Part shown: in pieces, positions 1-64,000 of the stretch
Layout of the letters: each line of letters opens with the position of its first letter
How positions within the stretch are numbered: position 1 is the stretch's first letter
DNA from: Oculina patagonica
Taxonomy: Eukaryota
Assembly: GCF_052425735.1 (NCBI RefSeq)
Contig: NC_135769.1
Span: 28,892,001-28,956,000, forward strand
Length of the DNA: 64,000 bases
Direction of reading: 5' to 3'
The notes under the pieces: generated by a model
Told to the model about the DNA's origin: nothing
Seen by the model: the letters and a program-made list of their open reading frames with translations, nothing else
The model's database searches: none
Translations under genes and position numbers: made by a program

Positions 1-595
1 GCACGACAAGTTTTTACCCTCGTTCCTAAGTCGTTTCACGAGTGAAAGTAAGGGCCGGCTTTCTATGTAATCAATTCGACTTTTGTAAAGTGGAATGTAC
101 GTATGTTGTTTTCCTTAACATTCTGCATTTCCTTACCAACCCCCGTCCAGCCGTACATGTAAGGCAACGAAATGATTTTTCATAATAGAAAGGTAAATTC
201 AGGACCAACCGTCCGACCGATCAAAGAAGACCACTCTCGAAGGTAGCCCTTTCTTTCTGGAAATATATCTGACCTGATGATACGCAACCTTAGATTCCTT
301 TTTTCCGTGACGCTCCACAAATAAACTTGGAAAGATTTTAAACACTGCGAGTTGCCATATTGTCATACGACAGCATGCAATCTAGGCTCATTGAACTGTG
401 TCCCTAAAATGTAAAGACCATATGTGATGGAATGTCTGATTGCAAAAAAGTTGCCAATTAATTACCCTGAAAAAGTCAGTCCTGGTTGTGGACGGCATTT
501 ATTTCGAAATTGTTTCTAGACTTCTATAAGAATGTACCAAAATGTTGGATAAAGTTTTCGTGAATTATAAATTATGTATTATGCTCAAGATAGCT

Positions 596-983
596 CGGGT
601 GGGTACTCAAAAATTTTTTTTAATGGAGGCTCCGCCCCGAGGTCCAAATCGTTACCCTTTCACATACCATTTTGGCAGAAAAGGTTACCCTTTGGTATAA
701 CTTCGATAGGTAAATGGTACCCCTCTCAGATACCTACAGAAGGGATACTCCATCTCTTTTCTTGTCTTCACTTGAATTACCCCTTAAAATACTTAAATGA
801 ATCGACCGTTCGGTGGGTCTGTTCGAGATATTTTGAAAGGTCCCCAAATGACAGTTTTCCCTACCCTTTTGTAAACTCCGACTTGTGAAATCCTTACCCT
901 ATTTTATACTTACAGCCAGGAATAACGTATCACTTTCCGGCGGGGCCTTCCTGCATAGTCCACCATAGGGATTATTCCCCGGT
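596..983. mobile_element. Degenerate non-autonomous TIR element (CGGG...CCCGG ends)
   Basis: Left end cgggtgggtactc, right end gattattccccgg; internal recurring tacccttt motifs; non-coding. Confidence 0.35.
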
Positions 984-1060
984 CCCATGGTCTATTTTCT
1001 CATTGACCGCCAGCATACAGCTAAATCACGCTGGCATCGAATTATGACCTCATAGCTTAA

Positions 1061-1607
1061 ATGAGAAGTTCACTCCAGAATGGTCATATATTATTTTTAG
1101 GCCAATGAAAAGTTTACACAAAGATATGTTATTCACCAAAATTTCAGCCTCCAACGTTCGTTATAACCTTACAAAATCTTTCCCAAAACTCGACAACTGA
1201 ACGCCGCCATCTTGGAGCAGGTAATGTATGCGTGACGTCAAAGAGCTCAGCCTGAAGGTTGGCGGGAAAATTTCAATAGTCGAAACTCCTTGTTTTTTGT
1301 ATTTCTTGGAGCTCTGTTTGTGCAAAATGAAGCTGCACAAACAGGCATTTTGACAAACAAAAGCCACTTCGAAGAAACAAATAGTTTCGAGTATTTATAT
1401 TTTCCCGCCAAACTTCAGACTGAGCTCTTTGACGTCATGCATACATTACCAGCTCCAAGATGGCGGCGTTCAGTTGTCGAGTTTTGGGATAGATTTCGTA
1501 GGGTTATAGCGCACATTGGAGGCTGAAATTTTGGTGAATAACATATCTTTGCATAACCTTTTTATTGGCGTAAAGAAAATAATGGCCATTCTGGAGTGAA
1601 CTTCTCC
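1061..1607. mobile_element. TTAA-flanked MITE with about 210 bp TIRs (Kolobok-like)
   Basis: ttaa|atgagaagttcactccagaatgg ... ccattctggagtgaacttctcc|ttaa. The inverted arms 1061-1271 and about 1399-1607 align throughout. Confidence 0.8.
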
Positions 1608-1825
1608 TTAAAGATAGTGGGATGTATGCATCCACTTGTCACCACACATTTACAGGCAATACAGTTTATTATCGACACATTGCTACTGCCTGTTATTTTG
1701 CATGTAGTTTCTTTTTGATTTTTTTGCAAATGAAAACAATTTGTGAGTCAAGAAGATTTGTAATTTTAGGCCGCCCTTGCTAATCCTGCACATTAGGGTG
1801 ATAAATATCTTTCCTGTTGTTCTAG

Positions 1826-2660
1826 GTATGCATCAGCCGTCAACTGTGATGTCTCCCTTCCTCAGCACTCCAATCCAGTCTGTAAGGCCATCAGGAATGC
1901 TGCTCTTGCTGAAAACAAGAAGACCTACACTTTGATACACGACCCAGCTTTGCATGGCTTTGCTCTGTTGAACATGACCGCGCAGGAGCTGGGAGCGGTT
2001 GCTCTGAAAGACCCGTTCATGAGATATGTTACAACAGCATATGTTGGAATGACACAAGCGAGCAGTAAAGTTTTTGATACGTACATCAACATAACACATG
2101 GACAAGAGTTCACGGAAATCGCAGATTATCTCAAGTTGTCAGCGTTTTTCCAAACATATTTTGAGCCGGTAGTTGGGGTAAATACTACATTTCTTTTTGG
2201 TTTTTTAAATTTTTAATAACATATACTTAAGTGTATTTTAATTTTAGTTCTACGTTTTATACATGAGCCTCTGGCTCGGACATTGAGGGAGACCTCGTCC
2301 CACGTATGAACAATAAAATTGTATTGTATTGTATTGTTATTATCTATAAAGAATACGATACCAGAGTTGAGAAAAGCTATTGGGTCTGGTAACTAAGGTA
2401 AATGGCCAGTCCAAATTGGGTACATTGTTGATATTAAAAAGTACATAAAGACTTGAAATTTATTCAAAGGCCTTGTTTCTTTACGAGTTTGCGATGTCAA
2501 TCCAGCTTTGTCATCATCATCAGCATCATCATTTGATTGGTTAACAGGAAATAGTATATGAGCTCATATACCATTGACCACAAATATGGTAGCCAAAACG
2601 CGTGAACGAAAACAGCTGGGGAGCTCAAATATTGCAATTCTTCGGGCGTTTTTAATAAAA

Positions 2661-2697
<37 letters not shown>

Positions 2698-5097
2698 AGC
2701 GAACTCGGCGCTACGCACCCCGTTGACTATTTACCATCTCATATCCAACGCGCTCTTGTGGAACTGCTGTTACATATAACAGCCTATTGTTCTGGTACTT
2801 AAAAATGAAAACCGAGGATAAAAATCTACTTTACTTAATATATTTTTTCTCTTTTAGGAATACGTGAGGCTACCATCCAAACACGAGGCGTTTATTAACG
2901 ACAAAACTAAATGGATCAGTGATAAGATCTTCACTCAGCAGCGTCTGGCAGGAGTTAATCCCATGTCAATCAAAAGGGTGACAATTCACGGAGAAGGTAG
3001 GACTGTTTCCTGGGTAACCATTAATACATTCCAGTACTTTTTTTCACATCAAATTACGTGATGACAGAAAAACAAACGTGCGATGGACACACGGAAAGGG
3101 GACTGATGAACAATTAAATAATCAGTTAGCCAGAGACCGGAAGAAACCCATCATTCAGAGAAATCCGCCATTCTTGTAAATGTCCAGGCGCAGATCGCCT
3201 GCTTGAATGTCCCTCCGTACATTGGATAATTCAAGTTTTACAATGTTCCTACATCGATTATAGCTGGTCTAACATATAACTTTGGCGATGCTTGGCAATC
3301 TGGCTAATATCATAATTTTTCTACGTAGGTATTATGAATTCGTACTTTAACGTTCCTTCTTGAATGTACTAAAATAGATGTTGCTGCATAAACGAATGTT
3401 TCTTTGTCGGTAATAATGCAAGTTTGATATCGTCTGTGTATAGCTATAATGTTTCTGCCTCCCTGTCATCTTACCTACTTTAACCTCTATTATAAACATG
3501 TCCCTTATGACTGGTATAATGCCACATGCTCTTAAAGTTGCCGTATTAAGACCACTTCTCAAGAAACAAGACGCCGATACTGAGCAACTACAAAACTTTC
3601 GGCCAATCTCAAATCTGAAATTTGTGTCTAAGCTGATAGAGAAAGCTGTTGCTTCGCAATTAAACGATCACATATTGAAGCACCACCTTGGTGAGACATT
3701 TCAATCTGCTTATAAAAGATTTCACAGCACAGAGACAGCCCTTGTAAGAGTTCACAATGATATTCTTACTGCTATCGACAACAATAACTCCGTTATTCTA
3801 CTTTTACTTGATTTATCGGCCGCCTTTGACACTGTAGACCATTTCATCTTATTATCAAGGCTATCTACTCGGTTTGGGATCAAAGGAACAGTACTTTCTT
3901 GGCTAAAATCATATTTAACATCACGTACACAGTTCGTTAAAGTCAATAACAGCAGATCTTCTCGACGTTTCTTGGAACGTGGAGTACCACAAGGATCAGT
4001 CCTTGGTCCTCTCTTATACTTACTGTATACATCACCTCTTGCCGACATTATTAAGCGTCACAACTTAGAGTACCATTTCTATGCTGACGACACACAGCTT
4101 TATGTGGCGTTAAAAACTGACAGTCTTGATAGAATGGCACAGTGTAAAACTTCGATTGAGCAGTGTGTCTGTGATATTGACAACTGGATGGCTGTCAACA
4201 AGCTCAAATTAAATCAAGAAAAGACTGAAGTTTTTCTTATCAGCTCAAGGTATCGCCCTAGGCCTCCTTTAGAGTCTTTTCAAATTGGCAATGTGAACGT
4301 TGTACCCACATCCTCAGCTCGAAATCTGGGCGCTATTTTTGATCAGTGTTTTAACCTTGAGGAACACATCAAATCAATCTGCAAGTCTTCTCATTACCAT
4401 ATAAGGAATCTAGCCAAAATTAGAAAGTACATTGATGAAGAGAGTGCCAAAACTGTTGTTCATGCCTTTATTACTTCGAAGTTGGATAACTGCAACTCAC
4501 TGCTATATGGTCTTCCACAGCATCTACTTTCAAGATTACAATCCGTTCAAAATACGGCAGCTTGAATTATTACACATACTAGGAAATTCGATCATATTAC
4601 CCCTGTGCTTAAGAAGCTACACTGGCTACCTGTCCGCTATCGTATAATTTACAAAATTCTCTTACTAGTCTACAAAGCTCTCCATGGGGCAGCGCCTTGC
4701 TACATGCAAGAGTTACTTTACTGTCACACCTCTCGGAGATTTTTAAGATCATCTACACAGCACCTTCTGGCGACCCCCAAAGCAAAATTAAAAACATATG
4801 GAGAGAGAGCGTTTGCCGTGGCAGCCCCAAGGCTGTGGAACACAATCCCACTTGAACTTAGATAAAGTCCTTCTATTGACATTTTTAAGAGACATTTAAA
4901 AAAGTACCTTTTTAAACAGGCTTTTTAATCATTATAATTTTTTTAGGTACATTTGAACTTATATTTGTAAATATCCGTTTTTAAAATTTTTAGAGCTTTT
5001 AACTTTTTAACATCATTTTATTAATATTTTTTTATTGTAAAGCGCCATGAGCAATTAGTGGATTTTGGCGCTATAAAAATACTTTTTATTATTATTA

Positions 5098-5137
<40 letters not shown>

Positions 5138-8100
5138 TCCTTCTTTTATGCAATGTACGGCGTTATAATGTCCCTATTTTGATAATATTAATATCGCTAA
5201 ATTCGTCATATTCCTTATAGAAAAAAGGAGATGTACAGTAAAGACAGAAGACGGAAGATGGTGTCATTTTCCATTTACCTATCGTGGTAAAGTTTACCAC
5301 AAGTGTACCACTGTTCGCCATCATAAAGCTTGGTGTTCAACTGCAGAAAAATACAGACCGGGCAGATGGGGAGTCTGTGCAGGTAATATAAGAATTCAAT
5401 ATGTAATCGACAGGACTTAAAAATTCCAATGTTCAAATATTTTTTTTTTATCTATTTATTTTAACTATATATTTTTTTGTTTATCTCATTGTTTAGAGGA
5501 AGACAAAAGCCCAGAAGAGGAACGTAAGTCCTACTATTAACTGACTTATATTTAGCAGTAATTAAAAAACAATGAACGATCGAAGCAAGCCATTGCGGAA
5601 GTATGCTTTAAATATAAAAAGGGTAATTGGCTAACTACCTCCTGCCAGTTGGGATTTTTTTATTTTAAACTGAAACTTGTTCTTTGGCAAAAGAAACTGA
5701 AGCACAAGTATATTTGTTATTCCAACAGTATTGTTGAACCGTTTTTTTTACTAACTTATTGTTACCTTTTCAGAAGCTTTGGACTGCACCGTTAAAACAA
5801 CAAAAGGCGAATGGTGCCATTTTCCATTCACCTACAAAGGAGTGAAATATGAAGAATGCACAAGAAAGGACTACTTTGCACCATGGTGTGCTACAAATGA
5901 TAAAAACAGATGGGGTGTCTGCGCAGGTAATAGCTCACATCTTCATAATCTTCATTTGGACGTGTTACGAGTAGCCCGGGAAGTTTTAAGCTTTAGCAAA
6001 CTAGGATGGCTTTTGATGTCGAGGTTCATGTTCTCCTAAAGCGAACGATATCCCATCCTGGGTAGTAAAGCAGGTCAAGTCGCAGGTTTGTCGGTGGCGT
6101 TTAAGAACCAGATTACACAGAGAAAGAGGTTATGTACTGTCTTAGGCTGCAAAGAGATCATGGGAAAAAGCTCCTTCAACGTACAGTATTAGAGCCCAAA
6201 TGTAATCATTTCATTGCTGAAGCATTTTTTTTCTCTTCTAGGAAAAGAACAGGAGAAAGAAGAGCAAGGTAGGTTTTAACAGGTTTAAAAATATAACATT
6301 AATATAGTATCGATTCCACCAAGGTAAATATAGCATGCATCACATGATCAATTTCTCATCCCGTCAAAGGCAGGATACTCAAAAATAATCTCCTAGAATA
6401 TCAGATAAAGGAAATTCGATTTGTACTTCTTCAGAGCCATCTCCCAGTCTTATTCTCTTTATGAATGTAATGCAGTAGCTGATATCCTACTTGTAGTTTA
6501 TGTTACACCAGTAAATGCTTGTTTATATTCACCTCTCCTTTTGACGATCAAATGCCTTGATAAGCAGACTGAAAACTCCACCTTCAAGTAATTGGCTTGG
6601 GTATTCTTCATCTTGCCCATGCAAGTCAGCAGTACTTATAATGCACCCGAACCTTTCAAAGTCCTGCTAGGTTACTTTGCTTGAAAAATAGAAAGAAACA
6701 TTAATTTGTAATGGTGATAATGTGTTTTCTCCTCAGGACCAGTAGGACTGGATTGGAACAAGTTGAAGGAGACGCTGAATCCTGAATTTGACTGGGATGC
6801 CGCTGTGCAAGCGGCTCTGAAGACTGGAGATTCTTTGGAAGATGTATGTCTTTTTTTGTTGTTGTTGTTGTTAATTTGGTAGCTAATAAAGAGAAGCACT
6901 ATACCTTAAACTTGTAGCCGGGTTGGCTGCATTAAAAAGGACTTTGAGTGAAACATATTTATTCCTCCTGATATCATAAGCTTAATAAAAAATACAAATA
7001 GACTGCAGAACATGTTACTTATAATTTTCAGGCAATAAACCAAGATCGTATCTACGCTCTGCGTTACGAGTTGTGTGATGACATGGACAGATCACCAGAC
7101 CTTACCGACAGAGATCCTGGAAGGACCATGTGGAACTTTCTCTCTCCCATTGCGCTCTTTGCATCTACGAAGGTTGGTGAATATAACATACTCGTGCCCG
7201 TCGCCATACAGATGGACTACACGCCAGGTTGGTAAAAACTAATCAATATGTATATATACCGACGTATGTTAATGCCACTGAACATCTTCTTGATATACTC
7301 GTGCCAAGAAAATAAGTTTAATCTCGTCAGGTTTTCAAATATGCAACCGTTTACTCAGACGTACTTGAATCCGCCTTACTGAGGATTGCTTAACTGTACT
7401 GAATTTTTTTCTTTTGGCGGACTTTTCCTAAAAGCAGGGTTTAAATTTAGTTGTGTTCTTCAATGGCTGATGTAGAAGTACTCATAGGCGCGTGGAGGTT
7501 GAGAATGGGTGTGGTGCAAGTGAAAAGAGGGAATGGGGGGGGGGGGGAGGGGGAGAAGCTAAGTGCCGCATTGTTCCAATAAAATCAAAAGCTTTTGGAT
7601 CTCTTGATTTTCTACTTTTCAACAAGTTAAAAAAGAGTGGCCCAGCCCCAGGTCCGCCACAGTTACTGTAATGTGAGCCAGCAGTGCGTTTTTCATTTGA
7701 GAGGATTGCCTCATGTCCATTTTTTCCCGTGGCACTTTGTTGTCTCATTGCTTGTATTATTTTGTATTGATTTTAAACCCGCGCGGTTTTTTATCCTGAC
7801 CGATAACTCTGTTTCACCAGATTCTGTGGTTTACACTCCAAGCGACGGAGACAACTGGTTGATTGCCAAACTCAATGTTCAAATCACGGATTTGGGATAC
7901 TCACAAATTGTTGAGCACCTCGCTAAGGTATGATTTGTTCCTTACACTTATCATGACTGTAAACTATAAGGCAATTGCAAATTTATAGTCATGCATGTAA
8001 TTTTCCCAAGTGACCACGGCTGCTTTAGCCGTTGCAGTGGCGTTCAGCTGCTTTGTGAATCTGTTTTCATCTTTTCAGGTCCATTATTTCATCGAGCCAT

Positions 8101-9155
8101 TCTGTGTCTCCTTAAAACGGACCTTGCCTCCTGTACATCCGCTGAATCAAATACTGAAGTATCACTGCCGAGAGGTGATTGTCCCTAACAAATTTGGAAC
8201 TCCTGCTTTAGTGAATGAAGCGCGGTTCATGGACCTTCTTTTTGCATATGGAAACGACGGTGCAATAAGACTCCTTCAAGATGCACATCCATTATCAACA
8301 TGGGAAGTGACAGATTTCAGGCGCAACATCAAGGTACCGCTTGCCTCACAATATATAGCGAGCTATTAAATTTGGTAACTAGCAACCACCATAGAATGAA
8401 ACTGCAGAAGAAATATAGTACCATTTTCATCAGGAATACTGCGTGGCTGACCTTGTTAAAGGGTTCATTGAGATCCAATTTTAACCTGAAGTTAATTGTG
8501 AAAACGTGAAAAATGAACGACAAAATTGTTATTATTTAAGTATTTAAGTCGACAATACGCAACTTAGACCTTCCAACTTAGATTCACTAACTATGCCTAT
8601 ACTACAAACAAACTGCATGGAATAAAACAATATATACAAAAATGTGTCCACGGTGCTTGACTACAAAAAACTGAGACAATTTTTTATATAGAACATGCAA
8701 ATTTGTATTAAAACAAAGCGTTTTCTCTTGCAAACAGGACTCGCATTGACGTTGGCCTGCTTGTTTGTTTTCTATCTTCCTTAAAAGGCCTAGGGAACGC
8801 ATATACTTTATTTTCATCCACAAGTCCAAGATAAAGTGTACAACTCAAATGCAATCGTAGCGCATTACCTCGATCCTAAGAAACGATAACGTAAACTAAA
8901 TGATGACAGGTAAAAAATGCCTATTCTAAATGACACTATCTATCTGTCTGTTTCCTTTTTTTTAATAACATGTCAAACTTTTCTTTTTCTTTGACTTTGC
9001 AAGAAACGCGGACTGGATGACAAAAAACTCCTGCCATACTTCCCTTACCGAGATGATGGTATAAAGATATTGGAAGTTATTGAACACATGGTGAAGAACT
9101 ATGTGAACTTGTAAGTGAAATAATAAAAAAACAACCTGTTTGCCTACCAAGTTCA

Positions 9156-9217
<62 letters not shown>

Positions 9218-11227
9218 CCGTTTTCAAAAACGTTTTCTTCAGAGAGATATATAGATAGATAGATACCTTTTGTTTAGAGTCGGTGAACCATGTTATTTTT
9301 GCATGAACCGCACGCTTGTTAACACCAGACTGTTAACAAAAACACACCCACGTGAGAAAACAAACTGAATATTCGAGTGTCTCAATTCCCTTAGATGGTT
9401 GACGGTTAAAAATAAGCCGTTTTCGCGGTTGATGGCGGCAAGGCCAAATGACGGATGACGGTTAATTTTATGGAATGACGGTTATAACAAGAAATTAAAT
9501 CAGCAAATTTGGCTGCAATTTTTCATAAAAGAGTACAATTTCGCCCACATTTTGACTTGCTCACCATCAGAGATCAAATTTGACTAATGCTTCTATTTGT
9601 CTTCCCGATGTTGTTATGGCATTTCTGTGTTCAAAAAGCTCCTCTGATTCAGTATCGCCGTAGGCACTGTCCACGGGTCACTTTCAATTTCTTGCCTGTA
9701 GCCAGACGAAAATACTACAAAGACAATAACAGAAAAAAGGCCCACTTCCTTCATATTTATATTTTTAATTCATAGCCTCTTACAGCATACTGAAACAAAT
9801 GAATAAATTCAGAATTTTTACTGAGGCACCGTGCCTCGGTTCGCCAGTTACTAACTACAGCCCTGAAATTCATTTACTTCAAAAGGTTCGCGCCCATTGA
9901 TTGTCCGGCGATTCCTTGTTTGCTATTCTTTTCTGAGGCCCCGTCCACACTGACCCGGGTAAATTTGAAAACGCATCTTTTTTTCTCCGGTTAGGCCAAC
10001 CGTCCACACTGAAACAGCGTTTTCGGTCACCGAAAACGGAGCTTTTCAAAAACGCTCACCAATGAGCGTTTGGACTTGGAGCGTGAAATAGTGTATTTTT
10101 ATATTTTATTGTAAATAATTTTAGAGGGCCACTGGTTTGTTAGTATTTTTTATGTTATTTTAGTGCTACCCTCGTTAAATAAAGACTTTACTTTTACTTT
10201 TACTTACTAATGAAGCGTATCGTTTTCAAATTTACCCGAGTTAATGTGGACGGAAAACATTTTACGCGGCGTTTTCAAATTTCTCCGTTTTCAAATTTAC
10301 CCGGGTCAGTGTGTACGGGGCCTGAGACTGAAGTATGTGCTTGATATCGTTTAATCAGTTTTTCCTTCTTACTTCGATGAGTGCTTACTTCCGCCTGAAC
10401 AGTCCCCCTCAAAAGACGCTTGACATCGTGCTTGGTAGAAGAGAAAGAGCCGCAAAAGCGAGATCATGCTTAGTAATTCTCAGTGACTCGTTTATGATCT
10501 GTAATTATAACACCAGTTATAAATTGAAAAGGCCGACGTTCTTCGACACCGGAAATGTTTCCAGACGGAAGTCGGTTTTGAATATTTAAACGAACATTTA
10601 TAAACAGCTTTACTTGACTTCATTTTAGTCACTCGTTGATATCCGAGACAGTCGACGGCTAATATTTTGCTGGCTTTATTGACGGTAAAAAATATTGCAT
10701 TTTTACTGTTGAAGGTTAATTTTTTGACCATTTGACAGTTGACGGTAAACCGCATTGCGATCCTCATATTGTTTTATCAAAATAAAAGGGTATTGATTGT
10801 GAAGAAATGAAGCTTTTCAGAATATCGTATCTCTTAGCTTTGGCGATCAAACATGCCAATTCGCGAGGAACGGACGTTCGCAGATCGTTCGCGAAAGCGT
10901 TGCAAAATGTTTGTTCGTTACGCCTAGTAACTTCGGTTTTGTGAGCGCTCTTCCGAGCTCCTAGAACAAGTCAAATAATTCGCCAACGCAAATCTTTACT
11001 AACAGGAGCGGGCATTTTCTGTCGCCTTTCTGTCCACGATCAATTCATTTTTATTTTGAAACAATTAATATGAGATTCATTTTGTTTTCTCATGTGGGTG
11101 TGTTTTTGTTAACAGTCTGGTGTTAACAAGCGTGCGGTTCATGCAAAAATAACATGGTTCACCGACTCTAAACAAAAGGTATCTATCTATCTATATATCT
11201 CTCTGAAGAAAACGTTTTTGAAAACGG

Positions 11228-11285
<58 letters not shown>

Positions 11286-11356
11286 CCGTTTTCAAAAACG
11301 TTTTCTTCAGAGAGATATATATATCTCTCTGAAGAAAACGTTTTTGAAAACGGGTG

Positions 11357-11428
<72 letters not shown>

Positions 11429-13438
11429 CCGTTTTCAAAAACGTTTTCTTCAGAGAGATATATAGATAGATAGATACCTTTTGTTTAGAGTCGGTGAACC
11501 ATGTTATTTTTGCATGAACCGCACGCTTGTTAACACCAGACTGTTAACAAAAACACACCCACATGAGAAAACAAAATGAATCTCATATTAATTGTTTCAA
11601 AATAAAAATGAATTGATCGTGGACAGAAAGGCGACAGAAAATGCCCGCTCCTGTTAGTAAAGATTTGCGTTGGCGAATTATTTGACTTGTTCTAGGAGCT
11701 CGGAAGAGCGCTCACAAAACCGAAGTTACTAGGCGTAACGAACAAACATTTTGCAACGCTTTCGCGAACGATCTGCGAACGTCCGTTCCTCGCGAATTGG
11801 CATGTTTGATCGCCAAAGCTAAGAGATACGATATTCTGAAAAGCTTCATTTCTTCACAATCAATACCCTTTTATTTTGATAAAACAATATGAGGATCGCA
11901 ATGCGGTTTACCGTCAACTGTCAAATGGTCAAAAAATTAACCTTCAACAGTAAAAATGCAATATTTTTTACCGTCAATAAAGCCAGCAAAATATTAGCCG
12001 TCGACTGTCTCGGATATCAACGAGTGACTAAAATGAAGTCAAGTAAAGCTGTTTATAAATGTTCGTTTAAATATTCAAAACCGACTTCCGTCTGGAAACA
12101 TTTCCGGTGTCGAAGAACGTCGGCCTTTTCAATTTATAACTGGTGTTATAATTACAGATCATAAACGAGTCACTGAGAATTACTAAGCATGATCTCGCTT
12201 TTGCGGCTCTTTCTCTTCTACCAAGCACGATGTCAAGCGTCTTTTGAGGGGGACTGTTCAGGCGGAAGTAAGCACTCATCGAAGTAAGAAGGAAAAACTG
12301 ATTAAACGATATCAAGCACATACTTCAGTCTCAGGCCCCGTACACACTGACCCGGGTAAATTTGAAAACGGAGAAATTTGAAAACGCCGCGTAAAATGTT
12401 TTCCGTCCACATTAACTCGGGTAAATTTGAAAACGATACGCTTCATTAGTAAGTAAAAGTAAAAGTAAAGTCTTTATTTAACGAGGGTAGCACTAAAATA
12501 ACATAAAAAATACTAACAAACCAGTGGCCCTCTAAAATTATTTACAATAAAATATAAAAATACACTATTTCACGCTCCAAGTCCAAACGCTCATTGGTGA
12601 GCGTTTTTGAAAAGCTCCGTTTTCGGTGACCGAAAACGCTGTTTCAGTGTGGACGGTTGGCCTAACCGGAGAAAAAAAGATGCGTTTTCAAATTTACCCG
12701 GGTCAGTGTGGACGGGGCCTCAGAAAAGAATAGCAAACAAGGAATCGCCGGACAATCAATGGGCGCGAACCTTTTGAAGTAAATGAATTTCAGGGCTGTA
12801 GTTAGTAACTGGCGAACCGAGGCACGGTGCCTCAGTAAAAATTCTGAATTTATTCATTTGTTTCAGTATGCTGTAAGAGGCTATGAATTAAAAATATAAA
12901 TATGAAGGAAGTGGGCCTTTTTTCTGTTATTGTCTTTGTAGTATTTTCGTCTGGCTACAGGCAAGAAATTGAAAGTGACCCGTGGACAGTGCCTACGGCG
13001 ATACTGAATCAGAGGAGCTTTTTGAACACAGAAATGCCATAACAACATCGGGAAGACAAATAGAAGCATTAGTCAAATTTGATCTCTGATGGTGAGCAAG
13101 TCAAAATGTGGGCGAAATTGTACTCTTTTATGAAAAATTGCAGCCAAATTTGCTGATTTAATTTCTTGTTATAACCGTCATTCCATAAAATTAACCGTCA
13201 TCCGTCATTTGGCCTTGCCGCCATCAACCGCGAAAACGGCTTATTTTTAACCGTCAACCATCTAAGGGAATTGAGACACTCGAATATTCAGTTTGTTTTC
13301 TCACGTGGGTGTGTTTTTGTTAACAGTCTGGTGTTAACAAGCGTGCGGTTCATGCAAAAATAACATGGTTCACCGACTCTAAACAAAAGGTATCTATCTA
13401 TCTATATATCTCTCTGAAGAAAACGTTTTTGAAAACGG

Positions 13439-13513
<75 letters not shown>

Positions 13514-16500
13514 GAATAATATGGATTTACCAAACGATGACTTCCAGTAGAAGGATCTAAAGAGATACGGTGCTTCAATGTAATTTTAGTTCAGTGTGTA
13601 ATAAGGCGTCATTGAGGCAAACTTCTAACTGTTCCAGCTTTAATTGACACGACGTTTCGGCCTTCGGCCTTCTTCAGATGCGGAACTTAGTATTTACAAG
13701 ATTAAAAAATAAAATGTTAAAAATTTTTAACATTTTATTTTTTAATCTTGTAAATACTAAGTTCCGCATCTGAAGAAGGCCGAAGGCCGAAACGTCGTGT
13801 CAATTAAAGCTGGAACAGTTAGAAGTTTGCCTCAATGACGNNNNNNNNNNNNNNNNNNNNNNNNNNNNNNNNNNNNNNNNNNNNNNNNNNNNNNNNNNNN
13901 NNNNNNNNNNNNNNNNNNNNNNNNNNNNNNNNNNNNNNNNNNNNNNNNNNNNNNNNNNNNNNNNNNNNNNNNTTTTATTTTCAATTTTTTATGGGTAGCA
14001 TACGTAACATAAGTAAATTAAATTTTACCTTAACGCGTTTATAATATTTCTTGACCGTGAAATAAATGTCAGTTAGAACCCACCTCACGGACTTAAATCC
14101 AGTTACTAAACGACTATGACAAACGCTGGCGGTAGAAAACACAAGAGAAGTGGAATAACTCTAAATATTTTTGTTAAGCGCAAGAGATTATTAAGTTACT
14201 GCCGAGTTCTTTAAGCGTGCTTGTGTAATTTGTTTTATAAATATAAGGCAATAATTGTACCGTATTGTTATAGCTTCGTGTGGCACAGTCTTACTAAAAC
14301 CAACCGACAAATCTCTGTCCATAATGTTCGCTTGATAAAATATATACTATTTACAAGGCTAAAAAAATTAAAAATTTTAAAAATTAAAATGTTAAAACCA
14401 AACGTTTTCGGCTAATTTTTACATTTTTTACCTTTTTTAGCCTTGTAAATAGTTTATAGTTTTTGCTATTGTCATAGTTTCTTTTTACAAGGCGATGAAA
14501 TATTGCTTTTGTTTAGGTACTATAAAGAGGATAAAGACGTGAAAGAAGACGTGGAACTTCAGGCGTACCTCAACGAAGTGTCACTTAATGGAACAGGACC
14601 GAACGGAGGCATTGGAAGGGTAAATATGAAGAAGAAAATAACGTACACTTATCCTCAAACTAAGACGTTGATTCATAAATAACAGAATCTCTTTTACTAA
14701 TAAGTTAATTAGGGTAAGGTAAATATGAAGACCGACGATAGAACATACTAAGTGGCCTGTTGGTTAATACCATCGTTATCAAAAGACAGGATTTTTTAGT
14801 TTTTGTGTTGGCTTTGTTTGGTAACAGTTTTAATTTGAGAGACGATCCAAAAATTTCTGCCTGTCGCCTAACCCAATTAAGTTGGGGGTTTAGCCATGAT
14901 ATACACAAATGTCTCGAAAGAAAAATGCCCTGTGGATTGACCGTGTTCGATCCAATACACACCTATAAGTTGCCACGTATCCAGCGTGGTGACCCGATGG
15001 TGTAGTGGATATCACGCCTGACTAGTAACAGGGAGACGCGGGCGAACTGCGGGGATGTATTTTTCTTTCATTTCAGAGACGTGTGTCGAAAGCCTTCTGT
15101 AATTTATTTACATCTTTCTTTCTGTTTCTAAGGCTTCATAAAAAAATTATGTCTGAGTTTTAATTTGGGTAAAACAGGTTACAATACGGATTACAGTTAG
15201 CATTCTAATTTACAATGTTTCCTGTTCTTGATTACATTTGGCATGACAACACGCTGGTTTATCAATTAACACACCCGAATTCCACTCTTTTTACGATGTA
15301 AAGTGACTAACTCACATGAATAATACATAAAAAAAATCGTCAAAATTACAAAAGCTTAACAACAACAACAACAACAACAGTGATGCATTGCATGTAAAAG
15401 GCCTCGAAGAAGTAGAGTTCTTCCTATCTCCAAGCATAGTAGATGTTATACTTCGCAATTATTAAACAGACCAGAAGTTAAAAACAGAAGTTTAAACAGT
15501 AATTTAAACCAAACTGCTGTCTTAAATTTGCTCTCAAGCGTTGTACAAACTATATCAGAAAATGTTCCACTTTTGAAACCATAGTTTCGGCATTGTTTAT
15601 GATTCTGGGAAGCCTGTTGAACACGTTTCTTTCATTTGTCTTTTGAACAGATTCAAGGCTTGCCTGCGAGTATTGATTCCAAAGAAGAGCTCTGTGACAT
15701 TGTAAGCCGCATCATCTCTCACGTGACGATCCAGCACGCCGCGGTTAACTACGAGCTGTCAGATTATGCTGAGTACATTCCCAACCTTCCGACTAAACTG
15801 TACAATGACACCAGAGTGAAAGAAGGGGAATTCTCTGTGTTCCGTCTGCCAAACAGACTGACTTCAGCTGTAAGTTCACGTGCAGTACTAATTTGATACT
15901 TTTAGGGGAGAGGTAATTGGAAAGTGTTTCAGAGAAATTAAAAACCTGAAACAGTTCGAAACAGCTGGTCAAAAAGAGCGACAATTAATTGTTGAATATT
16001 TACTTGATTTACGAAATTCCCACAGCAGACATGGTAGCATTTTAGTATTTGTATTTCCCTTACGAATTAAGTATTGAGTGTCTTAAAAAGTAACAATGCG
16101 ACCTTTGAGAAGTATAACGAAAGTATTATTATTGGTCTTGTTATAAAATAAAACACAATTCTTGGGAAACATCAACTTTTTTCAGTTTGGAGAATTAACT
16201 TGAACCTCATTGGATTTTTACTTTCTGTGGCAAGACGCACTTTTAGAGAGGTCAAACGGCTTTATTCTGTTTTTAATTTTCAGATCGAGGCTAGCTTCAG
16301 CAACTCCTTGGCAACTTTCCGTTTCGATTCCTTGTTTGACTATGGTAACGAGCTTGAGGACAGCAAGGCTGTAAACCTCGTCAATGGTTTCTATAGTTAC
16401 CTAATGCACGTTGTCCAGCCTCGCATGCAAGAAGAAAACCGGAAACGGAAGGAAAATGATGACCTGACCTATCCATACCTTATTCCAAGATGGCTGCCAA

Positions 16501-16517
16501 ATGGCATTCATACCTAG
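1826..16517 (+). CDS. LOX-A: secreted-type lipoxygenase with two FN2 modules inserted in the catalytic domain (5' signal-peptide exon not found in the window)
   Basis: 14 exons, all AG/GT flanked and frame-consistent: 1826-2177, 2858-2996, 5221-5382 (FN2), 5497-5523, 5774-5926 (FN2), 6242-6268, 6737-6843, 7032-7227, 7821-7927, 8079-8333, 9004-9110, 14517-14619, 15651-15869, 16284-16517 (TAG). Total 2188 nt, about 728 aa. LOX motifs: [29 protein letters not shown]-x17-H-x8-H, FPYRDDG, DVELQAY, QHAAVN, C-terminus WLPNGIHT. Confidence 0.93.
3455..5133 (+). mobile_element. 5'-truncated L2/CR1-group LINE (RT domain, C-terminus, 3' UTR, (TTA)n tail) in a LOX-A intron
   Basis: ORF 3498-4565 has [33 protein letters not shown] and YADDTQLY. 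The same frame continues past stops at 4565 and 4865 ([25 protein letters not shown]). 3' end tgtaaagcgcc...ggcgctataaa followed by (TTA)n. Confidence 0.92.
5221..5382 (+). CDS. LOX-A FN2 module 1 exon (phase 1-1, 162 nt)
   Basis: [54 protein letters not shown] matches the FN2 pattern C-x-FPF-x-Y-x-G-xx-Y-xx-C...WC-x-T...WG-x-C. Flanked by ttatag and gtaata. Confidence 0.92.
5774..5926 (+). CDS. LOX-A FN2 module 2 exon (phase 1-1, 153 nt)
   Basis: [50 protein letters not shown]. Flanked by ttcag and gtaata. Confidence 0.92.
9215..11230. mobile_element. 2016 bp non-autonomous DNA transposon with about 150 bp TIRs (CACCC...GGGTG) in a (TA)n microsatellite, copy 1
   Basis: TIR CACCCGTTTTCAAAAACGTTTTCTTCAGAGAG... 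at 9215-9364 vs 11081-11230, one mismatch seen. (TA)n on both sides. No transposase ORF. CAC ends suggest CACTA/EnSpm but the superfamily is not proven. Confidence 0.75.
9937..10322. mobile_element. Nested PIF/Harbinger-like MITE (mirror copy at 12334-12719)
   Basis: tga|GGCCCCGTCCACACTGACCCGGGTAAATTTGAAAACG ... CGTTTTCAAATTTACCCGGGTCAGTGTGTACGGGGCC|tga; 3 bp TGA target-site duplication. Confidence 0.8.
11231..11425. repeat. (TA)n microsatellites flanking a 74 bp perfect hairpin of two fused TIR tips (11283-11356)
   Basis: (TA)n - CACCCG...AGAGATATATATATCTCT...CGGGTG - (TA)n. Further (TA)n runs at 9159-9214 and 13442-13510. Confidence 0.9.
11426..13441. mobile_element. Inverted, apparently identical second copy of the 2016 bp TIR element
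   Basis: Reverse complement of 9215-11230 (position maps to 22656 minus position). The ORF track shows mirrored ORFs 9587+/12881-, 10335+/12067-, 10492-/11889+. Confidence 0.75.
13607..13840. mobile_element. 234 bp perfect palindrome, Penelope-like inverted terminal repeat with a minimal hammerhead core on each strand
   Basis: Centre at 13723/13724. CTGAAGA-A-GGCC-GAA-GGCC-GAAACGTC at 13770-13796. Abuts the N gap at 13841. Confidence 0.6.
13841..13972. other. Assembly gap (further gaps at 18020-18176, 28727-28863, 60074-60332)
   Basis: Runs of N. Confidence 0.99.
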
Positions 16518-16679
16518 AACGTCTCAGATACCGTTAGATTAGCGCACGCACTAGCCGTGAGATGCGTTATCAAAGAGGGCACCATTGTAAGGGTTTAATG
16601 TTTTAAAGGTTTTTGTTATTAAGCAAGTGTGAGTCTTTAGAGGAGACACGGTGTTCTGAGTGTATGCACTTCAAAGGCA

Positions 16680-16685
16680 AATAAA
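16680..16685 (+). terminator. Candidate polyadenylation signal of LOX-A
   Basis: AATAAA about 165 nt after the stop, followed by T/GT-rich sequence. Confidence 0.5.
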
Positions 16686-18264
16686 ATCATTTGTTATGAT
16701 TTTTATTGTGTGCAAGTATTTTGTTCATTTGATCTCGCAGATGTATAACGATGTGAATCTGATCATCGCGAAAAGTAACGTCAGGTTTTCAAGCCATACT
16801 TTGTCAAGTTTATTGATTTTTTTGGAAATGATCACAGGACAGGCTCTAGGTTGCAAAGATGAATGCGCATGAAACTGTTAAAACAAATGGGATGTGCCAG
16901 GCTAAAAGCAACTTCATACCCAAGATTTTCGTTCCCCTTGACCAAAGGTCGGGAAACGAGCGACCCTGGAAAGTTTTGATTGGAAGTCCGAAAATATCGG
17001 ACTGAATTGCGCTTGCCTAGCTTTCAAAGGAATGACTCAACGAACTTCTTGGGGTTTTACTTCCGGCCATTTTTATTGTTTTCAAAGCCGGCCAATCAGA
17101 ATCGATCCTGCAACTGAACTTTCGAGAGTCGCTGGTTTCGTCAAGCAAGTTTGAGCATTTAAAGAAAATTTATGTTAAATGAAGAAATAGTGAAAAAAAG
17201 CGGTGACGTTATATTTGATAGCGAATGACGTTTAAATGTATTTTAAAGAGAATATGGACAAGCGACTTAATATCATATCAGCATAATTTATTTTGTTTTT
17301 TTTTTCGTTTTCTTCTTGTTTGAAACTTTAATTCTAAAATATAAGAAACCATATATAATTTATATCCGTCACTTATTTGGGGAAAGTTATGTGTTATTGC
17401 TTCAAGTATGTATAAATAAATTTGTATGCTTACAAATTTACAATATTATTAACGGATGGACCATTATTTTCTTGGAGAGTGGGGGGGGGGGGGGTATGAA
17501 AAATTTTCATCTTGTACTTTTTTGCACCTCTGCAAACATTTTTCCGAAATGCAAACTATTTTTTAATACTTATCGTGTCTGCCATCAATTAGGCTCTACA
17601 AACAATGTTTTTCATTTTTTTATACTCTCTCCCCCAGCTTCCAGCATTCACCGATAAAGTATTCGATGAGATATTCAGCTTGTACATGATAACATGCAGT
17701 GCCTTTGCATCTCATCCGGGTAGGTTGTCCAGGCTAGTCCGATATATTCCGGGTGATAAGATGCACTTGGAAACTTGCGTTTACGTTCTTTGTTTTGCAT
17801 AAATTTACTACAAACCCAGTATAAAACGATTCAAAGTTAAAAGAAAGTTTATCAGCGGAGGGACTTTTACACCCACACAGTGAGGAAGGCGGGAATTCTT
17901 TTAAATGGCTCTTCTTCATAACTAGATCCAGGGGTATTACCGTGTAAAAAGGGCAAGGATGACTCGTGCTTTTACAAAACGAAACACAGAGAAGGTTCTG
18001 TGTCTTAAAAGCTGCCGACNNNNNNNNNNNNNNNNNNNNNNNNNNNNNNNNNNNNNNNNNNNNNNNNNNNNNNNNNNNNNNNNNNNNNNNNNNNNNNNNN
18101 NNNNNNNNNNNNNNNNNNNNNNNNNNNNNNNNNNNNNNNNNNNNNNNNNNNNNNNNNNNNNNNNNNNNNNNNNNNNTACACTTAGCTATGGTTTCGATGC
18201 GTCCCGCAGATATGGTTAGCAAAATCTGCGGGAACGCACCAGCTAGTTTACAGGTAAGCCACAA

Positions 18265-19110
18265 TGAAAATAAAAAATAAAAAAATTAAAAAAAATAAAT
18301 AAAAATAAAATAAAATAAAGTGAATAAAATTCTTCAAAGCTTTAAAGCTTTAAATATGTGCGACGCATTTCCTGATTAGAATATATACAATTATTTAATT
18401 AAAAATTACAAAATTACAAATGACGACTAATATCTACAGCATTTAACGCCTTTCTAAAGGTTTTATAGCATATTGAAGTTCTGGCAGTGTCTGAGAGGCT
18501 ATTCCATAATTTGGGGGCGAAATATCGCCAAGATTTGAGTCCGTGCTTGGTAGTTTGCACTTTAGGTAGATTGAGAATATTTTGTCCTCTTAAGTTGTAG
18601 GAAGAGTTTCTAGGTTGTATCAGCTCACGCAAGCAGGGAGGGCTAGGACCGCTTATTGTTTTGAAAATTGAGCTAGCAATTTTGTATACTCGTTGCTCGG
18701 CCAAGGTTGGCAGGCCAAGGGCTTGTAGAAGGTCCCTGTAAGGGGTGTTCTTGTCCTTGAAAACAAAGCGAATGGCCCTTTCGTTAACCTTCTCTAGCTT
18801 TGTTGCAGAGGTTTTGCTGCAGAAGTGCCATGTCTCTGCGCAGTAATTAAAATGCGGAGCAATAAAAGACGTATAGATTGTCTTTCGTATTTCGTACGGT
18901 AGCATTTTCTTCATACGCTTTAATACTGCAACTTGTTGAGACACTTTCCTACAGACTTTAGTGACATGCCTGTCAAACTTGAGTTTGTCATCCACAGTTA
19001 CACCAAGTAGATCAAAATCCTCGGCAATCTGAATAACTGCATTTTCACAGCAAAATAATGGTTTGTTCTGCGTTTTACCCATCACAATCGCTTGGTACTT
19101 GGAATGGTTA
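18265..19110 (-). mobile_element. LINE (L2/CR1 group) 3' fragment
   Basis: ORF 18414-19208 has LLGVTVDDKLKFDRHV, PHFNYC, KLEKVNERAIRFV, YNLRG and APKLWNSL, typical of the region after the RT domain. Minus-strand (TTTTA)n tail near 18265-18325. Confidence 0.85.
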
Positions 19111-20390
19111 CCACAACGACTGGTTAACACGGGGTAAAATGTAGCAACGACGTAAAGCGATAACAGATATAGCTGCAACAAGAACACAATGTGTATGTCG
19201 TGGCTCAATTTTACCGTTAGTATACTTTGGTATTTTTTTTTTTTGATTTTATATTCTAACTTTTAGTACCATACACCTTTTAAGGTGTTAAAACAAAGTA
19301 AAATTCCAAACTTCATCACCGGTAAAATTGAACCACAACATGTATGTACACACATTAAAAGTGTAGTTAGGATATTCCCCAGGGTCATGTTGCAGCGAAA
19401 CGCGCGTTCCTCGTGTGTTTCTGGCACTCGCCTTAATAATAATAATAAACTTTATTTCCGTGTCTAAAAATGTTTAGCTGAGGGGAAAAGTCCCCTCTAC
19501 TAATTGTGGACACCTGACTAAGAAAAGTTTTGTTTTGAAAACAACGAAAATGTGAGGAACAGGAACGGTTTAATGAACAGTACAACGGCTCCACACGTGC
19601 GTCGTGGTAGATAACTAAGATATTTTCTGCAGATAAAACGCGAATCAACTAAATTTCGCGTATTTCGGAGAGGTATTTTTTTGTAAGATTCGTGCTCATG
19701 TTAAAGACGATGCAGGGAACTTTGAGTATCATTTATACATTTGGTACTAAATAAGGCCTTGTTGAAAATAATCCGTTCCAGAGAAAACAGTGTGCTTTCA
19801 TTCTCCTGGGAAACAAACTCGTTGTTGCCCTTGGAGCCAGACATTAAGAGTGTTCTAAATACTCTGAACGTGACAAAGTGGTTTCCGAATCTAATTTCAT
19901 CATACTTCTGTAGACGAGACGCGCACACTAATTACCGCAGTCATAATGATAATTTGTGAGTCAATTGTTGAAGATGTTTTTTTCCTGAGTGCAATACAAG
20001 TTGTTTCCGCGCAGAGATTTAAAATGTTGAAGAGTGCCAATGGAAAAAGGGAGTCCAGATCCCGTTTCTACGTATGCATTGATTTCTGACACTTTTTGGC
20101 CTATCGTCCACTTTGATACCACTAAAAACTCAGTGTTTTGGAAAGTCTCGGTCTTCTGTGTTCACAACGATAAGATTGGTCTCCGTTTCAAATGCTTCCA
20201 CTCAGAACGGCGTTTTCAAATGTATTCCATTTGAATGAAATTGACGAGCATTCTCAATCGTTTCACCGTGAACGAGAAGTGAAAACGAATCAACGAAAAC
20301 ACACTAGTGTGGAAGAAGTCCCAGTTGGGGAGTTAAACAACGTCTAACAGCGTTTAAAATAAATTGTGCTTTGCTCGAGAATTATACTTA

Positions 20391-20606
20391 CAGTGTGAAC
20401 CAGAAAACCGTGAACACTTTCCTCTATCTTGTATAAGTAAATTTATGCAGCAAACCATCGAATGATAGCCCAAACTACAAGAAATATAAACAAATGGATA
20501 GAGATGGAGCCGGCAGGTTATTTTTCGTGAATAATTTGTGAACTATTTCCTCTACTTGCTTTTTCAAAGTATAATGAAAGTGTTCACGGATTTCGTGTTC
20601 TCACTG
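20391..20606. mobile_element. Tc1/mariner-type MITE
   Basis: ta|CAGTGTGAACCAGAAAACCGTGAACACTTTC ... GAAAGTGTTCACGGATTTCGTGTTCTCACTG|ta. Confidence 0.6.
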
Positions 20607-20727
20607 TAAAATGGAAGGAATTGTGCTTTGGTTTCACAGGACCATTGTAAACAAAGGCAGGCAGTGAACTCGTGAAAAAATGTTAAAAGAAAGGTGACAT
20701 AAATAAGACTATAGAGGTCGAAAGTGT

Positions 20728-20733
20728 TTTATT
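20728..20733 (-). terminator. Candidate polyadenylation signal of LOX-B
   Basis: Minus-strand AATAAA about 240 nt after the stop; positionally conserved with the LOX-C signal at 39885-39890. Confidence 0.55.
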
Positions 20734-20968
20734 TACCTACAAAGGCAAATGGTTCTCGTTACACTTAGAACAACAAGCTAAACGGCGTCTACCTTTAAGT
20801 ATTTTTAAGATTCCTTCTATATGACAAGTTTAACAATAATACAAGCTTTTAGAAATAACACCCTTAGTATAATGTTCTCGTACATTTTGTACCTACTTCG
20901 ATACTAGTGGAACTTACAAACAAAAATTGTATTACGACACAGCAAGTGCGCCGATCGAACGCCACAAA

Positions 20969-23900
20969 CTAGGACTGAATACCATTCGGCAGCCATCTTG
21001 GAATGAAATATGGATAGGTCAGTTGACCTCTCTCCTTCCGTTTCCGGTTCTCTTCTTGCAAGTGAGGCTGAACGACATGCATTAGGTAACTATAGTAACC
21101 ATTGACGAGGTTCACAGCATTGACGTCCTGAAGTTCGTTTCCATAGTCAAACAGAGTATCGAAACGTAACCTGCCAAGGGAGTTTTGCGCGGTGGACTGG
21201 AACTACAGAAAAAAAAAAGAACAACACTCTAGAATAAGTGTTTACATAAATACAATCAACAATGAGAATTTCTGTTTGCTTTTTTCCGTTTCCCATTCCG
21301 GCGGAAAACAAATCCTTATTTATTACCGTATCTGAGTGTTTACGTGTTGTGTGCTTGTAAAACAATTTATGTTTGTGTTTAGTCTTTTAACAAAACCAAC
21401 GTAAAGTAGTCAATCAGCCCGAAATTAAATTGACTTGTTCCAATGAAGAACAGTTAGAAACGCGTTTTATTGAAACAGCTCATTGTGGGTGAGAAAGCCC
21501 TAGGAGAGTACTGGGTCTAAGGACAGCGATGCCAAGCAAAGGAGTTTGTGCAGCAGTAGCAGTCAAATAGTTGCTAAAACAAAGATCATCAAAGCAACTG
21601 CTGAATTTCATTTGAAGTATACAAATTACGAATGTTCAATGGCCCGAAGAGTCGATAAGGCACAAGGAGAAGCTATTGTAATCAAAGATATGCCAATTCT
21701 CGGAGGGTGTTATCCGCCGAAGCCGAACACCCTCTTCGATTTCACTCTTTTCTTTTCCTAAATGTTCCCTTTTATCTATTTTATGCACACAGGCTAAGCT
21801 AATACCTAGCCTGTATTGCAATCTTTTCTATTGTAAGTTTTGTCTATACCTTTATAATATAGGATACTATGTAACTAATCATAATTACTTTTGTGCCACC
21901 TGCTTCGATCAGCAACTAGCTAGTTTTTGGTAGCGAATAATTGTGAATCCTTATTTTGTATATAAAAAATAACTTTACGTTAAAGTTATAAGGAAGAAAA
22001 TATTACATTTTTAGCAGCAACACTACAATCAGTACAATAAGTGACCAAAATGTTGACACATTATCATTTTACGCGCTATTTTATTGTAACTTATACTAAT
22101 AAAACCCACACTTTTCCAACTCCCTTTTACCCTATCAATGTTGTAGATTGTTTTTAGTAGCCCTTTGCTACAACCATGCAACATTGGATGGGGGGAGGGG
22201 GTATTTTATCAGAGTGTGATAAAATTTCCGGCCCTTTGCCCTTGGGTTGGGTGATAAAATTTAAAAACTAGTGTTCAGTTTGCCATAAAAACTGCAAAGC
22301 GAAGTCAACGTGTCAACTACGTTTATCTAAGATTGTAACTTTTAATGTACCACGTGAGTTAAATTACTTATTGAAGACATCAGATACTAATCTTCTCTAT
22401 TCCAGATCTTCTTTGTTAACCCATTAAACTACCAAGATCCCTCTCCCTCCCCTCTCCCGCTCTCCCTTCACTCTGGGAAATAGTCAAGTTTTACTTACAG
22501 CAGTTGTGAACCTGTTAGGAAGACGGAAAACAGAGAATTCACCATCTTCCACTCGGGTATCATTGTACAGCTTAGTTGGTTGGTTTGGAATATATTCGCC
22601 GTAGTCTGTCACCGCGAAGTTAACTGCGGTGTGGAAGATTATCACTTGGGAAATGAGGCGACTCAAAATCTCACAGAGCTCTCCCTTTGAATCAATAGCG
22701 GCAGGCAAACCTTGAATCTATCGAAGAGAAATGAACGATAAGATGTTAAAAGAGACGCAAAGTCTAAATTTAAACAATCTTTTCGGGAGGAAAATTTTAA
22801 TTTTGGAACCATATTAGTATCAACTCAAGTGTGCTTTAAACTAAATATATTTTACAATTAATTTCATGCAACTAAAACATAAAATATAATTACTGATAAA
22901 AGAGGTTCTATGTTGTTTATGCATCGACGACCTGTTTTGAGGATTCCCGCTTGTGTTTTGTGTTTTGTTTATTTAATAAATACTATTTACCTTTCCAATG
23001 CCTCCGTTTGGTCCAGTTCCATTTAGTGACACTTCATTGATGTACGCCTGAAGTTCAACGTCTTCCTTCACGTCTTTATCGTCTTTATAATACCCAAAAG
23101 AATTTCATACCTCGCAGTCTTAATAATTGAAAGCACGGTATACCACTCTGAGCAGATATATTTGACACCCGGGTCTTAGCTGTGTGAAGCAGTTTGAAAG
23201 ACGAGGCTACCTAAATCGCTTTCAGTGAAAAGAAAAGAAACAAAAGTCCTTATGTTTGTTTCACTTACAAGTTCACGTAATCTTTCACCATGTGTTCAAT
23301 AACTCCTAAGATCTTTAAACCATCATCACGGTAAGGGAAGTAGGGCAGCAGCGTCTTGTCATCTAGTCCGCGGTCCTGGTGAAATGTAATCAACATAAGG
23401 TTCCAAACACAATGGCAAGGTAATTGTGCGTTATTTGGAGTTCCAGTTAATTGTTTCTTATATCAGGAAAGGTATTATTTAAAAATAATGATGATAAAAT
23501 CATAAATTCTTTCACTGCCAAGATGGTCGCATTTCAAAACCGATCGTAAAAGCGCAAAATCCTTTTGAAAAAAAAAAAAACGGTCGAACCGCCCAACATG
23601 TCAAGCCTATGTGGTCGCGTACAGATAATACCATTGGTGGGTCTAAATTTTGAGTAATAGACTGTAGTCGTTTCAAAGGCTAGATCTATGCACAACAAGC
23701 TACAACTGTATCTTTAAACGCTAAAACGACTAATTGAAGAACATGTCTAGCAATTTTAAGAGATTGCTGTGCTTTCAGTTCATTTTCTTAGATAAAATAA
23801 AATGTAATAGAGTCTAAAAGAGCGGCTATTGGTTCATTGAGAATATCAGATATGAGAAATGAAATGTTCCAATGTAAAAAACTTTAGTGTCATATCAGGT

Positions 23901-26900
23901 TTGTACTTTGTAAGGTGTCGGCGTTTTACGATTGGCCACCGTAGTGTAGTCGATCACGTGAAATGATCGCTTACCGGAGGTTACAGACAATAGAAAATTT
24001 TGACTGGCAAATTTATATCTATATTTTGAAAAAGTGGTTGCGTAGGGAGGTGGTCGCTTACGAAAGGTGTTCGTACAGGGAGGTTCACACTATACTGAAA
24101 AAAAGAGAAGAGAAGGGAAATGAAAAAACAGCAACACGTGGAAGTGTGCTCAATAACTTCCATGTGCATGAAAATACGCTAGGACTCCTCCGGAAAGTTT
24201 GGTCCCACATTTACTGGCTTGAGTTGTGACTATAGGAACTAAAACTCACATGTTTAAGATTCCGTGAGAAGAGTAGAAAGGGAGAGTAGGGGTAGGCACA
24301 GATCGAGAAAAAAAAAAAAACGACAGCACGAACTTATAGGGCAGAAGTGAGAAATCGTCATAACATCAAATAAAGAAGAAGAATTTTATTAGCAATGGGC
24401 GCCATGCTGTACTTGAAACTACTCAAGCAAGACGATACAACTTACCTTGATGTTCTTTCTGAAATCTGTCACTTCCCATGTTGTAAGTGGATGTACATCG
24501 TGCAGCATCCTCAGCGCTCCCTGGCTTCCATATGCAAACAACACAGCCGTAAACCCTGCATCGCCGACCAGGGCAGGAAGTCCAATCGTGTTGGGGACAA
24601 TCACCTCTCGGCAGTGATACTTGAGTATTTGATTCAGTGGATGTACGGGAGGCAAGGTCCGTTTTAAGGAGACACAGAATGGCTCCACGAACAAATGGGC
24701 CTGAAACATGTAGTCAAGATAAAAAATTATAAAAGTGTTCCTGCATGCAACGAACACAAAGACAGCAGCTTGGTTATAACTTTAGATTTCGAACTATGGA
24801 CCACGTCAAGAAGTCGCTAAAAGGGTTCATATATCCCATTTGTAAGTACGGAATATTTTAGAAATAAATAACTCAATTTGAGATAAAACCAATGGTGAAA
24901 CATCAAGTTTGCCGTTGTCGTCAGTGTTGTTAATGTGGGTTGTGATGATATCGAATTGCCAGTAAATGTATTTTGCACCACAAAGCCAGTATTACCAAAA
25001 CAATATGAATGAAATGCACCTACGTTGGATTTAAAATAAAGAACAACACTACACGTGCTTGCATGATCAGAATTTGCTTTGCCCTTCAATAAGCAGGTTT
25101 TGTTTTTACCTTGGCGAGATGCTCTGCAATTTGAGCATATCCTATGTCCGTGATTTGGACATTGAGCTTAGCAAGCATCCAGTTGTCTCCATCTTCAGGA
25201 GTGTAAACCGCTGAATCTGGCGGAATAAGAAGTTAAAGTAAAAACTTTTATAGGAGACTCGTGAATCAAAAGATATGACCATAATTTTGTAGCACAGAGT
25301 GGTTTGGAGTTTTTGTACTTCTCCTGGATGGGATTCTAGTCCATTGCAAGCTTTCTCCCAAAAACTCGGCGGTACCCATTAATAACACTCCTGGATAGAT
25401 GGAAAGAAGTCCTGAGATGGTTTAAGTATCTAAAGTGTCACCCATAGGGAAAATTGCCCAGTTTCAGTGGTGTCATCAAAATCAGAGTTTAAATGCCACC
25501 CCTGTTACTGAACTGATGGAACGTTGATATTAAGCAATTAGATAAAAACGTTACCAGGCCAGAAAAAACTACACTGGGGTGTATCTGGACCCCGAAGTAT
25601 GGACGACCAAATAGTCTTCGTTTTTATGGGTTTGAAGTTTATTTTACGCATGTGATACATTCCACAAGGAAGTAAGAAAACTGACGACGAAATTCTTTTA
25701 AAACCTATCAGGTCTAGCCGAGGGAGGCCCTTATTTCACATTTTATTTCACATTTTTACATTTACAGGAAGGGTAAAGAAAGACATGAGGTCTGGTTTTA
25801 CCACGTCTTTCACAAGATCACTTTATTTTTCTGCTTCGTGCCAGCGAGTTCGCTCACTGTTCGTACAATATGTCCCAATTGACATTTCACTACTCTCCGT
25901 TCTCCGTTTTTTGGAAAATCCTACAGTTTCTCGAGTTTTAGGAAAGTTGTCTTAAGTTGCATTACAAGGTAACGTCATCTTATGATCTATACTTCACTAG
26001 CCTGACTAGCAGCCTTCGACCAATAAGTACGGGAGAACTATTCAAGTTAATGTAAATAACTCCTACATCATATAAATCTGATGGCAACTATATGGTAAAA
26101 AGTTTCTATCTTACTATACTATACAGATAAATCACAGCCGTTCAGCCGTGCAGTTTCACCCGTTCCACACGGCTTTGTGAGCCGTGCGTTACCCGTTCAG
26201 TAGCCGTGTATTTTACCCGTTCGGTATAAAGCCCTTAGTGTACGTTTTCGCGTGAGAGGTCAAATATAAAATAATAATTTTTGTCTTACTAACCTGGTCT
26301 GAAGTCCATTTGTATGGCAACAGGCACAAGTTCATTATATCGACCAACTTTCGCAGATGCAAACAAAGCAATGGGAGAAAGAAAGTTCCACATGGTCCTT
26401 CGAGGATCTCTGTCGGTAAAGTCCGGCGCTCTGTCCAGGTCATCACACAACTCATAACGCAGAGCGTAGATGCGACCCTGTTTTATGGCCAAAGCGAAGA
26501 AAAACGCGACACATGTCCAGGGAGGTGGAGAAAAAAACAGAAGAAGGAGTCGGCGACGAAGGAAGAGAGCCGTGGGAAGCGGAGTGAGAAAGATCCAAAG
26601 ATGGCAGACACGAGGACCCCAAACCCCCAGTCACGGCCCAAGAACGAGACGGAGACCAAACACCACCACCCCCCACCACCCCACCCCAACCAACCAACCA
26701 ACCAACCAACCAACCAACCAACCAACCAACCAACAACCCACAGCGGACGCGGGGGGAGAGACAAGGGACCACCCGGACGCGAGCCGCGACGCAGCGCCAC
26801 AGGATCAGCGCCACTCCAGTCACGCGGAGAACCGTGATCCCACACCCCGCAGGGACTGCTGGACAGCAGACGGAAAGGAGAGGAGCACCGCGACCACAAA

Positions 26901-29900
26901 AAGTCATGACCACAAACCCCCCGAGAGGCAGGGCGCCCACCCGCGGGAGCGAAGACGAGAGAGGGAGAGAGAAGAGACGAGCGAGAAGCCAGTGGCCACC
27001 ACCCCCCAGAAACCAACCGGAGGGCGCCGCAGCGCGACCCCCGCGCACGCGAACTGCGAAAGGAGCGAGAGGAAGCCCGACCAGACAGCCCTGCACAAGG
27101 ACCCCGCGACCGGGAAGCCGGAAAGGAGAGAGACGAGGGCGAGAACAGAGGAAAAGCAACCCCCCCCCCTCGGAAAGGGCCCGAGCAGGGCGGGAGGGAG
27201 GGGGAGGAAGTGGAGAAAGAAGAGGGACACGGGGGGAGGGGAGGAGAGAGACATGAGCCACAGGGGAGGCAGGGGGGAGGGGCAACGGAACTAATGACCG
27301 CCCACGGCGGGGACAAGCACGAGAGACTGAAACTGTCAGCCAACACCGCCGAACGTTGGCCATCCGTACCTTCTTTGTATTTGCTGTGTTATGAAATGTT
27401 TCTTCACTGTTTTAAGAGGTTATTTTTATATTTCAACGAATTTGATGGTCATTTTACATGCCTTAATTTAGCTACAATACGTGACACAGCCCTTTTATTA
27501 TATAACCTTAGTTCAAACTGAAAAACCTTAGGCTCATTAAATGAGTCAGATGTCTCGAACTAAGGTGTACACGCCAGTTGTCAAGCATGACACGTAATTT
27601 GACAGAATCACTAATTTTGATGCGCATTAACCGATAGAAAGTTTCCATTTTCTAACTGGGTGCAATATTAGCACACAATCGTTACAAATGAAAATGTACG
27701 GCGCACAGATAAGCGGTGACCGAAAAGTGCCCGTTAAGAGAGGTTAACTTTGTAAAAGGCGTGTGACTTAGGTTACAGAAAATATAAAGTGTCCGTTCTG
27801 TGTATTAACCAGCGTCCGTATTAGGTGGTTAAATGTAAAAAAAAAAGACTGTATGAGCTTTTTGACGGGACAAACAAAACAGTCCGTAAAGGCAGGCATC
27901 CGTAGATCGGGGTTCCACTTTTTAAGTTCTGTATTACCTTCATCACAGACTCCCCATCTGCCTTTGAAGTTTTCTGTTGTTGAACACCAAGGTTTGTGAT
28001 AATGAACAGTGGTACACTTTTGGTAAACTTGACCACGATAGGTAAATGGAAAATGGCACCATCTTCCGTCTTCTGTCTTTACTGTACATCTCCTTCTTTC
28101 TGTAAGAATCATTTAAAATTAAAGGTAGCATCCAATATGATGGAATCAATCTATTACCGAAGCCATTATCAACATTATCAACCAGAACATTGTATACATG
28201 AGAACATTCAAAATTCAAGTAGAAAGATTATTAAAGTTGTTATAATATTATTAATAAAGCTATACGTGGGGAGAACATAAAACGAACAGTATTAGGAATA
28301 TTTCGCAGTAGGAGCATTATTACAAGAAAGAAAGATTAGAAGATTTTAATGTATCTTAAATGGCAGTCGAGATTATTTTATTGAAGTTTGCGTCGATCAA
28401 GAGAAAGTAATGCCTAAAACATTTAAAATAATGTCAGCTTTCTTCCGAGAATGTATTTTGATGGATTTCCGGTAGTCTCTGACTAGCATACAACTCAATA
28501 GGCCATTATCGAATTATTTTCTGAGTTACCCTTTGCCTCCGTTTCAATACGAGTTTGATTTGCTTGAAAGTTAACCTGTTGGTAAAACTCGTTTTCATAT
28601 GAATAGTTTCGCAAGTAGACTCGTTTTAAAACAGAGGCAAAGGGTAACTTGGAAATGACCTATTGTTCACCAGTCCCCTGTCCGTGCGTCCACCACATAT
28701 TCAACTTTTACTGTTGCTTTGCCTGTNNNNNNNNNNNNNNNNNNNNNNNNNNNNNNNNNNNNNNNNNNNNNNNNNNNNNNNNNNNNNNNNNNNNNNNNNN
28801 NNNNNNNNNNNNNNNNNNNNNNNNNNNNNNNNNNNNNNNNNNNNNNNNNNNNNNNNNNNNNNNGTTACCAAGGAAACCGAGTCCTACCTTCTCCGTGAAT
28901 CGTCACTCTTTTGATTGACATGGGGTTGTGTCCCGCTAGGCGCTGCTGAGTGAAGAACTTATCACTGATCCATTCAGTTTTTTCGTTAATAAACGATTCG
29001 TGTCGTGATGGTAGCCTCACCCTTTCCTAAAAGACAATGTTTTAAATCACTGTGTTAATACCGTAGGAACTCTAATTCCTCAATGGAAACTGACGGAATT
29101 GACATTCGAGAATCGAGGATAATCATACTTTTAGCTTTGTCAAACAGCCTTTGCATGTTAGTTACTGTATTAACTGTCTGATTTTTGAAAATTACAGAGA
29201 AAAATCTAGGCCACTTTTTGTAGCATTAAACATTCTTAATATATACGAGTTAAATATATACCAAATGCCACTCTTTGTGTATTCCTACTTTAATGGTAAT
29301 CTACAAAGTTATTTTTGTTACTATTTTAGATTAAATGAAAAGATCCCTAGTCACAATACACGAACAGACTCAAACATATATATTGATTATAAAAGGACAA
29401 GTAATAGGACATTTTCATTAAAATTTAGGGGGCCCAAATATGAAACAATTTACCTAATGACCTGAAAATATTAAAATCATATCGACTATTTAAAAAATCA
29501 ACTAAAGACTATGTTCAAAATTGCATGCTTTCCTTTAAGCTAGGTTGTAATTAGTTTTTAAAATAGCAAATCCCACGTTAATATATTCAATCAATACTTA
29601 CGCATCCATCTGCTAAATTGTAAATAGTTTAAGTATGCATGGGGATCTTCTTAGAAAAGCTCAGTAGAGCTTGCTAAGATCTCCAACCATTATATACATT
29701 ATCTTCTGCAGCAGATTTATTTGTCATTCTTGTAAAAATAGAATAAATATGATGGAAATAAAGAAATTGATGTCTGTACAGGTCACTTATTACAAATGAG
29801 AGGAACGGTATTATGGAAATCAGGTGTAGGTAATGATTCTTGTAATGTTTAGATTAATAGTTTATTTACATGCATGTACCCGAAGATTTTTTTAAGTTTG

Positions 29901-32018
29901 GGTAAATAAATGTAATAGATAACTAAATAAAATACGTATCTTAATCTCAAGATGTTAGCAGGGAATTATTGTTATGTTCTGGCTGGTTTTAGAAAAAGGG
30001 ATTAGGCCTTATGCATGATAATGTCATTAGCTAAAAATTTCAAGTTACCACCAAGCCTCGTTTACGCGAATTATTCTCATCGTTGCTGCTTTGGGAATTC
30101 GTTCATGATAAAATTTGCAGGTTTGCACTTTGAAAGCGAGGCTTGGTGGTGAAAATAGCCAGTCTGACATAAACACGCATAAGGGCTATTCTGGCGATTT
30201 TTTTTCGCTGGAGGTTCTAGCCGCTCTTACTAAACAAGGTGAGGGCTGGTGACCAGGAAAGCGAACCTTCGTCGTGTAAAGACCAACAAATAACAGAACA
30301 CAGTAGATTAAAGGGGCAGTTTCACCATCATTTAGCGCAATCTTAAAGGGGAGTTTCACCATTTAGCGCAATCTTAAAATCCCGTGAAGGTGTTGTTATT
30401 AATTTGAATTCCATTGAAAGTGGCCTGGCGTTGCTAAAATGTAGTGTTCTAGTAGTAAAAATTTTTAAACAGTAGTGTGGTCATGGACTGTTAGGAAAGA
30501 AGTGGCCTAAACCTTGAAAACGTCGGGCCGACGTTTTTAAGTTTGAAAGTATCAATTGAATAAAAACACATAAAAACCATTGATTGCGGTCACATGCAAA
30601 TTTTTTTTGCCTTTCTGTCGTTGTTCTAAGGCTATTCTGTTAAATAGTGAGTGCACCTTATAATTCTAGCATAGTTCAGACAAAAATTTAGAAGATTTCT
30701 CGTGACACTGTCCCTTTAAGGTGATTTCCAGTCCGTATTGCATTGCGCATCCTTTCGGGGCATTTGTTTTCGCGTCATTTAGCGCGCGCACGAGCGCGCG
30801 CGCACACAGACTCTTGAGTTCTTTTTCGTTGCTCTTTGTATATTTTTTTTTTTTTTTTGGCGGGCCCCCTTTTTGTTTTGAATTCATTTAAATGTCATAC
30901 GGTTGTCTACAGCATACATCGCGAAGTTTTAAAAATTTAATTATTTTTTTTTCAAACTTTTTAACGTCCGCCAAATTTACATTTCGTTTCCATTTCCGAA
31001 AGAGTTTTCCGATGAGCTGAAACGTCGGTTTTTGAAATAGCGTCAAGGTTCCTTTACTCGTTATTATTTGTTCTGCAAGGATATCTGGCGTTAATAATGA
31101 AGAAAAAGGCTAAGTTTGTCGCGGAATTTTTAGTTTTGCTATAATGTAAACATTTTACACAAAACCCCCCCCTTCGTGTTTTTGGGCTCACATAAACATT
31201 GCAGCCGAGACCAAGTTGCAGAAAATTGCAGTACTCCTTCTATTTGAGTGGAATTCATCCTTAAATGTAAAAAGGCTTTTTTAAGCATATTATTGTTACA
31301 TATTATTTGAAATTTCTATTGTTGAGATCTACAACTTTAGATATGTGTTTTAAACGAAAACGTACTGCAATTGGGCTCTCGCCTGTCTTTGGTTTATGTA
31401 CGAGATCTTGCTTCACAATCACGCTCAGTAATTACCTAGACGCGTTTTGTAAAAACGAGGATAAGAAAAAAGAAATATAGTGCTTACCCCAAGAACTGGA
31501 TCCAGAGCTGTTTGAAAAAATTCTGATATTATGAGGTATTCTAAGATGTCGGTTATCTCTTGTCCAAAGGTTGCGTTGTTGTACCGCTCTAAAATTTCAG
31601 CGTTTGCTCGTGTCATTCCCAAATAGGCCTGAGTGTAGTATCTCGAGAACGGGTCTTGTAAAGAAACCGCTGCTACCTCTGGTATGGTCAAGTTCACAAG
31701 GGCAAAGCCATGCGAACCCTGTTCCGAGGTGAACGCTTTCTTGTTTTGAGCAAGTACGGCATTTCTGATGGCCGTGCACGCAGCAGTGGAGTGCTGAGGA
31801 AGGGAGACTTCACAGTCCACGGCTGAAGCATACCTTGAATACAAAACACAAGTATTGATTACCATAATGTACACGTTCAGCAAAGGATTGAAATTGGTGC
31901 TTGCACTAATCTGTTAAGATGCCTTATAACATAGAGGGCAAAATTACTGAATTCTGATTGGCTGAGACAGAGGGCAATTTTTCTTAATTTAAGTAATTGC
32001 CCGGGGGAAATTTATATT

Positions 32019-32058
<40 letters not shown>

Positions 32059-34408
32059 ACAATGGCGAGCCGATAGGCGAGCCATTTACGCCTATACACA
32101 TCGGACGCGAATATTTTATTCCACTTGTGAAATGAAAACAATAAATTGAATTCAAAGTATAGTTATGCCAATCGGTAGAGATCTGTATCAAAAGTTAATG
32201 AATACTAATTAGCTGAGCAGAAGTTTGTATCAAAAGTTAATTCTATTGTTTGATTTGTATTGGGGTTTACAGTTGTGTACATGTGATCTGAATACTGTGC
32301 TGGGATTGGTTTGAACCCTCATGAATAGTTAATGAATTTTACAATACTTGATCCTGGTTGGGCGAGCAGAAAAATACGCGTTTCTAATTGGATGAACTCG
32401 CTGCACTTAGTTGGCTTCTTGACGGCGGGATTCTGAGAAGAATTTTCAAACACGACGCCCGCTTACAAGAATGTCGCTTCGGAATTTGACGTCAGCTTCC
32501 AGATATTTCAGAACTTCCAAAATTATTTCCATCTATGTCACAAACAAGTAATCGCATGTTTCCTCGTAAAACTAAGGATTAAGTAATCAGAAAAATGACT
32601 TAAAATATCGTGACATCACTCCTTTAAGGGCGGAGTTTACTTTGTAAAAGCAGGAACAATAGCTTAATTCGTCCTTCTATCCATCGCCATTCAAGTGTGA
32701 AGAGCTCAAGGAAATATTTCCTTCACCAACCCTGACCGCCGACCAATGGGTTCCCAGTATCAGTCATTTTTTCCCAATTTTTATTCAGTTCTGTTCCTTT
32801 TATTTTTGCGGGGGCGTTTTTGGCGCCCCACGTTTACATTATCGGTTAATTAATATGTTCAGATATCTTAATATTGTGTAACCTCTTACAGATAACGGTC
32901 GTGGCCAATATTTTCCAATAAATTTGTAAAATTGCGTCCTAGCGCTCTCAACCCTTCGGTGTATCCTGTTTAAGCAAAGCTTGAGCCAGGGATCTATTTC
33001 CTAGGAACTTGCATCGATATACGGTAAATATAATTTTTTTGGCTCGATGATTATAAAAAAATCCGCATCGAGGTGTATTTAAAGAATGCTTATGCGCAAA
33101 CCGTTAACTGAAGTGGCAGTTCGAATAACCGATCAAAATAATTTGGAAGTGTCCGGTTTTCTTCAAACTTAACCCTACGAAGAGCCATTTCCGAACTGAA
33201 AAGATTTTTCAGTTAACAAAAAAAAAAACGTTGCTATGATACTATAAACAAATTCACTGTACTAACCAAATATTTCTGCAAGAATAACTATTTCGAAATA
33301 AGGCAAAACCGACTCGAAAACTCGGTGCTATCTGAGATTTACATTGAAATAAGGATAACTATAAATTTAGTTTCTCTAGCGAGGTCAGCTTGAAAGCTTA
33401 AGTTGCGATAAGTTCTTCATAACTGTATTCAAAATGTGACCATGTTGTGAGTTTTTAACTTTATTTTTGCCTTTGTTGCTCGAGTGCGCAGCGGAAACCA
33501 TCTAAATTGCTTTAATGCAATGGACCGGAAATTTTCCCGTGAGCATTAATGCGAGCGTAGGATGAGTGCTTACGTATGAATATCAAGTTGTTGTTTTTCT
33601 CCAAACGGGGTGCATTTGTTGTTGTTGTTTTTAAAAAAATATTATTCACATCATCAATAAGAATATTAACGTCTAGAAGTCCGTTTAATGGTTTGTCCGA
33701 GATACAGTTCGTCTTGAATGTCAATCTTGCAATAGGTACACATGTAAGTAGTTGAAAAGATCAATAATTTATGGTCTACAGACCATAGAAGAAAGCAATA
33801 TTGCAATCTTATCTAATATTCTAGCTAGAATGTAGTGGTGCCGCGAAGAGACAGGGCACGAAACGGGAACAGAAGGACCACGGGGAGGCAGACGGAACAG
33901 GGGGAGGGAACGAGACCGAGAACAGAGGGGGGCGGGAACCGGCGACCGGACGCCCAACCACCGGGCTCCAAGTTATCCACAGGCCACGAAGCAATCGGAC
34001 TCAAATAAGACCAGACTGTAGTTCGAACACTGTTCTTTCGACGACCGGGAGAACTGACAAAAGCGAATCGAGGAAAAAAAATTTTTGTCGCAGTGAGAGG
34101 CAATACCAAATTCTACGGTCTTGATGTCGTATGTAAAAAGCGAATATATATGCACTATTTATTTGAATTAATTTGGAATTAAAGGAAGCAAAACCTTAAA
34201 CCAGCGCTTTCTAGTTGCTTCGTAGCATGAAGCAAATTAAGATCACCTTTGCTGATGTTAAGTGGTAATCCTTAATAATTTCTTTGTTGATTCTACTACC
34301 TTATTATATTCTCTAAAATGATCTAAAAAGTGAAAACGTAATAATACCTAACCTTGAAGCTGTTATTAGGCCTCCAATTAATAAAACCAATACAACCAGA
34401 ACTTTCAT
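20969..34408 (-). CDS. LOX-B: signal-peptide lipoxygenase with one visible FN2 module; possibly defective or mis-assembled
   Basis: Exons in transcript order: 34408-34353 (MKVLVVLVLLIGGLITASR), 31833-31488, 29026-28888, 28099-27938 (FN2), [GPVG exon not readable, garbled 26490-27360], 26489-26294, 25216-25110, 24700-24446, 23375-23269, 23093-22991, 22717-22499, 21202-20969 (WLPNGIQS, TAG). Exon lengths match LOX-A except exon 2 (346 vs 352 nt). Acceptors read TG at 26491-26490 and GG at 23095-23094. Confidence 0.8.
27938..28099 (-). CDS. LOX-B FN2 exon (phase 1-1, 162 nt)
   Basis: [54 protein letters not shown] with AG/GT boundaries. Confidence 0.9.
29185..29770 (+). mobile_element. Degraded LINE 3' fragment
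   Basis: Translation SRPLFVALNILNIYELNIYQ...SHNTR...FSLKFRGPK resembles the C-terminus of CR1/L2-group ORF2. Confidence 0.6.
30312..30715. mobile_element. TTAA-flanked MITE (Kolobok-like)
   Basis: ttaa|AGGGGCAGTTTCAC ... GTGACACTGTCCCT|ttaa; the left end is locally duplicated over about 35 bp. Confidence 0.6.
30720..31260. mobile_element. Second TTAA-flanked MITE sharing the TTAA of the preceding element
   Basis: ttaa|GGTGATTTCCAGT ... AGTGGAATTCATCC|ttaa; imperfect TIRs. Confidence 0.5.
34353..34408 (-). CDS. LOX-B first coding exon, signal peptide
   Basis: ATG AAA GTT CTG...ACA GCT TCA AG/gttag gives MKVLVVLVLLIGGLITASR. It ends in phase 2 and joins G-TAT-GCT of exon 2 in frame. Basic N-terminus followed by a hydrophobic core. 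Confidence 0.85.
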
Positions 34409-34508
34409 GTTTGTTGCTGACAGAGAGATATGGCTGCTGAGCCAGTTCTATGCGTTGGGCGTCGACTTACCCTGTTCTGTTTAAAGCAAGCCCTGTATAG
34501 TCGACTAT

Positions 34509-34787
34509 GTAGCAGCGAGGTGTTGTCTTATTTACATAAAATATACGGTATATAAGATATTTCTATAGGTCGAAACATTGTGAGTGCGGCATTTTATTTG
34601 TGTCAATCGGCAATGGGCTGGAAATTTTTCCGCGTACATTGTTAGCAGCGAGCTGTGGTCTCATTTACGTAAAAAATACGACATAGAAATAAAGGCATTT
34701 ATTTGTATAATTTGAGTCATTGTGAGCGTATTTTATTTGTGTTAATCATATCGGCAATGGGCTGGAAATTTTTCCGCGTTCATTGTT
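34509..34787. repeat. About 135 bp tandem duplication upstream of the LOX-B first exon
   Basis: Two copies of tagcagcgag...cattgtgag...atcggcaatgggctggaaatttttccgcgt.cattgtt. Confidence 0.75.
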
Positions 34788-37700
34788 TACTACGTTTTTG
34801 TTAAGTTCTGTTTGTTTCCTTTTTCACAAACAACCTCTATTTAGAACACGAACGTCTAAATGGCGTTTTTAAAACGGTGAGTCGAAGGTGCAGTCTGTTT
34901 TGGGCTTAAAAAATAGAAGTTGAAAAACTCGACAATTTATGGCCTTCATGATCAGGGTTGCCTTTATAAATGACACGACCTTGCGCCCACTAGTTAAATC
35001 TATCTCAATCGAATCTCAAGATGCCATGTCATTTAAAGTCTTTGTTTAAACGGAATAAGTCCTTAAAATATTTAAGACTTCACAAAGCTGGAACCGACAA
35101 TCAGACACAAGCCGTATTGAGCCCGTCCATACATAAACAATACTGTGTTCTAAGTATTCCTGGAACGTGTTTAGTGCGTACATCGATAACAAACTTAAGT
35201 AAAGTCGGAACGCACGATGCGGCTTTGCACCTAACAACAACAAAATTCATTTGAGTCCACCATTGGACGCGGTTTTTGTGCATGCTAAACGTTGCGTGCA
35301 ATGATAAAATATTTTTTGCCAAGAAAGATGACGGCGCAAAAATTCTCAGCGTTAGTAGGTAGGCGGCTACGAAACTTGTCGTGCGTTTAATTATGCTCCA
35401 GTCTAACAGCCTTATCATTTTCAGAAACTATTCGGCTAAACTAGGGTCAACTAAAAAGTGTTTCATAAGAGAGTTCACCCTTGAGTGATTTTAGATAAAT
35501 TTAAAATAACACATGGGTCCGCGGAGGTATCGACATTTCTTTTCGATTGTTCAACTCGATATCTCAAGAGTGAAAGCAGCGTACATACTAAAAACGATGT
35601 TTTTGACGATTTTCCGAAGATTTTCGACCATTTTTCAAATATTTCTTAGTTCTTCGGATGTTGTCCGAAAGTCTTACGAACGTTTACCGACGCCTTTCGA
35701 AAATAACAAAATAACCGAAGATTTTCGATGTTTGCCGAAGACTTCTAAGGAACATCGAGAGATGTTTTGACTACACACCAATAAAATAAAGTAAAAGGGT
35801 CAATTGTGGTCTCAAACATAATTCTGACTTGATTTAATGAAATGTGTCTAAAGAATTTTGACAGTTCTGAGGCCATATTTATTTAAAACTTATATAGAAA
35901 TGTCATAACATTGTTTATATAGAAAAGTTTTAGTAGAAATTTAAAAGCCCTTGTGAAACTTGCTGATTTTATAGAATTCCGAAGGAAGTGAGTGGCATAA
36001 AGGGGGAACAGAATACGAAAATTCATATTACCAGTCTGTTTTTGTTTAATCAGCTTGGTATATTGTTTTCTCAGCTTCACTGTTAAATGCATTTTTTTTG
36101 GGCACTTAAATGGTGCTTAATGAGAGACCTCACTCCTTCAGTGATTTCTTGAATAAAACAATACCATGAAAAACATCTTCTGGCTATTTTTTTTTCTTAA
36201 GGTACAAGCTTTTGACTGTTTGAACAAGAGTACTTCGACGAGAAAAATAAAGTGTTAAGAGGCAATAAACAAATTAAATATAAATATGAAAAAGTACAAA
36301 AGAATATAGAACATGTAAATTGATTATGAAAATTTGCTGCAAAACAATATCGATTATCCGTCTAAATTTGTTTATGATATATACAGACGGTAAAAATTCA
36401 ACACTCGACAAATGTATCCACTGAGGAACTTGTTGAATTTTTTTTCAAACTGGTTGAACCCCCCGACTCGCGCAAGTCTTTCTCGTCCATTTCTGTCCGG
36501 CCTAAAAAAATTCGGTGTCCCACTTTTTCTTAGCTGATTAACACCATACAAGAAGAGTAACCGGGCTCCGAGGTTCCTACCTTCACCGAATTTGCAAGTT
36601 AATATTGTATGCAAAATGCATCGCATCGATTGATCTAAGTAGGTGTTCAAAGGAAAGAACGCATACGGAATGTGAATGTGAATTCAAAGTCAATGTCATA
36701 TCATGCCATTGACTTTGAATAAGAGAGGATTTATCTTTCATCATCTCTGCCATTGACTTTGAATAAGAGGCTTTATCTTTTATCATATCTTGCTTTGAGT
36801 AGAAGAAGGTTATACGGAAAAATAAAATATACGGAAGGTTCTGGAATCTTTCTTTGCATACCATGGCAACCCGTTTCGTGGGCAACAATTCTTGCCCACT
36901 CCTTGGACAATATAACATAATGTTTAAAAATATTCATAACGATAATTTTATTCGTTTTAATTTTTCACATTTATATTGAGCATTTTGTACCGCCTTTTAA
37001 AATTTTATTTTACCCATCGAAAACAATAGATCAAACTGTAATTTGTGAAAAATATTAGCCTGAGAATGTTTTTTTTTTTAATTTCCTATGGTTCATTTTG
37101 GCTACCGCCCCTCTATATTTTTACTGACTTAAGGGTTTTTTCAGCTTGGTTTTGTAATGCAAAATCACATCTATTGAAGTTTTCTTCCAATTGAGGAACA
37201 TGTCATGGTACCATAAGGAGTACCCTAAATAGATTACACTTACAACTTAACTCGATCATGAAACCAAAGGTGCTTTCGATTGGGAAATTCGGATTTCCCA
37301 ATAAAACACGAAATCCAAAAACGGATATTAACACACCGAAATTTCTCTCCGAGATGGATTTCAATTACGAAATCTAACCTTGGATTTTATGGATTTGTTA
37401 TTTTGCGTTTTTTTTTTGCGGGTGAGGGGGATCAGAAAAAAAGATTGGCAAATTTGTTTTCGTGATTTGATTGTTTCTCTACAAGAATGGTGAGGTCTGT
37501 ACCCAAATTTCTCTGTAAACTGTAAAGGTCAAGGTTAAGGTAATTTATTTAACGTCAAGTACACGGGAAGTGGTTTCCCAATCTCCGAGTCAGAGGCTCA
37601 TGATAAGTGTTTGACAATTAAGATACTAAGAATAATGAAATGGTACTAAAAAGAGTTAAAAAGTACATATTAAAAATATAAAATTAAATAGATCTTAAAA

Positions 37701-38194
37701 CTACATGTTAAAAATATAATATTAAAAAACGATTTAAGGTACAAAATGTCTGTAAAAGGACCATTAAATGCAAGTACTGCATTGGCAGCCCCCAAATTTT
37801 ATCGTATTTAAAGGTTTGTTTCGTGTAAACGCATTTTCAAGTGGCAATATATATAACTAAACATTTCGAGTAACCGATCACAATAACCGTTTGCGAGTCT
37901 CCAGTTTTTGGTTGTTAAAAATCCATTCCCGAAGTGAAAACATCGAAACGCCGCGATAGTCTCTAATAAAATAAAATATGCTACATTACTGGAGCTACTG
38001 ACTAAGTATTTCTATATTGAAGAAAAAGCTGTCACAGTTAAAAGTACATGAAGTTACTGAATATTTGTACGTAAAGCTATCATAGTTGTTTCATGGCAGG
38101 ACGCAAATTAGATCACCTTTGCTGAAGCTTAGTGGCATTGTTGATTCTCTAAAAATGATCTGAAAACAGACAACGTGAAAATATTTCACTATAC

Positions 38195-38250
38195 CTTGAA
38201 GCTGTTATTAAGCCTCCAATTAAGGAAACCAGAACAACCAGAACTTTCAT
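38195..38250 (-). CDS. Second signal-peptide exon copy upstream of LOX-B (alternative first exon or orphan)
   Basis: MKVLVVLVSLIGGLITASR/gtatag, 56 nt, phase 2. No LOX exon 2 lies between it and 34408. Downstream intron sequence (aaattagatcacctttgctga...ctctaaaaatgatct) is also shared with the 34353 copy. Confidence 0.7.
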
Positions 38251-39884
38251 GTTCGCAGATGACAAAGAGATATTTTTTAGACGGTTTTATTTTTTTTTGG
38301 GGGGCGAACGACTAATCCTGGTCTTTTGAAGGGGGCTCGATCGGGTTTTGGAGTGACGATACCTTTCAGCTTTTAGCAACTTGTTTGCCACCATAAATAA
38401 TACAACTGAAGATCGATCAACACAGCTGTACTAATGAAAGATGAAAGTGTCAAACTAGGCAAGTATTACCAAATTCGGAGTTACCATAGCGACGTAATGA
38501 CGTCACCACCTTTTTTAACACAAGATGGATTTACTTGTGATTAATGGATAATAGTAATAATAATAATAATTTGCTAATTATATAGCGCATATTTTCAGTT
38601 CTGATCAATAGCGCACATCAGAAAATAAAAATAAAGTTATAGGTTATAAAAATAGCTATCTTAAAAAGAGCTTCGACAGGAAAAAATTTGCTAGGGGTCC
38701 GTGAAAATTTAAGAATTTCCATAAGAGCATTTTCGAGAAAAATCAGGATGAAGTTTTGAGGTGTTAAAATACAACAAAAACAAAGCAATCTTGAAACGTC
38801 ATTGAAAATAAGTTCACAAGGCCTGATCAAATAAATTTTTGGTCGTAAGTAAATCTTGTCCTATCCAATTACGCTGAGTGTAAATCACAAGGAAATCGTT
38901 TTATTTGATTTGTTTAAACATCGGCTTTAATATGAACTGCTATGAAGTGTTATTTTGCTCTTCGAGCCACGACTGAAATTTTTCACCAACACGTTTGGTT
39001 TTCATACCTTGAGTACATATGAGCAGCAAGTGGGAGTTTAAGCCCCGGAGGGATCAGGTTTTTTTCTTCCCACCGTTTTTTCCCCCTGAATTAAAACAAT
39101 CAGTCGTAAAAATGCGCCCTACAGTTAGTAAATAATCGCGAAATAAAAAGCAGTTGATTTTTTTTGTTACTTAAAGCAGGCAATCAACATATCCTGAAAC
39201 TCACAAAAATAAAAACTAAAGAAGAAAACAACTTAATATAACTCGCTTAGTAAAGCTAGTGAAGTTAGTAAAGTTGTAAAGTTAGTAACGCTGAAATCGT
39301 GATAAGTTATAATTTAACTCTCTCATTGAAAACTCGTAGAACGATGAACTCAAGCTTGCGGAATTTGGCAAAAATGGTTTGGGGAAGTTTTGAGATTTTT
39401 TGTTGAATATCCTTGTCTCGTTTAAACTAGTCATACAAAATACTTTGTTTTAATTTCCTGAAAGCTAATAAAAATAAAAAAGAATACAAAAAATAAGAAG
39501 GAAGCAAATTGATAAAACCCTTTTATAATAGCCGCTATTTTGATATTTACATGACATGTATTATGCAAATTAGACACGCGATTTCAGAGGGGGCAGTCAA
39601 GTTAAATTCAGCAAATTTCAACTGGTTTCCTGTCCTTTCTGATAAAGTTTTGGCAGCCATGCTATATGCGTTCAGTATTTTAAAAAGAAGTATTCCACGT
39701 TTTAGGCAATTTCGGTCCCTTTATGAAAAAAAGGCTTGCGTCGCAACAAGTCAAGATATCGAGTTGCTATTCCAAACTCAGTGAACCGAATTTTTTCTTT
39801 GTTGCTGTGTTTGGCAGGCAGTGAAGCTGAGAAAGAATGGTAAAAGAAAGACGACACAAATGAGCTTTAAGTCGTTGAAAAAGT

Positions 39885-39890
39885 TTTATT
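39885..39890 (-). terminator. Candidate polyadenylation signal of LOX-C
   Basis: Minus-strand AATAAA in a 3' UTR homologous to that of LOX-B. Confidence 0.55.
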
Positions 39891-42800
39891 TAAGGCCTTC
39901 AAAGCACATTCAAATGGGTCGCGTTACACACATAGTAATAGTAAGCTTAACAGCGTCTACGCACCTTTCAGTATATTAAAGATTCCACATTATGACTAAA
40001 TTAACAATACAATCTTTTAGAAACTACACCCTTATTATTATGCCCTCTTACATTTTGTCACTAGCTCGACGCTAGTGGAACACACACAAGAAAGTTACGA
40101 CCCATAGCACATGCGCTGATCGAACGCCACAAACTAGGTCTGAATACCATTCGGCAGCCATCTTGGGATAAAGTAAGGATAGGTCAGTTGGCCTTTCTCC
40201 TTCCGTTTCTGGTTCTTTTCTTGCATGCGAGGCTGAACAACAAGATTTAGGTAACTATAGTAACGATTCACAAGATCAACAGCCTTGATGTCCTGAAGCT
40301 CGTTTCCATAGTCAAACAAGGAATCGAAACGGAAAGTTGCCAGGGCATTACTGAAACCAGCCTCGATCTACAAATGAAATACAAAAGAACGTTGCTGATA
40401 GTGTTTCGTACAAAGATCAGAAACTAATAGAGAACAGGAAAGCAGGATAGAAGGCTTTTTCTCTGAAGAGGTTAATATCCATGTGGATCAGTGTACTGTC
40501 TCAACACCTGTGACCCTTACGGAAAAACTATGACGAGAAGGCTGATAATATAGTGGAAACGTTGGAAAAATATGAAAGGTTGCGACACCACATCTCCTGA
40601 TACTCCTCAAAGTGTATGTTTCTTACTCATGATCAGTCAGTTTTACATTTCTGAGCCTAAAAAACTATTGTGAGATTTCAAGGCGTAATTGAGACAGCAG
40701 CTGTTTCAAAACGCCCCCTTAAACTGCACTTCCCTCCAGAATAAAATAAAATAAAAAAATAAAATGACCACACGTGAACTTACAGCTGAAGTAAACCTAT
40801 TTGGAAGCCGGTACACAGAGAATTCCCCTTCTTTTACTCTGGTGTCATTGTACAGTTTGGTCGGAAGGTTTGGAATAAACTCAGCATAGTCTGACAGCTC
40901 GTAGTTAACAGCGGCGTGTTGGATCGTCACGTGAGAGATGATGCGGCTCACAATGTCACAGAGCTCTTCTTTGGAATCTATACTCGCAGGCAATCCTTGA
41001 ATCTGTTCATTAGACAAAGAAAAGAGACGATTTTAACAGAATTACAGGGATCTTAAATTATTCTGAGCTTCCTTTTACATGGCCCAAATGGAGAAACTGC
41101 GCCATTCGTCAGGACACCAAAATATTAAAATTGTTTATGGAATCGTGTTTTCTAGTAGAGGCATGAGGGGATTTTATAATCATCTCTGCCCTCCACCTGA
41201 TTGCCGAAATCTAACCATCACTAAAGGTAAAGGGCGGGGAGGAGGAGAGGAGAAAGGAAGTTAATAATAAAGAAAAGTAAGTTGTCGAATTTTTATTTTT
41301 ATAAACATTCTTCTGTTTGCCCAAACATTGCAGGCGGAATTGCGCAGTACGGGCTGGAAATCATCTTTAAAGGGACATTGCCACGAGCTCCACTTTAAAA
41401 ATTCAAGAGCGTAAAGACATATGGGAACCTTCAAAATAGTGGCCCAGTTTTGTTAAAAATTACCATGTCCGTATACTGAAGCTATAAATACTAGAATTAA
41501 CGATAATGATAACGCGATTAAATTCGTTAATTTGAATAAACACGTACAAACTACAGAAACAAATTCGAACGTATTTGAAAGCCGAATAATAAGGTAAGTC
41601 ATGTAATTTTGAGGCCATCAGGAAGTTTGGATATCAACTTGAAAAAGTTAGGCAGACGTTTTCAAGTTCTGCCCTAATGGCCTGAAAAAATAAATAAATA
41701 AATAAAAAACAGCTAAAAACTAAAACTGGCTTCCCTCTCCCTTTACCACAATTTGCTTTATACCTTCATCTTCATCTTTATGTTCTAGGTTTATTTCGTT
41801 TACGCCAAGTTTAGAACATTTTACTGAAAAGCAGAAAAATGTCCGTGACAGGGCGGGAACCTTTAACAATTTTGACAAAAAAAAAAAAAAAACACTTATT
41901 GTGGATGTTTAATATTCTATCTTTATATTTACCCTTCCAATGCCTCCGTTTGGTCCAGTTCCCTCGATTGAAACTTCATTGAGATATGCCTGAAGTTCTA
42001 CGTCTTCTTTCACGTCTGCATCAACTTTATAATACCTAAAAAATAATTAATATACGTAAACAACTTGAATGTTGAAATTATTGCAATGTCGACAAATATT
42101 ATGTTAATTTCGGCCAGTTGGTTTTCGCGAGACCATGTACACACAGTTATAAAGTCACAGTATATTTACTGCCTTATCTTTGCAAGAGGATGTCACGAAC
42201 GTAAAAAGAATTCGGGTACACAGTCGAAATTCCATTTAAAACGGACACAAAAGAGACAGGGAAAATCGTTCGTATTATGGAGGTTGACTTTGGTGTCTTT
42301 TGCACCAAGCGTAGCGTTTATGATATGGAAGTTTCCGTATTATGGGTGTCCATAAGGCCTCGACTGTAAGACTTAACCAAACCTCTAACTAAATTTTCGT
42401 GCTTTACAAACATGTTTGACGGTATTTCCACTACTCTTGTGTTTCCATCACGCACTAGTCTACCACGCGCTTTTTTTTTTTTTGTTCAGTTATCGGTAGT
42501 TTAATAATTGGCACTTAATGGGTTTAAATGGCATTTATGAAAATATTTCAAAACATTCATTAGTGTGAGCTTGAAACACATTTTTTTATATTATAACACA
42601 AAAAATTGTCCTTTTTATAAGAATTCAAGGATTTTGTTTTTGTTTTACTTACAAGTCCACGTATTTCTTCACCATGTGCTCGATAACTTCCAAGATCTTC
42701 ATGCCATCATCTCGATAAGGGAAGTATGGCACGAGTTTTTTGTCAGCCAGTCCGCGTTTCTTGTAAAGCAAAAAAAGAATGCAAAAGTTTGAAATGCTAT

Positions 42801-42971
42801 CCGGCATAGGATAGAGGGACAGACAGACAGACAGACAGACAGACAGAGGGACAGACAGACAGTAGGACATATTTTTGTCAGTGAGATTTGAAAGATGAGA
42901 AAGAATAAAACATAAAAATAATTGGCATGAAAAGGGTTCGGGAGGCAGAACGAATATATAAAACACTTTAA

Positions 42972-43308
42972 AGGGACTGTGTCAAGGATTTTAGCTACTG
43001 GATTTAGGCATGGGAAATGACCATAAAATTCGTTGAAATGTTAAAATGACCTCTCAAACCAGTGAAGGAACATTTCAATAACACACCAAATACAAAACAA
43101 GGTACGGATGTGGGTTTTTGAAATATTGTTGGGGTGAACAATTTTCAAAGTTAATCTTGTTTCTTGTTTCGCGGAAGACACTTGGGATAAAGCTATGGTT
43201 TTGTCATTTAGATCCAGAGAAGTAATATCTTTGCAAACATTAGTTTCATAGCGCGTATTTGGCAAAACCTTATAAATGTAAAATTAACTTAGCCATGACA
43301 CAGTCCCA
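42972..43308. mobile_element. TTAA-flanked MITE (Kolobok-like)
   Basis: ttaa|AGGGACTGTGTCAAGG ... CCATGACACAGTCCCA|ttaa. Confidence 0.65.
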
Positions 43309-43379
43309 TTAAAAGCTTGACCCTTTAATTTATTTTTTCAGCAATAACCCCAGTACGTTTAACTTAAGACAATCTGACT

Positions 43380-43720
43380 TTACAATGCCTAGGTTTAATT
43401 CGGTGAAATGTGGTAAACACTCGATAGATATCTAGGACCCAAATTGTGTCGAAATTACCAAAGAGCATAAGAGAGGCCACATCTCTTAGCAATTTTAAGA
43501 CGAACATCAGAAACCTTAACAATCTTGATGCATTATTAGTTGATGGGTACAGAGGTGTCCCTTTGCTCCTCATAAATTTTTCTTTAAGTATTATTATTGT
43601 ATTATATAATCCACTGCACATAGTCTCATAACATATTTTAACTAAGATCTAAATTTTAGTATTGTAAATAGCTATAGGTTTTAGCATTTCTTTTAGTTTA
43701 ACTCTTTTTTGTTATGTCTC
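43380..43720 (+). mobile_element. Short LINE 3' fragment
   Basis: Translation YLGPKLxSKLPKSIREATSLSNFKTNIR resembles the extreme C-terminus of CR1/L2 ORF2; followed by an AT-rich UTR. Confidence 0.55.
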
Positions 43721-46700
43721 CAGTATTAGTAGGGGCGTTTTTCTCCAGGTAGGCGGTTGATCGAATAACTCAGCCTTAATAAAGTCCCTTCTCTCTATAT
43801 AAATGCAAAGTGGGAAACATCTTATCGGATGTTCTTTGTTTAGTAGTGTGCACCTGGATGTTGCTCCTGAAATCTGTCACTTCCCATGTGGATGATGGAT
43901 GTGCATCTCGAAGGAGTCTCACTGCTCCGTCGTTTCCATATGCAAAAAGAAGATCCATGAACTTCGCTTCGTTTACAAGTGCAGGAGTTCCAAACAAGTT
44001 GGGGACAATCACCTCTCGGCAGTGATACTTCAGTATTTGATTCAGCGGATGCAAAGACGGCAAGGTCCGTTTTAAGGAGACACAGAATGGCTCGATGAAA
44101 TAATGGACCTGAAACAAGGTCAAGGGTAAAAATTGACAATCATTGGACGATTGTTCGTTTGGTATGAAATCGTAGATAGTCATTGAGGTGCGTATCACCG
44201 TGTTGGTTTTGATCTTCTCATATAAGAAACAAGCACAAATGGAATGATTAGCTCGTTAAAAAAATAGCACGAAATGACGATAAAGCTTGCTTATCTGATT
44301 TTGTAAAAATGGACCGAAAGACGATTTTTGTCTGATGCTAATGGCTAATAAGCAAACCAAAGCTCTTGAAAAAAAACCACACAAAACATTAGATTTATAC
44401 GACTGAAACCAGAATCCGGTTGGAAAACTTGCATTATACCTGCATGGAGAACATATCCATAAATTACACACATTTCCGATTACCTTGCTTTGACTGCATC
44501 CTTTAAAAATACTCTTTTGTTTATGATGAGTTTATTTGACAGTTCATACCTTAGCAAGGTGCTCAACAATTTGCGAGTATCCCAAGATCCGTGATTTGAA
44601 CATTGAGTTTGGCAATCAACCAGTTGTCTTCATCGTTCGGAGTGTAAACCGCAGAATCTGGAGTAAGAGAAGAGTTTTGACAAAGTTTTGTGAGGTTAGT
44701 AGCCAGACGGGTTTAAAAATCTGTCACGTGACACGTTCTGTCCATCTACAGTACGTTCCTCAGAAAAATAATTGACAGGAAGCAAGTCATTTTATAAACT
44801 TTTTCTTGGGACTTTTCCAGAACATTCGAGTATATTTCACCTTGTTTCTTTCAAATAGAGGCCAGCTAACAGTAGTCATCTTCATAATCATAAGAGTGTT
44901 TTCAGTGAAGCATTATGATTAGACAGTGTGGATTGTACGGGGCATACATGAATTGTTCAATATAAGCCACTCACCCGCTGGAGGGCCTCATTAGAGTAGC
45001 CCTATATTCTTAAGGTGAGTACATCAAGCTAAGAAAGTGCCTGACCAGACAAATAGCCTTGAAACCGAGATTTCGGTATATATAATTATCTTACTTACCT
45101 GGTCTGTAGTCCATTTGTATGGCAACGGGCACAAGTTCATTGGAACGACCAACTTTTGCAGATGCAAACAGAGCAATGGGAGAAAGAAAGTTCCACATGG
45201 TCCTTTTAGGATCTCTGTCTGTAAGGTCCGGTGATCTGTCCATGTCGTCACACAACTCGTAACGCAGAGCGTAGATGCGACCCTTGTTTATGGCCTAAAA
45301 GTCAAAAAGTAATATCTCGTCACAAAGTAAATGTTTCAAAAAAGAGATATTGTCGTAAAAAAAAAAAAAATGGTTTTCGTAACATTTTTCCAGGATAAGC
45401 TTGGGTAACCAGAAAAATAAGTGAAATTGTTTACCCTGAAATTGTATAGTCGAAGTGGAAGTTAAAAAATAACAGTTTTTATTTTAAAATAGGAAGGAGT
45501 GCCTTTTTTGCGTTCTTTTCATTTCATAACAACAAAGTAAAAAGAAAGCATACATCCTCCAGAGAGTCTCCAGTCTTCAGAACCCCTTGTACAGCGGCAT
45601 CCCAGTCAAATTCAGGATTCAGTGTTTCCTTAAGCTTATTCCAGTCCAGTCCTACTGGTCCTAAGGAAATAACACGCCATTATCATCATTTTAACTGCCA
45701 CTCCTTTTCTCACCGTGCTTACTCACATAATTTGTAGCCATTGAAATAAAAATTTAATCGTTGTCTTGTCTTGGGGAGGCTAAATTAGAATAAAATGCTT
45801 CACATTACAGGATACCGGGAAGGTAGGAGTTAACGAAGCCAATAAAAGAGAGGCCAGAAAGCAGTATTTACTTTGGAAGTGGCGGGAACCTGGCGAAGTA
45901 ACAGGGACGGCGTAGCCGGGGGGCGGGGGGGGGGCGCCCCCCCCCCTTTTAAAAAAAAAAAATAATTATTTAAAGAAAATATTCTCTCCCCCCCCCCCCC
46001 ACCCCACCCCACCCCCCCCCCCCCCCCCCCCCCCACATATAAAAAACCACCCCCGCAGTAAGAAAAATCATTTCGTGATAAAAATAGCAGAGAGAGGCGG
46101 AAATCGCTAAGGAAGGGGCAGGAACCAGGAGTAAAAATTACTGGAAGCGGAGGGTTCAGATTCCCCTGTTCCGCTCTCCATACGCATATGCACGGTACTA
46201 ACTATGGTATAAGCAAAAAAAAACAAACAGACAGACAAACAAACAAACAAAAACAAAAATATGCTTCAACTAAGGAAAGCTTCCACATATCATTGAAAAC
46301 GGAACGACGATCCAAAAGAATGGCACTCATGCAAACTGAATATAACCCTAGCATTCGTCATGTCATTGTCGCGTGAGGGGAAGGAGACGAGAGGTGAACG
46401 GCAGCGATAAGCGATTCACACTGAATTTGTAGTTTTCTTTTTATCTTTCCATTAAGGTATTCCTGAAGCTGCTCATAGATTCCCTGCAGTTGGTTGTTTG
46501 CCTTAAGGGAAGCTAAATTTTGAAATAAAAAAGGGGGTCACCGTATTCGTTTAGGAGCAGGAAGACCTTGTATTTACCATATAACTCCTTATATTTCCTT
46601 AGCAAGTACTGCTGAAAGTACACATTTTCGGTGATAATGTATTATTCTGCCATAGAAATTGATCTGTATTCCCTTTAAAGAAAGAATTTGATCGCTTCTT

Positions 46701-47539
46701 TCGAACTAAGAGAAAAAATGATAGGTCACCGAACTCGTTTACTTTGAGAAAACGATGATTTCTTCTCACGCGAGCCAAGCCGCATCGAAAAAAGCCGCCA
46801 TTTTGTTTATGTGCGCGCGCTAATTACGGGTAACAATTCTGCGCAGTAAGGATGCGCAATGCAATACTAGGGAATCACCTTAATCAAGGCGCGTTTTTGC
46901 CATAAAGGCCACGTATGAATCGACTCAGATCTTAGTTACCCACCTTTAATTTCTTCTTCTCCTGAAAGACAAAAGAAATTAAATCGATTATGCATTTGAA
47001 TATAGTATTACTCCCGGTCCTGAGGAGATAAGACGTGAACATCGTCATTAAATAACCTCAACTTTCCTTCTCGAAAAAAAAAAAAACTACAAGGGCTCTA
47101 AGAGAGTTATTTGACTGTATTTCATTATGTACAGCTTAGGAGTATAAGTGGAAATGGTTAACTATATCTAATATATATAGTAAATGGTTTGAACCCAGGA
47201 GTATCAGTAGGTCGTATAGTACAGTTATAGTGTGATCGTCTGTGTGATAGTAGTTCTGAGAAGAACTGTTGTTGGTGACGGACGTTTAATTTCGACAACC
47301 TAAGTTTACGTAAAGTTTACGTAAACCTGAATTTACCTGCTATACAAATAAACAAGATAATCATACATTTTGTCTCACTGAGAAAGTCATCGTCTGATGT
47401 TGTCTAACTTGGTGCACGGTTGTATTTAATACTTTCGTATTTTGTTTTTACGGATAGGCCACTGACATAACCTAATTTTTTTTTCTTTAATCTAATATAT
47501 CAAAAACGAGAAAGTATCCTGGAGGCCCCGTCTCCTGCT

Positions 47540-47782
47540 TCTTAAGTGTTATGGTCAGCGGGGGACGTTAAAGAACTCACACATTTATCGCAAAGAGTAG
47601 GGCACGGGGTTCCGGGGGTTGTGGTCTATCTTATTATCATGTGTCCATGGGTTGGGTGGTGGGGCAAGATCATACACATGGAAGGCGCATGACATGCTGA
47701 TGTTCGATCTCTTCCCGTAATTATAACTGTAAAGCGCATTGAGCTTTGTAAATGCACTATACAAGAACCATTACCATTACCT
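47540..47782 (+). mobile_element. SINE 3' half with an L2-like tail
   Basis: ggacgttaaagaactcacac...aagagtaggg core, then tgtaaagcgcattgag...gcactataca and (ACCATT)n. Confidence 0.5.
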
Positions 47783-48126
47783 TCTGAATTCAAATTCTGA
47801 TTTTGGGCCTTTTTTGCAACTTCGATGCACTGACCACTTAACTACGTGACGCATTCTCTTTTAGGTACGGGTGCCAGGCGCATCTTTAAATCGAAATTGT
47901 TAAAGTTTGTCGCCTGCGGTTCGCAATTCATCCTAATCTTCCCCAAATTTCAAACAATTAAGCATCTTTTATAACTTATCTTCTTTGACGTTTTATAAAC
48001 CTTCGAAAGCTAATCTCCTTTAATCATTTTTATTGATCAAGAGCTAATCTTCTTTTAATCCTTATTAACTGAAGTTTGCATGCTTGTATGTTTTTAAATG
48101 TACTAAGGTTAAATTAAAGTTTTTAC

Positions 48127-48279
48127 CTTCACAGACACCCCATTTTTCCCCGTCATTTGTTGCACACCACGGCGCAGAGTAATCTTTTGTTGTACATTCC
48201 TCATATTTCACTCCTTTGTAGGTGAAAGGAAAGTGGCACCATTCGCCTTTTGTTGTCTTGACGGTACAGTCCCTGGCTT
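48127..48279 (-). CDS. LOX-C FN2 module 2 exon (phase 1-1, 153 nt)
   Basis: [51 protein letters not shown] with AG/GT boundaries. Confidence 0.88.
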
Positions 48280-49642
48280 CTAAAAAAAGTAACAACATTT
48301 ATTTTGTTAAAAAGAATCAAGCAGGGACAGGTAAATGACTAAGCATCATAGATGGCAAAAGTACTGATTGCAACCTATATGGTTCAATTACTTTATTAAT
48401 TTGATCGGTTAAACAAGAGCATTTCTGTTCTTGAAGGTATAATGTTTCCAAACATTCTAAAAAGTAGCTCTAGGACACCCCTCTGTAACAGACCCAGTGG
48501 AATCTTTATCCTCGCCGGGGTTTTAGGGAAAAAAATCACTGGGTTGGCCGAATTCCCACTGGGTCGGCTTATTTTCGACTAGGTTTTTTGCAACAGGTTT
48601 ATTCCAGGAGGGACTCCTGGTTTATTCGATAAAAAAATGGCCAATTGTGGAAAATGCGGGGTAGTTCACAAAGCCCTTTTATACATAGTTGTTACTTAAG
48701 CTACGTCGCGGACAACGTATCTTGAAAAAACTGGCAAGTTTTTTCAAGTTTCTCATACGTAATCCGTCTTAATCTTCATGAGTCAAGACCATCCTTGTTT
48801 ATTTTCTAGTTTTAAATACATTGTTGGTGTTTTGTGCGTCAGAAAACTATTATCTTCAGGTTTGGTTTCTTTTAATTTGAGAGTAATCAGAACTTAAATT
48901 AACGTGACATAGCACCTTTAAGTACAACTGACTCACCTTCTTCTTCATTGTTATCCTCTTCTAAACAATCAAAAATAAACGAAACAAATAAATAAAGGAA
49001 TAATTGAATACAAAACTTTTGACATAAAACGAATTCATCATCAGTCTATTGAATTTGTCAATAAAGTAACGCTAAAGATTAGTTTAAGTATATAAACTGA
49101 CTAACCTCCTCCACTGCTTTCCTCTTCTGACAACCAGAAAAAAAAAGAAGCATATCAGATAGATAGTTTTATTGAGGTTTTAAAGATACAGCAAGGGCTG
49201 AATTTGATAAAACAAATGTTAATCGCTAAAAAATATCTACTAGGTGATCTATTTACATAAAAACAAGTTAAAAAAGTTAAATTAATTAAGTTGAAAACAC
49301 AAGCAAATGCAAAAGGGAAAAAACCCGACTTTATACAATTACTATAAAAAAGTTATTTTATCAACCTGCGGAATCGTCTTTCTACTTCTTAGATCAGTTA
49401 AAATTACATTTATTGGGTGCAGGTAAAAATTTGAATAATTTGTGCTCACGGTTATTATTTATATCAAGAAACATTTTGACGGTTTGGGTCTGTCTCCGAT
49501 CGGAAAGTTCCTCTAAACTCGCAAGTCTTAGAGCCTCGCGATAAATAACATCAGAAAAGAAATATTTTAATACAAACGTTCGACATAAGAGAATTTCAAA
49601 ATCGTGTCTATTGATTTTTAAAGTTTCAAACTAATGTATTAC

Positions 49643-49801
49643 CTTCACAGACTCCCCATCTGCCTCTGTACTTTTCTGTAGTTGAACACCAAGCTTTATG
49701 GTAATGATCAGTGGTACACTTGTGGTAAACTTGACCACGATAGGTAAATGGAAAATGGCACCATCTTCCGTCTTCTGTCTTTACTGTACATCTCCCTTTT
49801 T
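49643..49801 (-). CDS. LOX-C FN2 module 1 exon
   Basis: [52 protein letters not shown]. The ancestral acceptor reads AC; an in-frame cryptic AG lies 6 nt inside. Confidence 0.8.
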
Positions 49802-49907
49802 GTGGAAGAAACATTAAATATTAAAAATAGTCTATATCAGTATCAAAGAGCGACCTCTTAAAGTCTTACATTAGTTAAAGTTGTTATTAAAGATCATCAC
49901 ATTTTTT

Positions 49908-50085
49908 TTCATCAGAGTATTGAAAATGAGTTCGTTAAAATATTAGCACGCGCTAGGCATGTTTGACTACGCCATCCAATCTTTAATTTCTTAACAGTGG
50001 AGTGTAAGCGCGTGCTAATATTTTATCGAACTCATTTTCAATACTCTGATGAAGGTGGACAGAGGCCACCGAAAATTTAGTGTTT
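49908..50085 (+). mobile_element. Penelope-like inverted repeat with minimal hammerhead ribozyme core
   Basis: About 47 bp inverted arms (49908-49954 and 50007-50053). AATACT-CTGATGA-A-GGTGG-acagagg-CCACC-GAAA-AT-TT-AGTGTT at 50040-50084. Confidence 0.6.
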
Positions 50086-51159
50086 AAAAATCTTAGATCG
50101 GATGAATCATTCCGACTGAAATTAAGTCTACCGATCGCCACAGACAAAGTGTATACGAATATATGTTTATACATATATAATCGGGTCGTGTGTCTTAGTT
50201 TTTTTAAGTATCTAGCTGGCGAAAACCGTCTCCTCCTCTCATCGCTTCCGCACGATAGTGGTAGCGTGATGTTAGGAAATTAATAAAAGATACTGTTATA
50301 TTTACCCCAATTGTTGGCTCGAAAGTGGACTGGAAAAACTCTGACAACATGAGGTATTCTGACATGGCCTTGATCTCTTGGCCATACGTTGCGTTGTTGT
50401 ACTTTTCTGTAATTTTATTGCTCGCTCCTGCCACTCCAATGTAAACTGAAGTGTAGTATCTCATGAACGGGTCTTTCAGAGCAACCGCTCCCAGCTGCTT
50501 CTGGGTCATGTTCAAAAGGGCAAAGCCATGCAAAGCTGGGTCATGTTTGAGAGTGTATGTCTTCTTGTTTTGAACAAGAGCAGCATTCCTGCTGGCTTTA
50601 CACACAGCGCTGGCGTGCTGAGGTAGGGAGACTTCACAGCTGACAGCTGATGCATACCTTGAACAACAATTAAAAAAATATATGTATTACCCTAATGTGC
50701 AGGTTTATCAAAAAATTAAAATTGCTGCCTGGTGTACTTTTCGTGAAAATAAATATTGTAATACTGGTTGTTGAATTCATGGTGGTATCTCCTTGACGTA
50801 AAAAATAGTTTCCATTTGCAGACAAATAGAAGCAGCATCTTCATATAAAAGTGCTGAATAATCAAGAAAATCTATAACCTAATGAACGCGGAATTTAATA
50901 TTAAATTTCACGTGATATGTATTAAGAATTCATTGATTAATTTATCAAAGGCTTCTATCCCAAGTTACAATAACTGAGCATAATTTTAACGGATGTCAAA
51001 ATCTAAACGCCTTTACGAACTTCAACCGTGGCGGTGCTGAAATTAATCAGCTTTGAAATAGCGTTGAACAGTGCAGCTAGAACCTTTTTTTTTTTTTTTT
51101 TTTTTTTCTTTTTTTTTAAAAAATAATAAATATGTGTTTATAGTGGTTATGCAATTAGC

Positions 51160-51418
51160 TTCATATCTCAACGAGATAGCTAGTTCACAGGCATGCCACT
51201 GAAACAGAGGAAACAAATAATTTATAAATGAACATAACAAGGTTAAAAATCCCAACTGGCAGGAGGCAGACCAGTTGGCTATATACAAAGCGTGGTCGAG
51301 GATTTGAACTCGAGACAACCGAGATACAAATCCAGCTAGTGGCAAGGGCAGGCTTCGAACCGGTGACCTCCGGATTACAACACCAGCGCCCTAAACCACT
51401 CGGCCACGCTTGCCTCCT
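51160..51418 (-). mobile_element. tRNA-derived SINE
   Basis: Minus strand GGAGGCAAGCG-TGGCCGAGTGG (A box) ... GGTTCGAAGCC (B box), followed by body gccaactggtctgcctcctgccagttgggattttt. A fragment of this body also occurs at about 5632-5660. Confidence 0.8.
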
Positions 51419-52054
51419 TAAAGAAAGACGTTACCTTGATGTAACGTTTTAAATTTGCCACGTTTGTAATAAAAAAATAAATGTTTATTGCCATCATAGA
51501 TGAAAATGTTTGTGACTTGAGAGCTAAGTTTTCAGACCTCAGGTCGCAAAAGGGAATTAGTTAATTTGCACTCGTTGCATAACTTAACACTTGTTGATTC
51601 AAAACAACACTTCGAATTCATTCAAAAGAGAATAAATTCGAAGTTAATTATGTAAAAAAAAAACGATCAAGTTATTATTTTCTAAAGTGTAAGTTAAATA
51701 ATGTATCTACCCGAAATATTTGGGCCGGAACGGAACGAACCAAAGAAGTGCTTTTGTTTATGACCTTTTTATCAAACATCGAGCACACCACGACAGAATC
51801 GTTCATTCAACCTTTTTTGCCGCTTGTTGGTTTTTAAACAAGATTTGTATCACGGTCAAACTATCTAAAGTGCCACTTTAACAAATTGAGGGTTCTTCCA
51901 CGCGAATAAAATTGCAGTCTTTTCGTCTCCTGGAGGACTACGCCCCAAACAGGCAACATTAAAAAAAATTCTTTATCGCCATTTCTCTGACACTATGAAT
52001 CAAATCACTAAAAATTCTTTGGCTTGTTAAGTTACCATGTTTTGTGAATACTGT

Positions 52055-52167
52055 AGTTTGTAAAAGGTTTGTCGCTGACTGTTTTTGATGTTAAATTTTT
52101 AAGACGTTTCGGCTGTTACTTAAGCCTTCATCAGTTATATAGTCAGCGACAAACCTTTTACAAACTA
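52055..52167 (-). mobile_element. Penelope-like inverted repeat with minimal hammerhead core
   Basis: About 27 bp inverted arms tagtttgtaaaaggtttgtcgctgact / agtcagcgacaaaccttttacaaacta enclose minus-strand CTGATGA-A-GGCT-taagtaac-AGCC-GAAACGTC (52134-52103). Confidence 0.55.
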
Positions 52168-54782
52168 TGTCATCCCTTGACTACAATTACACTATTTTGT
52201 GAATCACTGTTATTCCTCTGGTGGTTTCCGCCATTTTCTTTCCCACCGTTTTTAAGCTTCTTTTAACCTGGTGCTAGTGTAAAGCATTATACTGATTTAA
52301 TCATCTTTTGTTTCGTTGGTAATAACTTTGGATAATAAATATTGCAAAGAAACGAAAACAGAGCATAAAATCGCATCCAGCATTTTTTCTTTTGGGGCGA
52401 AGGTGTAATAGCCTGAATATTATAAAGCACGAAGGGAAAAATGACTCATATCTCGCCGTAAAAGTCTTTTTTTCGTTTTTTTTTTTTTTCATGTGTAAAT
52501 TGATAATTTTAATTTTCTTAGTAATTCGGTTCAATGACGATAAACTTTAGCATTACACTGAGGTGTGTTTTGAACGAATGCTCACTTTTTGACGATATAT
52601 TAACCCGCAGAGAAACAACAACATTGAAAAAAACTTGTGGGTGTGTGTACAAATAGTTGTCAATGGAATCATGATTCAATTCCAAAAACAAAATTACAAG
52701 CTGCATGAGGCTTGGGTTCAACACAGTACTTTTAAGGATTCGGACATAATTTAAATGAGAAAAAAAAAAAACAATAGCTTTTGTACATTAACATGAAAGT
52801 ACGGCTTATGGCGAGTCACTATATGCGCTTTTTTATATAACTCAATTTAAACACTCCTTGCTATAAGGTCACAACAATATAATTTTACCAAGAATATAAG
52901 TTTCCCTTCTATCCTAAAAATATATAAACTGCAAACGATTTAAATACGCACTCAGCTTAGGAATTTATGCTAATATTAAATGATATTGATGTGATATTAA
53001 GATTAAAATTGTTTTAAACAGCAGCGACGCCTAAGATTAATCCGTTCGCGTCATAACGCGTTGAAAATGTATTATGTAATGACTATTAATACTAGTGTAT
53101 TATCATTCTGATAAGGGGCTTAAAATGACCTAAGAGTTATTTTCTTTTTGCGAAACAACGCGGCATATTAACCGGTTTAGTTTCTTCAAAAGCTAAGTGA
53201 TATGTAGTATTAAAATTTAAGTATTATTGTTGTCTATTCCACGAACCTTTTTTTCGGTTAAGCTTTGACCTTTTTGAATAAGTTGTGAAATATTTAAAAA
53301 ACGGATGTTTTCGTTCTTGTAATGCGGCTTTCTTCGACTGAAATGAAATGGCGTCCCGCGATAAACAATTCAAGAATAATAAGTTCTTAGTTAAAAGAAG
53401 TAAAAACAAAACAACTGCTACCCTTCGGTTTAATCCGTACGCGTCATAACGCGCTGAAAATGCATAATGTGTTAATTAGTTATCCCAGTGCATTCTTAAA
53501 GTAAAAGTCTGTATACAATTAAGCTTTGTACTTTTTTATTTGTATTCGCTTTGAATGTAAAATTGCTCACAGACAAGAAACGTATTCAATTCGATTCTGT
53601 TTGGATGCGAGAGCGACGCGTTTTAAAGTGACGAATTCCAATCTAGTTTTTATAGTGCGAAAGCAAAAATTACTTTCTTCTGCTGTACATGTTAATCAAT
53701 GAACGCCTTTCTTCCATGTGGGAATTGATGTTTAAATTATCTTGTGATTCAGTTCAATAACGATAAAATTTCGCATTGTCATATTAAAAAAATGTGAACA
53801 ATAAAAATCCAAAAGATTATGTAACCCTATTCTGCACAAACAAATGAAAGTTTTTGGGTCGTTTTAATTTTTGTGATAAAAATCAGGAAAATGTACGCGT
53901 TCGACAAGAGAGAAAAAATCTTGCATGGAATGCCACCCTCTAGCAGCAATCTACTCCTGTGTTGGACCGACAAATGTGACATTGGCTGCATAAAATTTTT
54001 TATGTTATTAAATCACATGCAGTGTGACTGAAATAAACGCTGTTGCAATTTTTACCTACAAACATGCACAACTCCTCTGGAAAAAAAGAAAAGAAAATGC
54101 TTGTACAACGCTGCGGGGAACACTTTAGCCAGTGTCGACTTTTCTCGTCGTTTCCCAAATGACTCTCCCGGCAAGGACTATTACATTTTGTAGTTCCACA
54201 TTCCTAAGGAAAAACTCACATCATTTCTATCGTAACTGTAGAGTTGCGTTATAAAAAATGCTCCATGAATTATTTCTATGAGTACTTCGAAGATGTGCAA
54301 TTTTAATCTTGATAAATAAATGTTGTTAGTCTTAATAACTCTGTCGCGAAAATAACACCTTTCCGCCCCGTGATATTTCGAAGAACGATGACAAACCACG
54401 ACTTATTCCCTTATCAAACAAATCAGTGTCATACAGTAAAAAAAGCAAATATTTTGCTTAAATAATAGTTTTGGAAGAGCGCAGTAAAGTTGGTGTTTCG
54501 TTCTAGACATCACTGCTTTGGTCGCCTATAGCAATGCGGGTTTGAGAGCAAATTATGCCTTTCAACAATAATGGAAGCAACTGTTTAAGATTTCATTAAT
54601 AAACTCTAAAATTATTCTAAACGACTGGAAAGGGAAATAAACATATACAATACCTTGAAGCTGTTATCAAGCCTCCGATAAATGATAGCAGCACAATTAA
54701 AAGTTTCATGCTCGTAGCGAGTTGAAGAGGAATCGTAGAGTGGCCTTTCTGTCCTAAACGCGACTTGCACTAGAGGGCGTCC

Positions 54783-54821
54783 ACTAACCTTGCTCTGTTT
54801 ACCGCGTGCCTTTTATATATA
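54783..54821 (-). promoter_or_regulatory. Candidate TATA box plus initiator for LOX-C
   Basis: Minus strand TATATAAAAG (TATA at 54817) with a TTAGT initiator-like motif whose A is at 54785, 32 nt downstream and 76 nt before the ATG. Confidence 0.6.
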
Positions 54822-55724
54822 GCACAAAAGGATTTAATGAATACCACTTTTCCACTTGGGAATTGATATTTTAATTTTTTGGTGCCTCGGTTGAATGACA
54901 ATAAAATTTCTCATAAAAAGTGTTTTTTTTAGTGAATGCTCACAAAACCGTAACAGCGTCTAATCAGAGCGGGACCAATTAAACAACCCGTACCAATCAT
55001 CACAGCCAGAACAGAAACAACACATTCCAACATTTTCGAGTACAAAACAATAAAATATCAACTCGTTCGCCCGCGATGAATGCGCTTTTTGATCTCAACT
55101 GCTTTTTAACTTTTGTATTTTGGCAGTGCGATTTAAATATAAATAAAGATGTAACCAAAGTACGTCTTGAAAGTGTGAAAGAACTCCAAAATGCGTGAAA
55201 ACAGAAAACGCAGAGGCCGTATGTGCCGCCAATGTACGTGATGAAGTAGCATTGTCGAAAAATAATTAAAACCTCAAGCGCTTCGCTGGTCTCACGGGTT
55301 AAATTTCTGATTTTTCTAACAGAGTAGACAATTACAGAATATTTTGCGTATTGCATGATGAACAAATGCCTCAATCTTACATCCTCAACTAAATATGTGT
55401 TTGTTTTCCAATGGCGAATTGAAAATTCAACATAACCTTGTTGATTCGGTTGGATGATGACAAAAAATATGCGAATGGTGGTGTTTTCAAGAATGCTGAC
55501 TAAACCGTTCGCTGAAGTGTTATAGATTTACACAGTTCGTTTAACCGATCAAAACAACTGATTTTGGAGTTTCCAGTTTTGGCCGAATTATATTGTGCAG
55601 CCGGTTTTAATTTCGATGGGCGTCGATCGACTAATCCTGGTCTGTTTAAGGTTGCTCGATCCGGTTTTGGAGTGACGATACCTTTCAACTTTGAGCAACT
55701 TGCATGCCAACATAAAGAATACAA

Positions 55725-55850
55725 CAGAAAATCGACCAACACAGCTGCACCATTGCTGAAATCGATCAACACAGCTGCACCTTTACTGAAATCCATCAAT
55801 ACAGCTGCACCTTTACTGAAATCCATCAATACAGCTGCACCTTTGCTGAG
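55725..55850. repeat. 30 bp tandem repeat x4 containing CAGCTG
   Basis: Unit ACAGCTGCACCTTTACTGAAATCCATCAAT; appears as NTAAPLLKSI repeats in the ORF track. Confidence 0.9.
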
Positions 55851-56919
55851 GTGTAGTTGCATTGTCACTGATTCTCTAAAAATGATTTTAAAACGTGAAA
55901 ATATGTCACTACACCTTGAAGTTGTTTTAATTTCGTTGGGTGTCGATTGACTAATTCTGGTCTGTTTAAGGTAGCTTGATCGGGTTTTGGAGTGACGATA
56001 CCTTTAAACTTTGAGCAACTTGTTTGCCACCATCAACAATACAACTGAAAATTGGTCAATACAGCTGTACTAAACACTGTTAACAGAAGCGTCTTGGCCC
56101 AAATGATGTTTTCATCGCAAGTGCTAGACCTACACAATCAATCAACACCCCCTCCCCGTTCCCCACCTACCCTTTGCCCCTTTCCCTGCCTACCCTTTGC
56201 CGAGGGGCACTCCGCCCAAATGAATCGTAAAGCAAACAAATTTATTTTCATCGGATTCTTCTACAACCACTGTAATTTTTAACGGCGTTGCCTACCCGCC
56301 AAGATGGCGTCGAAACCGTAACAAGGTCTATTGAATGTTTGATAAGTGATAGATACAATATGGGCGGCCGATCTGTATGGGTATTTACAATGATCGACGA
56401 GCCGAAGGCGAGCCAATGTAAATATTTAAATTTATCAGACGCGAATATTGTAACGGACTTGTTTCTATAAGCTTCAAAACAGTAAATTGATGCAATAGAT
56501 CGGTGCCATTTTGAATCAAAAATAGAAAATGTATATTCTGTATTGAGATTTACAGCGCATTCATAGAACCTGAGTAGTGACTCTTCTCATTGTATCCGTT
56601 CCTTTTGAATTATTAATGAATTTTACAATATAGAGATGATTTCGTTGCTTGCTGTTGTAAATCTTAAGGTAGGAACCCACATAGAGGCCTACCTTGCAAG
56701 TAGAGAGAAAATACAGGCACTTTGAATACAAAGCGTTACCTTATTATACTGTATTTTTTTAGCTTCTATAGTAGAACGGAAATGTATTTCATCGAATAGA
56801 GGAGATGGGCAATCAGCACACTTAAGAAACCAAACAACTCTCTCAACTGTCCAAATGTACTGCTAGCTTGTGTCAAATAAACCGTGTAAAACATCTATTT
56901 GATAAATTAAACCAACGCT

Positions 56920-57510
56920 AATAACCACCATCAATTCTCTGGTTTTCAGCAAAAATGATGTTTTATTGTTCATCAGTTTGGGCTAGTACAACAAAAAAAA
57001 CATTGCTCGACTTCAGAAAGTGCAAAACTTCAGAAACTTTGCGGCTAGGGTTGGCACCGGAACAAGGAAATTTGATCACATCACCCCTACGTTAAAGCAA
57101 CTCCATTGGATGCCGGTTGCTTGGCAGCTTGAAGTCAGAGACGCTGTAATGGCTTATAAATGTTTGCACGGACAAGCCCCAGCATATCTGCGCAGCAAAT
57201 TTATTGTTAGATCTGACGTCCATTCTATCAATACAAGACACAGAAACAAGTTGGATGTCCCGCTATTCAAAACAGAGCTGCTCGACTTTGGAACGAGCTA
57301 CCTCTGACTCTAACAGATGTAAATAGTTTGAGTATTTTTTAAGGATGCTATAAAACGTCGCGCTTGGAAGAATTTTATTGATACATAGAACCCTTTTAAA
57401 CGAAACCCTTTATAATATTTAGAATGATTTTATTTTTTAGCTGTACAGTTTTAATATTTCATTGTAATTTACCCTGAAAAACTATTTTTGGAGAGGCAAA
57501 TAAAATCTTA
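56920..57510 (+). mobile_element. Degraded L2-type LINE 3' fragment
   Basis: Translation RLQKVQNF...[18 protein letters not shown]...YKCLHGQAPAYL...NTR. Confidence 0.8.
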
Positions 57511-58078
57511 ACTCTATAAACGACATTTTTCCCATTCCCTAGGAAACCCATGCATAACAACCGTGACTCAGAATTCGAATGGCACGCAACTTAGTAGAAT
57601 AAAAGGGAACTGTCTAAAACAAAAACGAGAGCAAGGTTTATCTTGCAAACAAGAATATCGGGCAGATGTGTATATTTTTATCTGTATTAACGGTTTAATG
57701 CTTTTCCGATCAAGGACTACAAAACAATCTGCACTTCTTTGACATCGCTTCGGCCCCATGTTTTACCTTTTTGGGGAATTTTGACTGAGCATTAAACTTT
57801 TTCAAAAACCCATTTATCTGATAGAGACATCAGAACAGAAAAGGGCGAGATTCGTCCTGCAAAAAAATAAAACACTTGCACACATACCACAATGTCAAAT
57901 TCACCTTTAATGTGATTATGTAAGCTTCACTGCATAACACGAAACACCGCATAACTTTTTGGCAACTATTTGCAGATTCACACTTATTTTAAGAATACAT
58001 TTTAAAATGTAAAGAAGAATTGAAACCACGCCCTTTATATCACCTATGTGACATGGAATTGTGGCTAACTAAGCCTTC

Positions 58079-61000
58079 TTAAGTCTGGATTCCATTCGGC
58101 AGCCATCTTGGAATAAAATATGGATAGGTCAGCTGACCTCTCGCCTTCCGTTTCCGGTTCTCCTCTTGCATGCGAGGCTGAACAACATGCATTAGGTAAC
58201 TATAGTAACCATTGACGAGGTTCACAGCATTGATGTCTTGAAGTTCGTTTCCGTAATCAAACAAAGTATCGAAGCGGAAACTGCCAAGGGAATTGAAGCC
58301 AGAAGACTGAATCTGCAGGAAAAAATAAGATTGGTTATGTTTTTATTTTTCTCATTTTTCCATTAAAAAAATATTCTTCATTTTAAGACAAGAGTAAGAA
58401 AACTGGCTCTTTAAAAGTAGTGGGTCGAATGACAGCATTGCCGGGCAAACTAAAACTTGGTTAAATGAGTGCTAAAGGCAAACTCGTGGCGACTGTCGAA
58501 TTTACGCCAAATATAAAAATTACGAATGTTCAATGGCTCGAAAAATTATAGGGGCACAAAAAGTAGGTATTGTTAAAGCTTGGTTTAAGGGGAAATTTTT
58601 TAGCAGCACAGTTAACAATGTACCATGGCAGGTATAACGACCTGTAAAATTGCTATATTTATATACAGAGGAAGCCACATCAGTTCTTGCTGGCTTTCAT
58701 ACGGGTCCCCTATCCAGGTCGAATTCGATTTTGGAAATTGTTGGTTTTTCAGGAGGGAAAAAAACCGGAGAACCCGGAGAAAAACCCTCAGAGCAAAGCG
58801 AGAACCAACAACAAACGCAACCCACACATGGCACCGGGCCGGAATTGAACCCGGGCCACATATGTGGGAGGCGAGCGCTCTCACCACTGGGTCATCCCTG
58901 CTCCCCTGTCTTGCTTTACAGTCGAAGACCCCCCCCCCCCCCTACCACTCCCCCCGCCACAAATCTCCAGCTTCTCTTCTAATCCAAAAAATAATTAAGT
59001 TTAACTTACCGCAGTTGTCAGCCTGTTAGGAAGACGGAAAACAGAGAACTCTCCATCTTCCACTCGGGTGTCATTGTACAGCTTAGTTGGTTGGTTTGAA
59101 ATGTATTCGGGGTAGTCTGTCACCAAATAGTTAACAGAGGCGTGATAGATTGTCACGTGGGAAATGATGCGACACAAAATCTCACAGAGCTCTTCCTTTG
59201 AATCAATAGCAGCAGGCAAACCTTGAATCTATGAAAGAGAAAAAGAATTAAATTAAAGCCATTAAGGAATATTCTGATCCAAAAAGAATAGAAAGGCCTA
59301 AATTTTAACCCTTTTCTCACAGGCAAATTTTTAATTTGTCAGAGGTGGCACGTTATTGACTCAAGAATCACACAAACTAAACATGCCTTACAATCGTATG
59401 CAACCAACATATCGCATCAGCGATATAAGATAATTTTTTTAATTGCTTTAAATGAATTTTATGCTGTTAAGAAGTCAAAAGAATAATATCAGTTTAGGGC
59501 TAAGAAAACGTGCAGGTTGTTAGTTAGCTTAAGGAACTTCTTCTTTGGTGATTGATCGACAACTTGGCGGCGAATGACCAAGTCAGGCCCCTAAAACAGG
59601 CTCACTAGAATTAAGTCATTGTAAAAGAGAGAAATTTTATGTAAATTACGCATCACTGTTGTGTATTGGGGATAAGTTTGTCTATCTTCATTCTTCACAC
59701 TTACCATTCCAATGCCTCCGTTTGGTCCAGTTCCATCTAATGAAACTTCATTGAGATAAGCCTGAAGCTCCACATCTTCTTTCACGTCTTGATCCTCTTT
59801 ATAATATCTAAAAAATATCATACCTCTTGGTCTTGAAAACTGAATTCAAAGTTGCAGTTCAAATTTGTTTTGGTTTGAACGTTTTCAAAAAAGTTTGAGA
59901 GTTTCCTTGTTTTGGCGACGATCTTTTTCGATTTAACCTGGCGTGGCAACAAAATGGAATCTGTTGAAATATCGGATGAATTTCTGTAATAAACAGTAAC
60001 GTCATCAACGATCTGCCCATACGTACTGAACAGAAGACGCGTTCACACACTAAACTCTGTTGCCACGTAACTCNNNNNNNNNNNNNNNNNNNNNNNNNNN
60101 NNNNNNNNNNNNNNNNNNNNNNNNNNNNNNNNNNNNNNNNNNNNNNNNNNNNNNNNNNNNNNNNNNNNNNNNNNNNNNNNNNNNNNNNNNNNNNNNNNNN
60201 NNNNNNNNNNNNNNNNNNNNNNNNNNNNNNNNNNNNNNNNNNNNNNNNNNNNNNNNNNNNNNNNNNNNNNNNNNNNNNNNNNNNNNNNNNNNNNNNNNNN
60301 NNNNNNNNNNNNNNNNNNNNNNNNNNNNNNNNACGGGAACATAACAAAAAAGGGTTAAAATAAAAGAAAATACTAAAAAACTATGGCTATTTATTCCACT
60401 CTAAGCATTTATATATTTGAAACATGGGCCTTAGCTTTGCCGTGAAGTTCGAAGACGCGGCTTCTGAATCACTTTGGAAAGAAAAGTGTGTTACACTTAC
60501 AGGTTAACGTAATCTTTCACCATGTGTTCGATAACTTCCAAGATTTTTAAACCATCATCTCGGAAAGGGAAGTAGGGCAGCAGCTTCCTGTCATCTAGTC
60601 CGCGGTCCTGGTGAAATAAAATCGACATAAAGTTCTATACACAGTAGCATTAAAAAAAATGTAAACTAAAAAGTCAAAAAATATTCCAGGTATATGCGTT
60701 ATCTGGAATTTGGGTTACAGTGGAACCCCGATATAACGATCCTCGATATAACGATATTCCCGATATAACGATGAATATTCTATGTCCCAGCAAAAGTTAC
60801 AGTAAAATGTATGGGACAGAACCCCGATATAACGATCTTCGATATAACGATATTCCCGATACAAGGATGAAAATTTAGCGAACCGAACGTAAAATCTTCC
60901 CCGATATAACGATATTCTCAGTTCACAGTCACAATTAAAGCAAAATATTGAATTTAATTCAATAACAGAACACCAAAAAGGTTATCTTTAACGTTTCTGA

Positions 61001-63724
61001 CAACAGCTTTGTAAGTCTTTTGAACGAATTGATATACGACAATGACACTGTATTCTAAGCCTCTTCATCCAGTAAAAAAGTATATGTTTGGTTTACCCCG
61101 ATATAACGATATTTTCGGTCATTTTACGGCCATATCGTTATATCAGGAACTTCGATATAACGATTCCTCGATATAACGATATAAATTTACTGCTCCCTTG
61201 GCATATCGTTATATCGGGGTTCCACTGTATTAAATTGCTTCTCACATCGTAAACGTTAGGCGTTGGAACGTTTTTTTTATTAGCAATGCAATGTGTACTT
61301 GAAACTACTCACTCAAGACACCGCTACAACTCACTTTGATGTTCTTTCTATAATCTGTCACTTCCCATGTTGTAAGTGGATGGATATCTTGCAGAAGTCT
61401 CTGCGATCCCTGGCTTCCATATGCGAACAACAAAGTAGCAAGCCCTGTGTCTCCAAGTAGGACAGGACTTCCAAACGTGTTGGGGACAATCACCTCTCGG
61501 CAGTGATACTTGAGCATTTGGTTGAGTGGATGTACGGGAGGCAAGGTCCGTTTTAAGGAGACACAGAATGGCTCGATGAAATAATGGACCTGGAACGAGT
61601 TGTCAAGATAAAAAAATAATTCAAAGTTTACCTGACATGCAACGGTCATAAGAACAGCGGCTTGGTAAGTTTAGCTTTCGAACTATGGACTAGGCCTGTC
61701 CCGATTGTGCACGGCAGCTTTTGAGCAAAGTTTTCCGTTTGGAGGACGTTTGAAGCAACTTTTTGCGGTTCTAGCAACCTCGAGCAAGTTTTGCCTTTCT
61801 GAGTACCTTTTGAGCGAAATATAGGGTTTAAAGCACATTTCAAGCACGAAAACGTCAACGATTACATAGAAAACTTCAATTTATGCGAATTTGTCGAATG
61901 TTTATCAACCTTTTGAACACATAAACTGTCAATTGACAAAGTTTTTTCAGTCAGTTAGACTTCAGAGTATTCTTAAATATTTTTGTGCAACTGTTTAAAG
62001 CTAAGTTTCACGCTTTTTTTCTTGACCGATGTTAGCAATTATTGAGAAGAACGAAAAATAAAGCTTTTTAATAACGTTAATTTAAAAATATCAAGAAATT
62101 TAGAAATCAACTTTTTTGTATTTCTGGCAATTGTTTCTTTAGCAACTTTTTGGCATTCCAGTGAGCAACTTTCCAGCATTTTGCGAACACAATCGGGACA
62201 GGCATAGACCACGTCAATAAGTCACATAAAGGGGTTTAAATATCGCATTTGTAAGTGCAGAATCAGGTTTAAGAATAGTATTTTATAAAATATATAATAA
62301 CTAATTTTGACGCAAAGCCAAGCAATGGCAAAACATCAAGATTTTGTTGCTGTGGGGTATTGATGATGATAGATGTCAGTAAAACAAAATTACAGTAAAA
62401 TTTTTTTGCCAACCTGTTTTGCCGGGAAAATAATTATGAATGAAATGCACCTATGTTTAACTAAAAACCGACGAACACCTGCATGCATTTTCTCGACAAT
62501 AATTTGCCTTGTACTTCAGTTAACAGTTTTTTTTTTCAGTTACCCTAGCGAGGTGCTCCGCAATTTGAGAATATCCTAAGTCCGTGATTTGAACATTGAG
62601 TTTGGCAAGCATCCAGTTGTCTCCATCATTGGGGGTGTAAACGGCTGAATCTGGCAAAAACACAATTAATTTCAGGTAAGGAACACACAAAAAAGTAATG
62701 AGAAAACATACATACTTCACGTGAAACAACGTAAGGTATGTTAAAGCCTTTATGTTATTTAAAGATATTAGTATAATTTTGTATAGCATCAAATGGTTAG
62801 GAGAATTTTTATTTCCCCTGGAAGGGATTCTAGTTTATTGCATGTTTTTTTTTTCAAAAATTCAGCGGTTCCCATTTATCGCACTCCTGTATGGATGAAA
62901 AGAAGCCCTGAGCGAGATGGTGAAAGTATTTAAAATGTCACCGATCGAAAGTCTGTCTTGTTTGGTTTTACGAAATCCAGAGTTGAAACACCACCTCTGT
63001 AAAAGAACTGATGATGATAAGCGGTTCGATTAAAACATTGACAGGCCGGACAAAAATCTACGGGGTGCTCTGTGCCCCGGTAAATAGACGTTTTATGGGT
63101 ACGAAAATAATTTAACGCAAACGATACATCTCGCCAGGACGTTAAAGAAACTGACTATATCTAGGATTTTTTCAACTACCAGGCCTAGAACCGATATGGC
63201 CGTGTCATATGGATTATATGAATTTGATGCAATGATAAACATTTCCGTCTCATATACACTAAACAGATAAGTTGCAACAGTGGTATGAATATATTTTGGA
63301 TATTTACCTGGTCTGAAGTCCATTTGTATGGCAACGGGCACAAGTTCATTGAAACGACCAACTTTCGCAGATGCAAACAAAGCAATGGGAGAGAGAAAGT
63401 TCCACATGGTCCTTTTAGGATCTCTATCTGTAAGGTCCGGTGATCTGTCCATGTCGTCGCACAACTCGTAACGGAGAGCATAGATGCGACCCTGTCTTAT
63501 GGCCTAAAAAGGTAATTGAATTAACAACTTAGAAGCGTGTTGCTTATATCTTTCCTTATAAGTCAGAAGGTCAGTCAGTCAGTCAGTCAGTCAGTCAGTC
63601 ATAAATCAATAACATACATCTTCCAAGGAATCATCAGTCTTAAGAGCCGCTTGCACGGCAGCTTCCCAGTCAAATTCAGGATTCAGTGTTTCCTTCAACT
63701 TGTTCCAATCAAGTCCTACTGGTC
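58079..63724 (-). CDS. LOX-D: lipoxygenase paralog closest to LOX-B, 3' portion (5' exons beyond window end)
   Basis: Eight intact exons with canonical splice sites and the same lengths as LOX-A: 63724-63618, 63503-63308, 62650-62544, 61589-61335, 60607-60501, 59807-59705, 59228-59010, 58312-58079 (WLPNGIQT, TAA). Motifs EHLARVH and YHASVN. Confidence 0.92.
58645..58906 (-). mobile_element. tRNA-derived SINE in the last intron of LOX-D
   Basis: Minus strand GGGGAGCAGGGA-TGACCCAGTGG (A box) ... GGTTCAATTCC (B box) ... gggtttttctccgggttctccggttt core. Confidence 0.8.
60718..61227. mobile_element. pogo/Tc1-mariner-type MITE
   Basis: ta|CAGTGGAACCCCGATATAACGAT ... ATCGTTATATCGGGGTTCCACTG|ta; many internal CGATATAACGAT repeats; absent from the homologous LOX-B intron. 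Confidence 0.88.
61691..62206. mobile_element. Non-autonomous TIR element with TA-starting termini and 3 bp TSD (Academ-like)
   Basis: gac|TAGGCCTGTCCCGATTGTG ... CACAATCGGGACAGGCATA|gac. The empty site gaactatggaccacgtcaa is present in the paralogous LOX-B intron at about 24790-24809. Confidence 0.75.
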
Positions 63725-64000
63725 CTAAGAGAATGATAATAAGCTTATATTGCATTTGATATAAACTGAGTTCGTATTGATTGTCTCTATGCAAACGTTA
63801 TCAAGACTTTAGGATGGCCTTTCTTAAGATATAAATGACCATCCCATAAAGCAGATGTCATAATTCTACGAAATCTCTTGCTTTGGCTTTAGGCAAAACT
63901 TTACGAATACAAAATCGCAAGCTTTTCATCAAAGCATAACAGCCTTGTTCAGCCTCACTTCAGTTATTGTAAATCTATTTAGGTCACTTGTAACGCAGGT

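Follow-up and report, generated by a model that had tools for sequence, protein, structure and literature searches.

A PLAT-less lipoxygenase family of Oculina patagonica with predicted signal peptides and FN2 modules spliced inside the catalytic domain

A lipoxygenase (LOX) with a putative N-terminal signal peptide, no PLAT domain and FN2 modules spliced inside its catalytic domain is encoded in a tandem gene cluster of the coral Oculina patagonica. The window, which is the whole stretch of 64,000 nucleotides analyzed (positions 28,892,001 to 28,956,000 of contig NC_135769.1), contains four paralogs, LOX-A to LOX-D, located by tblastn (Table 1). The architecture is genuine: it is expressed, and several genera of corals have conserved it. 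These results support the order of signal peptide, LOX, and internal FN2 proposed in an earlier note on this DNA, the signal peptide being judged by eye. LOX-A is the sole demonstrably intact copy in the window. In the usual view, animal LOXs work in the cytosol and use the PLAT domain to dock on membranes. An anthozoan family of secreted, PLAT-less LOXs, conserved and expressed, would carry oxylipin biology into the extracellular space.

The exon model of LOX-A agrees with RefSeq protein XP_078349100.1 (747 aa) at 726 of 728 aligned positions, and this protein matches Pfam Lipoxygenase (E 1.9e-42) and two copies of fn2 (E 1.2e-21). The five splice junctions predicted for the FN2 region, from 2996>5221 through 6268>6737, all appear in the RNA contigs of two runs from two studies, X1 and X3; 5926>6242 and 6268>6737 lie on one single contig that continues into exons 8 to 10. 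The X1 contigs also contain the junctions of exon 9 to exon 10 and of exon 10 to exon 11. The insert was described as frame-neutral with canonical splice sites, and its four exons indeed add up to 369 nt (162 + 27 + 153 + 27), each bounded by AG and GT and each in phase 1-1. The fn2 matches in the genomic sequence (5169-5417 and 5755-6036) fall between exons that match Lipoxygenase, as expected for a LOX domain split by fn2. An alternative in which the FN2 exons belong to a separate nested gene is ruled out because on either side the RNA contigs run from these exons into LOX exons. No cassette-skipping junction of LOX-A was present among the RNA contigs, an assembly type that does drop rare forms. 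Upstream, exon 2 encodes the end of the signal peptide (..RYASA, then V) together with a pair of conserved Cys residues and the stretch SLPQ with which the catalytic domain begins; a loose end at 2857 in the RNA contigs corresponds to the end of this exon, and the RNA contig reaches only 138 nt upstream of exon 2. Exons 8 to 15 carry the WLIAK motif, H439/H444, H626/N630, and the C-terminal ..PNGIHT. Three RefSeq isoforms of LOX-A exist, and they differ in the signal peptide only.

Table 1. Features of the LOX cluster (positions within the window)
Feature	Positions	Strand	Remarks
LOX-A	1826-16517	+	tblastn
LOX-A exon 2	1826-2177	+	AG/GT bounded; identical to residues 19-136 of XP_078349100.1
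LOX-A exon 3	2858-2996	+	W.SD..F.QQRLAG.NP...RVTIHGE; Pfam Lipoxygenase match; ends in phase 1; junction 2996>5221 in X1, X3
LOX-A FN2a exon	5221-5382	+	162 nt, phase 1-1; Pfam fn2 E 2.7e-15; both junctions in RNA contigs
LOX-A acidic linker mini-exon 1	5497-5523	+	EDKSPEEE; 27 nt, phase 1-1; junctions 5382>5497, 5523>5774 in X1, X3
LOX-A FN2b exon	5774-5926	+	153 nt, phase 1-1; Pfam fn2 E 6.7e-9; junctions confirmed
LOX-A acidic linker mini-exon 2	6242-6268	+	KEQEKEEQ; 27 nt, phase 1-1; junctions 5926>6242, 6268>6737
LOX-A exons 8-15	6737-6843, 7032-7227, 7821-7927, 8079-8333, 9004-9110, 14517-14619, 15651-15869, 16290 (or 16284)-16517	+	open-frame splice model
N gap	13841-13972		inside LOX-A exon 12/exon 13 intron
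N gap	18020-18176		intergenic
LOX-B	34408-20969	-	tblastn
LOX-B exon 1	34408-34353	-	signal exon MKVLVVLVLLIGGLITAS
LOX-B exon 2	31833-31488	-	
LOX-B exon 3	29026-28888	-	
N gap	28727-28863		LOX-B intron, exon 3 to FN2; could hide an exon
LOX-B single FN2	about 28099-27941	-	
A-poor tract	26500-27330	-	at the place of LOX-B exon 8; 27 A in 831 nt
LOX-B exons 9-15	26489 down to 20969	-	
Orphan signal-peptide exon copy	38195-38250	-	MKVLVVLVSLIGGLITAS; between LOX-C 3' end and LOX-B exon 1
LOX-C	54703-40134	-	tblastn
LOX-C exon 1	54703-54648	-	
LOX-C exon 2	50657-50306	-	
LOX-C FN2a	49801-49643	-	
LOX-C acidic mini-exons (two)	49126-49106, 48960-48937	-	between the FN2 exons
LOX-C FN2b	48279-about 48127	-	
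LOX-C exon 8	45660-45554	-	
LOX-C exon 9	45294-45099	-	
LOX-C exon 10	44657-44550	-	1-nt insertion near 44586, just ahead of the first iron-ligand His
LOX-C exons 11-15	down to 40134	-	
LOX-D	from past 63724 down to 58079	-	tblastn
LOX-D exons 8-15	63724-63618, 63503-63308, 62650-62544, 61589-61335, 60607-60501, 59807-59705, 59228-59010, 58312-58079	-	intact; open-frame model
N gap	60074-60332		inside LOX-D exon 12/exon 13 intron

By sequence and predicted fold, the products of the cluster are iron lipoxygenases. The catalytic core matches human 5-LOX in phmmer with E 1.4e-48, and the iron ligands H439, H444, H626, and N630 of LOX-A are nearly invariant across 78 relatives. The C-terminal iron ligand of LOXs is a main-chain carboxylate. 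The last residue is Thr in LOX-A and in 65 of the 78 relatives, compared to the usual Ile, and this counts against our best explanation as a whole. An AlphaFold (AF2) model of XP_078349100.1 built with the 78-sequence alignment reached pLDDT 90 and replaced a single-sequence run that was discarded at pLDDT 35. In Foldseek the model matches LOX structures (E 4e-30), and its closest fold is the PLAT-less mini-LOX of Cyanothece, with a TM score of 0.81 on the target. The absence of PLAT was borne out: XP_078349100.1 has no PF01477 match at E<=0.01, the predicted fold contains no such domain, and the signal peptide runs directly into the SLPQ catalytic start. The N-terminal 170 residues of the model are mainly helical. 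The FN2 modules sit in a surface loop after ..RVTIHGE, and this loop aligns between residues about 269 and 280 of human 5-LOX.

The other three paralogs share this plan in part. The models of LOX-B (tblastn, its signal exon, and GenBank/RefSeq models P0077 and P0175) and of LOX-C (tblastn, an exon 10 alignment, RNA contigs, and GenBank model P0074) were compared with the earlier description of four paralogs with a common exon plan, a signal-peptide exon in each, and all iron ligands. The exon plan holds for LOX-A; however, LOX-B has one FN2 and no exon 8, LOX-C has no exon 3, and LOX-D is represented in the window from exon 8 only, its upstream exons lying beyond the window end. Signal-peptide exons are present in LOX-B and LOX-C, while that of LOX-A lies outside the window and is taken from the RefSeq model. 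The iron ligands are kept in LOX-A, LOX-B, and LOX-D, but in LOX-C the frame is lost just before the first His. This frameshift is seen in the assembled DNA. An X1 contig spanning 44586 that leaves the nucleotide out had been considered as a LOX-C transcript; it is a LOX-A transcript, with the same depth (21.6) and the same mismatches. Similarly, a candidate LOX-C exon 3 at a loose end in X3 is exactly LOX-A exon 3 and therefore reflects cross-mapping. Expression of LOX-C is recorded by a specific RNA contig that joins FN2a, 21 nt, 24 nt, and FN2b, and by a second contig that joins exons 9 and 10. The exon sizes of LOX-D equal those of LOX-A except for an alternative acceptor of the last exon (234 versus 228/234 nt). 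P0067 was rejected as paralog D.

At the expected place of LOX-B exon 8 lies an A-poor tract, almost none of whose sequence words are present in any public run, and the tract may be an assembly artifact. Whether A-to-G conversion of a copied paralogous intron with its exon 8 had produced the tract was tested, and it had not. The orphan signal-peptide exon shares 92% identity with the LOX-B exon 1 region and is probably an alternative first exon, because the three LOX-A isoforms vary in the signal peptide alone. Each of the four N gaps falls within an intron or between genes, and the joined LOX-A coding sequence fits the family consensus across the gap at 13841-13972 with zero residues missing.

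The distribution of the cassette among relatives bears on its origin. Sea anemones and many corals have LOXs with a signal peptide and neither PLAT nor FN2, whereas FN2-bearing LOXs lie within a single clade of Scleractinia (Oculina, Desmophyllum, Montipora, Porites), where they occupy three of four subclades and include both complex and robust corals. The proposal that FN2 replaces PLAT thus does not hold; PLAT was already absent before FN2 was added. Pocillopora and some Oculina paralogs lack the cassette. All of its exons (162, 27, 153, and 27 nt) are in phase 1-1 within a conserved phase-1 intron, the Desmophyllum cassette matches that of LOX-A in the order and phases of its exons, and in an FN2-less Pocillopora relative the phase-1 intron at this codon is empty. 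These sequences argue for gain of the cassette by exon shuffling into the phase-1 intron. In Montipora foliosa, one of the two RefSeq isoforms P0052 and P0060 contains the cassette and the other lacks it; beyond the cassette they are identical over residues 1-182 and at 448 of 450 positions downstream. By annotation, the cassette is therefore optional. A representative search with exon 2 returned mostly single-exon fragments, and P0030, P0045, P0047, and P0050 from this search were spurious repeat proteins.

The FN2 modules of the coral LOXs retain the four-Cys framework and the conserved aromatics, and C, FPF, Y, WC, and WG.C are kept in alignment with the repeats of MMP-2 and MMP-9, which are the nearest solved relatives (E about 5e-19). 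Our preferred mechanism, and the best explanation as a whole, is that the FN2 pair tethers a secreted LOX to collagenous matrix, a proposal that we regard as evenly poised between right and wrong. The enzyme would enter the secretory pathway and act outside the cell. Its FN2 pair, nearest to the collagen-binding domain of the gelatinases and with the aromatic pocket residues kept, would hold it at the mesoglea or the skeletal organic matrix, where it could oxygenate polyunsaturated lipids brought by vesicles or cell debris. Inclusion or skipping of the cassette would yield a matrix-bound or a free enzyme. A tentative extension, which we consider possible but on the improbable side, is that alternative splicing of the cassette switches the secreted LOX between a form anchored to collagen in the calcifying or skeletal organic matrix and a free form. 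If so, lipid oxygenation would be an extracellular, matrix-bound step in coral skeleton formation or wound repair, and the cluster would be the first animal lipoxygenase system to be both extracellular and matrix-targeted.

One aromatic pocket of FN2 serves both collagen and phosphorylcholine ligands, and FN2 sequence by itself does not tell the two kinds of binding apart. The modules might instead behave like those of PDC-109, a seminal BSP protein, and bind choline phospholipids, docking the secreted enzyme directly on membranes, vesicles, or lipoproteins as a functional stand-in for PLAT. The FN2 modules also match PDC-109 significantly (E 4e-10), LOX substrates are lipids, and lipids derived from vesicles are believed to reach the skeletal matrix. 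However, the gelatinase repeats match far better (E 5e-19 versus 4e-10), and family members devoid of FN2 evidently work in the absence of such a module; we consider phospholipid docking unlikely. It is rather doubtful that the cassette has no targeting role and is either a tolerated product of exon shuffling or a means of oligomerization or partner binding through extra Cys residues. Each module does have one extra (fifth) Cys, which counts against our best explanation, isoforms lacking the cassette are annotated, and Pocillopora and some Oculina paralogs do without it; but both major lineages of Scleractinia have kept the cassette with the same exon plan, the ligand-pocket aromatics are conserved, and dN/dS across the FN2 exons of LOX-A versus LOX-C is about 0.17, similar to that of the core exons, which points to purifying selection on the cassette.

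Support for the proposed entry into the secretory pathway comes from the whole family. The N-termini are hydrophobic throughout with an A-x-A cleavage motif, and by eye LOX-A, LOX-B, LOX-C, and their relatives show the n-h-c pattern with A-S-A ahead of the cleavage point. Indirect support comes from the Cys pairs C26/C38 and C451/C472, which do not vary among the anthozoan members (64/64 and 69/69) and are absent or nearly so in the aligned bacterial homologs (0/9, 1/9, 0/9). Putative signal peptides extend to non-calcifying sea anemones, among which P0144 has one followed by a propeptide-like stretch ending in KR. Such features would also suit a cargo of mucus, gland-cell, or cnidocyte secretions acting as a defense or wound enzyme away from the skeletal or mesogleal matrix. 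We consider this alternative quite improbable, as our literature search found no proteomic or expression data in its favor and LOXs have been detected in a coral skeleton proteome. Specifically, the skeletal matrix proteome of Desmophyllum pertusum contains eight lipoxygenases and nine collagens, with the LOXs in question not specified (bioRxiv 10.64898/2026.03.24.713908), and the FN2-bearing LOXs, such as the one at the Desmophyllum locus GenBank OS493_019509, might be missing from these eight. The occurrence of LOXs in skeleton lends indirect support to secretion. The present family offers a concrete lead for this recent and unexplained occurrence of lipoxygenases beside collagens.

Compared to known systems, the FN2-LOXs combine familiar parts in an unfamiliar way. 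First, like MMP-2 and MMP-9, which supply the closest solved FN2 sequences, they carry tandem FN2 in a loop of an enzyme catalytic domain. In the gelatinase genes each FN2 repeat is a separate symmetrical exon. However, the gelatinases are zinc proteases with three modules, while the coral proteins are iron dioxygenases of lipids with one or two modules, a fifth Cys in each, and separately encoded acidic mini-exons between them. Second, the bacterial mini-LOXs (CspLOX2, PDB 5MED; Pseudomonas LoxA, 4G32) likewise lack PLAT and have a helical N-terminal extension, and bacterial relatives share the SLPQ start and about 30% identity with the coral LOXs; the coral LOXs differ in that they come from intron-containing animal genes and have a putative eukaryotic signal peptide, two Cys pairs specific to the family, Thr at the C-terminus, and the FN2 cassette. 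Third, human 5-LOX and coral 8R-LOX/AOS-LOX give the best catalytic-core sequence matches (E about 1e-48) and have the iron ligands and WLxAK motif in common with them, but the FN2-LOXs lack PLAT, an AOS domain, and cytosolic Ca2+-dependent docking, have a putative signal peptide instead, and are not 5-LOX orthologs. Finally, the FN2-less LOXs of Nematostella, Actinia, Acropora, and Pocillopora belong to the same family, with the same putative signal peptide and Cys pairs, a ..PNGIQT end, and, where the cassette would sit, a phase-1 intron, and differ in lacking the cassette. One branch of the anthozoan family has gained gelatinase-type FN2 through clean exon shuffling, a well-documented natural insertion of a domain into an enzyme core in which the empty ancestral intron can still be seen in a relative (Pocillopora).

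Stony corals have so far yielded no characterized LOX (PMC5793058). The LOX-FN2 fusion had been thought undescribed; our literature search found no paper describing it, and searches on secreted LOXs of corals and on LOXs of nematocysts or calicoblasts returned nothing specific, but the combination of PF00305 and PF00040 is already present in the automatic annotation of five coral genera. In RefSeq the genes are named '5-lipoxygenase-like' or 'AOS-LOX-like'.

The window, with a G+C content of about 37%, is rich in introns, and four tandem lipoxygenase (LOX) paralogs, LOX-A to LOX-D, were located in it by searching with the exon peptides of LOX-A (see the table). The open-frame splice model of LOX-A has 14 exons, and its signal exon lies outside the window. 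This model was compared with XP_078349100.1 (P0066), a 747-aa Oculina patagonica protein that carries the name "polyunsaturated fatty acid 5-lipoxygenase-like isoform X3"; the two agree at 726 of 728 aligned positions, and their sole difference is the choice of last-exon acceptor, with an alternative site 6 nt upstream. The match indicates that the window is stony-coral DNA whose LOX genes have already been annotated automatically.

Features of the LOX cluster, in window positions
Feature	Position	Strand	Details
LOX-A	1826-16517	+	exon-peptide search
LOX-B	34408-20969	-	exon-peptide search
LOX-C	54703-40134	-	exon-peptide search
LOX-D	beyond 63724 down to 58079	-	exon-peptide search
fn2 match 1	5169-5417		Pfam, E 2.7e-15; flanked by Lipoxygenase-matching exons
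fn2 match 2	5755-6036		Pfam, E 6.7e-9; flanked by Lipoxygenase-matching exons
FN2a exon of LOX-A	5221-5382		used in FN2a comparison
FN2a exon of LOX-B	28099-27941		used in FN2a comparison
FN2a exon of LOX-C	49801-49643		used in FN2a comparison
LOX-B signal exon	34408-34353	-	MKVLVVLVLLIGGLITAS
Orphan signal-peptide exon copy	38250-38195	-	MKVLVVLVSLIGGLITAS; 3.8 kb upstream of LOX-B first exon
A-poor tract	26500-27330	-	27 A in 830 bp; G+C ~65%; holds (TTGG)n run
N gap	13841-13972		LOX-A intron, exon 12 (end 9110) / exon 13 (start 14517)
N gap	18020-18176		intergenic, between convergent 3' ends of LOX-A and LOX-B
N gap	28727-28863		LOX-B intron, directly past exon 3, ahead of FN2 exon
N gap	60074-60332		LOX-D exon 12/13 intron

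The proposal that the fibronectin type II (FN2) exons belong to the LOX message was confirmed by RNA. Logan contigs from two RNA runs, X1 and X3, each belonging to a different study, were aligned to positions 2800-8700, and all five proposed junctions of the cassette, that is, the FN2 exons and acidic linker mini-exons between exons 3 and 8, were found spliced (2996>5221, 5382>5497, 5523>5774, 5926>6242 and 6268>6737), each being GT..AG after a stated shift. One X1 contig runs from the second FN2 exon (FN2b) through linker 2 into exons 8, 9 and 10, and another carries 490 nt of upstream message into exon 3 and the start of the first FN2 exon (FN2a). Exon 2 accounts for 352 of these 490 nt, leaving just 138 nt further upstream, approximately the 56-nt signal exon plus UTR, where a PLAT domain (the N-terminal membrane-docking domain) would not fit. 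Contigs joining FN2 to LOX exons rule out both a separate nested gene and a cassette that is always skipped. Among the contigs, from which rare forms get dropped, none joins 2996 directly to 6737. In Montipora foliosa, the RefSeq isoforms P0052 (744 aa) and P0060 (631 aa) hardly differ outside the cassette, being identical over residues 1-182 and equal at 448 of 450 positions downstream, so that annotation treats the cassette as optional. Two other public runs, X10 and X14, cover some LOX-A introns (FN2b-exon 8 and the intron-3 repeat) with zero spliced joints and thus behave as DNA.

The inserted LOX-A exons measure 162, 27, 153 and 27 nt, and each starts and ends in phase 1. Exon 3 of LOX-A ends in ..CAC GGA GAA G before the donor gt; that of the FN2-less Pocillopora damicornis gene (P0072) ends in ..CAC GGT GAA G before gt and is followed by an empty intron of ~340 nt and an exon starting ..AVGLDW. 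The Desmophyllum pertusum locus of P0099 has the order exon 3, FN2a (159 nt), a 24-nt acidic mini-exon, FN2b (153 nt) and exon 8 onward, with cassette splice phases matching those of LOX-A. Judged from these gene structures, symmetrical phase-1 modules in a pre-existing phase-1 intron are the standard signature of exon shuffling.

By Pfam, P0066 contains a Lipoxygenase domain (E 1.9e-42), two fn2 domains (E 1.2e-21) and no PLAT, which agrees with the earlier note in describing a PLAT-less LOX. Its further claim that FN2 replaced PLAT is contradicted by the history of the family. A search with Montipora P0011 found 124 relatives. Pfam Lipoxygenase together with fn2 occurs in NCBI proteins of Montipora capricornis, M. 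foliosa, Porites lutea, O. patagonica and D. pertusum; P. harrisoni has an FN2-LOX by motif and alignment, its precomputed Pfam annotation being Lipoxygenase alone. Members without FN2 that share this signal peptide and SLPQ start are found in Pocillopora, Acropora, Stylophora, Nematostella and Actinia, and bacterial PLAT-less LOXs are ~30% identical. A quick tree by maximum likelihood places FN2-bearing genes, drawn from complex as well as robust corals, in three of the four subclades of one clade made up solely of scleractinians (support 100); the remaining branch of this unresolved clade is FN2-less, and the cassette-bearing robust-coral subclade includes Pocillopora P0072 and Oculina P0080 and P0082 without FN2. 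The FN2-less, PLAT-less relatives and the tree indicate that the absence of PLAT is older than the gain of FN2, so FN2 was not a replacement for PLAT.

LOX combined with FN2 can be seen in automatically annotated public records, where the genes go by misleading names such as "5-lipoxygenase-like" and "allene oxide synthase-lipoxygenase-like". A literature search found no published description of a LOX-FN2 fusion. The fusion thus appears to be undescribed in papers, and is already present in automatic annotation; these genes are of real interest to specialists in lipoxygenases and coral biomineralisation, though less singular than first thought.

An AlphaFold model run with a 78-sequence alignment (mean pLDDT 90, pTM 0.82) has a helical N-terminal region, FN2 modules at pLDDT 70-85 and disordered linkers. 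By fold, the model comes closest to the PLAT-less Cyanothece mini-LOX (TM 0.81 on target), with coral 8R-LOX and human 5-LOX ranking next; the core sequence is nearest 5-LOX and 8R-LOX (E ~1e-48), and the cassette falls between human 5-LOX residues ~269 and 280. LOX-A has the iron ligands H439, H444, H626 and N630, and they are nearly invariant among relatives. Ile or Val is the usual C-terminal residue in lipoxygenases. This family ends in ..PNGIQT or ..PNGIHT (LOX-A end at 16509-16517; alignment A2); of the 78 relatives, 65 have Thr rather than Ile as the residue that ligates iron at the C-terminus.

The N-terminal sequences open with basic residues, continue with a hydrophobic core of ~12 residues and reach A-S-A ahead of the predicted cleavage point, and we infer from sequence that the family members are secreted. 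The Cys pairs C26/C38 and C451/C472 do not vary among the anthozoan members; among nine aligned bacterial homologs, C26/C38 is absent, and C451 and C472 occur in one and none, respectively. According to a 2018 review, which mentions neither signal peptides nor PLAT, no LOX from a stony coral had yet been characterised (PMC5793058). The skeletal organic matrix of Desmophyllum is reported to hold eight lipoxygenases, not individually named, and nine collagens (2026 preprint, bioRxiv 10.64898/2026.03.24.713908).

In the preferred reading, an iron dioxygenase would be secreted, its gelatinase-like FN2 pair would tether it to collagenous matrix, and splicing of the cassette could release it. The FN2 pair is nearest the collagen-binding repeats of MMP-2/MMP-9 (E ~5e-19), with aromatic pocket positions kept; docking of FN2 on phosphocholine or membrane is a rival, and PDC-109 matches the pair at E 4e-10. 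Another rival gives the cassette no targeting role; between LOX-A and LOX-C, dN/dS is ~0.17 for FN2 exons, comparable to 0.05-0.28 for core exons. Action in mucus or gland secretions is a third rival, with the predicted signal peptides across the family in its favour and the Desmophyllum matrix LOXs against it. A secreted, FN2-tethered matrix dioxygenase is preferred over these rivals, though sequence cannot choose. The dS of FN2a among LOX-A, LOX-B and LOX-C (0.10-0.16) is far below that of FN2b (~1.0) and core exons (0.23-0.58), the samples being small (52 codons), which hints at gene conversion confined to the FN2a exon. Each FN2 module has a fifth Cys 10 residues (12 in FN2b) ahead of the first canonical Cys (C-T-V-K-T..; P0066 residues 187 and 250, window ~5232 and 5785). 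In some single-FN2 relatives, the first canonical position has a CC doublet instead.

The claim of four paralogs with one plan survives for the number of LOX genes and for FN2 in LOX-A, LOX-B and LOX-C, and in part for the shared plan. LOX-B has the signal exon, exons 2 and 3, a single FN2a-like exon and exons 9-15; exon 8 is absent, with the A-poor tract in its place. Both database models of LOX-B span this tract awkwardly. Its words are almost all missing from public runs, and the tract may therefore be an artefact of assembly; A-to-G converted paralogous sequence was rejected as its origin. The N gap past exon 3 may conceal a LOX-B exon. LOX-C has the signal exon, exon 2, FN2a, FN2b and exons 8-15; exon 3 is entirely missing, though there is no assembly gap at that place, and exon 10 has a 1-nt insertion directly before the first iron-ligand histidine. 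LOX-C is nevertheless transcribed: one C-specific contig joins FN2a > 21-nt > 24-nt > FN2b, with two acidic mini-exons thus separating the FN2 exons of this gene, and another joins exons 9 and 10. The portion of LOX-D running from exon 8 through the stop is intact and repeats the exon sizes of LOX-A except for a last-exon alternative acceptor; the 5' remainder of the gene falls outside the window. The joined reading of LOX-A exons 12 and 13 equals the RefSeq protein and fits the family consensus, with zero residues lost across the gap. The three LOX-A RefSeq isoforms differ solely in the signal peptide, which, with the orphan exon copy, suggests duplicated alternative first exons; these appear to be a trait of this locus.

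Several repeats accompany the genes. The LOX-C intron between FN2b and exon 8 contains a very high-copy repeat (46470-47450; X10 word depth ~100,000). LOX-A intron 12 holds at least three copies of a short (TA)n-core element (9127-9255, 11113-11466 and 13324-13557; translation YIYIYI..). In LOX-A intron 3, motifs resembling reverse transcriptase occur in a long open frame (3450-4862, plus strand), presumably a non-LTR retrotransposon fragment, and its depth in the thousands in DNA-like runs marks it as a high-copy repeat. A 282-aa open frame between the 3' ends of LOX-A and LOX-B (18417-19262, minus strand), adjoining an N gap, is probably repeat-derived.

What the first reader, a model, noticed from the sequence alone, without database searches (positions are those of the whole stretch)
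5221..6268. Variable cassette of symmetric phase-1 exons: exon shuffling and possible isoform switching
Seen: every insert exon is phase 1-1 and a multiple of 3 nt. LOX-A has FN2(162), EEDKSPEEE(27), FN2(153), GKEQEKEEQ(27). LOX-C has FN2(159), EEESSGG(21), EEDNNEEE(24), FN2(153), GEEEIK(18). LOX-B shows only one FN2. Known: phase-1 symmetric modules are the classic signature of exon shuffling in extracellular animal proteins. Inference: any subset can be skipped in frame, giving enzymes with 0, 1 or 2 FN2 modules, and module number differs between paralogs.
Basis: partly seen in the sequence, partly recalled or inferred. Interest (0 to 1): 0.72.

Follow-up and report, generated by a model that had tools for sequence, protein, structure and literature searches.

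The report
FN2 exon cassette inside coral lipoxygenase
Four small exons (two fibronectin type II modules, each followed by a 27-base acidic micro-exon) are really spliced into the middle of a secreted lipoxygenase gene of the stony coral Oculina patagonica. It is a clean, RNA-confirmed case of exon shuffling, but there is no sign in this species that the exons are switched on and off.

Summary
Window 5221-6268 carries four AG/GT-bounded, phase 1-1 exons of 162, 27, 153 and 27 nt. They belong to LOX-A, RefSeq XP_078349098-100 of Oculina patagonica. Spliced contigs from three studies join every exon to its neighbour, both micro-exons included; a DNA-like run shows no such joints.

The cassette sits in a phase-1 intron inside the lipoxygenase catalytic domain, between the '...QQRLAG.NP...' exon and the 'GPVGLDW' exon. 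The protein has a signal-peptide-like start and no PLAT domain.

Evidence for exon shuffling:
- An FN2-less paralog keeps an empty phase-1 intron at the same site.
- Sea-anemone relatives lack FN2.
- Porites has the same FN2|micro|FN2|micro layout.
- Most other FN2 exons sampled in this genome also look phase 1-1.
- Module number varies across stony corals: 0, 1, 2 or 6.

Isoform switching is not supported here. The three RefSeq LOX-A isoforms differ only in the first 17 residues, and no skipping joint was listed. RefSeq models in Montipora do list 2-, 1- and 0-FN2 isoforms of single genes.

Small corrections: FN2-1 of LOX-C is 153 nt, not 159. LOX-C lacks a core exon, LOX-B is disrupted, and LOX-D has one FN2.

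I found no paper describing this architecture.

The parts
1826..2177 (+). LOX-A exon E1, the N-terminal helical part of the lipoxygenase catalytic domain (phase 2 to 0)
   Evidence: ORF conserved in LOX-B, C and D. Joint 2177|2858 seen in runs X1 and X2. P0066 residues 14-136 map here.
2858..2996 (+). LOX-A exon E2 (139 nt, phase 0 to 1). It encodes the W..D..F..QQRLAG.NP motif and is the exon directly upstream of the cassette.
   Evidence: Joints 2177|2858 and 2996|5221. P0066:1-182 matches Pfam Lipoxygenase profile positions 134-214.
5221..5382 (+). FN2-1 exon (162 nt, phase 1-1)
   Evidence: PF00040 E 2.7e-15. AG/GT borders and phase by script. Joints 2996|5221 and 5382|5497.
5497..5523 (+). 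Micro-exon 1 (27 nt, EEDKSPEEE, phase 1-1), an acidic linker
   Evidence: Joints 5382|5497 (X1, X2; X3 with one extra letter) and 5523|5774 (X1, X2, X3). Present in P0066. Model pLDDT below 50 at residues 239-247.
5774..5926 (+). FN2-2 exon (153 nt, phase 1-1)
   Evidence: PF00040 E 6.7e-9. Joints 5523|5774 and 5926|6242. Phase by script.
6242..6268 (+). Micro-exon 2 (27 nt, GKEQEKEEQ, phase 1-1), an acidic linker
   Evidence: Joints 5926|6242 and 6268|6737 in X1, X2 and X3. Counterparts by position and flanks: 18 nt in LOX-C (46961-46944) and 18 nt in LOX-D.
6737..6843 (+). LOX-A exon E4 (107 nt, phase 1 to 0, starts GPVGLDW). The catalytic domain resumes here.
   Evidence: Joint 6268|6737, and an X2 contig that runs on to 7032-7227.
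7032..7227 (+). LOX-A exon E5 (ends ...[11 protein letters not shown])
   Evidence: X2 record 22 links 6735-6842 to 7032-7227.
49643..49795 (-). LOX-C FN2-1 exon (153 nt with a true AG acceptor, phase 1-1)
   Evidence: Matches P0074 at 100%.
49106..49126 (-). LOX-C micro-exon (21 nt, EEESSGG). Model only.
   Evidence: Present in GenBank model KAL9957186.1. No RNA test was run here.
48937..48960 (-). LOX-C micro-exon (24 nt, EEDNNEEE). Model only.
48127..48279 (-). LOX-C FN2-2 exon (153 nt, phase 1-1)
46944..46961 (-). LOX-C micro-exon (18 nt, GEEEIK). Its flanks match those of the LOX-D micro-exon.
27938..28099 (-). LOX-B, the only FN2 exon (162 nt, phase 1-1)
63618..63724 (-). LOX-D exon E4. 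Its single FN2 exon (162 nt) and an 18-nt micro-exon (EEQEMK) lie just past the window end, at L001 2541-2380 and 1377-1360.

Best explanation
The stretch is the module cassette of LOX-A, one of four clustered lipoxygenase genes of Oculina patagonica (chromosome-scale contig C12). The enzyme is a PLAT-less iron lipoxygenase whose N-terminus looks like a signal peptide.

A phase-1 intron splits the catalytic domain after the '...QQRLAG.NP...TIHGE' exon. Inside that intron sit two FN2 modules, each on its own exon, and each followed by a 27-nt acidic micro-exon. All four exons are symmetric (phase 1-1) and were spliced in wherever RNA was examined.

Shown:
- the exon borders and the splicing;
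- the position inside the lipoxygenase domain;
- an empty phase-1 intron at the same site in an FN2-less paralog;
- the same layout in Porites;
- a variable module number across stony corals.

Inferred origin: an FN2 exon was inserted into this intron in a stony-coral ancestor, then duplicated, and later lost or multiplied in different lineages.

Inferred function: the two FN2 beads hang on floppy acidic linkers off the catalytic core. They would tether or aim the secreted enzyme, either at a collagen-like or skeletal matrix (as FN2 does in gelatinases) or at choline-lipid surfaces (as in PDC-109). That would partly replace the membrane-binding PLAT domain the enzyme lacks.

In O. patagonica the cassette behaves as constitutive exons, not as a switch.
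For: - Exon table with AG/GT borders and phases.
- Six GT..AG joints linking E1-E2-FN2-micro-FN2-micro-E4 in runs X1, X2 and X3, which come from three studies. None appears in the DNA-like run X16, which carries the intron contiguously.
- RefSeq and GenBank proteins P0066, P0172 and P0173 contain the exact cassette peptide.
- Pfam finds Lipoxygenase plus two fn2 and no PLAT. Residues 98-178 match Lipoxygenase profile positions 134-214, so the cassette lies inside the domain.
- The AF2 model has mean pLDDT 89.6. The cassette scores 53-82 and the linkers below 50. The best fold match is the PLAT-less CspLOX2, TM 0.82 by target.
- The metal-ligand positions His439, His444, His626 and Asn630 are conserved.
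- The FN2-less paralog on C9 ends E2 with '...CAA G|GTAAGT' and starts E4 after '...TTTAG|AA CAA GTG', a phase-1 intron at the same site.
- Anemone relatives lack FN2. FN2-bearing genes cluster on the tree, with FN2-less genes nested among them.
- Porites lutea locus L025 has the same four phase 1-1 exons. Desmophyllum locus L004 has FN2, a 24-nt micro-exon and a second FN2.
- By a simple splice-site heuristic, 13-14 of 16 other FN2 exons sampled in this genome look phase 1-1.
- The closest solved FN2 sequences are those of MMP-2 and MMP-9, E about 1e-18, with the aromatic core kept.
- Eight lipoxygenases are reported in the Desmophyllum skeletal matrix proteome (bioRxiv 10.64898/2026.03.24.713908).
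- The criteria for exon shuffling are taken from PMC8001218.
Against: - Secretion rests on the look of the N-terminus, the conserved cysteines and the extracellular nature of FN2. No signal-peptide predictor or localisation data were available.
- The ligand of the FN2 pair is untested. It is not known whether the skeletal-matrix lipoxygenases of Desmophyllum are the FN2-bearing ones (one search found nothing).
- The runs are labelled 'RNA?' by guess. Their RNA nature is inferred from the joints.
- Contigs cannot give inclusion levels, and 9 weaker joints were not displayed.
- The tree used a quick search and has open nodes. It needs at least 3-5 gains or losses, so the order of events is not fixed.
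- The C-terminal residue is Thr, not the usual Ile.
Confidence: 0.82

Rival explanations
1. One reading: the cassette is a regulated switch. Tissue- or stress-dependent skipping of any subset of the phase 1-1 exons would give LOX-A enzymes with 0, 1 or 2 FN2 modules in Oculina.
For: - Every exon is 3n and phase 1-1, so all skips stay in frame.
- RefSeq lists 745-, 684- and 631-aa isoforms (2, 1 and 0 FN2) for single Montipora foliosa and M. capricornis genes. For the pairs compared, the 631-aa (0-FN2) isoforms are 96-100% identical to the 745-aa form before the cassette and 99.8% after it; the 684-aa pairs aligned only end to end (85-90%).
- Small cassette-border variants exist in Porites and in the Oculina C1 paralog.
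- PMC8001218 notes that shuffled 3n modules suit exon skipping.
Against: - LOX-A isoforms X1-X3 differ only in residues 1-17.
- All listed joints in three runs are inclusion joints. No E2|E4, FN2-1|FN2-2 or FN2-2|E4 joint was listed.
- Shorter transcript-derived Pocillopora, Acropora and unlabelled coral proteins are N-terminal truncations, not skips.
- The Montipora isoforms are models with no transcript-derived cluster members.
Confidence: 0.15
2. The FN2 cassette is ancestral to this lipoxygenase clade and the FN2-less genes are all secondary losses. The empty phase-1 intron would then be a scar rather than the recipient site.
For: FN2-less genes nest inside FN2-bearing clades: Plut_e_0 beside Plut_d_1, and Montipora 631-aa genes inside the 2-FN2 clade. 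Losses therefore do happen. FN2-less Montipora genes keep the linker 'IIEEKIE'.
Against: The sea-anemone outgroups and the basal coral branches, including the Oculina C9 pair, lack FN2. No FN2-bearing lipoxygenase was found outside Scleractinia.
Confidence: 0.1
3. The micro-exons or the whole cassette are gene-model artefacts, or the FN2 exons belong to a separate gene nested in an intron.
For: Exons of 18-27 nt are easy to over-predict. The LOX-B and LOX-C models are clearly forced, with a cryptic donor in one and read-through of an insertion in the other.
Against: In LOX-A, spliced contigs of three studies cross both sides of both micro-exons and tie FN2-1 to E2 and micro-exon 2 to E4.
Confidence: 0.02

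Closest known systems
Gelatinases MMP-2 and MMP-9, which carry FN2 repeats inserted in the catalytic domain
   Same: FN2 modules are spliced into the middle of an enzyme's catalytic domain and project from it. Their FN2 sequences are the closest solved relatives (E 5.7e-19 and 1.3e-18). From my own knowledge, one FN2 per exon is also described for the human MMP-2 gene.
   Different: The host enzyme is a lipoxygenase, not a zinc protease. There are two modules (0-6 across the family), not three. The modules are separated by acidic micro-exon linkers. Collagen binding is untested here.
PLAT-less 'mini' lipoxygenase CspLOX2 of Cyanothece (PDB 5mef, 5med)
   Same: It is the best fold match to the model (TM 0.82 by target). 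There is no PLAT domain, and an N-terminal helical extension takes its place.
   Different: It is bacterial and has no FN2 insert. Sequence identity is only about 21%.
Cnidarian lipoxygenases studied so far: coral 8R-LOX of the AOS-LOX fusion (PDB 3fg1, 4qwt) and 11R-LOX (3vf1)
   Same: Same catalytic fold and metal-ligand motifs. [quoted passage not shown]
   Different: Those enzymes have a PLAT domain and, from my own knowledge, are cytosolic or membrane-associated. This family has a signal-peptide-like start, no PLAT, no AOS part, and FN2 modules.
Seminal plasma protein PDC-109 (BSP), made of two tandem FN2 domains
   Same: A pair of FN2 domains joined by a short linker (match E 2.5e-10). 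From my own knowledge it binds choline phospholipids, which offers a route to lipid surfaces.
   Different: It is a free-standing small protein and not part of an enzyme. The binding residues were not compared here.
Class 1-1 mobile modules of exon shuffling (Patthy; PMC8001218)
   Same: One domain per exon, introns of phase 1 on both sides, exon length 3n, in an extracellular protein.
   Different: The recipient is the inside of a catalytic domain rather than a domain boundary. The module travels with separate micro-exon linkers.

Membership tests
Lipoxygenase (Pfam PF00305, iron lipoxygenases) | Profile match above the curated cut-off | tested here: met
   P0066 scores 146 bits against a cut-off of 23.6. 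Single exons also match.
Lipoxygenase (Pfam PF00305, iron lipoxygenases) | Metal ligands: H-x4-H on one helix and H-x3-N on another | tested here: met
   His444 and His626 are invariant. His439 and Asn630 are at least 90% conserved in 82 sequences.
Lipoxygenase (Pfam PF00305, iron lipoxygenases) | C-terminal Ile whose carboxylate binds the metal | tested here: inconclusive
   The family ends in ...NGIHT...NGIQT or ...NGVQS. A terminal carboxylate is present, but the residue is Thr or Ser.
Lipoxygenase (Pfam PF00305, iron lipoxygenases) | Lipoxygenase catalytic fold | tested here: met
   Foldseek matches to CspLOX2, 8R-LOX and 5-LOX at E 1e-28 to 1e-31.
Typical animal lipoxygenase architecture | N-terminal PLAT (beta-barrel) domain | tested here: not met
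   No PLAT hit in Pfam. The N-terminus is helical in the model. The best fold match is a PLAT-less enzyme.
Fibronectin type II domain (PF00040) | Profile match above the cut-off for each module | tested here: met
   56.5 and 36 bits against a cut-off of 22.2. Two stretches are found in P0066.
Fibronectin type II domain (PF00040) | Four conserved Cys and the aromatic core (FPF, Y, W) | tested here: met
   Aligned with the MMP-2 and MMP-9 FN2 repeats. One extra N-terminal Cys per module was noted.
Fibronectin type II domain (PF00040) | Binds collagen/gelatin or choline lipids | not testable with these tools
   Needs binding assays.
Exon-shuffled class 1-1 module | Domain borders coincide with introns of the same phase, and exon length is 3n | tested here: met
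   All four LOX-A exons are phase 1-1. The same holds in LOX-B, C and D and in Porites.
Exon-shuffled class 1-1 module | The recipient intron, in the same phase, exists in relatives without the module | tested here: met
   The FN2-less Oculina paralog on C9 has a phase-1 intron of about 1.45 kb at the same site.
Exon-shuffled class 1-1 module | The module is absent from outgroup orthologs | tested here: met
   The Nematostella, Actinia and Actineria proteins lack it.
Exon-shuffled class 1-1 module | The same module occurs in unrelated genes of the genome with the same phase | tested here: met
   At least 150 FN2 exons genome-wide. 13-14 of 16 sampled look phase 1-1 by a splice-site heuristic.
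Alternatively spliced cassette exons | Transcripts with and without the exon in the same organism | tested here: not met
   O. patagonica LOX-A shows inclusion joints only, and its isoforms differ only in residues 1-17. The method cannot exclude rare forms.
Alternatively spliced cassette exons | Skipped forms in related species | tested here: inconclusive
   Montipora RefSeq models of 745, 684 and 631 aa come from one gene each. No transcript-derived sequences were seen for them.

The most novel reading that the evidence does not exclude
Stony corals make a family of secreted lipoxygenases in which an inserted FN2 pair replaces the PLAT domain as the targeting device. Frame-neutral skipping of the FN2 exons, modelled in Montipora, would toggle the enzyme between a form tethered to matrix, skeleton or membrane and a free form. 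That would set where oxylipins are made, for example at wounds, at the calcifying interface or in mucus.
Probability: 0.2. Interest if true: 0.7.

Novelty: new variant of a known kind. Interest (0 to 1): 0.52.

Why it matters
- **Exon shuffling.** This is an unusually clean, RNA-verified example outside vertebrates. The mobile module, its linkers, the recipient intron and module-free paralogs are all still visible in one genome.
- **Convergence.** The outcome matches gelatinases, with FN2 inside a catalytic domain, but the host is a different enzyme class.
- **Coral biology.** It points to an extracellular lipoxygenase family that may act on or near the matrix or skeleton. Lipoxygenases have been reported in a coral skeletal proteome.
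- **Annotation.** The family is currently hidden under automatic names such as '5-lipoxygenase-like' or 'AOS-LOX-like'.
- **Limit.** The sequences and models are already public, so the gain is in interpretation, not in new sequence.

Tried and rejected
- I first took the large exon 1826-2177 as the cassette's upstream neighbour. It ends in phase 0, which cannot join a phase-1 exon. The missing 0-to-1 exon, E2 at 2858-2996, turned up through an A-versus-B conserved block.
- I considered that 1826-2177 might be a separate small gene or an unknown domain, because Pfam gave no hit. This is rejected. It is joined to E2 in RNA, and residues 98-178 match the Lipoxygenase profile.
- I looked for FN2-skipped transcript-derived proteins in the Pocillopora, Acropora and unlabelled coral clusters. 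The shorter members are N-terminal truncations.
- I tried to fetch the Montipora loci for exon checks. They are not on record, so I used Porites instead.
- I searched the supplements of two skeletal-proteome papers for lipoxygenase or FN2 and found nothing.
- Literature searches for an FN2-bearing lipoxygenase found none.
- Only one reads call was allowed, so LOX-B, C and D were not tested for transcription.
Full report
**What is in the sequence.** The window is animal DNA of about 37% G+C. It maps to contig C12:28892001-28956000 of the genome under scan. Its predicted proteins match RefSeq and GenBank entries of the stony coral Oculina patagonica.

A pattern scan finds five FN2-like open frames. 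Two lie on the + strand at 5232-5378 and 5785-5922. Three lie on the - strand near 49.7, 48.2 and 28.0 kb. Pfam confirms fn2 for the two + strand frames and Lipoxygenase for downstream exons.

Comparing the four paralog regions with each other gives the conserved exon blocks:
- LOX-A, + strand, 1826-16517
- LOX-B, - strand, 31833-20969
- LOX-C, - strand, 50657-40134
- LOX-D, - strand, from beyond the window end down to 58080

**Exon borders.** Reading the DNA and a script give this table for LOX-A:

| Exon | Coordinates | Length | Phase in to out |
|---|---|---|---|
| E1 | 1826-2177 | 352 nt | 2 to 0 |
| E2 | 2858-2996 | 139 nt | 0 to 1 |
| FN2-1 | 5221-5382 | 162 nt | 1 to 1 |
| micro-exon 1 | 5497-5523 | 27 nt | 1 to 1 |
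| FN2-2 | 5774-5926 | 153 nt | 1 to 1 |
| micro-exon 2 | 6242-6268 | 27 nt | 1 to 1 |
| E4 | 6737-6843 | 107 nt | 1 to 0 |

Every exon has an AG acceptor and a GT donor.

In LOX-C the micro-exons of 21, 24 and 18 nt and FN2-2 (153 nt) are as stated. FN2-1 is 153 nt when bounded by a real AG; the 159-nt version would need an AC acceptor. LOX-B has one FN2 exon of 162 nt.

**Is it transcribed as read?** Contigs of three runs from three studies (X1, X2, X3) were laid on 1750-7400. They show GT..AG joints at 2177|2858, 2996|5221, 5382|5497, 5523|5774, 5926|6242 and 6268|6737. Each micro-exon is crossed on both sides, and in X1 the two joints flanking micro-exon 2 have the same depth (146.9) and one contig each, consistent with a single contig crossing both.

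A fourth run, X16, carries 5886-6804 contiguously and has none of these joints. It therefore behaves as DNA, and the joined form is not a processed copy.

The RefSeq proteins XP_078349098, XP_078349099 and XP_078349100 (747 aa; XP_078349099 has the same sequence as GenBank KAL9957184.1) read ...TIHGE | EKRRC..GVCA | EEDKSPEEE | QALDC..GVCA | GKEQEKEEQ | GPVGLDW....

**What the gene is.** Pfam finds Lipoxygenase and two fn2 domains in P0066 and no PLAT domain. Residues 98-178, before the cassette, match Lipoxygenase profile positions 134-214. In the FN2-less paralog P0082 one match runs straight through the site. The cassette is therefore inside the catalytic domain.

The AlphaFold model built on an 82-sequence alignment has mean pLDDT 89.6. 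The core is above 90, the FN2 region scores 53-82, and the three linkers score below 50. This fits folded beads on flexible acidic strings. The best solved fold is the PLAT-less CspLOX2, followed by coral 8R-LOX and human 5-LOX. The metal-ligand His and Asn positions are conserved.

The N-terminus (MKRLIFLLSLIGGLITAS...) looks like a signal peptide, and two Cys in E1 are nearly invariant. Secretion is an inference from these features.

**Exon shuffling.** The criteria are that domain borders coincide with introns and that the modules are symmetric, mostly class 1-1 (PMC8001218). Both criteria hold here. There is further support:
- An FN2-less Oculina paralog on C9 ends E2 with '...CAA G|GTAAGT' and starts E4 after '...TTTAG|AA CAA GTG'. 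That is an empty phase-1 intron of about 1.45 kb at the same site.
- Sea-anemone relatives have no FN2.
- On a quick tree with the cassette columns removed, the FN2-bearing genes group together. FN2-less coral and anemone genes lie outside the group, and a few FN2-less genes are nested within it. This implies one gain plus later losses, with at least 3-5 changes in all.
- Porites lutea, from the other deep branch of stony corals, has the same layout: FN2, then 21 nt, then FN2, then 30 nt, all phase 1-1. Desmophyllum has FN2, a 24-nt micro-exon and a second FN2.
- The genome holds at least 150 FN2 exons. Of 16 sampled, 13-14 look phase 1-1 by a simple splice-site heuristic.

Module number per gene:

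| FN2 modules | Where |
|---|---|
| 2 | LOX-A, LOX-C, the Oculina C1 paralog, Porites, Acropora, most Montipora |
| 1 | LOX-B, LOX-D, Pocillopora, one Porites gene, one Montipora gene |
| 6 | one Montipora gene of 950 aa |
| 0 | several genes |

**Isoform switching.** This part is not borne out for the gene in question. The three RefSeq isoforms of LOX-A are all 747 aa and differ only within residues 1-17, which points to alternative first exons. All joints listed by the reads tool are inclusion joints. Shorter transcript-derived proteins in the Pocillopora, Acropora and unlabelled coral clusters are N-terminal truncations.

Two limits apply. Contigs drop rare forms, and 9 less-supported joints were not displayed.

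In favour of the idea, RefSeq models in Montipora foliosa and M. capricornis give isoforms of 745, 684 and 631 aa with adjacent accession numbers. For the pairs compared, the 631-aa forms are 96-100% identical to the 745-aa form before the cassette and 99.8% identical after it; the 684-aa pairs aligned only end to end, at 85-90%. I could not check their RNA support. I put regulated switching in Oculina LOX-A at about 15%.

**State of the paralogs.**
- LOX-C lacks E2 altogether. The GenBank model bridges the gap with a cryptic donor, so the gene is probably not functional as modelled.
- In LOX-B, a GC-rich stretch of about 0.85 kb that is unique in the genome occupies the place of FN2-2, the linkers and E4. 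Both public models read oddly across it.
- LOX-D, completed from the neighbouring 10 kb, has a signal-peptide exon, E1, E2, one FN2 exon of 162 nt, an 18-nt micro-exon (EEQEMK) and E4. Its FN2 is of the six-Cys 'CC.FPF' type, which is also found in Pocillopora.

**Function (inference).** By sequence, the closest solved FN2 modules are those of MMP-2 and MMP-9, then fibronectin and PDC-109, and the aromatic core is kept.

The parallel with gelatinases, which also carry FN2 inside a catalytic domain, suggests tethering to a collagen-like matrix. The PDC-109 parallel suggests binding to choline lipids, which could stand in for the missing PLAT domain. A preprint reports eight lipoxygenases in the Desmophyllum skeletal matrix, but I could not tell whether those carry FN2. 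I found no paper that describes a lipoxygenase with FN2 modules.

**Verdict.** Isoform switching is unsupported here but not excluded. The genes are already in public annotation under generic names; the architecture itself appears undescribed. My reading agrees with that note and was reached from the data above.

Noticed in passing
window 26500-27356 (LOX-B, - strand): A GC-rich stretch of about 0.85 kb with strong strand skew and a (CCAA)n run. It is unique in the genome apart from its last 65 nt. It sits where FN2-2, the micro-exons and exon E4 should be, and exon E5 has lost its AG acceptor. RefSeq XP_078348510.1 reads through it. Its origin is unexplained.
   Followed up: partly
window 50330-49800 (LOX-C intron) and the missing E2: LOX-C has no copy of the 139-nt exon E2 that carries the QQRLAG.NP motif. 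The short intron in its place holds a hairpin-like inverted repeat near 50040-49920. The GenBank model uses a cryptic donor and an odd 5' extension, so LOX-C is likely a pseudogene or a mis-model.
   Followed up: partly
window 3450-4862: A long open frame with reverse-transcriptase-like sequence lies in LOX-A intron 2, probably a non-LTR retroelement fragment. It is covered by contigs in three of the four runs laid and only partly in X2. No Pfam check was run on it.
   Followed up: no
window 2506-2694: Very high summed contig depth in all four runs (up to 300,000 in X16), with many ragged joints. This is a high-copy dispersed repeat in LOX-A intron 1.
   Followed up: no
window 10332-10773 and 11883-12324: Identical open frames on opposite strands flank (TA)n-rich sequence inside the 5.4-kb LOX-A intron. 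This is an inverted duplication.
   Followed up: no
G000 C14:4.93-5.00 Mb, also C7, C13 and C1: The genome holds at least 150 FN2 exons, including an array of about 30 within 70 kb on C14. FN2 is a strongly expanded module in this coral.
   Followed up: partly
P0030, P0045, P0047, P0050 (hits to window 1827-2177): The E1 segment of the lipoxygenase matches 3-9 tandem stretches in long proteins of 802-3125 aa from elsewhere. The N-terminal helical piece may exist as a repeat unit in its own right.
   Followed up: no
FN2 exons of LOX-A, B and C versus LOX-D (L001 2541-2380): Coral FN2 modules carry an extra N-terminal Cys. Its likely partner, the first C of 'CC.FPF', is present in LOX-D, Pocillopora, the six-module Montipora gene and many non-LOX FN2 exons. 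In LOX-A, B and C it is replaced by Trp ('WCHFPF'), which leaves an odd Cys per module.
   Followed up: no
L004 14979-15140 (Desmophyllum pertusum): The second FN2 exon loses its frame in a run of seven A. The gene model skips it, ends early, and is named 'Cation-independent mannose-6-phosphate receptor', which is a misnomer for a lipoxygenase fragment.
   Followed up: partly
L025 near 19052 (Porites lutea): Isoform X1 has a three-residue extension (VLS) at the start of FN2-2, which would need a non-AG acceptor. Isoform X2 uses the canonical TTTCAG nine bases downstream.
   Followed up: no
LOX-A 5' end, upstream of 1826: RefSeq isoforms X1-X3 differ only in residues 1-17, which suggests alternative signal-peptide first exons. 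The X3 first exon (the only one searched for) was not found in the window by exact peptide search.
   Followed up: partly
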